Part shown: positions 1 to 64,000 of the stretch, piece by piece
Layout of the letters: every line of letters starts with the position of its first letter
Numbering within the stretch: position 1 is the stretch's first letter
NCBI GenBank assembly: GCA_951406725.2
Contig: OX597825.1
Location: 43,152,001-43,216,000 of the forward strand
Source: Octopus vulgaris
Lineage: Eukaryota
Length of the DNA stretch: 64,000 nt
Direction of reading: 5' to 3'
Made by a program: the position numbers and the translations under genes
The notes under the pieces: model-generated
What the model saw: the letters and a program-made list of their open reading frames with translations, nothing else
Told to the model about the DNA's origin: nothing
The model's database searches: none

Positions 1-180
1 GAAGAAGAAGAAGAAGAAGAAGAAGAAGAAGAAGAAGAAGAAGAAGAAGATTGTGCTGACAAGTCCTGCCTACGTCCTTAGAAAAACACTATCCATTTAA
101 ATGATTTGTGTTGTATTAAATGAACATATTTCATTACCTCGGCAAGTGACTGTAACAACGATGCAGATTAAAATTAAATG

Positions 181-219
<39 letters not shown>

Positions 220-243
220 TATACATACATAGATACATACATA
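1..243. repeat. (GAA)n at 1-50, (AAT)n at about 181-218 and (TACA)n microsatellites; representative of dozens of (TA)n, (CA)n, (TATG)n, (TCTA)n and (GA)n tracts across 1-54 kb
   Basis: Direct reading of the tandem units. Confidence 0.97.
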
Positions 244-3200
244 CCAGCAAATGCACCGGTCCTTTGGGCGGTGTAATTTATTATAATGGTACCCTCCTGT
301 GTTTTGTTTAAGTTGAATTAACCCGCAGTTAGAAGTCGTTTCAAGTTAATAAGTGTAAAATATATAATTACCACTTTCGTTGGCAGTTTATGATATGGTA
401 CTAAGCAATTTAGGTAATGAATAAATTGTTTTGAACACAAATTTGGCAGTTAGTAATAAATGAAAGTCCATGTAATGAAATCGCAATGGCAGTAGTCACT
501 ATGGATCCTATATCTTACTTGAAGCCTTGTGTATTATGTACTTATTTTTCTCGTAATTTTTGACACGTCATTGAAGCTTTTTTCAATAAAAGTCATGTAT
601 GATAAAGTAAAGCAAATATTTGTAGCAAACATACAAATAGACTAATGTCCTGTACAAAAATAAATGTCTGCGCATGCTTTTGAGCGGACAGCGTGCGTGA
701 AGTAAAGAGGGTATTAAAAGTAATGTACTGTTAAGAGCAATCATGGAAATGAAACACACTGTCAATGAAATGTTTGGAGGAAGTCTGATTGCTAACGGCT
801 ACAGTTTGGTGTAGATGTGAAGAATGCAGTAGAGGAATAACTAATGTATGGGTGCTTTGTAGACGACGCTTTTTGCTTTTCCTTCAGGAACATTGATGAA
901 TGGCCAACTCTGGCACAAGCGACGTAGAACTGTCCATGTGAAAAGCACGACGTTCGAAGGTTCAATCCGACAAGTTTCAGCGACAGACCTTTCGCATTCT
1001 TAATTGTCATGGCGAAACTGAATTTGAGAGGGAATTGAAGTCTCTGCATAGTGTAGGGGCAGACTGTTTGTGTTAGCGAATTTTAAAAATGAAAACGGTA
1101 TCGTTCTTGCCGTGTCCTGTGATAATTTGTGCTTCAATGACGTGGTCCGTCATTTGTTTGACCACAACGCAAGTTCCATTGTATAGTGTGGGTACGTTTA
1201 GATTGCGTAGGAAGATTTTAAGTGAAATTCATGGAGAGGGAGTCCCGGATGATCTTGAGATTTGAGAAATTATGTTGGAAAGTGTATAACCTAGTCGAGG
1301 TCGGTCACGGTGTCAACTGATCTGTAACAACGTTCTTAAGAAAGTAGCTGACTAAGTTGTAGTTAAGGGTGTGGACAGCTGCATTTGTAGGTGCAAGAAC
1401 AGCTCTATCGCGAAGCCAATCTACTTTTACGTTTTCCGTTGTAAGATTTGGGTGAACGGCAGAACATAAGTCATGAGGGCTGGAGACAGTGTGGCCCATG
1501 GTGGTAGTGTCAAGGTATCCGTTGTCGTCCGACGTAATTTGTCCATTTTAAGGAGCATTTCCGAAAACTGGGTTGTAGCCTGGCCAGTCTGTGGAAGTGG
1601 TCTCATGTTGATGGTAAATTGTTTAGGCATGCGACCAAATGAGGGATTTTTTAAGGCAGGCATGAAATTCATCAGCGGGTGTTCCTTTGGATATACTAAA
1701 CAGAGTTTGATGAAAATCTCCTTCAAGAAGTGGGGTCGCACCTCCAAGACTGTTGTTGTTCGATCTAACGTCTCACATTGTGGTATCAATTGCTTGTAGG
1801 GAACATTTATTGTACATAATTGCCCTCATCCCAAACAATGTGTTTGCACTTTTTCAAAATTGTTGCTTCGTCTGAGGAATGTATTATGTTAGACGTTGGG
1901 TTTGGGGTTTTCTTGATGTGCTACATTGAAAGGCAATTTGAATGGATGGTGTGCTGCTCGTCCCCATCGAGAAGAGTCGACGCTACTTCTGAGGAGGCAA
2001 CAGCAATAGCAAGGTCACCATTATGCTGCAACTTCACAAGAAGATTCAGGGAGGGAATGTTTTTTTCAGTTCCACCGGGTGTGTCTAATAAGATGATTCC
2101 GCTAGTGTGTGTGTAGATGTTTCCAAGGACAAAATTGTATACTTCAGCTTGATCGGAATTCAGAAAGGGCTCGTTGTCAGCAATGTACTGTTTGAGTTTG
2201 TGGATGTTGTAGGATGTTTCTCTGAGAATGAGGCAGTTGGGACAGGCGTCTTCATTTCTGTTTGGAGTGTTTAGAGAATAAGCTTCCAATCGTTGGCCTC
2301 CAATTGCCATGACCAAGTCTTCCAAAAGAAGCCCTCTGTTGTAAATGGCAGGAGTAGTGAGAGTGTCAACGTTACCTGTGATTTGACGAGTCTGCAGCAA
2401 AATGTCATGGCACATTGAAAGTTTGTATTTATTCCAAAGTGAATGAGCGTTTGTCAGTTTGCAGAAAACCAGCATTACTGCAAACGGTGTCGGGGCTTGT
2501 GCGGAGAACGAGAAAGAGAGGCGTCTTCGAGTGCATTATCATATTGATCATCTGTATCCAAAAGTCCACGTTTGGAGTAGCCATCTTTGAAAGTGACCGT
2601 CCACCGTGCGAAGGTCGTCGAAGGAGGTTGGTCCCTTAATGACATGAAATAACAGCCGTAGAAGGAAGTATTCGGAGTTCAAAGGGTGAACGGTGTAGAC
2701 ACGTCTGACTGTGTTGCCTTTGTACACGGCTGGATCCAACTGTGTAGGCCGACCATATTTTCGTCGTTGCTACGAGGAAGATGATTGATTCCCTATATAA
2801 GAATGTAGTGTATCAGAGTATAAAATAGAATTTTACGAAGCGGTTATCTTTGCATAGGCGAAAGAAAGCCGTGAGAGTGGTCTTCGGTGGGGCAGATGCT
2901 TCTTGAATGAAGTTGTCTTTTGTGAAGTAAATTTGCTATTTTTTTCCTAATGAACGTTGAGATGAATCATAGGAGGGTATCATTCGTGAACTGGGAATCC
3001 TAAGATTCTTCATATGGCTTATTTCGTGAATATGTAGCGTCCAGTTTCGAAAAGAGTCACTTCTTCATTTATAAAATCTGTTGATCAGTAGATTTTATTT
3101 GAAAAACAACTCTGTCCGATCCTATGGTAATGTACTTGCATACGTAACATATGGATCTGACAGAATTACAGAATTTGACGTTGATATGTGATTGACATTT

Positions 3201-3560
3201 TTTGCAGAGCATCTTGTTGTAGGGTACGATCCACCGATTGTCAGCCAAAAATGTGTAGTGACGGATACAAATATAATGGAAACAATCAATTTCTGAATGT
3301 TACTTCGCAAAGAGTTACCTACCTGGTCCACATCGTCACCGTTCACCAGAAATGGAGTTTCTTCTGACATTTTCTGACGCTAGAAGTCCCATTACTCCAT
3401 CTTACTCCATAAGCGAAAACTTTAAAGAGTGTAGAGCCATCCGTAGAGCATAAGTGATGTATGTGCCAAGCGTGAAAGAAATCGAATAAAAAATATTGAT
3501 CTTATGTGGAGTCAAGTAATGACCTGTCACATATATACACAAACACACACCGTCTTATAT
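244..3560 (-). mobile_element. Degenerate Helitron, internally deleted
   Basis: Minus-strand 3' end has a GC hairpin (253-274, gcaccg-g-tcc-ttt-ggg-cggtgt) followed by CTGG|T (CTRR) at 247-244. Internal RepHel relics are present. The 5' boundary near 3560 is approximate. Confidence 0.85.
792..3120 (-). pseudogene. Helitron RepHel pseudogene (Rep C-terminus/linker plus PIF1-like SF1 helicase), with frameshifts and stops
   Basis: Translated motifs: QFPLKFSFAMTIKNAKGLSL...FSHGQFYVACARV; RAVLAPTN; LLDTPGGTEK (Walker A relic); AVASSEVASTLLDG; RVYTVHP..EYFLLRLLFHVIKGPTSFDDLRTVDG. Confidence 0.93.
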
Positions 3561-3587
3561 GTGTGTGTGTATGTTTGTGTGTATATT

Positions 3588-3619
<32 letters not shown>

Positions 3620-3622
<3 letters not shown>

Positions 3623-4160
3623 AATTGTTATATTTCGGAATGGTCATGTTGCCAGTTTAGCCAATAAAAACACACGCACTATATATTTGGTGTTATTTTG
3701 CTTCAGTGTTATTTATTTTTACATTAATCTTAATCTTATTTCGGCCAGAGTTCTTTCGTCACACTCATGTGACCGCATCAGTGGTCCTTTGTTTTCTTCT
3801 TTCTTATTTGTGTCTCTCCTTACTAACCGTCAGCCATTTTGTATTTCTATTGTATGTCTTCATTTTCGCATGCTTATATCTCTATGTGCGTTTATGTTTA
3901 TTTAGTGTGTGTATGTGGGGGGATGCCTGTAATATTTGTATCTTCTGTTTATATATGTTCATGTAATTTGTATTTTGTTTTTTGTTTTTGTTGTTTTTGT
4001 TTATTCTTATTTTGTTCATGTGTTTACATCCACTTATTATTATCATTACATATGCTTGTATGTATGTATGTATGTATGTATGTATGTATGTATGTATGTA
4101 TGTATGTATGTATAACAACAATACTAGTAATAATAATTATAAATCGAATCGAAAAAAAAA
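3620..4160 (-). mobile_element. 3' end (pLTR) fragment of a Penelope-like element between (TA)n tracts; same family as 21170-21925
   Basis: Reverse-complement similarity to 21500-21925 (e.g. ggtcatgttgccagtttagccaataaaaacacacgcactatat) and an internal hammerhead motif. Confidence 0.75.
3743..3787 (-). ncRNA. Minimal type-I hammerhead ribozyme motif with an A9->C core substitution
   Basis: Minus strand reads GGACCA CUGAUGC G GUCAC augagu GUGAC GAAA GAAC UC UGGCC. Confidence 0.7.
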
Positions 4161-4175
4161 ATATATATATATATT

Positions 4176-4451
4176 GTTGGCATCCTTTCTGTCTCGGGAG
4201 ACAATGGAGTTGCGCATAAAGTAGTCTAGTCCGGCTTTTATATTTCATGTCCTGATTTCATGTGTCGGCCTTGACACATTTCCTGTGTCCTTATAAATTT
4301 ACGAAGGGGAGACAAATACCCCCAATGGGTAAATATATAAGGACACAGGAAATGTATCAAGGCCGACAGGAAGCGTCGATGCTTCCTAGGGCTAAACAGC
4401 GGTGATGCAATTCCCTTACAGGACTGTCACGTTAGGTTGACAGTAGACAAC

Positions 4452-4452
<1 letters not shown>
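4176..4452. mobile_element. Interspersed repeat fragment with internal inverted arms (about 4264-4301 / 4329-4367), flanked by (TA)n; related to 5880-6115
   Basis: gtcggccttgacacatttcctgtgtccttata pairs with tataaggacacaggaaatgtatcaaggccgac. Confidence 0.6.
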
Positions 4453-4523
<71 letters not shown>

Positions 4524-4772
4524 GTATATATACATGTATGTATGTATGTATGTATCTATGTATGTATGTATGTATTGGTGGACAATCTTGTTGTAAACGA
4601 AGAGGACAGTACCGCAATCTCGCGTAACAATATGCAGAGACGAATTGTTTAGTGTGATCAAATATTTGTGGTGCACATTTCCTCAGTCGCTTCATCGGAT
4701 AGTCATTGCCTGGAAGGTGTACGGGATGTCACAAGTCAAGCGTCAATGCGATCACAGGAAATGAAATGAAAT

Positions 4773-5115
4773 ACAGTTCTATATTTAAGAGATGAGGAAT
4801 TATGTACATTATTTGCATTATTTACATTTGACAGATATTTGTCCTCATCTTGGCGTAGTGGTTAATGCGCGGGCTACTAACTCCAAAATTCCGAGTTCGA
4901 TTCCAGGCAGTGAACAATAATAATAATAATAATAATGATAATAATAATAAGAATAACAACAACTATAATAATAATTACACCGAAAAATACCCTAGGAAAG
5001 AGAACCCAGGTTCGAAATTTCTCCAAGACACCTGATGAAGGCTGGAGGGTGTATCAGCCGAAACGTTGTGTTAACAACAAACAAGATGAGGACAAATATC
5101 CATCAAATATAAATT
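4773..5115 (+). mobile_element. Composite SINE-like element: inverted copy of own 3' tail + tRNA-derived head + (AAT)n + hammerhead; 12-bp TSD
   Basis: TSD ATGAAATGAAAT at 4761-4772 and 5116-5127; A box TGGCGTAGTGG at 4851; B box GTTCGATTCC at about 4895; 4821-4852 is an inverted copy of 5082-5113 (29/32 identical). Confidence 0.8.
5027..5072 (+). ncRNA. Minimal type-I hammerhead ribozyme with intact core
   Basis: GACAC CUGAUGA A GGCUG gaggguguau CAGCC GAAA CG UU / GUGUU: stem I GACAC:GUGUU, stem II 5 bp, palindromic stem III AACGUU. Confidence 0.85.
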
Positions 5116-5127
5116 ATGAAATGAAAT

Positions 5128-5185
5128 GTTTTGCACAAGAACACACAGCCAGTATCTGGAATCGAGCAACATCCTAACCACTAGT
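5128..5185 (-). mobile_element. tRNA-derived SINE head fragment
   Basis: Minus strand agtggttaggatgttgctcgattccagatactggctgtgtgttcttgtgcaaaac shows A/B-box relics plus the start of a core domain. Confidence 0.5.
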
Positions 5186-5210
5186 GTACGACCTGAATAT
5201 CTATGTTTGC

Positions 5211-5253
<43 letters not shown>

Positions 5254-5879
5254 TGTGTGTGTGTGTGTGTGCAAGTGTGTGAGCGTGTGTGCATGTGTGT
5301 GTGTGTGTGTGTGTGTATTGGTGTGTGTACATGTGTATACGAGATATAGATGAATAGAATTAAAGAGGGGAAATGCACAATCTACTCCTTTTGTATTGTA
5401 ATCAATTAAAATAATCCATATATTACTTCAGGGTATGTTATTACACACACCTCTCATTTTTATGATAATGTAAAAATACAATGTCTACTTTTGTTTTTTG
5501 TTAATTTTTCGTCATTTTAGCATATAATCTCTCGACCAGAAATAGCTTCATTGTAGATCCTCTAGCTAACGAAGGCGGTATTGCACTGAACGATATTAAC
5601 CTCTGCTTATAATCACATTAGGTCACAAAGAAGGTAACACTATGTACATCGATATTTAGGCATAGCTGACTAAAAACAATTGAATGATTTAATCATCTGC
5701 ATATTTTGACCGATAGGTTTAATATAATGTTTTAGAACATCAATTAATTGTGTCTTTCGCGATTTTAGCTGTTCGTTTACCATTTTCTTAAATACTTCTT
5801 CATTTTGCAATAATAAATCTCTGAACGAGGTGTAAACAGTAACCGCTGGACAATGTAAAGTATCATAGCCATCTCAATA

Positions 5880-6115
5880 TGGCTAACCACAAAGGGTGGG
5901 TGTTACTGTAGCTTTTAGCCCCAGGAGATCATCGTCTTTAGCTGGCTTTAGGCACACTATCTGTGCCCCTATGGTATTTGCAAAGGGAGGCCATCCCTCT
6001 CTCGTAAGCCTAAGTGATACGCACGGACCGCAGTTTCGAGTTTGTTGCCTCTTGTCAACGGGCGGTAATCACCGGTTTACGATGAAAGGGAAAGCCTATT
6101 TGCAAATACTTAAGT
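5880..6115 (+). mobile_element. Interspersed repeat fragment, same family as 4176-4452 (possibly a LINE 5' region)
   Basis: Shared blocks: tttagcccc/ctagg; acac..ctgtg.cc.tat; aaggg. Confidence 0.4.
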
Positions 6116-7471
6116 ATCTTTCATTTTGGATCTCTTTTTAAGAGAGATTTGGATCTCTTTTTAAGAGGGTTCATAATACTGAGATATTCTGTTGAGGAAA
6201 GTGAATGAGGAGCAGAACCAGAAATAGACGTTGTATACATTGGTACGCATAGATAGTGCATTATTCACATATATCATTTGCTCTATGTGACAAATGTGTA
6301 TCAGTGAGTATTGCAAGATCACGTATGAAAATCCATTATGGAGGAGACAAATATCCTGCGATAATTTTTAAACCTAGGAACTCATTCTATAATTTTCACC
6401 TGCATAAATACAATGGTTGTAGACTAATGAATTTTATTTATTTGTTTGTTTATTTATTTATTTATTCATTAGAAAGTTGATCGATTCAGTTACAAATCGT
6501 GCTTCGGAGCAAATAATGTGTCTGAGAACAGTAGTAGATCATTACATTGATTCGAACAGCCATTTCACATTTTGAATAATTTCCGAGGAGACTGAAAATA
6601 ACAGGTTAAGAAAATAATATTTTGAGGATTTTAATATCAACATTCTATATTGGAATTAGGGATTGAATCGAATTACTTCAACAATGATTATCATTTTCAC
6701 AATACGTGCATAATCTGCAATAAGTTATTCGTACATATATTATTTTCCTACTTTGCGCATAGTAAACAATTAAATGGTAAGAATTGCATTTTTACTTACA
6801 AGCTTGGCTAGACGATGTAAAATTATTTAAAAATATCAATAAACATAAAATTAACTCAGCTTCATTTTCCTTTTCTTCATATCATTGATATACTTTGTTT
6901 CGCTCCCTGAGTTTGAAGGAGGTGAAATATTGGCAAACTCTTTAGTTGTAGTATTTAGTTTCATTAAGCACCAGTTAACGTCGTCTAGATATGTATCCTT
7001 GAATAACTTTTATGAATCAAAGACTCTAAAAGACTCTAAATAAATGTTCATTTGAGATGCTGACTAAAATTTGTTATCCATGAAACAAAGCGACAGTAAT
7101 TATACAAAATTGAACTCAACAAATCAATTGACAACACATCTATTATCATTTTTCGTTCCCCAACTCCCCCTACACAATTTCTTTATTCTTCACCGTCGTT
7201 GTTCGTCTACTTCTCTTCCATATACTGTTGCCATGACATTCACTATTACTATTACTAAGCATTTGTAGCTACAGCCCAAATGCTCATTTCTGTTTCTCAG
7301 GTAGATTTTCTATATCGCTTTGTAAGTATGACTTTGTTTCCCACAAGAAATTTACCTCTTTTCCTCTACCTATCACTCTCTCTTGTTTCTCTCTCTCCCT
7401 CTCCATCTCTCTCTCAAAATATATGTATTCATAGACACACATGCATACAGAGAAACATGTATGTCCATATG

Positions 7472-7504
<33 letters not shown>

Positions 7505-7810
7505 CGTGTGTGTGTGTGCGTATGTATATAATTATTTACATTTATATATCTAAACATATGCAAGCACGCTTACACCAGCGTACAAACTTGCTTCTTTCCA
7601 TGAGATTTAAGAACTATAGTTAGTTCGTGATGTTATTTTTGTAAACAAACTTTCATGTGCTTTTACTGCGATGAATTTTGTTAAGCAGCATCGATTTTTA
7701 CAATTCTGTAAATAATAATAGAAGTATTTTAAAAGCTTAAAGCTTATAAGCGATCATCGTGTAATGACTAAAGAAAATAGTCTAATAATGGGGCATATAA
7801 GCCCTCGACA

Positions 7811-7870
7811 GAAAAAAAAAGTAGGTTTTCCCGCTCGCGTGAGATTCGAACTCACATCTCGACGCTGATT
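7811..7870 (-). other. tRNA-like 3' half (T-arm plus acceptor-like strand) followed by an oligo-T tract; probably SINE-derived, not a complete tRNA
   Basis: Minus strand GTGAG-TTCGAAT-CTCAC-GCGAGCGG...TTTTTTTTT; no D-arm or 5' half is visible. Confidence 0.6.
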
Positions 7871-7871
7871 T

Positions 7872-8461
7872 ATTCTATGTACACACATTCTTGTTCTTTT
7901 ACTGCATGCCAAATATCTTTTAGTTTATGTATTTTCGGTAAGCTGTAAAAGGTGCTGGGTTTTGGCGCGAAATTGGTGATATAGTTTCTTCTGTTATCGG
8001 TGAGTTGTGGTTTGAAACCAGGTTGTTGATCTTCGTTATGATGTGGTGGTCTATATTTGAAGGTATTTCACACAAGAAAGTTGTGTCATTCAGTTGGACC
8101 TCAACCAAATCCTTATAGTGTTCTGCACCCATAATGACAATTGCACTCCTTTTATCAGCTTGTTCAATTATTACTGTTTGATCGTTTTCTATACGGTTAA
8201 GTGCAGACATTTATTGCGTCTAAGGAGAAATTTTGAAAGGATATCAATATATTGGTCAACATAGTTATTTCTTCCTTTAGGTGGGTTGAAATTTGATTTA
8301 TTCTTTACTAGGGATTCATAAATCGCATTACTTATATTAGTTAAGAAGTCTATAAGTCGTAACTTACGACAGAATATTTGGATATCCTCCTTTAGTTCTT
8401 GGTTGTTGACTGTTGATGTAGGTGTAAACTTCAGTCGTAAGTTACGATTTTCTACATCCAA
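7872..8461 (-). pseudogene. Inverted 5' segment of a Penelope-like ORF (N-terminal region up to RT motif 1)
   Basis: LKFTPT..EDIQIFCRKLRL..KSNFNPPKGRN; ALNRIENDQTVIIEQADKRSAIVIM; a frameshifted FYSLPKIHK. Confidence 0.88.
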
Positions 8462-9985
8462 AAGACTTAAAACCTATTATAGTTGATCCAGTATTCCCTA
8501 CCCACCGTCTAAACAATTTTATTGACATTGTCTTGAAACCACAAATTACCTACAAACCCATTTTCATCCAGGATGACATCGAGTTCCTGTCCCATCTTCT
8601 CAAAACAACTGAAACAAATTCATATCTACTTAGTTTTGATGTGGTAAGCCTTTACACCAATCTTCCACGTGATTCAGGAATGAAGGCGATTAAATACTAG
8701 GTAGGAAAACATAGAGAAAGGATCTCAACGGATTTACAGTGCTATTTATATTAGACAATCAGACTTATTCTGCAAAACAAGACATTCTTCTTTAATGGAA
8801 ATAATTACATCCAAATTAAAGGCACGGCGATGGAAACGCGGTTTGCTCCCGTTTACGTGAATTCTGTAATGGGATACTTAGAAGAACAACTCTACCAAGC
8901 ACTGAATTTAGAAATTATATTGAAAAGGCATGGAAGAAATACCTTTACGATTCTTTCATAATCTGAACAGAGTCTCTAAATACTCTAGAAGAGGTCAATA
9001 TCCTCCGGCATAACCTATGCCCATCTCTCCAATTTACAAAGGAGATGAATAGTACCAAATTACAAATCCTAGGTATAATGGTAATTAAAAATGACACTAC
9101 CAGATATATACTACAAACACACGGGCACACATCAATACCTGAATTTTAAGTCGTGCCATCCACCACATACAAAACGCAATATCCCATACTGCCTAACCAG
9201 AAGAATTTTTGCTGTTGTAGAAGATGCGGATATCAGGAACAAACGCCAAACAGAACTAAGAGAACTTTTGATCAAACAAAAATACCCGTCTCTACATATA
9301 GAAAATGGCATGCAGCGGGCTATAAAAATACCCATACAACAACTTAGAAAACCCAAAGAAGTGGAAAACAAGAAAAAGTCATACCCTTTATACCATTTAT
9401 AGACAACCCATGTCACTAGAATATCTTCAGCATTGCCAAAGCAAACCTACCAAGCATTGCTCAAAGTAATGAATTGAAAGATATAATCAGAGATCGAGCT
9501 ATGGTTCTTAGTAAAAAAAACACAACCTAAAAACGTGAAAAAATTATTAATAAAGGCAAAGTTTGACCTTAGCAAGAAAAGCCAACCATTCACTGTATCT
9601 AAATGCAATGATAACCGATGTGGCACATGCCAATTCATGAACACAAAAACCGGAAGTATTTTCACAAACGCAAATATGAACTATAGAAGTAGAAATTTAA
9701 TTTACAGCATCAAATACCAGAATTGTGAAGAACTATATGTGGGTCAGACTTGTAATGCACGGGTCAGACTTGTAATGTACAATCAGAACATTCACGTGTG
9801 CACCGACAGCAAATTAGCGACCCAGATGTCCACCAGATACATCTGAGTGACCGTCTAACAACATGAGGCCGGAAAATATTTATATTTCCATTCTACAAAC
9901 TACACATTCCGAGTGAAATTGAGAGAAAAATCAGAGAAAAGAACTTTATCAATAAATTTCAACCGAAACTAAATAAACAATACTA
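8462..9985 (+). pseudogene. Penelope-like RT plus GIY-YIG endonuclease, disrupted
   Basis: KPII..P..PTHRL; SFDVVSLYTNLP; QIKGTAMETRFAP; DIYYKHTGTHQYLNFKSCHPPHTKRNIPY; CNDNRCGTC; NLIYSIKYQNCEELYVGQT. Confidence 0.93.
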
Positions 9986-10436
9986 CTAATACTTAGAAGT
10001 ACCATTTCTACTGCTACAACCACTAATACTAACAACCACAATACTAAAGGTACTTGTGATGACGATAGCAAGAAAATACTAGCTCAGTCGAGAGAAAAGT
10101 CAGTAAAAATAATATTATTTTGGTGTTTAAAGTTCTTTTCCCGTAGATAATAGATACGTAAAAATCCCTGGGAAATGTTGTTTGCAACATTTCTAAAAAT
10201 AGTCAAAAAATTACAATTGGTCGGGATCAAAATACAGGTCTCTTAACTTGATCAACAAACCGTGACGCCTAAACCAAACACCAATCAAGTAATTTGGTAA
10301 AACCACACACAGATTGGTCAGGATACAGTTTGAAAAAATTAATATTCTGGAGCCTTTACAAGTGTATATATGGCACACAGTTTAGCCAGTTCAGAACAGT
10401 TGTAAATTGCAAAACATAACTGTCACCATTATTACA

Positions 10437-10481
10437 TGATCCTGAAGATTGCATAATTTAATGCATGAAAGTACTAGTTCA
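10437..10481 (+). ncRNA. Minimal type-I hammerhead ribozyme in the 3' pLTR of the PLE
   Basis: UGAUC CUGAAGA U UGCAU aauuua AUGCA U GAAA GUAC UA / GUUCA; palindromic stem III AGUACU. Confidence 0.78.
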
Positions 10482-10523
10482 ATCTATCATTTCATTATAT
10501 TATAATTATCTTATATTATATTA

Positions 10524-12122
10524 CTAGCATTATGACCCGTCGTTGCCAGGTCATAGTGCTAGTGCATGTATATATATGTATATATATGTATACATATTAC
10601 ATGTACATCTATATATATATATATATATACATCTACACATAAAATACAAAATACAAAGTTATATCTTGATATCGTTAGTGATAACAATACTCAAAATATA
10701 TAACAGACTGGAGTTGTAGGCCCGTCTCTTGCAATTTCGATCAATTGTATCTTGTCCTTCCTCTTGTATAGAAGTGTGGCTACAATCCAGCCTACCTCTA
10801 CTTCTGGGGGGACATTTTTAATTTTTATCCGGGACGGCCTACGTCCCAGATATAAAGGTAAAAATAATATATTCCCACTTTGCAATGTTCGAGTCGAGTA
10901 CTCCCTTGCACGCTCCGTTGACTCGAACCATGATTCTATTGTGGCGAATTTACCACCTCTTGTTAGATAGCTTTCATAGTCGCCCCAAGACACTTTTCGA
11001 TGGTGCTTTCATCCAGGTGTTCAAATATTTTTTCTCTACATTGTATACTTTATAGACAATAGTCTTTTCTTTAATTTAATTTTTTATTTCGTTTGGTGGT
11101 GTTATCCTAGATTCACCGTTTTTGTCGGTGATCAACCCGAAATAGGTTTGTATTTCTTCCATTTACATTTTAATGAGTTAGCACCTGCCGACGGCTGCAG
11201 CAAAATTGATTTTTGGACTTTCTACTATCGAAGGCATTCTAACAAAAATGCTTCCGTATAAACTGTGAAAATATTGTCAAATTCTACAAACAGGGACACA
11301 ATTCAATTTTTAAACAATAACCAAAGCTCCTTCTCCCAAAGGGAGTTTACAATTTACAATTATTTAACAAAGGCAACACAACAACGTCTCCCTTACGAGG
11401 AACCAACAAACGTGATAACAATAGTTAAACAGTAATAATAATAGCAACAAACCTTACGGTGAATCAAAAAGCAGTACGCAGTTGAAGCTATAGTCCTTTA
11501 TGTATAAGAAATAAACCAACAGCAGTACTCAGTAGAAGCGGCTGTTCGAGAAAATAAACGTTACATACAGCCAAACTTCATATAGATACTTAATGCTAGC
11601 TAATTAGTAGATAATCTAATGTAAAAGCCGTGGTAAACGGTATGTGCACAGCTGGACTATTCCATTTCGGCACACTAATTTTATTTTTAATTTATTCCCA
11701 TTCATGTGAAACCACTTATTCAAGTTCAAGTCATTGATGCAATTTTATACCAATCGCTATTTTTACTTGTGTTATGTTACGATTGTATTATACTTTAGTT
11801 TGAGTTTAATTATTACTTACTACATATAATTCAATTGTTATTATTATCTCTAATTTTTACTGTAAAAGTGAAATTATCTGACATAAAAGAGAGAAATGTT
11901 TTTGTTTCACTTTTAACACGTAATACTGAAATAGTGGAGAAGATATGATATTGCTATGGGCTCGCCCTAGGCAAGAGGTTGAACATTTTTTTGCCCATGA
12001 AACTACATGTACCCTAAGTAAGGCGTGTGTAAAATTTGAATGAAATTGGTTGTGTAGTTCTCAAGTTTTAGGGAAACACACACACAGACAGACATACATT
12101 CTCAGTTTTATATAGAGAGAGA
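10524..12122 (-). mobile_element. Non-autonomous Helitron with captured internal sequence
   Basis: Minus-strand 5' end A|TCTCTCTCTATATAAAACTGAGAATG at 12122; 3' hairpin ctagcattatgacc...ggtcatagtgctag (10524-10562) ending CTAG|T. Confidence 0.8.
10700..11240 (-). pseudogene. Fragment resembling the N-terminus/RRM of an L1/Tx1-type LINE ORF1
   Basis: MPSIVESPKINFAAAVG at the start, then MEEIQTYFG...; LPLYLGRRPSRIKIKNVPPEV; stops and a frameshift present. Confidence 0.5.
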
Positions 12123-12200
12123 TTATAAGATTGTAAATAAAACGTGAAAATCAGACAAAATTGGAATTTGTTTGAGTAATACACACACACACACACACAT

Positions 12201-12246
<46 letters not shown>

Positions 12247-12760
12247 GTGAGGGTTCAGTGAAATAAAGCTTAAGCATGTTCCATAGACACCAATGTCTCT
12301 TGAGCCTCGCTGGTGGTTTGCAAACCTTTTGGAACAAGTTGTGGACTCAGTTTGTTTGAGTGTTTTTAGATAATTTTCTATAATAATATATTCATATAGT
12401 TCCACGGTGGACTACAATACATATCTATATATTAATATTGTGTTTATAACATATACATGAATATACATGTCACTATTTGCGACATTAGTGCCTGGACAAA
12501 GGTTAAAATTCTATACGTCGTCGACAGGATGATCCAGCCGATATATTAGTACAGGACGCCTGCCACTGAGTAGCCCAGGCAGTGCGAAATACCGGAATCT
12601 GGCAGTTCTGGTGCCCGTAGCAGACGTTTATCTTTCGTCACCGATATGAATACGAGTGCCTTTATGTAGCAGGAGTTTATATGAGATCTCCTCTCAAAGT
12701 AAATAATGCAGTACTCTGCTCTCTAACACGACATTCAAGTTAAATTGGATATAATGATTG

Positions 12761-12791
<31 letters not shown>

Positions 12792-12797
<6 letters not shown>

Positions 12798-12908
12798 ATC
12801 ACGTAACTGACCAGGCTACAGATGTTGCTACACATCGCTGGTCACAATGCGCTTCGCATTGTTTTAGCCTTCAAATGACGCCACCCCGCTGGCTAAGTGA
12901 GCAGACCA
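12792..12908. mobile_element. Short interspersed repeat inserted in a (TA)n tract
   Basis: GC-richer block of about 115 bp with an internal hairpin (acaatgcg-ctt-cgcattgt), bounded on both sides by (TA)n. Confidence 0.55.
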
Positions 12909-12999
12909 ATATATATATATATATATATATTACTCCATCTGGTGAGAGAGAAAAATTATATAATAGACACATTATATGTTTTTATGCAATACTATTAGT

Positions 13000-14100
13000 T
13001 TCAAGACATTGTTTGATAACACTTCTGGTGCACGTGCACAATCATAACATTCATAACATTCAGTCCAATCAGTGTTAAATGCTTATTTAATGATTTTCCA
13101 AATTATTATTAGTGTACCATTCAGAAACATTTAGAAATAAATATTTTTTTCCAAAATTTCCTTCTATGCGAGGATCCGTTATGTGAAAGTAGGTGTTAGA
13201 ATTAGCAGAATGTATTACGCGCAATAAACACCTTAAATATAATTTAAGATGTTTTGCTCTAGGAAACCAAGTCATCTTGTACATATTACTAATATCCTTC
13301 TGATTTCCGGATTCAGAGAGCATTGTGAACTACATACAAATCATGTGTTACACTCGATGCATTTGGGATTTCGCCAAACCAGATAAATCTGCCAGGGTAT
13401 CCTTGTTGAAAAGCAGATTTCGCCAGGCTACGACAACTGACCATTCGCTAGTTTACTTTTATATTGATGATAAGATGTATTTCATAGAACAATATAATAT
13501 TACTACTGTCAAGTACGTTTTCTCCTTTGACAGAAGGTTTAGGCCTCTTTGCTTTGACGAAAATAGTGAAAGCTGTAGTAGGTGATAAGGTTTCTCATCC
13601 AGTTTGTACACCCAGAAAATATACATATGAAATCTCTACATTTGGCATCAAATTTACAATTTCCACGTTGGAAGTCCATGTTCTAGCATGCCAAGTTTAG
13701 ATTGATGCAAGACTTCGGTTTATTTTACATGTGTTGCTTGGCTAAAACCATGCAGAATTTTCAAAATATCATCCTTAGAATAAATTAGTGGAGCGTATAT
13801 GCCAGCGAAGAAAACTTTGTGAATACACATATTATTGTACGTCCTAGTCAATATTAGTCTCGGTAACATCTACAACCCAGTGAGAGTATGTTTAGGAAGC
13901 TTTTAATCACGTTATCCAATTGGAAATCTGGACAATCACTTGTTGTCGTTACCATCGTCGAAATATTTAAATCACCACAAATTTATCCAGACACCCATGT
14001 CTTTTAAGCAGGGTTCATAAATCTTCTCTTATAAACAAAAAATGGTGATGAATAAGATAAATATTGAGCTGCGCTTTCCTATAGACGATTTCTGAAATTG
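13000..14100 (-). pseudogene. Highly decayed DNA-transposase-like relic (possibly hAT)
   Basis: Minus-strand fragments HDLYVVHNAL (compare CxLHxxHNA) followed by MYKMTWFPRAKH; many stops. Confidence 0.3.
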
Positions 14101-14370
14101 TCGTAAGATGAAAAAATTATACCGTCATGCATAGGCTTCCAGGGCGAATTCACTCAACTATACTGTGCAATCACTCGATCAGTGATTTTGCTAGTGTATA
14201 CCTCTGAGGGAACAGGAATTCCTCTCTAAAATCATCAAGCCTCTCAGTCACGTTTCCTCATGTAAGTAGTCTATCTGTGCATTCTTGAGTTATTTTGGGA
14301 GGTTTCCACATTTCCAATATCCTCAGAAGAATATAAATTGAAGTTTACCGAGTAATTCGATACATTTTTA

Positions 14371-14669
14371 CAGGGTGCGTAAGATATTTGAGGACATATT
14401 TATGTTTATAAACAAAAAAAAAAAAAGAACTGATACATATTAACAGATAAACATTATTTATCAAAAAATGCAATGAGAGTAAATATAAACCTTTTCTATA
14501 CTGTTGTTCAATATAGCCACCTCAGCTTCAACAACTGATTCTATATGAGAACTAAATCATCTACATGTTCGAATTAAGTGGTCCTGGTTAATCTTGGACA
14601 TTATTCTGACTATGACAGCTTTCAAAGAATAGTTGGTGTTATGAGCGTATTCATTGACCTCTCTCTCTC

Positions 14670-14716
<47 letters not shown>

Positions 14717-15670
14717 AACGCTCCACGTGTAATAGTCCAAGGATTAAGATCTGGGGAATTAGGAGGCCAAATGTTAGCGGATTATGTGCTCACAAACATT
14801 TTCAGTCATCTATTCCTGTGTTACTAGAGCCATGTGAGATAGTGCAGAGTCTAACTGAAACACATGACCTTCCATTGCATACAATGTCTATCCAGAGCTT
14901 AACAATTATTTCCAGGACCTCAGTGTAGACGGCAGAGTTAAGTCTAAGGCATTGTGGAAAGGAATAAAGAGGCATCACATGCCCTTCATTGCTGACAACT
15001 CCTAAAAGCATAACAGTTTCAGGAAATTTTGTATGCATAACACTTGGAACTTCAGAAGGTTCTGCATATAACCATCTGTCATTTCTTCTGTTAACATTTT
15101 ATCTTGGTTAAAGTTTTTCTCGTTGGATAAAAATCAAATCAAATCTTCTACTGCTGGATTTTTCAGTTTGTTTAAGGGCCTTTTAAATCTGATGTAGTGA
15201 TTTTCGTTTGCTTTCTCTGATAAATTGACATTTCGGCATCATATAAGACTTATATCTGATGTCTTGTGGACAACATTTCTGATATATGAACATCTTTTGC
15301 AATTGACTTCATTGACCTTCTGGGATTGTAATCAATGGTATGTTGAACTTGTTGGATAAATTCAGATTTTCTGATGATTTAAGAGCGTTTAGATTGCTCT
15401 TCATGCTTTGATACTGGTGATACGTTTCCATTTTCAGTCTCTATCCCGTTACAAACTTTGTAGACGAAAGATGTGGCAACTTTTAAAAATCGAGATATCT
15501 TAAAATCGCTATGCACAGCCTTTATAACTACAATAGGAGCATGGCTTTTCATTTCTTGAGTAAGCTGAGGGCCTATAATTATTATTTTCGAAAACAAAGA
15601 TTATACAGAGTTAGCAAAAATGTAGCCATGACCCCAAAAACGTATGTCCTTAAATACCTTATACACTCTG
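14371..15670 (-). mobile_element. Tc1/mariner-superfamily transposon (maT/DD37D-like), full length 1.3 kb, transposase disrupted, with a (CT)n insertion
   Basis: TIRs CAGGGTGCGTAAGATATTTGAGGACATA / CAGAGTGTATAAGGTATTTAAGGACATA with TA on both sides; motifs TKFPETVMLLGVVSNEG and WPPNSPDLNP. Confidence 0.92.
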
Positions 15671-16356
15671 TATTTCTATGAGGATGCTGTGAAGGAAGGA
15701 GATATTCTAAATTTCGTTTCCTGGATGGAGTTATCAGTGACTTTGTAGTTGGTGACACGTCTAAAGTGGTATCTTCCTGAAGATGTAAGGCACATTTTAC
15801 TGTCACATGAGAAATTAGATGCTACTCTTATAGGTGTAGAGATGTGACCCATCCTTATTCCTCATTGGTAGGTTACCACATATCGGTAAACCGTATAACT
15901 GTCTTAATCTGTATTTGAGAGCCTTCGCATGATGAGAATAATCAAGGGCCTACATTTCGTCTGTTTTGTCTTTGACCCGCCGCATTTCCTTTTCTGGCAA
16001 GGATATTTATGATTGCATAAAAGAAAGCAGGTGCAGTGTCAAATAGTGAAATCTCACGTAGCACTTTTAAATAGTTGGTGATATTTACTGTAAGTAAACA
16101 TTACATTTCACGGTTTTTTAACCTTTAAAGTTTAACTTTCAGTCTTTTCGGCAAAGTTCTGTTGGTTTTAATTGTACGCTCCTCACATAATTTGTCTTGC
16201 AAACGAATTACATCTGAAACATTTGTTGATGTAAAATAGATATGCAGAATCAGTTTCAATTATTTGTTGGACTTTCATCAGTGACAAAGAAACCTCCTTA
16301 AATGTCTTGTGAGAAAAACACAAGTACACTATTTATCTCCACGATAGCACGCTTAC

Positions 16357-17330
16357 TTATGAAATTCCAACACTAGTCCTGCTGATCATCCAAATTGCAC
16401 GTACCACATACAGTTTGTCACATTGCTTGCGGCATTGACTTCTATTACTGCAGTGTAAGTGAACATTGCATTTCAAGGTTTTGGAACTCTTAAATTTTGC
16501 CCTCAGCAAGGCTCCGCAGCGCAGCGGAGGTCGACGCGGACTATCTCCGCGCACTCTGCCTTATCATAGTTGTCAGAGACCCCTTGGGTGCAGTGGTCAC
16601 CGAGAACGTGGTTGTTATCCCGCCGCCAACCCGCAAGCTTCCAGTCGGCGGCGGATACGATATCGACCAGGAGCACGGGGTGCTGCCGTCAGCAGACGCG
16701 AGGGCGGGAGCAGGAGACACAAGCACGTCCACGCGGACGAGGATGAGCATGGGCACACGGGCACCATCACGAGCCGAGCACGAGAACTGCCACCTTCATT
16801 GTCGCCTCCTCCGTAGGCCGCCGGACGACTGCGGCTAAGCTTCGATAAAGTGCCGATCGTGGCGGAGAACAACGGCGACGGGGACGAGCAGGGTGAAGAC
16901 GGGGAGAAAAGAAATGAAGGTGCACTCCCCGTCGTCGAGAATGTGACAAGCAGCAATCTAAACACCAGCACGATCACTGCCATGACAGCGACGAATGGAC
17001 ACGGAAACTTGCTCCGTCACAAGCACGACGCCCGGCACAAAGCGTGTAAACACGCGGACGCGTACACGTCCGGACGCGCACACATCCGGACGCGCATGCT
17101 AACGGCTGTGAGTCTTCGATACGCAACAATGCTTTGCTTGTTTGCTTGCTTGCTTACATACATCTGTATGTCCGAGTTACTCCCACCGTTTACACGTATC
17201 TCGTTCCACTCGTTCGTTCTACCGTCGAGACAAATCAATTGACGCACACACATTCAAGCTCGAAACTGCATCTAGGTACATAGGCCAACAGATGCCATCT
17301 CTTCGGCTGCGCATGACACCTGCTGTAAAG
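16357..17330 (-). promoter_or_regulatory. CpG-rich unique island; candidate promoter plus non-coding first exon transcribed leftwards
   Basis: Abrupt GC/CpG enrichment with no TE similarity; minus-strand donor TAA|GTAAGC at 16356; all three frames have stops within about 35 nt of the donor; E-boxes CAGATG/CACCTG near 17290-17320. Confidence 0.5.
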
Positions 17331-17997
17331 CCACTTTTTAAGACGTTGCTATAACTTTTTCCCAAAAGACATAAAGTTAGGCCTTATGTGTTGATTCGAT
17401 AATCAGGTAGTGAACCAGAATTTTTCGTTTTTATACTGCTCACGCTTGGGCAATCTGTTTCTCATCGATGTCCATGTAACATAGCGTATCGATTTGCTTT
17501 ATCAACCATAATAACTCTGCATTTGAGCCTTGATTTATTTCATTTGATTTATTTCATTTTTGCAGTTTTCCAACCACCGAAATAGGGAAACCACTGGATC
17601 ACACAACTACATTTTCCAACTATTCCTTATACCTAGACAATATACATTATTGAAAAACTTCCATTTCGAGTGTCTTAATGCAGCTAATATTCAAACGTTG
17701 ATTAGTTATTATATGTACCTGCCTTTGGTGAAATTTGAATACTCTCCTCGGTTATATATCATATCACATCAGAAAATTAATGACAAAGTAGGAATGATTG
17801 TGATAATTCTTTGCTGTATTGATTAATCTTGCGTAAATAGACCATCATTAATTAATATAGTGCATTAATTTTAGCAAAGTGGCCTGAGGAGGAGGATAAA
17901 CCGTATTTCTGAGAATTAAACGAGATATGTAACGACAGCTTGAAGTTGATACTGAGGTGTGAAACTAATGGTTTATTCATAGATGTGTGCATATGTC

Positions 17998-18044
<47 letters not shown>

Positions 18045-18621
18045 CTATCCATTCATGCATGCATAGATACGTACATGCATACAAACATATCAGCATGAAG
18101 AATGGAGTCAGCAATTCGTTTTATCATGTAATTCTACAATTGTTTCATCGATATTTATCGGACGACTATTGCTATAATAATATTATTTAAGATATCTTAC
18201 AATATATTGCATCGGCGTTGTTTCAACAACTTTATATAGGGATTTTTGCATAAAAACAACGTTTCAATATAATTTCCGCATTAGTATAATAACACCGATG
18301 CGTTGTTCCACATATTACATAATATTACAGTAATACACCTCTGATAAAATTTCAAAGAAACAATTGTATAATTATGTAAAGGAACGAACTGCTCACACAA
18401 TTCTTATTGCTAACATTTCTATAAATTCTACAGTTGTTTATGGTTTGTCTTGATATATCTTCAGTAAGACTGTCCATTTGCATTCAGTAATTCTATATGT
18501 CCATCCCTACTAATGGACGACTTCCAGAAGGAAATGTCAAGGTTGAATCCCGAATAGTATTGATACATACATAAGTACATACACACATGCGTACACACAC
18601 GCACACACACATATGAATATA

Positions 18622-19022
18622 GGCGCAGGCGTGGCTGTGTGGTAAGAAGGCGGCGAGCTGGCAGAAACCTTAGCGCGCCGAGCGAAATGCTTAGCAGTAT
18701 TTCATCAGCCGCTACGTTCTGAGTTAAAATTCAGCTGAGGTCGACTTTACCGTTCATCCTTTCGGGGTCGACAAATTAAGTACCAGTTGCACACTGGGGT
18801 CGATGTCATCGACTTAATCCCTTTCTCTGTCCTTGTTTGCCTCCTCTATGTTTAACCCCTTGTGGGCAATTAAGAAATAAGAAGCTTGCTTCTCAGTCAC
18901 ATGGATCTGGGTTCAGACCCATTGCGTGGCATCTTGGACAAATGACTTCTACTTTCGCTTTGGGCCGACGACCAAAGCCCTGTGAGTAGATGTGGTAGAC
19001 AGAAACTGAAAGAAGTCGGTCG
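18622..19022 (+). mobile_element. tRNA-derived SINE (ggcgcaggcgtggctgtgtggtaagaagcttgc family) interrupted by a second SINE
   Basis: Head at 18622-18649 resumes at 18885; homologous to 26432-26835. Confidence 0.85.
18650..18877 (+). mobile_element. Nested SINE with a central ttcatcctttcggggtcga..agtaccag domain; 7-bp TSD
   Basis: TAAGAAG at 18643-18649 and 18878-18884; homologous to 28421-28630. Confidence 0.88.
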
Positions 19023-19066
19023 TATATATATATAAATGACTGAAACAAGTAAAAGAATAGAATAAT

Positions 19067-19103
<37 letters not shown>

Positions 19104-19231
19104 TGATATAATAGTATATGTATATATATATATTCATACATACACACACAAACGCAGACACATATATGAATATATATATAGACATATATACACACACACG
19201 TACATGTGTGTGTGAGTTTGTGTGTGTGTGT

Positions 19232-19630
19232 ATTCTTGTTTCAGTCATTTGATTGCGGTATTGTTGAAACATCTTGAATTTTTTAGTCGATTGAATCAAC
19301 CCCAGTACTTATTTTCTAAGACTTATTTTATCGCTCTTTTTGCCGAACCGCTACGGTACGGAGACGTAAATACACCAACAGTGGTTTTGAAGCGTTGATG
19401 GAGAAAAACAGAAGCACAAACACACACATACACGGACTCAGGCACACAGACACACACATATACATATACACAACAGGTTTCTTTCAGCTCTGTCAACCAA
19501 ACACACAAGACCTTGGTAGGTCCGAGGATATAGTAGAAGAAACTTGCCCAAGAAGCCACACAGTGGGACTGAAACCGAAACTATGTGGTTGGAAAGACAG
19601 CTCCTTACCACACAGCCACGCCTGTGCCTA
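19232..19630 (-). mobile_element. tRNA-derived SINE, same family as 26432-26835
   Basis: Ends in ttaccacacagccacgcctgtgcc; the body matches the other copies. Confidence 0.88.
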
Positions 19631-19764
19631 TGAAATTGGTATGTGCTAATTCACAAAACTCTCAGACCTTGATTCACTCTCTTCTGCTAAATATTAACGA
19701 AAATATTAAAATAAACATATACTCATATTTTGAGTTATATTTCTCCTGTTTGCATCAACATAGC

Positions 19765-19803
<39 letters not shown>

Positions 19804-19805
19804 AT

Positions 19806-20811
19806 AGTAGAAATATGTTACAAAAAGAAAATATAAAATACACGTGGAAATGTAAGGTTAAACTATGAAAAATCAACGAAAATGCACATTGTAAATAAAA
19901 AAAGGCTTTTTATGACAGGTAACGACAAATATATTAATACCTATTAGCCGGTGTTTTCAAAACGATGAATAGCATTGCGGAAACCATGGTACGCTCTGTT
20001 TCCTGACTTTATAATCATCTCATAATAATGACTTTTATGACTTTTATTACTACCTCAGTCAATCTAAATGTATATATTTGTCGTTACCTGTCATTAAAAG
20101 CCTTTTTTTATTTACAATGTGCATTTTCGTTAATTTTTCATATATTACTTCTCTCTCTATATATATATTTTTTTTTTTCTCTCTATCACCCTCACCCTCA
20201 TTCCTTCTACCTAACACTCCTTTACTCTTTAAACTCTCATCTCTTTACATTCTCATATCTTTCTCTCTCTATCACCCTCACCTCCACATTCCTTCTATCA
20301 ATTTATCCTGACTGACCACTAACGAGTACACTTTCCCTCTCTTCATTTCTATATTATCTCTCTCCCCGCCTTTCTTTTTTTCTGTTTTCCTTTCTTTTTT
20401 CTTCTCTTCTTGTATTTAATGTAACATTTCAAATACATTACCAACTTTTAAGTTACTTCAAAAAAAAAAAAACCCTTGATTCAATAACACCGTTTACAAA
20501 CTCTATGCTTGGATTGGAATGACCAATTTTAAATACTATTGGAACTTACTCACAAGGTACAAGTATTTTATATGTATACCATTCTGCCTAAATAATGGAA
20601 CTGAAGATACAATATCCCTGCATATCTCACATCTATTTTCATTCCTCCACTCCACTCTCTATTTCATATCTTATCTAGAATAACTATTGCTTAAACATTT
20701 TCTCACACCGTCTCAGATGATGGGATATATAAAATATCCCGGAAACAGCTGTAAGACCTTCTATTTATAAATGTTCTGAAATCTTTATACCCTTGGATTT
20801 TTATCGCATTC

Positions 20812-20815
<4 letters not shown>
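19806..20815 (+). mobile_element. Non-coding PLE-type remnant with inverted arms (about 19864-19934 / 20072-20142) and a 3' hammerhead
   Basis: Inverted repeat of about 70 bp read directly; hammerhead at 20710; (TA)n/(TG)n flanks. Confidence 0.6.
20710..20757 (+). ncRNA. Type-I hammerhead motif with U4->A substitution (probably inactive)
   Basis: GUCU CAGAUGA U GGGAUAU auaaa AUAUCCC G GAAA CAGCUG UA / AGAC. Confidence 0.75.
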
Positions 20816-20868
<53 letters not shown>

Positions 20869-20973
20869 GATAAAGGGTAAAATTAATTAATTAATTAATT
20901 AATAATTAATAATTATATCAAGTAGTTCGGCATGTTAAAACAACCATTAACAGTTAACTTAAACAATTCTTTC

Positions 20974-21127
20974 TAATTATGAGTATAATTATTAGGGTTC
21001 AGCAAAAAATTTGCTTCAACACATACCTAAATTTAGAAATAGCAGCCAAAACTAGCTATTTCTAAATTTAGGTATGTGTTGAAGCAAATATTTTGCTGAA
21101 CCCTAATTATAATTATACTCATAATTA
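20974..21127. repeat. Near-perfect long inverted repeat (arms about 70 bp, 11-nt loop) between (TA)n tracts
   Basis: taattatgagtataattattagggttcagc...ttagaaatagc / gctatttctaa...gctgaaccctaattataattatactcataatta. Confidence 0.93.
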
Positions 21128-21169
21128 TAAAAATTATATATATATATATATACGTTTATATATTCGTTT

Positions 21170-21925
21170 TGTAAGATTCTTGATGCAAATCAGTAAATGA
21201 GCATTGGAGGGAACTTAAGGAAGAAAAAGCTCATCGGTTCTGTACCAGCAAGCCGAGCAGGATCATGGGGGCTCACTCAACAGCATAGAAGTTAAAATAT
21301 TGTCCACACATAGAACAGACGCAATGCTTAGACAAATTACGGAAGATACACACAAAATGGAAAGTAAACTTAGCCTGGATAGAAAACTAGAATGGAACAC
21401 TTGCACACACATCCACTACACCATAACCCATGACAGAATAAGATCCCCATAAATTGATAATAATAGGAATATAATACAATGCACAGATAAATAAATGGAA
21501 TTAAATAACTATATACATTAAAAAAATTAAAAAATTGAATACAAAAAATAGAAAGAAAGATAAAGTAAGTAGATGTAAACAAATGAATAAAAATAAATTA
21601 AACGAACGCGTATAAAGAGGGTATACTGATAATGCAGGCACATAACCTCCCCCCCCACACACACACACACTTATTAAACATAGACATGCACAGGGATATA
21701 CGCATACAATAGGAATGCAAAATGGCAGATCATTAGTAAGGAGAGACACACAAAAAGAAAGAAGAAAGCAAATGACCACTGATGAGGTCACTGAATTGTG
21801 ACGAAAAACTCTGGCCGAAATACAATTAATATAAAATAAAGCTGAAGCAAGTGAACACTAAACATATAGTACATGTGTTTTTATTGGCTAAACTAGCAAC
21901 ATGACCGTCCCCAAATACAACAATA
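21170..21925 (+). mobile_element. 5'-truncated PLE: GIY-YIG C-terminus plus 3' UTR/pLTR
   Basis: VNEHWRELKEE..SSVLYQQAEQDHGGSLNSIEVKILSTHRTDAMLRQITE, homologous to the endonuclease tail at 52075-52280. Confidence 0.8.
21774..21816 (+). ncRNA. Minimal type-I hammerhead ribozyme motif
   Basis: GACCA CUGAUGA G GUCAC ugaauu GUGAC GAAA AAC UC / UGGCC; stem II identical to the 3743 copy with a different loop. Confidence 0.75.
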
Positions 21926-21944
21926 TATATAATATACATGCATA

Positions 21945-22550
21945 CATAGGGGAATTCCAATGGGTGGCAATTGTAGCTCCCTATTGGCGGACCTTTATCT
22001 TTCTTCATGCGAGTTCCTTTTTCTTAAAGACTTATGTACTAGGAAAAAGATATGTTTGCTTAAACAACTTGATGGATGCTGCAGATACATACACGATATA
22101 TTTATACCTAATTATGGTTTCTTTGAATTTTTATTCAGAAAAATATACCCCGGTGAGCCACCAGAAATGGTAATAATATTAAAAATTTTAATTATTTAGA
22201 TGCCAATTGAGTAATTAAGGATAACAATGTAATATGTACTAATAATTAAAATAAAACAGAAAATTTTGATTTCCAGTTGGCTTCAATGCCATGGTTCAGT
22301 AGTAAAATTCCTTCTTTTATTGGTTATGGTCTTTTTGCAGGGCAAATCGTTAGATATATCACTATTATTAATAATGCTGGTAAATTTTTGGAAAGAATAA
22401 GCTAAGACATTTAGTAAAACAAGGTTATAAACTTGATAAATTGTTTAAAGCTTTTAATCGCTGCTTAGGTGCGTAACTTAAAATTTTAAATAAATATGGG
22501 GTAATATCTAGTCTTTAGCTTAGCAAATATTCGTAAGGATTTGAAGGTTT
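21945..22550 (+). pseudogene. PLE reverse-transcriptase fragment, very decayed; AT-rich tail to about 23490
   Basis: GIPMGGNCSSLLADLYLSSCEF...CRYIHDIF (compare GxPMG and RYIDD). Confidence 0.75.
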
Positions 22551-24527
22551 ACGTTTCGAATTATTTGCTTGCTTACTACGTCACCGGTATTGAAACAATT
22601 GAGAAAGTGGTAATTACGCACTATATCCTCAATATTTAGTTGCTCTTTAAATTCTTGATGAGGGGGCCGCGATTCTGATTAAACATGTAAGTGTTAAGGC
22701 TTATAGTTTTATTGTTTAACAGTTTTATTGTCTTTTATTCATTTTAAGTACCTTTAAACATAGCAAGGTTTATAATATTAGTTTATTACAAGTTCTTTTA
22801 TTAGTTTCTATTTAATGAAATTGAAATGTATATTAGTCACCGGTAATTTAATATTATAACTTGAAGTGGTGATATATTAATGAGTATGTAGTACTTTATA
22901 AAAATATTTATTAAATTTAATTCAATCGTGTTTTGTTTTGGAATAAATTTTATAAGTTTTGAACTTTCATCATATTAATATCTATATTATTATATGGACT
23001 TAAAGATGGATCGTAATTTAACATATAATTTAGTTATTGCAGTTTATCATTAATACCGCTATAATATACATTGGTTTAAATGTCTTTTGTAGTTTTAGTA
23101 AGGTTAGTTTTTAATCCTGCCTATATATTGATTAATTGAAATAGCGTGGTTATTAAGCTTTACTTTTATATTACACTACGGAAGACGGTAGGGAATATAT
23201 TTTTTATGACTTAATAGAGATGTCGCTGTTTAGTTATATATTTAGGAGGGGTTGCAATTTACTTATGGAATCTATTTATCGATACGATTGTACATTGGGT
23301 AAATGTGTTGAATGTTTTGGTTTTTTAGGTTTGTTTGTTTGTTCCCAAACAACACTTGTTTTAGTGCTGTTGACACCGCTGGATTGAATGATACTGCCCA
23401 GATGTCGAAGCCATAATGATATCCATGGGGCAGCTGATGGAAGTATGTTGGATTGTTGGTATGGCTGTGGATTAGTATTATAAAACATACTTTTGATATA
23501 TATATAAATATGTGTGTGTGTGTGTGTGTGTGTGTGAGTGTGTGTGTGTAATAGCCCCCAATAAAACCTTTTTAAGAAGTGTTAATTCGAGCTAATTTGC
23601 AGCTAATTTCGGAAAGTTTATTTAAATTGTACTCACATGCCCCGGTGGAATTGTGAGTGTAATGTCCGATAAAAACAAAAATTATAAGCATTAAACCTAA
23701 CTGCCAGAATTTATAAGCAAATAAATAAAGTTTGTGTGAAATATTAGTCCTATCTAAAAATATTTTGCTCATAAGAAGAAAATAATATTTAAATGTGCTA
23801 CTTTTATCATAGAACAAAAAAGAGAATTCATATTTCTGCGAAGCATACAAAGGAAATATTACGCTACCTTAATGTAGATATTTCAAGAGTTTCAGAGAAA
23901 ATATATCAGACAACATCTTTCATCAAAACAAAATATATTTAGTCTATATATTTGTCAGCCCGGGACAGTGTATTCTGGCGAAATTACAATGAAAAGCGTA
24001 CATACATGTAGTCTTTCTCAAAATGTACTTCAAAGTAACTGATGACCACGTAATGACATGTAATTTATAGCCAAGAGCTTTGACGAGATATTTTTAATAA
24101 ATGGAAAACAAAATCGGATTACGTATACATAAATAATACGTATACATAACAGAACATAAATAAGAATGTACATAAATATGTATTCGTAATCATGTACGAT
24201 CTCCAAATCTCCTTTCTCTAATCATGTTATTCATGCCAAATACGAAATATGACTGGTCTGTTTTTGCACAGTATAAGTTATTGTAATTGTAAAGGCAAAT
24301 AAAACTGTCATATATTTTCCAGTGCATAAGTCAATATTGAACAGAAATGGTGTCATAAAAATACACAGTATACAACTAATAGATTTCCGGCAGATATTAT
24401 TAACAAAATATCCTAAAGCTATACTGCTTAATGCTTTCTTTCAACAGACGCTTTTTATTTTACAGAGCTAAACATTATTCTTGGGAAGGTTTCATATCTT
24501 TCAGTTAGCAAATATTTATATGCATAT

Positions 24528-24563
<36 letters not shown>

Positions 24564-24584
24564 ACATACACAAATATATACACA

Positions 24585-24746
24585 TAGCCGCAGGAGTAGT
24601 TGAGTGGTATGACGTTTGCTTCCCAACCTCATGATTCTGTATTCAGCCCCACTGCATAGCGCTTTAGGCAAGTGTCTTGTACTATAACACATGCCGGTCC
24701 AAAGCCAAGTAATTAAGAGTAGTAGACACAATCTGAAAACCTTCAG

Positions 24747-24748
<2 letters not shown>
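24585..24748 (+). mobile_element. Degenerate tRNA-derived SINE 5' part
   Basis: gcaggagtagttgagtggtatgacgtttgcttcccaacc...ggcaagtgtctt. Confidence 0.75.
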
Positions 24749-24778
<30 letters not shown>

Positions 24779-25154
24779 CAGAGAGACAGAGAGACAGACA
24801 GAGACAGACAGAGACAGACAGACAGACAGGCAGACAGACAGACAGATAGACAGGCAGTGAGAGACAGAGTGTTTAAAGTATGATCAACCAAAAGAACACT
24901 GAATCCAGTTAGTGATGAATATAATTTAATATATACAATTTACAAAAGAGCAACTAAAAGTTTCATGATATACGTTACAATAACTAGGCAGATTTATGTA
25001 ACATTCTCTGTATCTCCAAACAATCTTTTACTTCATATTGTTTCAAAATCTTATACACTCAAAATAATGATTATACTTCACCGAACTACGTTTCCTTTGG
25101 CCATTTCCCCATATTTATGTATTTATCGATCTGTTTAGTTACTTACATACCGAA

Positions 25155-25205
<51 letters not shown>

Positions 25206-25234
25206 TATATATATATACATGTGTGTGTGTGTGT

Positions 25235-25960
25235 AACATAATGAAAGAAGGATTTTATCCAGATGATACTTTATTCACTTACATGTATTTGAGAAGATTC
25301 TATGATTTGTAATCACTACATCCTATCTTTTGTTATCTTAATCAATCAATTAATTGATTGATTATTCAACTAATAAATGGATCATTCATCTCAAGAACCA
25401 TTTCCTCAAAGCCTTTAAAGTATTTCTCAAATTTCTTTGAAAGAGAGAGAATCAGATTTAGTGTAATTTGGTAGTTGATAGTAAGCATATCAAATTTATT
25501 CTCGTTATATCTTTTACATTATGGTGAGCTGTTGTAAGGTGTTCTTTTTATCAGATGTTGATGAATTTAAGTCTGCGAGAAAAATGATTAGCAATAGAGA
25601 TTGCTTAATATCTATATTAATTTGTCTGTTAAGGAAGAGAGTGTATTTAAACGTCTCTGTTTAGAGGAATGCAAACCTATGTTCAATAGTAGACGGAAAG
25701 TATTAAATTTTTCTTTATAAAATATCCGAAAATTTCAAGTAAGCAATTGTTAAATTGAATTCAATAAATAAAAACTATTTAAAAAAAGGTAAAAATTTGG
25801 ATTTTATTATTGTAGATTCATGACTGCTTGGCAGGGCGAATTTCGAAATAGTTAGGGAAGCAGTATTTATAACTTAATTTGGTGTAGTGCTTCTTTACCT
25901 TTTCACACTTGTTCCCAAGCCTTTTATTTAAATGTTTTCTCACGGCTCCCTTTTAATATG
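25235..25960 (-). mobile_element. Decayed PLE 3' region (GIY-YIG tail)
   Basis: Minus-strand relics resembling the endonuclease region at 9.5-10 kb; many stops. Confidence 0.4.
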
Positions 25961-25989
25961 CTTATCCGTATATATATATATATATATAT

Positions 25990-26316
25990 AATACAAAATG
26001 GGACAAGAACGCAAAACAACCGGACAGCTAGGTGATACAAAAAGGGAAACAAAACATCCTGATAGACGATACAAAGAATACAAGGACGAGTCATTCGAAG
26101 CCATCTATCTTCAGTCAAGCACCAGATTATCATCGCAATTTTGGCTCATCAAGAATAATCAGTCGAAATTGCGATGATAATCTGGTGCTTGACTGAGGAT
26201 AGAGGGCTTAGAATGATCCGTCCTTGTTTTCTTTGTATCGTCTATCTGGATGTTTTTTTCCCTTTTTGTATCACCTAGCTGTCCGGATGTTTTGTGCACT
26301 TGTCCCATTTTGTATT
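25990..26316. repeat. Palindromic element with diverged arms of about 150 bp, inserted in (TA)n
   Basis: aatacaaaatgggacaag...attatcatcgcaattt mirrored by aaattgcgatgataat...cttgtcccattttgtatt. Confidence 0.9.
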
Positions 26317-26431
26317 ATATATATATATATATATATGTGTGTGTATGTGTGTGTGTGTGTGTATGTGTGTGTGTGTATTGGCGTACTTACACTTTGCTCT
26401 CTCTCACTCTATATATATATATACATATATA

Positions 26432-26837
26432 CAGGAGTGGCTGTGTGGTAAGTAGCTTGCTTATGAACCGCATGTTTCCGTGTTCAGCCCCAGTGCGTAG
26501 CACCTTGGGCAAGTGTCTTCTACTATAGCCTCGGGCCGACCAAAGCCTTGTGAGTGGATTTGATAGACGTAAACTGAAGGAAGCCTGTCGTATGTACGTG
26601 TATATATATATATACGTGTGTGTATGTGTTTGGGTGTCTGTGTTTGTCCCCCCAACATCGCTTGACAACCGATGGTGGTGTGTTTACGACCCGTAACTTA
26701 GCCATTCGGCAAAAAGATACCAATAGAATAAGTACTAGGCTTACAAAGAATAAGTCCTGGGGTCGATTTGCTCGACTAAAGGCGGTGCTCCAGCATGGCC
26801 GCAGTCAAATGACTGAAATAAGTAAACGAGTAAAAGA

Positions 26838-26838
<1 letters not shown>
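26432..26838 (+). mobile_element. Full-length tRNA-derived SINE with internal microsatellite
   Basis: ggagtggctgtgtggtaagtagcttgc..gttcagccccagtgcg..ccttgggcaagtgtcttctactatagcc..ctccagcatggccgcagtc. Confidence 0.9.
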
Positions 26839-26873
<35 letters not shown>

Positions 26874-27179
26874 AAATCATGCAGTGGGAGGGAGTAGCAG
26901 AAAGAGTAGTATAAATGAAGGGAAAGGAGAGAAAATAGTAATTCAGTTAAGGAGTAGTGAGAGAAATAACCATGACTGAGAGAAAGTAAAAGCAATGAGA
27001 GAAAAGCAGTGGCAAAGAGAGCGTCGTCATTATATGTGCTTGCAGAAGCTTCCGAATAAAATAGGGTTGCTGGTCACTGAGACGAATCATTTCACATGTA
27101 AAATGTTTTGTTTACATTTTACGAAGATCATTTTCTTTAATATTTCGGTTCCAATGTGTGTGTGTGTGCATGATTGCAT

Positions 27180-30100
27180 TATATAGTATTTGTTATCAGT
27201 TCACTGCTTATTTTAGTTATTAGCAATCGCACATCTTATTTACACTGTATAGTGTTTGTTATCAGTTCACTGATACTTTTAGTCATCCGTACTCTCATAA
27301 CGTACTTACGGTATATAGTGTTTGTTAGCCATTGACTGATACTCTTTCTTCTGCTATGGAGAATGAAGCTAACAGAAGACAACTGTTATCCAGAGAGAGA
27401 CAAAGGCGGAGAAAAGCTAGTCTCACTCAGGTAGAACTAGACGCAAGAAGATTAATAAAATAGATAAGAAAATATATTATTAAATCAACCGCAGGAATTG
27501 AGACAAGAGAGAAGAGCACAATATACAAAATGATAGGCTCGAAAACGTCAAAATGACAAGGAGAGCTATCCAAAGACTGAAAGCAGCACAAAAGCGCCAA
27601 GATGAAGCAGAACAGCAAGCAGCAGAGAGGAGAGAAGATCAAAGAATGATAGCTTCATAAAGGCGGCAAGATAAAACGGAAGAGCTAGCAGCACAAAGGA
27701 GAGAAATCGAATGAGAGGGAACGTCGCAAAGGCGCCAAGGTGAAACGGAAGAGTAAGCAGCAGAGAATAAAGAAGGAGTAATAGTGTGTGTGTGTGAGAG
27801 AGAGAGAAGAGTCTTAGACTTGAGAATAAAACTGAAGAAAAAGCATTGTTCGCAGAGAGCGAATGAGGAGAAGAATGGAAGAATTAGTTAATATTGAAAC
27901 GGTAGAACGAAGAAATAATCAAAGGCAGCAGAATGCAAACGCCATGAGCGTTGTGCAAAGAGTTGGAAATCATATAAATTTACTAAATAATCATGCTTAG
28001 TTTTGTAGAGCCAAATATTTTGCGTCAGAGCGACCATCGGACGTATGCTTTAGCTGCCATAAATAGAAAGTCCTGCCTCCGATTAGAAGAGAATTTCCCC
28101 CATACTTACGATGTCTGTTGTCAGACCCTCAACATCCACATTATGTTAACTTCAAAGTAAACATAAGGTCATACAACTCTGCTCTATCTTTCGCATCTAT
28201 GGGTGCTCACAATGATGACTCACAATGATGAGGTCCATTCTACTTCAGAGTGTACAACCAGGTTTATCACAGAACTTCGCATATGCATACTGCTGAGGAC
28301 CAATAGATGCAATTTGCGCAACTGTATGTTGTTGACAGCGTTCAAGCCACCGCAGTGTGGGCTTTGAATGCAGCAAATGGAAGATGTATACCTGGGGTGA
28401 TGCACAAATTGGATGAGATTTTTTTCTGCTGTATGCACAAGGCCAGAAATTTAGGGGGGGGCAGTCGATTAGATCGACCCCAGAACGCAACTGGTACTTA
28501 ATTTATCGACCCCGAAAGGATGAAAAGCAAAGTTGACCTCGGCAGAATTTGAACTCAGAACGTAAAGACAGACAAAACACCACTAAGCATTTCATCCGGC
28601 GTGTTAATGTTTCTGCAAGCTCGCTACCTTATTGGATGAGATTATCAGACAACAATGTCTATACTGCATCTTAATGAACATTACGAGAAGTAGTATTACA
28701 TGAGGAGAAGCATGCCCAACAGGAACAGAGGCCTGTGTCTTTCGTAAATTTAGTCTTCAACAAGGATCGCACTGCTGATAAACGGAAATACAATTTACCA
28801 ACAGTTAATGAAATAGAGTCTTTTTCCTCGGCGGCCCTGGAGATACGGGAAAGACCTACTTTTACAATACATTGATAGCTTCACTAAGAATGCAAAACAA
28901 GTGTGTCCTTTCTTCTGCTACTACAAGCATAGCTGCTGATTTGCTCATTGACGGAAGGACAGTTCACTGTGGACTCAAGCTACCTGTCCCATTGCATGGT
29001 AGTTCCACCTCTCACATGAGAATCCCTTCAGAGTCATCTGAATATTTAAAGCAGGCTCACCTTTTAATTATTGATGAAGCATCAATGCTAACATGCAATG
29101 CTCTGAGAGTCATTGATCTGCTGCTGAGGCAAATAATGAATTTGCCCTGACCATTCGGTGGAAAAGTGCCGCTACATGGTAGAGACTTCAGACAAACTGC
29201 ACCTGTCACCCCAAGAGGATCCAATGCAGCAGTAATTGAATCCTCAAGCAATCTCCTCTCTGACATTTCATTACAAAGCTTAGTTTGACAGAAAATATGC
29301 GCATGGCTGGACAAGATGACTTCAACAGGTGGCACTTAGAGGCTGGAAGGATTGGGAGAATGGAAGGAAGGGAAGAAAACCACATAGAAATTCCCCAAAA
29401 TATAGTATCTGCAAATAATATTGTTAGAGAAGTTATTTGGGGGGTTGGGAGGAGGAGAGAATTATAAGTCAATGATAAGGCAGTTGAAAGAGTGCCATCG
29501 ACAATCATTTTGTCACCTAAAAACAAAGATTCTCTTCACATAAATACTGATATAATGTCATTATTGCCTGGTGAGGCAACAATCTGCAGAAGCGTTGACA
29601 CCATTATTGAAGAAAATAACGAAGCTGTTATACATTAACCCGTTGCATTTTTTAAATAGACTGACGCTTTCCGGGATGCCACCTCGTATACAGACCTTGA
29701 AGAGGCATTCGATATTCATGTTGCTAAAGAACCTGAATCTAATGAGGGATTCAGTCAATGGGGACCCGGATGTGAGTGCTATTCATCAAGAATTTTTTCA
29801 TTCATGGAAAAATACTTAGTGGAAGTAAAAAAAGAGCGGAGGCCTTTTTTTCGTGCATTTACCTCCGTCCCAGTGAGACAATTCTTCCCTGTACTAGGAG
29901 TAGACGACAGTTTCCTGTTATCTCAGTATTTGCAATGACTATAAACAAATCACAAGGGCAGAGTTTCAATAATGTTGGCATGAACCTCCCATCACCAGTA
30001 TTCAGCCATGGACAACTTTATGTTGCATTAAGTAGAAGAAGAAGCAATAATAATATTAAAATGTTGGTGAAGAACCGTTAAAAACAAGTCGAACTCATTG

Positions 30101-30222
30101 GTGGTAGGGTTATTACAAGAAATGTAGTGTTTAAACTGTTATTAAGATAAAGGTTGTAATCTTTTCATTTTATTTTCCGTATAATTTTCATGCCGTCATT
30201 TCTGACGTCACGGTTACACCAG
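27180..30222 (+). mobile_element. Degenerate Helitron with the Rep domain deleted
   Basis: Three 5' subterminal repeats of about 65 bp (27180-27340; boundary approximate); E/R-rich repeats; NIRSYNSALSFASMG; FAQLYVVD; YNLPTVNEI joined to FLGGPGDTGKTY; RRQFPV..FAMTINKSQGQS..VFSHGQLYVALSR; 3' hairpin tgccgtca-tttc-tgacgtca then CCAG|T at 30222. Confidence 0.9.
28421..28630 (-). mobile_element. SINE inserted in the Helitron ORF, 13-bp TSD
   Basis: ATTGGATGAGATT at 28408-28420 and 28631-28643. Confidence 0.9.
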
Positions 30223-30224
30223 TA

Positions 30225-30441
30225 TTCTTATTTCTTTAATTTTTTTTATTTGTTTCAGACTGCGACCATGCTGGAGCACCACCTTTAGTCAAACAAATCG
30301 ACCCCAGGATTTATTTTTTGTAAGCCTAGTACTTATTCTATTGGTCTCTTTTGCCAAACCAGTAAGTTACAGTGACATACACATACCAACATCGGTTGTC
30401 AAGCGATGGTGGAGGTACAAACACAGACAAACACATTCCCC

Positions 30442-30501
<60 letters not shown>

Positions 30502-30653
30502 CGACGGCTTCTTTCAGTTTCCGTCTACAAAATCCACTCACAAAGCTTTATTAGGCCCGAGGCTATAGTAGAAGACACTTGCCCAAGGTGCCATGGGACT
30601 TAATCCGGAAACATGTGGTTAGTAAGCAACTACTTACCTTACAGCCAATCCTG
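30225..30653 (-). mobile_element. tRNA-derived SINE, same family as 26432-26835
   Basis: Reverse-complement match over the whole length. Confidence 0.9.
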
Positions 30654-30674
30654 TATATATAAGAAATTTTGAAT

Positions 30675-30746
30675 TTAGTTCACGGACCGCCAGTCCTCTC
30701 TTTGCAAACCACCAGTGGTCCCCAGACCCCCGGTCGGGAACCACTG
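30675..30746 (-). mobile_element. hAT-type MITE terminus
   Basis: Ends in gggaaccactg (CAGTGGTTCCC, typical hAT/Charlie TIR); shares ctggtggtttgcaaa with about 12310. Confidence 0.5.
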
Positions 30747-31014
30747 ATTTAGTGGATAGATCGAAATTCAGTAAACTATGATCAAAATCCAGGTGAGTTG
30801 AGAGAGGATTTCTTATAACATTTAATTATGTATGGGTTCAAGATGAAGAAATATAATCATTAGGAGAGTATCCAAATTATTGAATTATATATTTGTACTC
30901 GTGTAAGCTAATTATTTAAGATATATTTGAAATGCTAAGTATGTTTTACAGTATGAAAGAGAAATTAATCAAAAGTTTATTAAATTTATTCAGTCGTAGT
31001 TACATTTGTTTACT

Positions 31015-31558
31015 TCCAACTCATACCTGGGCAATTGAAATCTGGGACAACTGATATATAGGACAACTCATACCAGGTATAAAGCGATAAAGATTTAATT
31101 TTGAAAGAAAAATGTAGATTAAATAACCGCACACACATACACATACCACACACGCGCACACACATATAGACACACCAAATACACACACATACAGACACAC
31201 CACACACATGGACACACACATACACACACACCACATACACGCGCAAAAACACACCACACACAGAAACGCACACATACACAACAAAACCACACACAAATAT
31301 ACACCACACGCACCACATATCTACACACACATCACACACACATCACCCACCACACACACACCACGCACACGCCCGCATCTCCCCGCACATACATCCACTA
31401 CACACGCAAAATTTCTTTCAAAATTAAATATTTGTAACATTATACCTGTTATGAGTTGTCCTAGACATCCATTATCCAGGTATGAGGTGTTTGAAATGAA
31501 TTGTCCGGAAATGGGTTGGCCTGTTATCAGTTGCCTCCTTATCAGTTGCCCTAGAACC
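31015..31558. mobile_element. MITE-like element with inverted arms of short subterminal repeats around a CA-rich spacer
   Basis: ggacaactcataccaggtataa..taattttgaaagaaa mirrored by tttctttcaaaatta..ttatacctgttatgagttgtcc; repeated ttatcagttgcc. Confidence 0.7.
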
Positions 31559-33499
31559 GGACATTATACCAGAAATCTTTCTACTACGTGTTCTAGTTTC
31601 GCTAGAATATTTTAGATTATAATTGATATGTATATTACTAAAAGTTTGTATATTTTCGTCGATAATATTATATAAAACTCAGCTCCAGAGCCAGGTCACT
31701 TCTTCCTACATATATTACTGCAAATTCTATAGCCAATTAGCCCAGTCTGCCGAAGAAGTGAATAAATTCACATGAAACCAAAGTCATGTGAGCTATATAC
31801 TTCTATTTTTCCCTTACTAAAATACTTCTTATCGATCCTATTTTCACATCCCTCTGCCTGATTAACTCTATTACCATGATAATTTTAATTCAAATCCCCG
31901 ATGTATGTACTCTACTGTACTTCAGTGTATTTGCGTTCGTTATGTTGGAAAATTTCCTTGTTAGTTCAGAGTCTACACAGTCTAAAAAAGAGATCTTTCA
32001 TGAAAACGTAATGCTCGAGGATTGTTAGAACGTCTATTGACATATTTACAGTTGCCATTAGGTTTGCAATACGGATGATAAGGTCCAGTACTGACATCTA
32101 ATGTAACGTCCACGCTGTAATTTTCCAGTGTACTCTTTCTATACACCAGAAGAAAGCGCCCTATGCTTTTGAAAAATTGAGTAATTTTCTGACAATTACG
32201 TCCTAACTCATTGTTATCACATTATAGAATCTAAACAAAGTGTCATCCCTATGGAGACCAATCTCTAGCCTAGGGAACAATTTATTAATGCAATGTCAGT
32301 TATTAATGCGTACTTGATCTGTAGCTTGCGCGAGTCGCAAGGGGTGCTTACCGATTTACTTGGAGCTAATCGTTATTCTCATTCATCCATTCATTCTCTC
32401 TCTCTTTCTCCCTCTTTACAAACTCTCTCTCTTTCTCCCTCTCTCTATTTCTCTCTCTCCGTCTCTCTTTCTCCCTCCTCTTTCTCTCTCTCTGTATGTA
32501 TATGTATATATACACATACATAGAATGCATATATATGTAAACACATACATATATATATAATACATTTATGTAAACTTATATATGTATGTATGTCTATATA
32601 TTTATTTATATATATATGCATATATGTCTGTGTGAGTGTGTAAGTGTATATACCCGAGTATGTCTATGACAGAGAAGTAGCTGTTTGATAGTATAAGACT
32701 GATATAACTAGTAATATATTGTATCCTACGATGCACATAGAATTACTAAAAAGGTGAAAAAAATATTTTACAAAATTTATAAACTGAGAGATTTTTCTGA
32801 CAGAATAAAAAAAATCACAAGTAGTTGGTAGAAATCACCAATAAGAGCACAAAAATTGTTTTTATAAAATTCATTTGAAACAAAAATAAATATTAATATT
32901 TTAATGCAACTAAAAATATATCGAATTGAAAAAAATTAATGAAAACTACTCACACTCTACACGTCTAATATTTTCAATATCAAAGCAGAGAGTTCAGCAG
33001 AAAATTAAGTTGAAGAACGTTAGAATAGTACATACACAGAAATTAAAATGTTTTTATACACATACAGAATAAAATTTACACATAGAAAACACAGACACAT
33101 ATATACACGTATGTATATGAGTATGTATGTATGTATGTATGTAGGTATGTATGTATGTATGTATGTATGTATGTATGTATGTATGTATGTATGTATGCGT
33201 GTGTGTGTGTGTGTGTGTATACATGCATACATATGACGGCTATGTATATCTATATATTTTTATGTGTGTGTCTGTGTATAATGCTGAAATATCAAGGATT
33301 TTATTATCAATACAATGGTGTGTTTTTATTCAAGTACAAAAGAAAATTAATAACCCCCCACCACCACCACCACCACCACAATACGCACAATGACCATTCG
33401 TTTAAATATAGTATTCCGGAACTAAACGGTACTGAACCGAATAATTTATTAAGAGACAAAAATCACAATGTATAATACTGTCATAATCCAGCCATTTAT

Positions 33500-34400
33500 C
33501 CACAAAATACATACACACATGCTGACGATATAAAGGAAGGCATAAACAAATATTTGCAGAGAGCCATACAGTCACTTACATAGTGTTTCAAAGAGGTACA
33601 GAAATAAGCTGAATAGAAACAAAGGTGAAGGAGATTAATTTCAAATGGAACATAATGTCCGGTGTACTATTAAATATAGGTCTCGAGTTTCCTCCAGTTC
33701 ACCGGACCAGCTTCAAAAATATATACCATTTTGATCGTTATTTCACCTCTCACCTACAAATAGCTCAACTACTTCTTTATCAAATTATAATACCTTCTAC
33801 TCTGCTCTACAATTCAGATCAACCATTTTTACCATGTCTTCACTTTCCTGTTACTATTGACCAAACAAACTCATCCGCCTCTTCCGCTTCTACGTTTATG
33901 ACCTCGGATTTGAGTCCTAGTCATGGTGTGTACTTTGCCAATTCATACAACGCTGATTCGAGACAGCAGTTTATACTACCAGCTTCTCTACGCAGGATGT
34001 CGATAATGTGTCCAGTTTTAAGTTTTGTGGCTTCGTCATACCAACCGTCGTCCCTTTCCTCGCAGAGACAATCCCCTAAATTGTAAATTTGCTGCTCTGG
34101 TGGATACCTCCTAAATCCTCCGACACCTTTAATATGACCCTACGCTTTCTCAAATTGTTTACCCTAAGACCTTTTTCTTACTTTTGAAGTATCCGTCAAA
34201 TGTGTAACTTACTGTTGTGTAGTTCATCCACTGCATGCTAGTTTACCAACATCTCACATACCCTACAGCTATTTCTGACTTCACAATCCCCTTTCCCCTT
34301 TCTCTCATTATGATGTCTTTCTGCCACGTGGCACAATGACCATAGCACATTCATGATCACTTAAATAGTTATTTCTTACTTTCTGTCAGAGGAAAGGAAG
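33500..34400 (-). pseudogene. Possible very decayed LINE ORF2 relic
   Basis: Purine-rich minus strand with fragments such as FKSKKGLR and LEETRD; no clean motif. Confidence 0.25.
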
Positions 34401-36774
34401 CACTATTGTCTGAAATATCGAACAGACATTTAATGTTTCCTTACATCAACTACGCGATGCAACTATGATCTAGGAGATATGTTTCTTTTTCGGTTTATGT
34501 ACCACTTAGTTATTTGGTACACAGATTAAGACATCTACATTAACCTATTACTACCATTTCGGATTATACTGAATTCGCTATTATGATTTTCATTTCTTGG
34601 TCGCGCTGTTTTGTAATTTTCGCTATTGTAGACATTGTACCTCTCGTTTATATTTATTCTGTTCTTAGTCCATCATTACAGTAATACGTTTGTACAATTA
34701 AACGTTTTGAGTTTAGTATTGATATTCTTTTGATGATAGTATTCATTTTTATTATTTGATTAGTTTATTAGTGAGTGGCAGAGAACTTTAGCGATATTTA
34801 GTAGTCTTCCTTACGAAATTGTGTAATGTAGCTCACACCAATAAATATGTTTAACCTTATTTCTAAAAGCTTAAATAACTTAGTTTAATTCTGGTAAATA
34901 TTTTCAAGTTGAAATCAGTTGATACATCTATTGATATGTTTCTAAATTTGCTTAGGTAATCGTTATCCTAGAAATAACATTGCTAATGTCTTAATGTTAT
35001 CTACTTTCTAAGACTTTATCAAATTCTAAGACTTTATCAAAGAAAAAATAGCAATATGTCATTATAAACATCTTATACGCTAATGGAAAATACATAAAGC
35101 GATGGATTTTCAGAGGAAAGTCAAGTTATTGTATTCGTAAATTCTTTCAAAAGCGTCTGAAAATGAAACTAAATCTAAATAATTTTAATTGAAAGAAATT
35201 TCCATTTTAATGTTACAGTTTCTGAAATACTCTCAATTACGTTTTAACTAATAATAAATAACAGAATGTAAACATTTCCAGAAATCAATGACAAGCAAGT
35301 AGAGCTCTTTTGAACAACTAAACATGTATTGTTAACAGGAATCTTAGCAATTGTGGTAAATAAGATATATCATTTGCAGGACGAAATATACAACATTCTT
35401 TAGACACCACACAATGAAACAGTATGGACTATACAGAAATGAAAATATTATTGAAGTTTCACTTCTCTGCTACAAACCCGCTGCACCATATACCCAAACG
35501 TCATGGAATGTAATAATTGAAAATCCTAGAAATTACAGTCACTTTGACAGTCTTTTGTTCTTGGTTTTATTATTAAATTGGATGAAGAAAACATAAATAA
35601 TTTCATTTTTGCAAGTCTAGAAACCAATTGAGCCTACCGTTACCTATTATTAAACACACGATTTGACGATAATAGATTCGAAAACGTGTCACTATCTTGG
35701 TTTAACCAGCACTGGGCCGCTTCAGTGTGCAATTTTGGGAATATTTATTAAAGCTATCTTCCTTTGTGTGTGTGAATCATGCATCACCAAGAAAATAATG
35801 AAGGTTACGTCCCTTAATTCTATATAGCAACTTTTCTGGCGCTATTTGGACTTCAGTTTCTAATAAGGTTCAAGATACATGTATGGAACCTTTTACGCTG
35901 CAATAATATACATATACTGTTGCAGAACGATAACATTATACAATGGAGACTTTATGTGAATTTATGTTAGATACCAATTTTGATTTCATTTCAAAGCGAA
36001 TTTGAGACAAACTGTCACTAAAAGTTATTAAATGAAGATATCATACAAACACAATTTTAGAGGAATATGCATGCAAGGAATGAACATTTAACAAATCAAA
36101 TATGAAATATGGATTTAGGTGTTTACATATCTTATCTGAATTTTCCACGGCCTTTAACAAATTATGCTATTATTTTGTTTTCATTTAAATTAAAATAATT
36201 GCGCCCAGTAATAAGACGTGTGAATATAAGCGGTTGTTCTGAATCATTGACGACAGTTGGCAATATATTAAAGGCTTTATTTATTTATTGGTTTATTCAC
36301 TTTTTGAAATACTGATGTAAATATTTATGTTAACGAAGTATCTATATGAATGGCCGTAATAATATTTATGTTCATGTTTAAGATCGTAAAGATGTAAAAG
36401 GATAATAAGATGCATTATAGAAAAGAAACCTTGTAGCGAAGTAAAATTATGAAAATATAAAGAAATCAGTAAAAAAAAGTCTGAAAATAGCAGCAGTAAG
36501 AAAAGTTACATCAAAATATCGATTTATCAATCCATATACATACATATATACATACATACCCGTTTATACATTCTAATTTGTTCAAACTTTACTGTGTAGA
36601 CGCAGCCCTTCGCCGGCAATAAAAAAATGCCAACTTTTAAAACCGAAAATTATCCAAAGGCTTATAATACTTAAACATATCAAGGGGAAATGGAAAATGA
36701 ATTAAAATTTTCACTTCCAGTGGTCTAACGTGTAAAAATTTAGTCTAAAAACACTATGTATTAATCATAAATTT

Positions 36775-37351
36775 AATCCAAACATGAAACCACCAAGAGA
36801 AAACACAACAACGCGAGGACGTGGAACAAGTATAGTGTTATTGGATGCTCAGAAAAGGAAGGAAAGAAGGAGGATTTAACGTTTCGAGCAGATCTCTTCG
36901 TCAGAAACATAGGAAAAGGAAAGCTCCAATGAAGAGAAGACGGAGGGAAAAAATCGCCAACGGTACACACGCGGTCAATTAAACACATAAGGAATCCACT
37001 CGTGGGGGTCAACACGCTAGAAAGAACAGCTAGATTCTATAACCACAAAAATTAGGGATACAATTCGACAGGAACGAAAGGAAAAATAGAAATATTTTAC
37101 CACTAAGTTTCCTGGACCAATTGGTTTCCGATTTTAGTTTAGCAAGCAAATAACATTTACTCAGGAGGTAAAATCGTCATCAACAGGTACACCTTGGGGT
37201 AAATATATAAACACGAGGTGATCAAACTATATGCCGCCCGTTTATACATTCTAACTTTTTTCAAAATCTACTGCACAGACGTAACCCTTCGGTTATAGAA
37301 TCTAGCTTTTCTTTCTAGCATGTTGAAACCAACGAGTGGATTCCTTATGTG
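36775..37351. mobile_element. Composite PLE-type remnant: hammerhead-bearing fragment plus inverted arms (about 36983-37043 / 37291-37351)
   Basis: cacataaggaatccactcgt..ctagattctataacc mirrored by ggttatagaatctag..acgagtggattccttatgtg; direct repeat 36558-36612 / 37237-37291. Confidence 0.6.
36874..36908 (-). ncRNA. Minimal type-I hammerhead ribozyme motif
   Basis: Minus strand GUUU CUGACGA A GAG aucug CUC GAAA CG UU / AAAU. Confidence 0.75.
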
Positions 37352-37377
37352 CTTAAATGTACACTATATCGTATGAC

Positions 37378-37409
<32 letters not shown>

Positions 37410-38704
37410 GAGAGAGAGAGATAGAAAGAGAAGGAGAGAGGGGGAGATAGACAGATATACAAATATACTTGGAAATGGATGCGTGGCTTTAATATATGTC
37501 TGAATGTATAATACAATACTATGCATACAAACATGCTCACATCTATACGTAATTACCATTCCCTCTATTTCAGACGCATCCACGGCCCTCGACATTTTCT
37601 AAAAGGGTTTTCAACACAACATTAACTTGCTGTTCTTTATAACTTTGTACGTTCTTCGAGATCTAGTTCTCAAAAGATACATGTATATGTATCCACACAA
37701 ATAGAAGAAAATATGACGAAAAAAGCGAAAATTGCCAAAAATATACAACATGAAAAGACGAGATGTTGGTACTGTGATTGATCGGTTGTATTTGCTTAAT
37801 GTCACCAATAGTTTGTCTAATGACCATGTACTACAAAATCTTGCACTTGAAAAATTCCGTCTGTTCAATAATCATATTATATCTATAAGTCATATTCATC
37901 GAACAGATATCGCATGCTTGAAACAAATCTTGAACACTCTGCATTAGTTTAAGTTTAACGTCTTGTTTGGTGACCAGTAAAACTTTCAATATTCGGTTAA
38001 GTGGAATTTAACCAGGCAAAATGCCTCTCTTTTCATACCTCGAGCTACGACATTGAATTATATTTATACCGGAACTAATTTTCGTTATCTTGATATTGGT
38101 ATACATCGCACAAGAATGAATATATTGGCATTAGAATTTCAAGAGTAACTATATTTATGAAAATATTCATAATACATAAATACCCACATACCTGCCTCAT
38201 ACATACCTACATAAATAAATACACACACGCACACACACTGGCGTGCGCGCACGCGCATGCATACCACGTACAGGCGTGCGCATACACAGGCACACTCAGG
38301 CACACACACATCAATAAACTATTGTATGCATATGGGACAATTTAACGTTTCAAAAACGTATAAATATAATTTATTTATTCGTGAGTGTAATTGTTTATCA
38401 TGTTACTTCGTAGTGATTATTCCTCTTTTAAACTATATGAGAACTAATATCAACCATGTTTAATACTGTATAATTGCATGCAATGTTATCGTGGAATCAA
38501 AAGCAACCACTGGTACGTTCCAAGTGTATGATTTTATATAGTATAAAACAACCCAAGTACAGACAGTGGTCCGGGAACAAAATTTGCTTGGTGGTTGCAA
38601 ATCCAGGTCCAAAATGTTTTACGAAACATGTAGATGTTTTTAAAGTTAATATTGATACGAAAACAGGTACAATAATAATTATTATTATATTAGGAAACGA
38701 ATTT

Positions 38705-39330
38705 CCCTACCTTGGAGCAGGTGAAGAGGAGTGTTTCCACTGCTTGGATTGTCTCCTTGTTGCTAGTTGGTTCAAAGCGATGAAGCCAACACCTTTAGTT
38801 AGGAAACGTTCAAGGAAGCAAGCAGAACCCTTCGTCATTCTAAGTTCATTGTGCAGAATATCCTCTACTCTCTCATGGGATATGGCAATAACATTGAATA
38901 TTTGCTTTATAGTCAATGGGCCGTGATCCACAATTATGAGGTGAACACGATTAATGTTTTCCTCGGTTGTAACAGCTGCAGAAACCCAGAAAATGGATCT
39001 TCTCAAGACTCTCTTTTCCCCTGATAAATTCAGCTGCCACGTTTACACTGTTGGTAATGCTGGGGCGTCATCCCCTAACGTATCTACGAAGTCAGCATGA
39101 ATGTCCTTGCGAGTTAAACCCTTTTTCCGCACGTATTTGATTACAGCACGATGTCAAATTTTGTCGATTTTCAAAAGAATTTGCTAACAGTTATATCTGA
39201 AGTTCTGTGAATAATCAGATATCAGTTTACCCGGAAAGAAATAACGGAATTATTGATAAGAAGTCTTGAAATTACTGCAAGCAAGATTCCACTGCTCTCG
39301 CTTCACGTCTTAATTATTAGCCAGTGAACG
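38705..39330 (-). pseudogene. Mariner (DD34D-type) transposase N-terminal relic
   Basis: HRAVIKYVRKKGLTRKDIHADFVDTLGDDAP; AVTTEENINRVH..TIKQI..ISHERVEDILHNELRMTK; RQSKQWKHSSSPAP. Confidence 0.88.
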
Positions 39331-39348
39331 TTTGAGCCCACTCTCGTT

Positions 39349-39712
39349 CATATATAAAAGTGCTTCAAATTTTTACAAAATATTTTCTATGCTAGATTCT
39401 TTTAGCAATGAAACTTTCCAGGAAACTTACCGATTTTCAATGAATCTTTCCGTTTTTCTTGCACAAGTCTTTATGCTCATGCATTATGGCACAGTGTGTT
39501 ATGCGGTGCTGCGTCATTGTGGTACAGAGCCAATTCTTCAAACAACGAAGTGCGCTGAACGTTCTCTTGATTGATGCAAAGAAAAAATAAGCTGCACACG
39601 TGAGAACTTCAGCGCACTTCACCGTTTGAAGACCTGGCTCCGTGCCACAATGATGCAGTGCCGTGATGCTTGTGCATAAAAACTTGTGCAACGAAAATGC
39701 TTTGTACATCCT

Positions 39713-39745
<33 letters not shown>

Positions 39746-40030
39746 CCAGTTTCAGCTCTTGAGCTGTGGCCATGCTGGGGCACCGCCATTGTGGTGAAAG
39801 AGTACAGCAGGGATCACCACCCCCTGCCGGAGCCTCGTAGAGCTTTTAGGTGTTTTCGCTCAATAAACACACACAACGCCCGGTCTGAGAATCGAAACCG
39901 CGATCCTGCGACCGCGAGTCCGCTGCCCTAACCACTAGGCCATTGCGCCTCTACGCCTCATGGAAAGTTTCTTTGCCAAAACGAGAGTAGAATATTTTTC
40001 AGAATAATTTGAAGCACTTTTCCATATGTA
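39349..40030. mobile_element. Palindromic MITE centred near 39585, interrupted by a SINE
   Basis: Outer arms aaaagtgcttcaaatt..gaaactttcca / tggaaagtttc..aatttgaagcactttt; inner arms gaagtgcgctgaa / ttcagcgcacttc. Confidence 0.8.
39716..39955 (-). mobile_element. tRNA-derived SINE with poly(A) tail; TSD CCTCAT
   Basis: Minus-strand head aggcgcaatggcctagtggttagggcagcggactcgcggtcgcaggatcgcggtttcgattc; CCTCAT at 39710-39715 and 39956-39961. Confidence 0.9.
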
Positions 40031-40249
40031 CGAGACAGAATAAGCTGCATTAGCATTAGAACTTGCTTGAACGAATAACAGCATCAGAAGCTCTGCATTT
40101 TAAAAAAAAGTCATGCAGTCCATTGGGCAAAGTATCTTTTTCCGTCCACAGGCCAGTTAGGAGTTTGGTCTGTGATGGGAATGAAGGCAAGTAAAATTAA
40201 AACGGCAGGTATGCATTTACAAACTCAAACGTCCCACAGCTGACTGCCA

Positions 40250-41800
40250 ATAACTGCAAATCCTCCCGCTCAGAGCATATGCACATTTCCTCTTGCTGGA
40301 AGCGGTGATTCAATTCATTTTCGATCACAGCAGCGATGCTGAAAAATTGCCGACGTCAGTCATAGATGACAAAGAGAGCACCCTCTTCAGTAGTTTTTTT
40401 TCTTCTTTATATGTGAAGCGCAGTGATGTATTCTTGTAACGAAAAGGTGTTAGGCAGTTTCACAAAGTCAGCAGAGGATATCTCGCCGAAATAGTTTTCA
40501 AACACTTTCTTACTTCTTATTTTTGAAAGAGAGTCCTTCAACTTCTCGATCAGCTGCAAGCAGTCACCGGCCGTTGTGCCTGGACGCTGTAAATTACGTG
40601 TCACAGATTCACATATTCCAGATACGTTCCTTGATAGCAAACACAGTGGAAGCTTTGCTAGATTCTTTCAGCGGTCATTTGAGAGTAGCCTTTGTTGTTG
40701 TTCATAGCGCTGTATCATTCAGAACCTCCAGCAAGAAACCCTTAATCTTCTTATAGCTGCTTTCCGCCTGTTTCAGTGCTGTTGCTCTAATGCACCAACG
40801 AGTTGGATACACGGCTTGCAACATGATCTTCTCATTGCGCTTTTCTTTTTGGTAACTTTTTCAAAAGGATGGTGCATTGGTGAACAAAATTCAGCGCATC
40901 AGCTACAATGGCAACCGTAGAGCCAACTTCTTGGAGGACAACAAAATATATACAAGGAACCTGCCTGAAATGTTTCCACTGAAGGTACTAGCACCATCAA
41001 ATGAAATGCAGCATAATTTTGAGCCAAGCGAATTGTTTAAGCAGCAAAAAACTTCCAGAATAACATTAGTGTCTCCGAAGAGCAATTAGGAGGATTAAAA
41101 CAATCGAGAAAATCTTTGTAATTATCCAGGTCCTCAGAAACAGGATTCTTGTTCCTTACAAGAGCAATCAGTGGTGCCATCACATTTAATACCAATAAAC
41201 ATAGAATCTTCAATTTTCTTTCTGGTCTCGTGTAGGATGTTATGAGCATAGCCCTGTAGGATCTCATTCTGTATGGTATCAGATAGGAAATTATCTTGAT
41301 GTTTAAACCACTGACATACTTCTGCAAGATCTTTTATACAAATTTTCCTGTGTCATGTTCATGCACTTGTAATGCTAGGCCTTGCCTACCACAGATTCTT
41401 ACCGCTTTGAAAATAATTTTTAATGCTTGCTAGACTACTTATTCAGAGTCTTTGAGTTGTTGCTCCAGTTTCGTAGTCAAATTAAGAAGCCAGTGTCCTT
41501 AGGCGTTGTAATTTTCTTATCCTTATGAAGTCATAAGGATCTCTTCAACCAGATTGGCAGTATGAGAGTTTCTTTGTATCCTTGGGAAAATTGAATCACT
41601 TTCAAGCACAGATTGTTTTTGTAACGAGCAAAATTTTGATGACACCTCTTGACATATTAGAAGTGCTTTATCATAAATCTTTTTCACTGAATTGTATCCT
41701 TGCAATCTGCAAAGGTCCTGTATTCTCTTGACGTGATGCAGTACCGAAGAAATCTGAAATTTTCCTCACTTTTGTTCTGATAGACTTGACATTAGTACAC
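40250..41800 (-). pseudogene. hAT-superfamily (ZMYM1-like) transposase relic
   Basis: CISFDGASTFSG; LQAVYPTRWCIRA; CESVTRNLQ..TAGDC. Confidence 0.75.
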
Positions 41801-41861
41801 AGAGCTGATTATAATGGAAAAAAGTCAAAAGGTGCAAGCAGATCAAAAATTTCAGATTAGC

Positions 41862-41930
41862 AAACTATGGTTTCTCTTAATTATTTTTGACTGATTTACA
41901 GTCAAAAATAATTAAGAGAAACCATAGTTT
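41862..41930. repeat. Perfect 32-bp inverted repeat with a 5-nt loop
   Basis: aaactatggtttctcttaattatttttgactg-attta-cagtcaaaaataattaagagaaaccatagttt. Confidence 0.97.
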
Positions 41931-42939
41931 ACTAGTTCGACGTTGTTATCAGGCAGAAACCTGAAAATCTATTTCATTTAACAACTTCGAAAGAAAAACT
42001 AAAAAAAAACAGCATGATATACATTTGCATATTTTTGATATGAATTAAACGAATGGCGTACAGTATGTTTAATAATTTGGAAAATAGTTTATATATTTAA
42101 AATGCTTAATTTCGGAAATATATCAAGCGAAGTAAACATAAGCAGTAGAAATACAAATTACATGTATTTCAAAATGTGGGACACTACATGACAGAAACTA
42201 ACAATAAAGAAAGAAAATAGTGGTGATTGGTTTCCAGAGGTACGATGAGAAGTTTCAGGTGAAGGATAGAAAGATGACATTGAAAGAAAGAACGATAGAA
42301 CGAAAGAAAAGAATGAAACACAAACTGGTAGTCTGAAATGAATGTTAGGCAGAAAATGAAAAATAAAATATGTCTTACCTAGGCACTGAAAAAGGATGGG
42401 TGATAAAAAGTTGGAAAGTCTTTTGGTACCAAAAAGTGAAGAATGAGAGACGGAGTGGAGTAAAAAAGGCTGAGGAGTAGCAGGTAGGAAGAAAGAGGAC
42501 TTGCGAAGAAAGAGGGGAATAATGATAGATATTAGATAGCGTCGGAGTTAGACGAACGCCGACAGCTAGCGACGGTGGAACGCTGATGGTACAGCCGCGG
42601 ATTCCATGTTCAGTATTTTGTTGATAAACTAGCGTACGACTAGGAGGACAGGACCATGAATTCCCCCCCGGGGGAAAATAACCCTTCGTCCTGGCATGAC
42701 TGAAAAGCATGCCATGGCTGACCATCAAGACACTTCCGCATCTTCCTGGCCAAGGGTTTTACGGTGCCCGGCTAACTTATGGCACTGTCGATTGATGTAA
42801 TAATCATTATGTGTATTCACAGTGTTTCTTTGTGGAACAGAGTAAACCGACCAAGTTTGTACCTGTCAAGAAATCCTAGGAGCACTCAGGCCACAATCCG
42901 CAAGCGCAGCCACCCATGGAAGAGTAGACCACAGTTCTA

Positions 42940-43690
42940 AGCCAGTCTGGATTGATCTGACCTGGTTTGGACGGGTCTGATCCAGTTTTGACCGGTCTGA
43001 ACCGGTTTCGACTGGTCTGCACCAATCTGATCCAGTTTCGACCGGTTTGATTCAGTTTGGACCGGTTTGATACGGTTTGGACCAGTTTGATACGGTTTGC
43101 AGCAGTCTGAACTGCTATGGACCAGTTTGAACTGGATTAGAACGGTTTGGAATGGTTTCATAAGATTTTAACTGGTTAGAAACGGTCTCATCCGGTCTGC
43201 ACTGGTCTGCACCGGTTTGGTGTTTGATGAAGATGTTTGATGAAAATATTCGATGAATGTTTGATGAAAATATTTGTTGTTTAATGGAAATATTTGACGA
43301 TGAAATTTTTATGAAGATATTTGTGGGCTGGTCTGTGGGCCCGTTTGAAGTGGTTTGGACTAGCTTGAACCGGTTTGGACCAGTCTGATCTAGTTTTGAC
43401 TAGTTTGAATTCGTTTGGATCAGTCTTATCCGGGTTGGACGGGTTTGAGTTAGAGTTTGATGTTCGATGAGATGTTTGATGGAAATGCTTGAAGATGATG
43501 TTTGGTGGAAATGTTTCATGAACATGTTTGATGATAATATTTAATGAAATGTGTGACGAAAATGTTTGATGATGCTTGATGAAAATGTTTTATGAAGATA
43601 TTTTGAGGAATATGTTTCATGAAATGTTTGGACCGGTTTGAACCAGTTTTTGATGAACTTGTTTGATGTTTGATGAAACTGTTTGAAGGT
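42940..43690. repeat. Composite minisatellite: blocks of a 10-bp unit (ACCGGTTTGR) alternating with 11-13-bp units (ATGTTTGATGAAA)
   Basis: About 28 in-phase 10-mers at 42940-43220, then alternating blocks to 43690. Confidence 0.9.
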
Positions 43691-43699
43691 TACTTCACT

Positions 43700-45300
43700 A
43701 GGTAAATAAAGTAAACATACAATTTATTAAAATATAGATATAATTCAGAAATGGAAAACAAAACAATAAACTGAACAATAATAAATTCAATTCAATTTAA
43801 ATATTTTATACAAACAAATGATTTGGTCTATCTATGACTACAGAGAAAGAATATAATTCAATTACTTACTTAGATGTGAACTGTAATTTATTATCTGGAA
43901 TATATGAACCGTATATGAAACCAAATTATAAATCAAAATATATAAATTATCAAAGTAATCACCCACCTTTTTATGAAAAAAGGTTTAGTATATAATATTA
44001 GTAACAGAATTTCATATTTATGTTATAATGAAGATATATTTTATAGACATAAAGACCAATATGATTTGGCCTTAAGCAAAGCAAGATATAAGAATAAATT
44101 AAAGTATATTAAAGATAATAATATTACAAATTAAATCAGTAAATTTGATAATAGGAATAATAATATAAAAACTAATGATAATAATAAAAACCATAGATAT
44201 ATAAAGAAACCGAATAAAATTTAAAATTATATCTACTTAATGAATAAAAATAATTTTAATAGCTTCAACAGTAATAAGGTAGATACTAATATAATCCCAT
44301 ATGCTATACGAATAAAAACTAATTTGGTGAAATAGGCTAATTAATAAGCATTTCAATATATATAATAAATATTATGAAATTATTAACAATAACAAAACAA
44401 AGGTACTTAGCTACTATAATGGCTTCTATAAATAATAAAAAATTAGGTTTATTTTATTCAAATAGAGAATGTGTTAAGAATAACTCCTCTAATGCCAGGG
44501 CCAATGTACAAAATGTTAGTAGTAATACTACTAGGTATTTCATTAATAAACATAATATTATTAAGAACGGTCAGAAACCAGTTACATCTAAAGATTCTTA
44601 AAACATGTGATTGTAAAAATATAGATGTCCGTATGGTTAAAAATTTATGTAAATTAAAACATGTAGTATATCAATGTAAAGTTACCCCAGAAATCAATAA
44701 TATGTTTATATTGGATCAACTGAAAAAACCCACCTCAGCTACCATTCTGTAACTGAACGTCGATATGTTCGCGTCTTTTTTCTTGGGATGTCTACTATAT
44801 CAGAATTTTAACCTACATTGATATACGCATCATTGCACCTAAGGACTTACGCTCATGGATCTACGCAGGATTGCACCTAAGCACTTATGCTCTGGATTCT
44901 ATAACTTCGGAAAGTGGAACTATGAACTATTATAATTCTATTTTCTTCTCTATTTCCATCTACTTATTCTTTTATTCCATTCCTTTATGTCGTCATCTTA
45001 TTAATATATACCATTATAATTTTCCCTATTTTTCCATATTTGTCTCTGATGACAGTATATCCCATACTCGAGGATACCCCCAAAACAGCTGTAAGATTTC
45101 TGAATTTCTTCCTATAATAGTATTGTATACAACTTGAGATGTTTCCCTAGCCTTAAAGTTTGGTGTTTTGTTTAGCAATGGTTCTATAACTGCAATGGTT
45201 CCATAACTACTCTCGGTTATAAACTTAGAGCCCCAGTAATCCGTTACAGCACTTACCTGGCGTACCTAATCGTTTACATCAACTGTGAACTAAACCCCCA
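43700..45300 (+). mobile_element. Very AT-rich decayed PLE (RT thumb to GIY-YIG, then 3' pLTR)
   Basis: KTCDCK...LCKLKHVVYQCKVT followed by YIGST (frameshifted); hammerhead relic at 45042. Confidence 0.7.
45042..45097 (+). ncRNA. Degenerate hammerhead motif (G12->A), same type as 20710
   Basis: GUCU CUGAUGA ..UAUCC..GGAUA.. AAAA CAGCUG UA / AGAU. Confidence 0.55.
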
Positions 45301-45307
45301 TACTTTG

Positions 45308-45380
<73 letters not shown>

Positions 45381-46109
45381 CTGTGTGTGTGTGTGTATAG
45401 TTGATACTTTTAATTTTAATGTTGATGATGCATTAGTTGAGTAGTATATCTTTCTAGAATTCCCTTGAGAATTTTATGACCAGCTCCATTAGTTAACATT
45501 TGGGATTTTTTATTTATTTATTTTTTTGTCTTGTGTTCTTGTTTTGAGAAGAAACCTAACGTCAAACAACCTTTTACAGATGAGTTTTTTGATACTGTCA
45601 TCTAAACCAGGTGAAGTATGTAGGGGTGAAAATTTTGATTTTACAAGCCACAAATATTTTAGTGGGTGCAAGCGTACTACCTGCGCATCATGATCCCGGG
45701 CCTTGAGGACTGATGACATACTAAGCAAGGAATGCGTGTTCACATCCCCACTCTTCAAACATTAAGCTCGTCAATGTCAGCAATGCAGAATTTTTGATTC
45801 TTGACATTATCTCCCCTTCTTACATAGAGTAGCTCTGACGTCCCATTTCGTAACTGTGGTACATCGTTTAGCGACAATATTTATAAGTCAATATTTTATG
45901 TTGTGTGGTATTGATATACCTATGTTAGTCTAGGTTCTTCATATCCATGACACATTGAGTTATTTTAACTCATTGTACATACAGGCACACATATACATAC
46001 ACACATACCAAAAGAATGGTCGAGAGAAATACATATATACATTATAGACAGACACACATACACCAAATATACGTGTGCATATATGTGTGTGTGTGTGTGT
46101 GTGTATGTC

Positions 46110-46177
<68 letters not shown>

Positions 46178-46734
46178 GTATGTATGTATGTAGTCTTCCA
46201 TATATTTGACGTGAATGAGGCAGACAGTTTTTAATTAAGATACGAAAAAAGAAAATTTAGCGTACTTAACTAAAAGAGCACTTAAGTAATACCCAGTGGT
46301 ATTAACTGAAGAAATAATAGCAATAATAAAGAAATAAAATATTATATATGTGTAAGCATATGTAATGGTGTGCGTGTGTATAAAATATATGTGCGTATAT
46401 ATGTACGAGTGAGCTTGAATACATGGATGCAAATTCTGTAATTTATAAGTATTTATAAGTAAATATATTAGGCAATAACTATAGTATGGCTAAAGATTTC
46501 ATTCATAAGTAGTGATGCGGCCAATTCACGTATTTGTATAACAAATATATAATGCTGGCATTTAAGTTGTTTCTAAGATTATATCATCCAGCACATTGAA
46601 TGAACGTAAGTAATACTAAGCAAACATGAGTTCATGTAATTTTTAAAAGCAGTTAGAACACTTATCATTACTTACGTTTTATGCAATTTCTATGTGTTTG
46701 TGCACGCGCGCTCATTTAGATGTGGTCTAATCGT

Positions 46735-46865
46735 TGAGCCTATGATAAGTAAAGCTCGGTGATTGGTTGTCTTCACCGGGCGCTGCCTCATACCCTGGAA
46801 AAAGGCATTTCAGTTCACGTTGCTCCATATAAGTAGACACCGAATGTTTGGGAGCTAAGAATGCT
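46735..46865 (+). mobile_element. Degenerate SINE fragment
   Basis: ccctggaaaaaggcatttcagttcacgttgctcc resembles the SINE core domain. Confidence 0.4.
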
Positions 46866-48406
46866 ACGCAATTGGAGCTAAAGCGTAGTGCAATCTGGAT
46901 GTTATGTTTGTTTGCAACTGACCACTAAAATTTAATTTCTGTGGGTGTGTGTACGTTGGTGTGTGTGTGTGTGTGTGAACGTTTGTGTATATGTGTGTGA
47001 TTGTCTTTATATGTATATGCGTGTGTGTTCTATGACTGAATAGACGAAGTTTTATTTTGTGTCCGTATGTCGTTGAGACACACACATGAAATACTGGACC
47101 TCTGCAGTGGGATATCCAACAATTTACACACGGAAAAGACTGGAGCAGAGGGAAAGGAATACTCAAAGCTTCTGCTAATATGTATGTATGCACGTATGTA
47201 TATACGTATGCATATATGTGCGTATCTATGTATGTATATACGTATCTTAATAGATAAGCGAGCGATGTGACGTATAAAATTAACTTACACACGGAATTAA
47301 CGTGGAAAAAATTTTATGTTTGTATGTACTATATATATGGTGCTTTTTACAGTTAAATTATGGGTGACCTAAGCGGGAAAAATAAAAAGTGGCAGAAATG
47401 CAGCTAAGTAGGAAGAACAATTTTAAGAATGCGCATTGAAAATAAGGGGTAACGAGGATATAACGAGAAAATTCGATTTGATGAACAATCTATGCGACAA
47501 CATGAGTATACAAATGAGTGTACAACGTTTATGAATTGATTCTGAACAAACTGTATGGTCTGCAAAATAAGTTGTACTCTGAAACAAAGAGTGGCACATG
47601 AAAGTGTAGAAAATAATGTTATAATCACATCAAAATATTGGTTGCTGTGACAATTAAGAGAAACGAACAGAACAAAAGTGTCGGTCTTGCCGAGCTAACT
47701 ACTCCTTGTGAAGATATATGGATGTCACTCTCATTCGTTCACACACGCGCGCGTGCACACACTCATACACACATGAATGAACGTGCATGATCACAACAAA
47801 ATATGACTAAAGTAACTCGATGGTTGAAAGTTTCGTATACGGTACTTCAAAGAAAATATTACCAATGAAAACTTCGTATCTTTTGAACTCTTATAAAGCG
47901 TGGGTTAAAATATTTTTCTTGAATATTTCATTACAGACAAAAATTGGACGGTCACTTGAAAATCATTAAAACTCGATGTCTTCCCGCGAAATAGACGTGG
48001 CGCTTGAGAGAAAATGTATATATGAAATCAAATGTAGGCATAGAACCAAAGCTGGATACTAACACATCAACGATACACATTTTCACAGGCAAAACATTTC
48101 ATGCTAGATACAGACATCCCTTCCTTCCTTCCGACTACCTCAGATTACCGGACTTTGCGCTAATAGGAATTCTAAAGTATGACCATTAATTTGGTGATAC
48201 GGTCAGTATTTCGCTCTTACAGAAAACCCGCATTATGTAGTTTTAAAACATCACATGCTTTTTAGCTGAATGGCAACTTGTGCTTTAGTTGAGATCAAAT
48301 TTACGATCTGAAAAACTATAATCACATTACAAATATATATGTGCACTCGTGCGCATATGTATGTATATATTTTATAATGGGAGTATCTGTCTATCTATCT
48401 ATCTGC

Positions 48407-48498
<92 letters not shown>

Positions 48499-48502
48499 AT
48501 AT

Positions 48503-48559
<57 letters not shown>

Positions 48560-48619
48560 AACGCATGTATGTGTGCACATGAGTGTGTGTGTGTTTATGC
48601 CTCAAGCTAGAAATGCAAA

Positions 48620-49370
48620 GTGCGAATTACCTACAAAACCCGATATATATATATATATCCATACCTTAAGGTAAATTAAATTAAGTTAGCGATTACTCAA
48701 AATTCATTCTCAGTGCATTGTGCAAAAGTACATTTATATGCGTCTAGTTATTCAGAAATTCAGTTATCTTCTTGTTAGTCCACAGAATAGACAGGGGTTA
48801 ATTGGAGCAGAGATGGTATATCCTGGAAATTGTATTGCATGGTTTCGCATACCTTACTATTGACCAATTAATGATGTACCTGATTTTATCCTCCTTCAGT
48901 CACCATGCAAGATCTCCCAGAGATGTTGAATGTCTCCTCTTGATTGTCTTAAACCTGGCAACAAGATTGCGATAACGGTTCTTAAATGAATCAGCCGTCT
49001 GCCCAGCGTAAACATTCCCCTTGTGTGCACGGTACATTTATATTCAAAATTTGTACTTATACAAAGATTCATCAAAGGACATTTTGAATTCTCTCTGCAT
49101 TAGAATTTATCGTATTTATTTGTATATAAGGCAGTCCAGACTCCATCTACCGGCGTTGTTACCGTGCTCGCTGTATCATAAGTATTTCTACTTGTACAAA
49201 TTGGTCGTAGTTGGTATTTATTAATGCGGTTTACATCTCCTTCGTTGGTATTTAAATGCAAACGTTCTCTAGATCCAGTAGGTGGGTTATCGAAACTTTG
49301 CCGCATTTTGCTATTGTTTATGCGATGCATAAGCAACTCTAAATTAGCAATGTTCACGTAGAATACGTAC
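48620..49370 (-). pseudogene. PLE GIY-YIG endonuclease fragment
   Basis: GNVYAGQTADSFKNRYRN...HSTSLGDLAW.LKE...INWSIV..AKP....HLC. Confidence 0.75.
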
Positions 49371-49372
49371 AT

Positions 49373-49419
<47 letters not shown>

Positions 49420-49426
<7 letters not shown>

Positions 49427-52400
49427 GTATATGTATGCACCTCTGTCTCCTTGTATGTGCATGTGTGTGTGTGTGTGTTATGTAACAATGTACCATGTTT
49501 GTATGTATGGATGTGTATCTTTATATGTGTGGATCCGTGTCTCCATATGTGTCTGTTCATATAGTATATATACCTAGAGTTACCCCAAAATTCGCCACAC
49601 ATAAAAAGATCAAAAAAATTGATTGTCTGTCTGAAATTGATAAAAACGTTCTTAAAGTTAAGATGGAGGTTAGGACAATACAACAACATCCCACACACAG
49701 ATAACGACAACAACCACATCATTCACACCACTACCAACAACGTCACCCATAAAAATAACAATAGAAACTACACAAGCACTACCACCACCACTATCGCCGC
49801 CGCCACCAACAACAACAATACCGGCAACTATAACAACAACCACAACGATAATAACACTCTACACTCTGTCTTCTATAACCCTAACAACAAATCTTATGAC
49901 ATGACGAGGATCTATCCCACAGACTTACCCTTTAACAAAAGACTATGTATCCCACCCCAAATTGACAGTGAAGCAGAAGCAAAGATCTCCTTAGCTAGAA
50001 ATAAACTCCGACACATCTTAGATCAATACAACAAATCCACTAAAGGCCTACAAAAACTAAAACAGCGAATTGGGAACAAAGAATTAGTGTGCCTCCCTAC
50101 TGACAAGTCTGGCAGACTATCAGTCGATAGCCCACAGAACTATGTCCTGACCATGCAACAAAATATCAGTAGCATGAGAGAAGTTGCACCACAAGAACAT
50201 GAAAGAGTAGAAAAATTCCTCAATGCAAACATGGGAATGTGGTGCAACATACACCAAGGACGGCACACAATTTCCAGGCATCCACCAATGATGTTCCTAC
50301 ACAAACCCTACATAAACCCTGTCGCAAGGCCCCCAACCAGACCAGTTTGCGGAGCGAACATCTCCTGCAACTATAGACTGTCCTACTTCCTCTCACAAGT
50401 ATTGCAACCTCTCATAGAGATGTCTCCTGATGTCTGTATGAGTACGGAAGATCTCCTCAGTAAAATCAGTACTTGCAACCACACCAACGACCTCACAGGT
50501 TGTATAGTGGGTAGTATGGATGTAATTTCATTGTACCTATCTATAGACATAGATTTTCCTGTGGAGAAATGCATTCAAGCAATCTGTGAAAGTGAAGTGG
50601 AATTCCGTAAGGTCAACACCAGGGAACTGGGCCTCCTCCTCAGACTATGCGATGACAATAACTATTTAGATGACCATGACCTTAGTAAATTCTGCCCCAC
50701 TAGGTCACAGAGAGATAGACCACCCAGCGGTGAAGAAAAGCACCACAGAGCGCTGGAGTGGCTGGACCGCACCCACGCAAAACCCTGCGAACAATAATCA
50801 GGTGAGGGAAATGATGGCATATGCAATAGGGACCAGCGGAAAAACCACCTTGAAAAACCACATAGTAAAGTTTAATAAAAAACTATACATGCAGGTTCAA
50901 GGTGCAGCCATTAGTGTAGGAATAGCTGGAGATGTGGCTGGCCTCTTCATGACCTGGTGGGGCAGAAAATTTAAACAAATGTTAGCAGAACAGTCCATCA
51001 CCCTTCTACTCTACAGTAGATATGTAGATGACATAAACATAATAGTTAGAACCAACTCTAGTGACGATAATGTAGAGACTGAGAAGAACGTAATGGAGAG
51101 TATCCAGCAAATAGCTAACTCCATTCACCAAAGTATCAAGGTAACTATAGATTACCCCACTAAGAAACCTAACAATGGACTCCCTGTACTTGATACTGAA
51201 CTTTGGTTAGAGACTGTGAACAATAGAGTGCAGCTCCTCCACTCTTATTACATGAAATCTGTAACTTCAAAATATGTTGTTCACAAGAACACAGCTTTGT
51301 CACACAGCATGAAAATTAACATACTAATAGCAGACCTAGTTAGAATAATGAACAATGTGTCCCCACTATGCGAACACACATAGAAATTACATAAAACGTA
51401 AGTAATGATAACTGTTCCAACTGTTTTTAAAAATTACATGAACTCATGTTTGCTTAGTATTACTTACGTTCATTCAATGTGCTGGATGATATAATCTTAA
51501 AAACAAACTTAAATGCCAGCATTATATATTTGTTATACAAATACGTGAACTTCATACACCGCATGCAGTTCTCTGGATATGATCAGAAAGATAGGGTTCG
51601 TGTATACAGGGGGGGGGGGGTGCTACAAAGAAATTAGATAACATTATACGTAACGATACCAGTGGTACCTGCCCTAGATATAGAAACAAAGAATGGAATA
51701 GAATACAAAGAACTTGTGACAAAGCAAACAGGGCGAACACGTGGTATAAAACCGACAAATATCAAGGAGTGATGTTTGTAGAGGCCACAGCCCATGGAGA
51801 ACTAGCCCGTAGATTTAGAAAAGCTTTGAAGGAGACCAAACTCAACATTAAAATTGTTGAAAAGCCAGGGAACTCCGTCAGATCACAACTATGTAGGACG
51901 TACCCGTTTAAGAATACCATATGCACCAATGATAACTGCATGGTAAGTAGAATTAGCCCTGGTATTAACTGTAGAAATCGAAATGTAGTTTACAGCATAA
52001 GATGCATAGAAGATGCTTGTAAGGACATGAACATGATGTACATAGGGGAGACGTCTAGGAGTATTGAGAACGGATAAATGAACATCTAAGACAATATGAC
52101 GACAGAAAACAGTCCTCCATACTCTGCCAACATGCCAAAGACCACCATGGAGGCAACTTGGGTCAACTTGACATTCGCATCTTATCCAAGCACCCAAAAG
52201 ACCCAACACTCAGACAAATACGGGAGTACGTCCTTATAAATGAAACCTCCCCAATATTAAATAGGAAATATACACAATAAATACTATACCTCCATACCTC
52301 CATACCCACAGTTTAGACAGGTAGAGTAGAATAGTTAGTGGACTGTCAGGTAGATAAATGTATGTATGTATGTGGGTGTGAGTGTGTATGCATGCCTTTT

Positions 52401-53150
52401 TTGTTAATATTTATTTTTTTATTTTAATATTTTTTATATTTTTTATATTTGTTTATTTTTTATTTCTGTATGTAAGCATTTAGATATGTAAATAAACAGA
52501 TCAATATACAGACGGATAAGTATATAGACTATATGAACAGACATATATGGAGACACGGATCCACACATATAAAGATACACATCCATACATACAAACATGG
52601 TACATAGTTACATAACACACACACACACACAGACATGCACATACAAGGAGACAGAGGTGCATACATATACAAACACATGCTCACTCACACATACATAGAA
52701 AATAAACAAACACGGACAGGCAAGCACATAAATATGCAGGATATGTACATACAGATGCACACACATACATACATACATATGCATACACACACAAATATAC
52801 ATACATACACATGCAAACACACACACACATACATACGTAAATGCATGCATGTCTAGGCACACACACACATACTAACCAACTGACCCACACACATGCGCAC
52901 AATCAAACAAAAGGGAACGCAGTGTAAATAACGGACAGAGTCAAAACTATTGAAAAGGTTGCAAGACGTAACGTAAATTTTAGAAAATAAAAATAAATAA
53001 GTGTAAATTTTACCGGTGAGTGTGTTAAATAATAAGGCACTAAAAGAGAATGACTCTCCCCAGACACAACAGAATATGCTTCAACACACGAACTCATATA
53101 AAGAATCTTGCAAACCAAATCCAAAAACGAAATGTATTTATATATTTCTT
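49420..53150 (+). mobile_element. Near full-length Penelope-like element (Naiad-like) with an inverted copy of its 3' UTR at the 5' side
   Basis: About 49420-49572 is the reverse complement of about 52520-52677; RT and GIY-YIG lie between. Confidence 0.88.
49619..52280 (+). pseudogene. PLE RT plus C-terminal GIY-YIG polyprotein with frameshifts and a 175-bp insertion
   Basis: PTDKSGR; RPVCGAN; GSMDVISLYLSI; QVQGAAISV; SRYVDDI; LPVLDTELW; FIHRMQFSGY; CxxxxC..NVVYSIRC..C..YIGETSRS; QHAKDHH; RQIRE. Confidence 0.93.
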
Positions 53151-53154
53151 CTAG

Positions 53155-53625
53155 TTTCAGCTCATAGCTGTGTCCTGATAGCTGTTGCAGTAGCTGAGCT
53201 GTTGCAAAGAGACGATTTTCTTTGTGAAGCTTCGCTGAATTTCTTCAAGGTCCGCTGTTAATTTTACTGTTTGCGTGACCATAGCTGGGATCAGTAATCC
53301 AGGCGATTGAGGACGAATGTCCTCCACAGGAAAATCATGGTTCTGAATGTTCTTAGGATCCATTCAGCGAGTCGTCTGCACTTTGTCGCGATCCTGGTAA
53401 TGTGCTCTTGGAAAGAGGTATCATCACTCATGTCGAAACCCAGGTCCCTCACTGATTTGGGCTCTGGGATTGTAATTCCCTGTGGACCAATGTAGCCTGT
53501 AAGTTTCATATTCAGTTTTGGACGCTGGTAGCGCAAGTCTTGGAATTTTTCAGTATTAAACTACATATTATTTTCTTCAGCCCATCAGTAAACTGAGTCC
53601 AACTCCTGCTGCAGATGTTCTGTAT
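53155..53625 (-). pseudogene. CR1/L2-type LINE RT C-terminal fragment
   Basis: WAEENNM.FNTEKFQ; VRDLGFDMSDDTSFQEHI; WILRTF; FVLNRLDY.SQLWS. Confidence 0.88.
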
Positions 53626-53784
53626 TTTCTAAAATGTTCGTTATTTCTATATTGAATCAATTTCGGAATTAATCTCATAGATTTTTCCCTCTTCAGTAGA
53701 AAATATGATAAGAAATAAATTAAATACTTACATGCGCACATGGAGAAAAACCGAAGTAAATGTCTGGCATGGAAATAATTTATG

Positions 53785-53817
<33 letters not shown>

Positions 53818-53989
53818 AGTTAAAGGACAACGAGAGAAAGGCACTCCACATATTTATTGGGAGTTACATGTATGGATCAAACAGCTTGATTCAAATTGAT
53901 TCAAATTAGCCTGATGCTAATCTTTAGCCACTTTGAATTTGAATGAAAGCGCTTGATTGTTATTACTGTAAGGAGTGCTGCGATCGGTC

Positions 53990-54720
53990 GAAGATGGTCA
54001 CATGGTGTCATGGTTTTATGTTGATATACCCGAATATCAGTGTCTGTAGATGATTGGGAAACACCGCATGGTGACAGGAAATCGACCACATGGTGAGCGG
54101 AAAATCGACCGCGTCGTGTACAGGAAATCGGTCAGGCTGTTGGAAGGGACGTAGGAAGGTGCAGTTTTCGCAAGTATATAGTTGTATGTGCGGGTGAGTG
54201 GACGTGTTAATATGGTTTTGCGTGTATTGATGCGAGTGTGCACATCTGTAATAGGTGCGCATGTGCACGCTCACACGCACACTTACACACACTCACACGC
54301 AGACACACATATATAGATATATGAACGGACTTGCGCACGCACACACATACCTGCGCACACATGTACATGCATACACATGCACGCCCACACGCACATATCC
54401 ACACGTGTATTCATTCATATGTATAATGGATGCATGCATACAAGCACTCATGTATATTACAGGGAAAACCCGCATGTATATTAATGTCCACATGCAGACC
54501 CGCGCGTGCGCGCATGCATAAGTATAAAAGCGCGTAATAAGCGTTATGGTTTGGTAAGCATTGGAAATTGGTAAGCGTTGGGGATTGGCGGGTGTTGAGG
54601 ATTGGCAAGAGTTGAGGATTGGTAATTGGTCCTTCTCATGGTACTGGTCAGTGTCGGTTACCTTGGTGCAAAGTAGCAACTGGTAATAAGGAGGTATATC
54701 AGAGTTTATATATTGAGAAA
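53990..54720. promoter_or_regulatory. Promoter-like CpG-enriched region with tandem GGAA/E-box units and phased CCAAT boxes
   Basis: Three 22-24-bp units at 54067-54134; ATTGG at 54560, 54567, 54584, 54601, 54618, 54625; NRF1-like TGCGCATGTGCA near 54256; TATA-like tttatata near 54705. Confidence 0.4.
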
Positions 54721-57700
54721 AGCCATGAGGAAATAACTGAAATGTGTTAAACTTAAGTAATGTAACCGTGTAAAGCGCGTCTTTCTCTGTTCACTTCTTG
54801 CGAGTGACTGAAGCTACACAGATGCAGGAACCTCTCTGTAACTGAAGTGGTCTAAACTTTGCCAGATGTTTCTTTCTCAAAATTACACAAATTAGGTTAA
54901 ACATGGCAGTCTATTTAAACACCACAATTAATAGTAATAATAAAAGACCAGATTTAAATTCTAGCATAATGTTAAAATAACATGATCGATATTTTGAAGA
55001 AACTATACGTATCTTTTTTTTTTTTTTTTTTGTAATCAGCAGGTAAAACTTGATCAAATTTCAACCAATAAACTTAGAAGAACTTTTGCTCGCAGACCTG
55101 TGTTATTTTCTGTATTTCAGATTTCGAATGTTAAAAAAAATTGATTTTTGAAAATGTTACGAATAAACACAACACTCCCAGAACATTTCTCACAAGTTTT
55201 TATTTTAAAACAGATTATGTTGTAGCAATCTCCACGAATATCTATAAAATTGTGTTGAAAATATAATATGTGCATTATATAATGCGAGGAAAATACAATC
55301 CTCTACAATTTGAGAAGAGACCAGCAGTTATGTTCGAGAAATTTCCCATTTAAAGTCCTTTGGTTATTTGAAGGATGGAATTCAAGTTATCTAAACTGTT
55401 AAAGTGTATTTGACACTATTTTATTGTTGCGTTCGGCATCTGGCATATTCTCACGATATCTCATCATGAATTCAATCATACAATTGCTAAGAGGTTTAAA
55501 AGGTATAAATGAATTAAAGAAAGAATCTAAAACAGCTTGAACAATAGTTGCAAAATGAAATATGTAATGAATGCTATTGATTTTAGTGTTTCCTCATTAT
55601 ATTTCTAATCCGTTTCCTCTATGGATGTCATACTGAAATTTTAGTTGTTGTTTTTCCTTTGGTTACAGAAAATTTAGGATTAGAGGTGAGAAGGATAGGA
55701 AAATCATGAACAGTGAAATAATTACTGTGTAACATTAATAAGGTTACATCGACTGCCAAAAGTTATTCACCATTTCGCACTTACTCTTCATTATATTCCT
55801 TTAAATTTAAAGTGAATTCCTTTAACACTGTTAGATAATTTAGGATGTCAATTCACATATAAATTGAAGTATAAGAAGTTTATATATTTTAAACTGAGTA
55901 CATGCATATTTTAACACATTTTACATGATGTTATATAAATCGGTATAATCGCAGTGGCTTCTTTCAGCAATGGATTACAAACATTGGATGGAAAATGATG
56001 TCAGTACAACTTTGTACGATTTGGTGTTGGATGATACCTTGTTTTTTGTTAACTTCACTGAGTTATCAACAGAGAATTCTGACAATCTACCGTTTCAAAT
56101 GGCAATGCAAAGTCCATTACTTGAAACTCTTTAAATTATCCGATTTACCGCACACAGAGCTGATATAGGAAACAGTTGATATTCGTTTTAATTTATTTGG
56201 CAAATTAAGGAGTGAAAAATTCAAAGGAAAATACATAATGTAATAATGACATTTTTACGGGCGTCCTTATCACGTGCCACTTCAAATATCCGAAACTGTC
56301 AAGAATGTTGATTAAAGTATTCCCAAAGCATTGTCGAAACGGCGTTTCATCTTTGCTCCTTTTTTTTACGAACTACTGAAAAATGAATATATACTGTAGA
56401 CATTAATATTACATAAATATTATTGAAGATTGAAATTAAACACGCACACCTAAAACTAGAATCAGCTTTGTTATGCAGCAACAGGGGCTGTAAAAGAGGC
56501 ATTGTAGTACACGTATTCAGTGTTTAGGAAAACAGAAGGCTTGGGCGTTAAAAGAGATACGAAAAAATGCATCTGAGCCAGAAATTGCAATGGGGTGAAT
56601 AGTCTTTGCAAATCCTCTAGTTGGATGTAGTGTTACGTTTGCTGGTTTAACGGTATTGCTTCAGCATTTAAGTGCTATAAGTGCTAGACGCATCAGGGAA
56701 GTGCAATATATTTTCTTTTACAGGTGATGCAAAGGTATTCTATTTCTAATGATGGGAACTATGTATTATTTAAAAATACTTTCAAAGTTTACGTGCATGT
56801 GAACAGATTATGTTTAATGTGAGTTGCTTATGTTTTCGTGGATGAAGACCAGCATAGAGAGAGCTGTAACTTGTGGTATTATTTACATAGAAATTCCATA
56901 TGTTTGCAAAGACAGCAAGTGGGAGTTATGTAACAGAGAAATAGAATAACATACGTTGTAAGAAATAAAAGACTGATTGGACCATAGTATAGATCATTTA
57001 GGAAGAAGCTTCTTTTTTAACGGATTGATAATACTGCATGCAATAACAGTGGCTACGCTATATATCAGTGGAACAATAATTAACTGAAATAAAAGAGAGT
57101 AAATGCTCAATGTACCTGAAAATTGAATATTTGCGACGTTGGTCATGGTTAATAGATCGAAACTGATGATCGAGAAATTTGTTTACAACTGTTTCCATCA
57201 ATTCCTTTTTTGTGTATGTGTATGTTGCTAATTAGCAGTGTTAAATGGATTTCCCTTACGTGGTTTCATAAATGAAAAAATAAATCTCTGTGGATAAATA
57301 TTGAATTGCTTGATAAAAATACCACAAGCTGTGGAATGCAATATTTGATATTAATAGAAGAAATGCCGTAACAAGAGATCATATTGGGCGGAAGTGATCG
57401 GATGGATCTTAACACTTGAAAATATGAATACGTTGTGGTATGTTAATGAAAGTAGAAAACATAATTTTATGTCTGCTCTAAATTGAAAAATTAAACGATA
57501 GTTTAATGTGCAGGAGGTGCTATATTCAAAGTTATATTGCAGGATTCGTAAAGGGTAGATGGATAATTAAGGTTCATAGACGATATGTCGATTAGCGCTA
57601 AGTGGGAGGGCTAAATGTAGAAGAATAGGCTACAGAGATTCTTCGTACGTAGATATCACATTTCGAAGTGAAGTAAAATATAGAATTTATGGACAAGGGA

Positions 57701-60700
57701 AATATATGTAGTCTATAGGTGAATCTTACAGAAGATTACTTATTAATAGCAGCGTTTTGCCGTAGAGTAGGGTTAAATTGTTCAGTAGTCTACTTAACGT
57801 TCCTATATTTAAATGTTTACATCATACTTGTGTGTTTGCTTCAGTGATCATGATTTTCCATTAATATGTATATCGAAATAATTAAATGGTTCAGCAAGTA
57901 ATTAATGTAACCCCTTTCCAGTGCGCAAAAGGCAAAATCTACACTATCTGGTGTGGAATATTTCACTAAACAACGACTCAGGTTTTGCATGTCTATCTTC
58001 TGACAAATAGTGACACTACGCAACAGAATCTCTAGTCAATATGCTCATATATGCAATAGATCATAAACTCTGGCTCTGGTTTTAATGTTTCTAATTCTGT
58101 CTGAACATATTAGATAGAACACGAGGTAGAGAGTCGGGAGAGGATCACGAAATGTATCAGTGGAATTAGATATGATCCTTTGGAGGGAAGAGCCAGGAAA
58201 AAAATAATAAAAATGATTGCATTATGTTACTTACACTATTCGTTTTAATCATAACCATATTTTTGGCGATTAATATTTGCATGAGTTATTTACATGAAAT
58301 AAATCATGAAATACTTTTGGTTAACACCTTGAATATTTTGGATTAAATTCATTTAAAAAGAGAGGAGAGAGAACACCATCAAAACGGAAGTTAGAGGAAA
58401 TTATTATAGTTATGCCATGAAGAGGATAGAAAGGGACAAAAAAAGATATTTTCCCCTTCTAATGAATTCAGCTGTGTTTAATCATACTGTGAATTAAGAA
58501 GTTAATTTTTGTGCAAGAGGAAGTTTTAATTTTGCAATAATATGGATGGCTACCTTTCTCACAGCTACCTTTTATAGAACGATGACATGAAATTTTACAC
58601 CATTGTACGATCGATTTTAACGTGAATGTTTCCGACGAACTGTATTTGAAAGCAAGTTTCTTTATGAAGATAATATCTACGCAAATTCTTATCTATTCAA
58701 TAACTTGATGAATATTGTCCGTACACATTTCCATATGAACTATCTTGGTTTCGTCGTGTGATGAAAATCTAATAAAGGATAATTTATTTGAGATGCATTT
58801 TAGGGGATTTTGAAGAAGAAAAATATTTGGTAAGATACCGAGGAAAAGAACGCTGAATATTTTCACTGAGTTGCTTTTTTAGTAAGGTGGTGGCAAGTAA
58901 TCTGCGCACATTCTGTTGAAATATACTGTTCGTGAATGAAAGCATAAAGTGTTTTCATGGTTGAATTCACAGATATCTTGGATAAAGAAGCTATAAAAAT
59001 GTTATCGTTCGTCAGTTTCGTTATCTCTACTTACACAGTTAGCCTGTACATTTCAGTCCTCTCTGCCTAACTCAGTTGAAGCGTACAGGCTAAAGGGCGA
59101 AAAGCTTGTAATCACGAGAAACCGGCTGACAGGAGTGTTTCCAGTATTGCAACGGATTTAGAAAGAGCTTGCATATTATCTTCACTTAATACTACTGTTT
59201 AAATATGCCGCGCAGAACAAAGCGTAGTGTTTTCGTTCCTTTTGTCTTAAGCTGGTAAATCAATAGCGTACTTTCATCGAAAATTATTTGGTTATTTCTT
59301 CATTTTTTACTTTTTAAAACTAATTTATTGTTTAATAATGTAATGTTTTAATTTTTTGTGTTATATATATCTTACAGAATTTTTTCACTGAAGATAAAAG
59401 AAATAATCTGCAACATAGTTATGGTATTCTATCCTTCTTCGTTTATAAAGAAAATAATGTCAGCATTATTCAAACACATCAAAATATCCTTTAGATATCT
59501 CTTATAAGCTGATTAGGTAATAAATAGTTTTAATTTCAGGTAAATATTTTGTTATAGCGCTGAAAATATGGTACCTCTTACTTGTTTGTTGGTTGCAGGA
59601 GATATTCCAAAAAGTATCCAGCTACATGCGTTCAATTTCGATCTCAGGAAAAGTAAATAGCTCACTGTATTTGAACCTCATAAACCTCAGTTATAAATGG
59701 TTCTTGTTTTTCAACTTATCGTCGTTTTTAGCTAGATGTCTTGTTAACGTGCACCAGTTTCTTCAAACAACGAGCATTTTGGATTATAAATAATGTTTCA
59801 TGGTATTAAAATGTTCAATGTTCACGTAATAATGACTTCTCATATGAAATGTCATGAATATTTTGGAGGAAACAATCCAAATAAAGTGTGCAGCTAGGGC
59901 ATCGATGTGTGTGAATATTTTGATAATGTCAAAATATAGACATGATCCCCACCCTCCATTGATTGAATAATTCATTTTTATATAAATCCAAGGAAGCACA
60001 TAAAACGAGTTCGAGACAAAAAACCTACATATTAAAGGGGTTTTTTTTTCAGTTTTAGAAGCTGTCATTCTTTTAAAAAGCAGTTCTTTTTGATTATCGT
60101 CATGAAAAGTCTTTGAAGGACAATTTTTCCAAAATATACTAAACAAATATGGCTTTAACTAAAAAGCGACGGATTTTTAGCATTAGTGAACCATTGGTGA
60201 TCACTAATACTTACCATAGAAACTGATTTTCTTTCTAAGAGTTTACTAAATACATCAGAAAAAGCATTAAGTCATAATGGGACACAAAAGATCAATTTGA
60301 TAAATGACTTGGTGTCAAGGATTTACTTATAACCTATATATGTGTGTATATGCGTGTGTGTTGCATATATGTGTGTGGTGTGTGTATGAGTGCAGAGTGT
60401 GCATACACACATATATTACGTAAACGAGAGTTTCCTATCCAAAAGAAAAATATTGCTTTTGCCAGACTATGTTACTATGATTTTGAAATATTATTTTACA
60501 TTTACTTAATTTGAATATATACAAGATATCTTTTAGATATAAGCTGATTAAGCAATGAAAGAAACGCCAACGTCAAAATGAATCATTCACTCAATCACAG
60601 AGAGCAATATGAAGGCAACTTTTTTCCCTGGCTAGAACACACTGGGAACAATTACGAAATGATGGACGTTGTCAAGATACTTACTCCGGTAAGATACATG

Positions 60701-63700
60701 ATCATTCTTGGAGATAATGATTTTGAAGCTCATCTTAACAGAAAGGTTTTACCTTGTTTCAGCACTAATATTTTCAAGATTTTCCTACTAACGGTAAAAG
60801 AAAGTAGGTCAGTAAATCATATTAGACAATACGACATTCAAAAGATTTCTAAAATATTAAAAAATTTGTGTAATCTTGTGTTTCCAACACCGATGATTCT
60901 TCAGTTGTAACAAAGAATAAACTAGATGCACAATTTGATGCCAATAAATACAAGTGGTGAGACGTGAAGAGAAGTATAAACGGGAATTCGCCTATACACA
61001 TTTTAGAAATGATTTATTTCTCAATGCAAAGCCTACTTCTTCATCACTTTACTAATCATTAACTAGCACTAATCACTCACCAAGCTATCCATCCATCCCA
61101 GATAAACTTACTTTCAAAGACATTCTTATCATATTCACCATCCGGTCTTTTTAGGTTGCACTATCCGGCCTTTTTACGACGCGATTCAAGGATGCTTTCA
61201 CTGCTCTATCTAACAAGTTCATTTAACTGCATAGAAGTTCGTTCATTCACTCGTAGAACCTTTGGTGTATTAATATGGAAGCTGAAACACAAGAAAATCA
61301 TATTTTATGACTGAAAGTTTACTCTATATAATTTTCTCCTTCTTGATTTTGGCGGTTATAGACCGTCACCTGTTTTGCTGAATGATCACTTACCTACATT
61401 TTGGTAGAGCAATTTACCAGATAAAATCTCTCGAAAATATATGCCAAAACTTTTAGCATCAATGTAATTATATAACAGTGAGTTAGTACTGTGCTCTCAA
61501 TGTGAATATTCAATGTATTGCACAAGTACATACGAATGGATTAGTTTTCAGATGCGTGTGGGCTTTCGTAATAAAGAAATGACATCTAATTTTGATCTGA
61601 GATTTTCTCTAAAGAAAACAGATGGATTATGATAACGTTGGTGATTGACATACAACAGAATTCTTGGTAATATAGTAGAGATTATATAATTATAGTTATT
61701 TATATGTACATCATATCAACTCAAATCTACTTATCATCAAACTTAGAAGAAAATCCATAAAGGTTTTGCGTCCCCATAAGTTTAAACCTAGGTTTTTATC
61801 TACATTTACATTGATAGCTTTGTGATAAAGGGTAGTTGTCTTTTTTGATCGTGTCTCTGATATCAACTATCGGTTGATTGAAATAGTATGAGATAAACTT
61901 CATTTTTCTTCTCATAACTTTTCATTGCAATTCATTGTGATTTAAAATTTCCTAGCAAAAGGAATTTTTATAATGCATTTGGCTGCTTTTAATCTCACTA
62001 CTTTAGAGTCATGATAAAACAAAAGCAGCTTCCTATATTTCTCCAGTTGACAAGAACGCATACAGGATAGAAAAGGATTATCGTGCATTTGATAACACAA
62101 TGGGGTTGATGTGTGAATAATGAGATAAAATTATTATTCATACAAAAGATAAAATACATGATTTATACTGAGATGTTGGATTACCTTTCTCTCGCAACAT
62201 TATTGTGCATAGCAAGGATGATATAAAAGCCATACCTACTACATTTAGTAAGAAACTGTCTATCTCAATGAACCTAAGAACTATTGGTTAACGATATAAT
62301 GGCTCCGCAGGAAAGCATTACCTGTACACAATCCATATGTGGTCACTGTTTATATAAAATTTCGAAAACACTCTAATAGATAGAATAAGTAGGAGTATAT
62401 TTAACCTATCATAGGATGGGATTGTTTTCAATCATGTCTTCTCATCGGATGGGATTATTTTCCAGTTGTCCTTAGTACGCTGCAATAATAAAATGTGTGT
62501 TTACTACACTTATATTTTATAAGGGCCACTCCCGACAAAACAGCAAATTCGGAAAACTGACTATTGTATGGTTCAGTCCAAATTAAGGATATAAAAGTCA
62601 ATTAACTAGATAATTCCTCTTATCATTAAGAAAGAATTTTACTGTCACATGAAATTCAACTTTGTTTTAAAAAAAAGAACATATTTCTAATTTCTCATTT
62701 TATAATTTGGACCATAGACTATAAAACAAAATCGATTACACTTAAGCAACCCAACTCTACTTCCCAGCTTTCTCACTAATAACCAGCTTGTAATTAACAT
62801 ATGCCGTGAATTTCCCTCTAAATTAGTACTGTCTTCGTATAGGGGTTACAAACATATCTACTATAAAACAAGCGGATATCACACAGAGAAACTCTACTTT
62901 TGGACAATATCAATCATTTCAATCAGCACATATAAGCACATATATTCTTTCAAAATTAGTGATAGAATAACCGCTAAATCTGTATAGAAGTGGAGTTAGT
63001 GTGATGTTCAAAATGGCTCAAAAGTAAGTCAAGTGTATGATAGATACTTCATTCTGTTACACAGAAGGTGTCTGCAAAATGTATCTGAAAAATGTTACAT
63101 TATAATGCGACTATTGTCTCCAGAAAGGGAGTGAAAGTTTAAATTATAACATGCGCAACACTATACATGATCAGAAGGGAATGCCAATAACACGTTCTAG
63201 AATGCCACATATTACTGAGTAGACAATAATATTATTCATCTCTTAATCCCCTCAACAGAAAATAGTATCTACGTAAGGATGATTCACCCAGAGACTAATA
63301 ACAGAGCAAATCATCAATTAAGTAAGAATCTAGCGTAATTGATTAGGTCTTTCTGAACTATGTCTTACATCTGCTTGAAATAGAATTCAGGATAAAAGCT
63401 CATCCAACTTTTCTACAAGAAGTAGAAAACGTGTTTCAATTAGCTTAAGAACAGCAATAACGGAAATTAATTGCTTGGGTATGATGGATTGATACTAGGA
63501 GTAAACTCCTTTTGTGAACAAATGTAAAAAAATGGAATGAGTTGTATCCTAAATTATTTGGAACTTAGTATACAATATTTTCGAATGTATTGGTAAAATT
63601 AATTCAAAAAATTTCTTTCCTTAAACACAGTTTTAAATTCATATTTTCAAGAGTTTGCAATGAAAAGGGAAAGCACTTATCCCATTCATAGAACATTGGG

Positions 63701-64000
63701 TGACGTGTCACGTTAAATAATGACAAAACAATGGGAGTGGCAAAATGGTGTAAAACAACTACTTAGCTTGAGTCGTCAATTCTGTGGAACATACGTAGTT
63801 AATGTTGAATGATTCTCAGTGTCCCACCAGCACGATCAGAACAACTGAATAATTTAGCCCAATCATAGTTAGAAAGGCCTCAAGCATAAATTTTAGATCC
63901 CATTATTTCAATGTCCATTTGAGAGTATCCGTAACGTTATGATAGCGCTCGAACTAGATTGTTCAAGTATATTTTGTATTGTAAATTTCTTTTGGCTTTT

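Follow-up and report, generated by a model that had tools for sequence, protein, structure and literature searches.

The closest described systems are the minimal hammerhead ribozymes in the pLTRs of metazoan Penelope-like elements (PLEs), for which the consulted portions of Cervera and De la Pena (2014, PMC4209133) document a core with an extra base after A9 and a G10.1-C11.1 pair, a palindromic stem III, a short stem I (3-5 bp) and a U3-A8 variant, in many unrelated families per genome that occur mostly as lone copies, some of them neighbouring on opposite strands. All of these features recur in the window, the whole 64-kb stretch of Octopus vulgaris DNA analysed here, which holds ten hammerhead-shaped RNA motifs in eight unrelated repeat families (A-H). 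The published alignment includes the molluscs Lottia and Crassostrea, and the supplementary files searched contain no octopus entry. U3-A8 cores have also been published for Schistosoma PLEs.

A second point of reference is provided by the PLE clades with a C-terminal GIY-YIG domain, Neptune, Nematis and Hydra, among which Hydra-1_Obim is listed from Octopus bimaculoides in the sections consulted of Craig et al. (2021, PMC8557442). These clades share with the present locus the order of reverse transcriptase (RT) and then GIY-YIG, the cysteine linker, the inverted 5'-truncated copy, an optional tail (30-40 nt as published) and canonical hammerheads. Unlike those elements, the relics in the window are broken, and their clade names come from linker motifs read by eye rather than from a tree. 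Poseidon_Ac of the green anole likewise has a pLTR hammerhead and two alternative 3' ends; however, its cut and its dependence on protein were demonstrated in vitro, according to the consulted parts of Frangieh et al. (2024, PMC11167929), whereas the motifs described here are known from sequence alone.

The class of motif is thus already known, mollusc examples included, and the window by itself alters little; only the genome-wide load is notable. No census of cephalopod hammerheads was found in the literature searched, where further supplements might list cephalopod families, and the word "ribozyme" is absent from the main text of the 2026 Octopus vulgaris repeat annotation.

Motif census and core architecture

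The first-pass annotation had listed eight motifs, and their coordinates, strands and element order proved right in all eight. Its estimate of about five or more families agrees with pairwise comparison, which distinguishes six among them. Two further motifs had been overlooked, at 6058 and 53696, both on the minus strand. Two pairs are paralogous, 3743/21774 with a score of 281 and 20710/45042 with a score of 74 (shuffled maxima 47 and 44), and the remaining 34 of 36 pairings score at background.

It is scarcely credible that AT-rich DNA laden with repeats produced the motifs by chance. An intact-core descriptor matched four times, against a mean of 0.05 and a maximum of 1 in 381 local dinucleotide shuffles, and seven matches had at most one core change (mean 1.24, maximum 6); with the U3-A8 core permitted the counts were 4 against 0.055 and 9 against 1.48, reached in 0 of 199 shuffles, a contrast that is somewhat flattered because both descriptors were composed after the motifs had been seen. 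The motif frequency, which the first-pass annotation had proposed to compare with shuffled sequence, therefore exceeds the shuffled background. In favour of chance, loose descriptors do yield 1.2-1.5 matches per shuffled window, a whole-window Rfam scan returned 84 matches with no hammerhead among them, and single-motif folding z-scores are weak in eight of nine cases; against it, the broken pairs and the GAAA are restored by family letters and motifs are placed behind GIY-YIG relics. Chance is refuted as the origin of the intact copies; it may hold for the marginal matches at 45577 and 47824, which were treated accordingly.

Local Rfam scans of 53600-53780 and 4780-5130 also gave no hammerhead, and two pattern scans of metagenome contigs gave no match. 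When all block orders with stems of at least 4 bp were scanned (a design that leaves split-core layouts aside), the sole match was the ordinary type-I motif at 53696; the non-circularly permuted hammerheads SGC, CSG and GCS were thus rejected as candidates. Predicted folding of nine copies with 70-nt flanks placed at most 0.03 of the ensemble in a hammerhead-compatible fold, a value that understates activity because folding energies omit tertiary contacts and proteins.

CUGANGA and GAAA had been read in every motif, which is correct to the letter in four of the eight (5027, 10437, 21774 and 36874), the other four being altered. With 6058 and 53696 added, CUGANGA (or its U3-A8 variant) and GAAA are letter-perfect in six of the ten. 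The other four carry single lesions that are missing from their paralogue or family, namely A9>C in 3743, U4>A in 20710, G12>A plus a disrupted stem II in 45042, and a UUGAAAA core with GUAA in 52947. Core or stem lesions affect five of ten copies and either differ between paralogues or are private to one copy, a pattern that fits neutral decay, as expected. Because the paralogous pairs bear different lesions, the common source of each pair would have had an intact core. Family letters keep the core wherever this could be checked, in family B, in family F (there as GAAA with the U3-A8 variant) and, by comparison of paralogues, in the two pairs.

Stem III, described earlier as palindromic in most copies, is indeed a perfect palindrome in six of the eight, the exceptions being 3743 and 21774 of family A, where it consists of 2 bp plus a loop; in 6058 and 53696 it is a near-palindrome. 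The unpaired base after A9 and the G10.1-C11.1 pair are both found in 3743, 5027, 20710, 21774, 36874 and 52947, while the pair is absent from 10437 and 45042. In families A and F the inserted base is G, which lies outside the published H.

Penelope-like relics and non-coding units

Placement behind coding sequence ties part of the set to PLEs. Four motifs had been reported behind a same-strand GIY-YIG relic, and tblastn or HMM searches uphold this for three (10437, 21774 and 52947), each separated by 380-680 nt from the confirmed Penelope-like relic that precedes it; the relic ahead of 45042 is recognised by eye only. Each of the three search-confirmed relics is accompanied on its own strand by a motif no more than 700 nt away, for which chance is about 1e-4 with ten random motifs and a bound picked after the fact.

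The family C minimal hammerhead (10437..10481, plus strand), with an intact core, lies 462 nt behind its GIY-YIG relic. This Penelope-like relic (7920..9980, plus strand) comprises RT plus a C-terminally placed GIY-YIG with a CX4CxxC linker, its 5' part (7920-8473) being inverted, and it matches P0030, a protein with RVT_1 and GIY-YIG, at a tblastn E of 6e-98; the Pfam GIY-YIG match has an E of 0.002, under the cut-off, and a homologue search with 9487-9843 found nothing by words but succeeded with phmmer. A second Penelope-like relic (49462..52631, plus strand) has RT at 49871-51380, GIY-YIG to 52270 and inverted end repeats on both sides; an RT protein of Octopus vulgaris matches it at 60% identity (E 7e-79), and tblastn found it as well. 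Both relics, at 7920-9980 and 49871-52270, align along RVT_1 plus C-terminal GIY-YIG proteins. The family F minimal hammerhead (52947..52983, plus strand; 3-bp stem I) probably lies, by position, in the pLTR of the 49.5-52.3 kb element, although 400 nt of simple repeat separate the two. Its earlier description as decayed is apt for two private changes, at 52969 and 52974, but not for its odd core, since the letters of this high-copy family (52950) are GAAA with a U3-A8 core.

In family A the plus-strand copy (21774..21816) has an intact core and a stem III shorter by one base, 384 nt behind a same-strand relic at 21204..21395 that represents the C-terminal part of a Penelope-like GIY-YIG domain (tblastn E 2e-10). 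Its minus-strand paralogue (3743..3786), a minimal type-I hammerhead with a predicted cut after 3748, can be aligned along 300 nt at 77% identity, and the two keep an identical stem II with a different loop, as had been claimed. Extra conservation of the motif was considered and set aside, 38 of 44 columns being alike compared with 51 of 61 in the preceding 60 nt, which is not significant. The family D pair consists of a hammerhead with an 8-nt palindromic stem III (20710..20757, plus strand) and the damaged copy at 45042..45097, also on the plus strand. Ahead of the latter, three-frame translation read by eye suggests a frameshifted, Hydra-clade-like GIY-YIG relic at 44600..44760 (plus strand) with CxC..., VVY and YIG words; this relic had no match in Pfam, homologue, atlas or tblastn/HMM searches, nor did a word-based homologue search with 44447-44749 find anything.

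Inverted end copies occur at 4770-5118, 36560-37359 and 49462-52631, and two alternative 3' ends lie about 47 nt apart in family B and 56 nt apart in family F, slightly more than published. Inverted ends and paired 3' ends together correspond to what the consulted portions of PMC8557442 and PMC11167929 describe as an inverted pLTR and an optional tail. A pLTR location is suggested by position for 10437 and 21774, and hence for 3743, and by eye for 45042, and hence for 20710. Next to 3743, 5027, 20710, 36874, 6058 and 53696 no coding relic was found; the PLE link is through a paralogue for 3743 and through architecture for 5027, 36874 and 20710, with nothing direct for 6058 and 53696. The family E minimal hammerhead (36874..36908, minus strand; intact core, 3-bp stem II) sits within an 800-nt unit, 36560-37359, that bears direct and inverted end repeats. 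The family G motif at 53696 (53644..53702, minus strand) is a type-I hammerhead with an intact core, a 6-bp stem I, an 11-nt palindromic stem III and a predicted cut after 53650, located within a repeat of about 53620-53760.

The four families B, E, G and H adjoin no coding relic, which raises the possibility that most of these abundant families are independent non-autonomous elements that Penelope enzymes copy, and not coding elements' truncated ends; they could be retrozymes or, for family B, a tRNA-headed SINE-like unit. The family B minimal type-I hammerhead (5027..5072, plus strand) is intact, fits the consensus in the consulted supplement of PMC4209133 and has a predicted cut after 5067; contigs of four sequencing runs show no core change at a level of at least 15% (5032). 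Ahead of it come a tRNA-like head, which carries the A and B boxes of polymerase III, and then (AAT)n (4851..4915, plus strand), the only such box match in the window and one repeated in all four sequencing runs, although ARAGORN calls no tRNA there. Contig depth in run X1 is 0.89 M for the head, close to the 0.92 M at the start of the tail. On the minus strand an inverted family B 3' end (4770..4852) exceeds the direct arm by about 47 nt, in the manner of a Penelope-type optional tail; self-BLAST pairs 4806-4852 with 5082-5129 and leaves loose ends at 4770-4774 and 5118. However, the (AAT)n spacer was skipped in reading other copies, so that the head-to-tail join is readable in one loose end (2 records), and no family is tandem within the window. 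A retrozyme origin from PLE ends has been argued (bioRxiv 10.64898/2026.07.22.740005, in the portions consulted), and in family H a canonical hammerhead is joined by a rod and by a span that fits a monomer. A mostly non-autonomous origin of these four families is nonetheless rather unlikely.

Family H, a canonical hammerhead on a rod, differs in build from the other copies and probably represents a retrozyme monomer standing solo. No RNA record is listed for 5330-7400, which weighs neither way. Its canonical type-I hammerhead with a U3-A8 core (5974..6109, motif 6020-6064, minus strand; predicted cut after 6026) appears to bear the canonical tertiary-contact letters of the stem I bulge and loop II and heads a long predicted rod of 140 nt, with fold z-scores of -6.7 (161 nt) and -6.3 (381 nt). 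The span is about 320 nt (5799-6130) if a weak 11-nt flanking repeat is a target duplication, and the predicted fold agrees with the 170-400 nt, highly self-paired unit expected of retrozymes. With metazoan non-LTR retrozymes (PMC7229834 and the same preprint, both as far as consulted) this copy alone appears to share the canonical type-I hammerhead and a self-paired unit a few hundred bases long, and solo monomers are known among them. It differs from retrozymes and HH9 in its U3-A8 core, in standing solo, with no tandem copies in the 64-kb window, and in a score below the Rfam threshold: the full-length alignment to Hammerhead_HH9 (RF02275) reaches 25.8 bits, with gathering at 52 and an E of 1.9e-4 on 301 nt.

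Taken together, the motifs are real type-I hammerheads of eight unrelated families, very probably borne on 5'-truncated, by now mostly inert PLE pLTRs and on small non-coding elements, the latter likely borrowing enzymes. Following the literature, the RNA of an active element would carry the motif twice, as tandem ends, whose two palindromic stems III may pair into a dimeric hammerhead, probably aided by the element protein; the resulting cut would trim the precursor. Reverse transcription would begin at the 3' end and usually halt early, and therefore lone end repeats with one hammerhead would vastly outnumber whole elements. Such repeats would afterwards decay through neutral mutation, and a lone copy inside a host transcript would seldom cut.

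Genomic load and host transcripts

The high load of diverse PLE-associated type-I ribozymes proposed in the first-pass annotation is evident in the ten motifs per 64 kb and in two very abundant families, each of the order of 10^4-10^5 copies by contig depth (a rough figure, summed depth having been rejected as a true copy number and kept as an order of magnitude only). The consulted portions of PMC4209133 give about 2,000-9,000 minimal motifs per genome, as against this rough estimate for each of two families. If the window is typical, the genome's hammerheads, spread over many families, would number of the order of 10^5, a total well over that published range, with a per-base density above that of the axolotl, whose 120,000 retrozymes occupy a far larger genome. 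Such a scale would give statistical power on whether PLE hammerheads cut in vivo.

A stronger reading is that the octopus has the densest hammerhead load of any genome, several hundred thousand motifs, or 1 per 6 kb, distributed among many families that Penelope elements carry and that have two versions of the core, and that enough of them cut nascent host RNA for selection to strip intact sense-strand copies from introns. The cutters would be copies of the rod-borne kind (6058), copies with a long palindrome (53696) or family B paired in trans. This is improbable; if true, transcript processing in cephalopods would be shaped genome-wide by mobile ribozymes.

Very doubtful is the proposition that the host is affected by the load, with intact sense copies cutting nascent pre-mRNA or pairing in trans through shared palindromes, and with selection or regulation working on them. 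The density of ten motifs in 64 kb is in its favour, as are the predictions that stem III of 53696 could close as a monomer and that 6058 has the letters for tertiary contacts, and Xenopus retrozymes are depleted in introns. However, no host exon was recognised in the window, whether by an uninformative atlas look-up for a GC-rich frame at 16.6 kb or by Pfam in 34 stop-to-stop frames, a search that short exons could escape and that returned solely PIF1 helicase relics and weak GIY-YIG, and half of the copies are damaged; the suggested effect on host pre-mRNA is thus not borne out here. The same applies to trans-dimerisation in host RNA, there being no two intact same-strand copies with a common palindrome: 5027 and 36874 share one and are intact but lie on opposite strands, and 20710 and 45042 share one but are both damaged and 24 kb apart. 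In addition, the published minimal motif showed no cleavage as a monomer and little as a dimer (PMC4209133, portions consulted), and the anole motif is protein-dependent, with no RNA reads ending at the cut site in the consulted parts of PMC11167929.

Run X17, which is RNA by guess, includes contigs from three of the families (B, F and G), contigs being unable to reveal expression or cuts.

Hammerhead motifs and their families

The first-pass annotation of eight hammerhead motifs holds in large part, though some details are corrected and two motifs are added. All eight were found at the positions and on the strands it gave, namely 3743(-), 5027(+), 10437(+), 20710(+), 21774(+), 36874(-), 45042(+) and 52947(+), and the order stem I, core, stem II, GAAA, short stem III, UH and stem I' holds in each. 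Stem III, described as palindromic in most, is perfectly palindromic in six motifs. The CUGANGA and GAAA blocks are letter-perfect in four (5027, 10437, 21774 and 36874), but are altered in 3743 (A9>C), 20710 (U4>A), 45042 (G12>A and a broken stem II) and 52947 (UUGAAAA, with GUAA). Stem III of 21774 is short by one lost base and 10437 lacks the G10.1-C11.1 pair.

Comparison with shuffled sequence places the motif frequency above background with both descriptors used, which were drawn up after the motifs had been seen. The first scan of the window gave four intact-core matches (mean 0.05, maximum 1 in 381 local dinucleotide shuffles) and seven with at most one core change (mean 1.24, maximum 6). 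The second, in which a variant core (U3-A8) was also allowed, gave 4 versus 0.055 and 9 versus 1.48, and either observed count was reached in 0 of 199 shuffles. One marginal match per scan (45577 and 47824) fits the background rate and was set aside. No hammerhead is among the 84 matches of an Rfam scan of the whole window, and folding z-scores of single motifs are weak in eight of nine, as is usual for motifs so short.

Two motifs had been missed. In the first, 53696(-), the core is intact, stem I is 6 bp long and an 11-nt palindrome, also able to close as a 4-bp hairpin, is present; the motif sits within a repeat of ~140 nt, and the sole family variant listed inside it preserves a stem II pair. 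Directly downstream of this repeat is a 5'-truncated LINE-like relic (53150-53618, minus strand). In the second, 6058(-), the core is of the U3-A8 type, G10.1-C11.1 is present with no additional base, and the predicted cut site reads GUC; its stem I bulge and its letters in loop II are those of canonical type-I motifs. Its full-length alignment to Rfam HH9 scores 25.8 bits, below the gathering threshold of 52 (E 1.9e-4 on 301 nt), and it stands at the head of a predicted rod of ~140 nt (z -6.7; 0 of 200 shuffles). An 11-nt near-repeat at 5799 and 6120, a weak match and one of three such, would set the unit at ~320 nt. Judged from sequence and predicted fold, 6058(-) is probably a solo retrozyme monomer; a perfect 20-nt tandem duplication (6125-6167) lies at the edge of this putative unit.

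With these two, the window holds ten motifs in eight families, one motif per 6.4 kb. An all-against-all alignment of nine motif regions revealed two paralogous pairs, 3743/21774 (score 281) and 20710/45042 (score 74), the remaining 34 of 36 pairings being at shuffled background. Lesions differ between the two members within each pair, and each pair therefore points to an intact source. In 3743/21774 stem II is identical and the loop changed, as had been claimed; there is no clear sign of selection on the motif, with 38 of 44 columns alike versus 51 of 61 upstream.

This kind of hammerhead is already known, and the motifs in the window are new members of it. PMC4209133 gives the minimal type-I consensus, describes many families per genome, lone copies, opposite-strand copies and mollusc examples, and counts ~2,000 in Schistosoma, 4,000 in coelacanth and 9,000 in Xenopus; PMC7229834 puts the number at ~5,000 for mussel and 120,000 for axolotl. 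Penelope is abundant in coleoids, and giant squid has 235 Rfam hammerheads (PMC8967140, PMC6962438). For Octopus vulgaris, 31 recently active Penelope-like families are described, and the word ribozyme is absent from the main text (PMC13282606). No cephalopod hammerhead census was found in the literature searched.

Association with Penelope-like elements

The earlier interpretation is right on the origin and load of the motifs and unsupported on a host effect. A Penelope-associated origin is supported by three search-confirmed upstream relics and by inverted end copies. Four motifs had been placed behind a same-strand GIY-YIG relic; this stands for 10437, 21774 and 52947, which lie 462, 384 and 680 nt downstream of the relics at 7920-9980, 21204-21395 and 49871-52270, whereas the relic before 45042 lacks search confirmation. 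The probability that ten random motifs would do likewise for all three relics is ~1e-4, with a distance bound chosen post hoc. By eye, the putative relic before 45042 contains CxC, VVY and YIG words across a frameshift, resembling those of the Hydra clade (PMC8557442, whose File S1 lists Hydra-1_Obim); it gave no match in homology or profile searches. Six of the ten motifs have no coding relic alongside within the window.

Inverted end copies occur at the flanks of three features, the motifs 5027 and 36874 and the relic at 49.5-52.6 kb. At 5027 the inverted arm extends ~47 nt past the direct end, and hundreds of contigs terminate at each repeat end (4770-4774 and 5118); these alternative ends match the optional tail arising from two reverse-transcription starts (PMC11167929). 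Within 4770-5118, a tRNA-like head with polymerase III A and B boxes and (AAT)n separates the inverted arm from this hammerhead, as either a Penelope-borne SINE-like unit or a Penelope end repeat with a polymerase III promoter; no tRNA-headed Penelope end was found in the literature searched. In one relic the 5' part (7920-8473) is inverted: it reads on the minus strand, and the remainder on the plus strand. In another, a 174-nt piece (51376-51549) interrupts the frame and has an inverted twin 5 kb off (46525-46697, 96.5% identical); this piece is either a recent small insertion or the product of local duplication.

Genomic load

Summed contig depth over the 5027 motif (family B) is 5.1-5.8 million in sequencing run X1, 1.8 million in X2 and 6.6-7.2 million in X5; long single contigs have depths of ~50, 11 and 55, respectively. 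Per DNA run, 22,000-36,000 contigs aligned, 3,600-4,900 of them only partly, and no core letter varies at a level of at least 15%. Summed depth is 1.8 million (X1) for 52947 (family F) and 0.07-0.3 million for 53696. Because summed depth is not a copy number and is inflated by overlapping contigs, only its order of magnitude is taken, 10^4-10^5 copies for families B and F. In a genome of 2-3 Gb, one copy of each is thus expected per 64 kb, and the window is probably typical of the genome rather than a hammerhead cluster. The claimed very high load is upheld by ten motifs in 64 kb and by these deep repeat families.

In contigs from four runs on 52890-53780 (80% likeness), 52900-53133 emerges as a very abundant repeat whose 3' end falls at either 53077 or 53133. 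Family F reads C at 52969, which closes stem II, and A at 52974, which yields GAAA, each in at least 97% of depth; 52950 and 52955 are not among the changes listed. UUGAAAA is therefore the core of the family and corresponds to the U3-A8 covariant known from Schistosoma Cercyon elements (PMC4209133). The description of 52947 as decayed holds at 52969 and 52974, where it departs from the family letters, but not for its core, which is the family norm.

Proposed mechanism, host RNA and setting

On the published model, RNA of an active Penelope-like element would carry the end repeat twice, and the palindromes of the two repeats would pair into a dimeric hammerhead whose cut would trim the element's precursor RNA. 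Early stops of reverse transcription would leave lone end repeats behind, which would then decay. Such decay fits the lesions in five of ten copies and the rarity of hammerhead-compatible folds, which in nine copies with 70-nt flanks are predicted to make up no more than 0.03 of the ensemble (tertiary contacts ignored). Single minimal motifs reportedly do not cleave and dimers do so little (PMC4209133); the anole motif cleaves only with the element's protein, is dispensable for insertion in vitro and yields no RNA ends in public reads, as described in PMC11167929.

Cleavage or trans-dimerisation of host pre-mRNA had also been proposed. A host transcript would include one clean copy on the plus strand (5027) or three on the minus strand (6058, 36874 and 53696), and no palindrome is common to two clean copies of the same strand. 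Such cleavage or pairing in trans of host pre-mRNA is possible, but unsupported.

Fold-back repeats at 25991-26315 and 20965-21135 hinge within an apparent hammerhead 3' half. That at 26143-26176 has stem II, GAAA and a near-palindrome, with G at position 17; that at 21043-21062 is uncertain. The hammerhead's own hairpins may seed fold-back priming at both. At 57157-57170 (+) and 59015 (-), CGAAA is followed directly by CUGANGA, and no stems for a hammerhead of any block order were found there.

The window is AT-rich animal DNA, rich in microsatellites and mobile-element relics; its largest relic has its top protein match, at 60% identity, in a reverse-transcriptase protein of Octopus vulgaris. 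Besides the Penelope-like relics, Helitron-type relics with PIF1 helicase pieces (790-2540, minus strand; 27170-30100, plus strand) and, by eye, mariner-like and LINE-like pieces are present, and several short repeats resemble octopus SINEs. No host exon was recognised among the 34 stop-to-stop frames scanned, from which short exons could escape. The AT-rich relic ending at the 45042 motif is immediately preceded by a complex minisatellite of 10-, 20- and 13-nt units (42930-43690). A GC-rich, island-like stretch (16430-17330) with several open frames matches no family; it may represent either a first exon or the end of a mobile element.

Follow-up and report, generated by a model that had tools for sequence, protein, structure and literature searches.

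We analyzed a 343-bp unit that occurs once, at positions 4773–5115, in a 64,000-nucleotide stretch of Octopus vulgaris DNA (hereafter, the window). As the preliminary description had it, the unit lies between identical 12-mers (4761–4772 and 5116–5127, both plus strand); the last 3 nt of the left 12-mer also match the long end of the element, and because the outer 3 nt of each copy match the element as well, the TSD proper measures 9–12 nt. The unit opens with an inverted arm (4770–4852, minus strand), which corresponds to family tail positions 106 to approximately 179 and bears the long end. This arm had been taken for a copy of the unit's own 3′ tail, but only 33 nt are common to both: the forward copy stops near family tail positions 141–147, and the arm holds tail sequence absent from it. 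At a 2-nt overlap (4851–4852), the arm joins a tRNA-derived head (4851–4913, plus strand; family positions +8 to +71) whose first 7 nt are missing in this copy. A pattern scan placed box A at 4851–4861 and box B at 4895–4903 on the plus strand, in agreement with the head as previously noted, and an (AAT/AAC)n spacer occupies 4914–4976 (plus strand), also as noted. The spacer varies in length, and later insertions often interrupt it in other copies.

The pLTR tail (4977–5115, plus strand) consists of a short 5′ UTR and the first ~39 codons of the ORF of a Penelope-like element (PLE), and terminates at the short end. Positions 4998–5114 encode the PLE N-terminal peptide (frame from 4998), with the start codon mutated in the window copy. 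The complete hammerhead claimed for 5027–5072 was recovered by motif scan as a minimal type-I hammerhead on the plus strand, with a 5-bp stem I, the core CTGATGA (5032–5038), a stem II of 5–6 bp, GAAA (5060–5063), a palindromic stem III, and a predicted cut after 5067. A second B box had been suggested nearby; the 9-mer GGTTCGAAA (5009–5017, plus strand) is non-canonical, without the final C of the B-box pattern, and lies within ORF codons, so that it is probably incidental and was rejected. ARAGORN and Rfam (gathering and E-value thresholds) called neither a tRNA nor a hammerhead in the unit. The right 12-mer doubles as the end of a fragment of a different abundant repeat (at least 11 alignments), which forms the right flank (5116–5190); the far end of that repeat resembles a degenerate tRNA head in minus-strand orientation, and the left flank does not continue it.

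Family size and the autonomous element

The tail matched 40 of 40 scored candidates at 94–100%. Exact matches numbered 10,836 for a probe just 3′ of the hammerhead, 5,415 for the hammerhead, 3,475 for the head end, 832 for a probe 16–38 nt upstream of the head, and 90 for a probe directly past the tail, with none for the reversed control of each probe. Calibration of the counts against copies picked independently, of which 82/195, 41/186, 16/100, and 23/43 matched the first four probes exactly, gave approximately 25,000, 25,000, 22,000, and 1,600 arms, respectively, which are rough lower bounds. No tail arm was found in 203 kb of bystander loci, where approximately two were expected.

At locus L008, a PLE endonuclease frame terminated just ahead of a head. 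Among 30 loci picked by the end of the endonuclease ORF (query locus included), head sequence directly followed the ORF stop in 29 (26 detected by BLAST, and three partly deleted heads in the printed sequence), and a tail match lay downstream in 28. RT sequence lay upstream of this ORF end, with RVT_1 matches in two of three pieces; Pfam did not name the endonuclease piece, which we take from its motif to be GIY-YIG. In the majority consensus, the PLE is a single frame of ~835 codons, save for one ambiguous A-run. In full-length copies, the tail extends into the ORF with the ATG upstream of the hammerhead; therefore, the ribozyme lies within coding sequence, and the hammerhead "tail" of the family corresponds to codons 1 to ~50 of the PLE ORF. 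An alignment of the tail frame with a related 847-aa PLE protein covered 104 aa at the N-terminus of the latter (46% identity, E = 7e-22). A second relative, an 836-aa Anolis protein (44%), aligned with family copies as far as residue 805. Anolis, lamprey, and echinoderm proteins were among the named relatives (120 listed of 372), and viral contigs contained no relative of the element.

The autonomous element thus runs from the ORF stop through ~30 nt, the tRNA head, (AAT)n, and the ATG to the hammerhead in the first codons, the RT, and the endonuclease, and a pLTR with the minimal type-I hammerhead flanks the ORF on both sides. The window unit belongs to the Penelope/Poseidon clade of PLEs as the pLTR of an autonomous Poseidon-type element. 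A partner PLE sharing the 3′ end had been anticipated; the partner that we found carries the entire unit, head included. The proposed mobilization by PLE RT/GIY-YIG is supported.

Linkage of head and tail

In 76 of 96 heads, a tail lay within 700 nt. The head and hammerhead therefore travel together, as had been supposed, and a chance SINE insertion into a PLE tail was rejected. The other 20 heads all enter (AAT)n and then other sequence, with the tail resuming further on in two and borne by the inverted arm in eight; heads without tails thus reflect breaks in the spacer. Downstream of the spacer at loci L102, L109, L115, L117, L119, L211, and L229 lie sense-strand pieces of a different RT/endonuclease ORF, which probably resemble Dong/R4 elements, a group that targets TAA repeats. 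The spacer looks like an insertion hotspot.

When 75 solo units were compared with 44 ORF-linked units (leaving out 47 units with other 5′ ends), 0 of 249 positions were diagnostic (smallest P = 0.006; Bonferroni threshold, 0.0002). Tandem arrangements were likewise not borne out: head-to-tail arrays were found in 0 of 30 core-picked loci. Isolated direct pairs do occur in the family (e.g., L263). The unit shares with SINEs a small-RNA-derived 5′ head with A and B boxes; it does not form a lineage distinct from its partner and sharing only the 3′ part, since the whole unit sits in the autonomous element, nor does it show the tandem head-to-tail hammerhead units of non-LTR retrozymes in those 30 loci. 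It acts in a SINE-like manner as a solo pLTR, yet does not qualify for either class, and the separate non-autonomous SINE or retrozyme of the preliminary description is not supported.

Insertion signature

The 3′ ends of 345 tail matches were bimodal, at ~140–151 and 173–177. Among 68 inverted insertions, 63 had one long and one short end, five had two short ends, and none had two long ends; TSDs of at least 9 nt were present in 34 of the 68, compared with 0.7% of shuffled flank pairs. Family TSDs measure 9–13 bp and accompany inverted arms, and the window copy, with its long inverted arm and short forward end, fits this pattern. The Penelope-style inverted insertion proposed earlier is therefore well founded and recurrent, and we infer that two cDNAs were primed from staggered nicks. 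Both the optional tail and the inverted copies have been recorded for PLEs before, according to the available portion of a previous report (PMC8557442). At L215, L199, and L203, the arms are of very unequal length: one stops at the head or close to it, and the other stops deep within the ORF. Such a difference is expected when the two cDNAs begin at different pLTR sites or on different RNAs.

Hammerhead

The hammerhead scan gave no match in 0.89 Mb of shuffled control sequence. A minimal hammerhead fold with different stems was present in 8 of 80 related PLE loci, and this recurrence argues that the motif, a candidate ribozyme, is real. Within the family, core positions were conserved at 91–99%, like their neighbors, and the CpG of stem III had decayed to 0.66–0.74; stem covariation is uninformative here because the copies decay from one master; the covariation proposed as support was seen only across related PLEs. 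The active fold was less stable than the lowest-energy fold in both the monomer (−12.2 vs. −13.6 kcal/mol) and the dimer (−22.7 vs. −31.6 kcal/mol), and the minimum-energy folds of the unit contained neither a hammerhead nor a cloverleaf. Tail matches starting around the ribozyme cut (positions 91–100) numbered 12 of 345, with 1–11 in neighboring 5-nt bins. Copy ends thus show no accumulation at the cut, and the mobile unit is apparently not delimited by self-cleavage. Another minimal type-I hammerhead motif lies elsewhere in the window, at ~36875–36910 (36904 and downstream, minus strand). Its palindromic stem III is identical to that of the unit, whereas its other stems differ and are shorter; it is probably the pLTR of another PLE family.

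Head and 5′ ends of copies

The best match of the 76-nt head among 17 distinct host tRNA sequences (not all isotypes) was tRNA-Arg (z = 7.0–7.5). Box A begins at head position 8, as in tRNA, and the consensus retains both boxes intact. In the 60 of 80 related PLE loci scanned with ARAGORN, no tRNA was called, and a B-box pattern scan of related loci found none positioned like the octopus head (by inspection). In metagenome contigs L349 and L352, a canonical B box stands at position 2295, with a match to a related PLE RT ~700 nt further downstream.

We determined the 5′ ends of 96 head copies, namely the first distinct head matches on one contig, including paired arms and two duplicated loci. 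Sixty ended at −10 to +10, 26 within the head, and nine beyond −100; a single copy ended at −18, and the interval from −21 to −100 contained no ends. Four short 5′ ends were deletions with ORF upstream, three of them in the −10 to +10 bin, which leaves 57 of 96. The stop rate per nucleotide was 0.081 at the head and 0.0034 in the ORF (~24-fold), and ~80% of arms at risk stopped inside 20 nt at the head start. In 30 copies picked upstream of the head, the ends spread smoothly from −40 to −780. Six of 45 ORF-start arms (44 loci; 90 matches overall) reached the head, and five of these began at −3 to +5; head-started molecules therefore also read into the ORF. Two ORF-start copies, L242 and L197, are ordinary partial tandems that continue upstream past the head, which counts against a head start. 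A palindrome or hairpin spans the head start (−6 to +6) and could itself generate ends: by hand count, 18 of the 57 head-start ends are head-to-head joints at the palindrome, and 39 join other sequence.

Since copies, including ORF-start arms, begin at the head, the RNA most likely starts at the captured tRNA(Arg)-like A/B-box promoter. The tRNA-derived piece is likely the element's own RNA polymerase III (Pol III) start signal, given that most copies begin exactly there. The 5′ ends and the lack of T4 runs give indirect support to the Pol III transcription assumed previously, and a Pol III start at the head is probable.

T4 runs and RNA evidence

The 2,623-nt sense consensus contained no T4 run, whereas 4.6 were expected by base shuffle (P = 0.009) and 2.6 by synonymous shuffle of a 723-codon frame (P = 0.045); individual family copies averaged 0.33 runs per kb (95 segments). 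As controls, 30 of 30 other RT ORFs of the same genome (four clusters) had 2–13 T4 runs each, in most cases close to expectation or in excess of it. A usable frame was obtained for 75 of 80 related PLE loci, and among ORFs of at least 400 aa, 0 of 29 had no T4 run and 4 of 29 had one, so T4 poverty is not unique to this family. Pol III may transcribe the entire element, for which the T4 absence is only suggestive given these controls.

When three raw RNA-seq runs were searched with a junction copy, whose divergent head lowered coverage there, 6,642–9,585 reads matched in each, in both orientations about equally, and 77–81% of reads ran on into unlike sequence. There was no pile-up of starts or ends, including at the ribozyme cut, in these three standard runs, a library type that may miss unit-length linear or circular RNAs. 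The pattern fits passive transcription inside host RNAs and has no bearing on Pol III. A word search found at least half of the unit's words in runs under six organism labels, one of which was covered by the read search, and no RNA was listed as carrying the unit.

Proposed mechanism and alternatives

We consider it fairly probable that the 343-bp unit is a dead solo pLTR copy of an autonomous Poseidon-type PLE with a tRNA-derived A/B-box head, likely made from RNA begun at the head under Pol III. The RNA would start at head position −7 to +1. The PLE protein would bind within the ORF start and initiate reverse transcription from one of two alternative internal sites, as shown for the anole element PAc; the copy ends ~30 nt apart would correspond to these sites. 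Any head-started RNA could serve as template, whether that of a full element from its 5′-proximal start site or that of a solo unit, and internal priming on it would generate units that run from head to tail, at SINE-like copy numbers. At the target, staggered nicks in the two strands would each prime one cDNA, which would account for the inverted arm, the pairing of a long with a short end, and the TSD of 9–13 bp. The hammerhead would be inherited PLE cargo and the template likely uncleaved RNA, in line with the lack of enrichment of starts near the cut and with PAc. A stronger version, which we regard as rather unlikely, is that the autonomous PLE swapped its Pol II promoter for a captured tRNA gene and is transcribed by Pol III end to end, all T4 runs having been purged from the 2.6-kb sense strand, so that one RNA would be the mRNA, the full-length template, and, by internal priming, the source of the SINE-like swarm.

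Alternatively, a tRNA head fused to a PLE tail could represent a SINE or retrozyme lineage in its own right, propagated by separate master copies and by RNA that the ribozyme processes. This appears unlikely: although ~85% of head arms have no ORF (13 of 96 carry it), solo units combine both boxes with TSDs (≥7 nt in 6 of 11) and lack T4 runs, and Sm-alpha is a precedent for Pol III with a hammerhead (PMC6765202, available portion), the head belongs to the autonomous element, no diagnostic position was found among 249 and no head-to-tail array in 30 loci, and starts by the cut are no more than 12 of 345. The head start might also be genuine and arise from a Pol II promoter in the pLTR, with the A/B boxes left over from an ancient insertion of a SINE or tRNA. 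Capped Pol II RNA is the usual route to translating an ORF of ~835 codons. Furthermore, PLE pLTRs carry promoters for the downstream copy, as stated in the available portion of PMC6765202. However, the ends center on tRNA +1, 7 nt ahead of box A, which is the expected start for type-2 Pol III; both boxes have stayed intact in the consensus; and the T4-free sense strand contrasts with the other RT ORFs of the genome, making this origin quite unlikely. Plain 5′ truncation of a long PLE RNA, with the head-start hairpin acting only as a stop or fold-back hotspot and not as a promoter, would explain the ends joined head-to-head at the palindrome and the short fold-backs of several solo units; it is very doubtful in view of the 39 ends that join other sequence, the sharp stop of most at-risk arms within 20 nt, and the comparable hammerhead stem II, which gives no such peak.

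Comparison with known systems

Ohshima and Okada (1994) reportedly described octopus tRNA-derived SINEs, presumably of the same lineage. The unit may already have been named as a SINE in the 1994 octopus set or in Repbase or Dfam. In the available portions of the literature searched, including PMC13282606 with its supplement, PMC4209133, PMC8967140, and PMC8557442, no tRNA-derived head in a PLE pLTR is described; a prior database name is quite possible. The tRNA-derived head in the pLTR, where most copies begin, is the unusual feature of the family.

According to the portion of the PAc report available (Frangieh 2024, PMC11167929), the hammerhead contains the start of the PAc ORF, reverse transcription begins from two internal sites, and uncleaved RNA is the template. 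PAc resembles the octopus family in its single RT and C-terminal endonuclease ORF, the overlap of the hammerhead with the ORF start, the two internal RT start sites that yield an optional 30–40 bp tail with both strands extended, the ATT-rich target, and the inverted 5′ copies. However, neither a tRNA-derived head nor Pol III boxes are described for PAc in that portion, whereas most octopus copies are solo units starting at the head. The SINE-like Sm-alpha and Sj-alpha of schistosomes also combine a tRNA-related Pol III promoter with a type-I hammerhead in tens of thousands of copies. However, the hammerhead of Sm-alpha is canonical, Sm-alpha requires tandem repeats and release by the ribozyme, and the available parts of PMC6765202 and PMC2770079 do not present it as an autonomous element's terminal repeat. 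The octopus family instead has a minimal hammerhead that lies in coding sequence, and its copies occur singly or as inverted pairs. Non-LTR retrozymes, as presented in portions of PMC7229834 and bioRxiv 10.64898/2026.07.22.740005, are likewise short, non-coding, hammerhead-bearing derivatives of PLE pLTRs, but they are defined by tandem arrays and circular RNA, neither of which was seen for the octopus family in 30 core-picked loci and three standard RNA-seq runs, and no tRNA head is mentioned in those portions. TRIMp3 elements (Cassandra, Helenus, and Ajax) carry a small-RNA-derived Pol III promoter in the terminal repeat but are non-autonomous LTR elements whose autonomous partners are argued to need Pol II (PMC10886601, available portion), whereas in octopus the autonomous PLE itself bears the head.

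The element shows a route to a SINE-like family without a separate parasite: because reverse transcription is primed within the beginning of the PLE's own ORF, a pLTR that acquires a Pol III promoter would automatically yield promoter-bearing short copies. This offers a model for the possible origin of Sm-alpha-type Pol III and hammerhead repeats, and raises the testable question of whether Pol III can express an autonomous retrotransposon. In addition, thousands of natural insertions back two-strand, two-site priming by PLEs, and annotation pipelines would likely divide the family into "SINE" and "Penelope". Upstream of the unit, the window also contains a 32-nt inverted repeat (4264–4295 and 4336–4367) with 31 of 32 positions complementary and a 40-nt loop (by eye), possibly a small MITE-like remnant.
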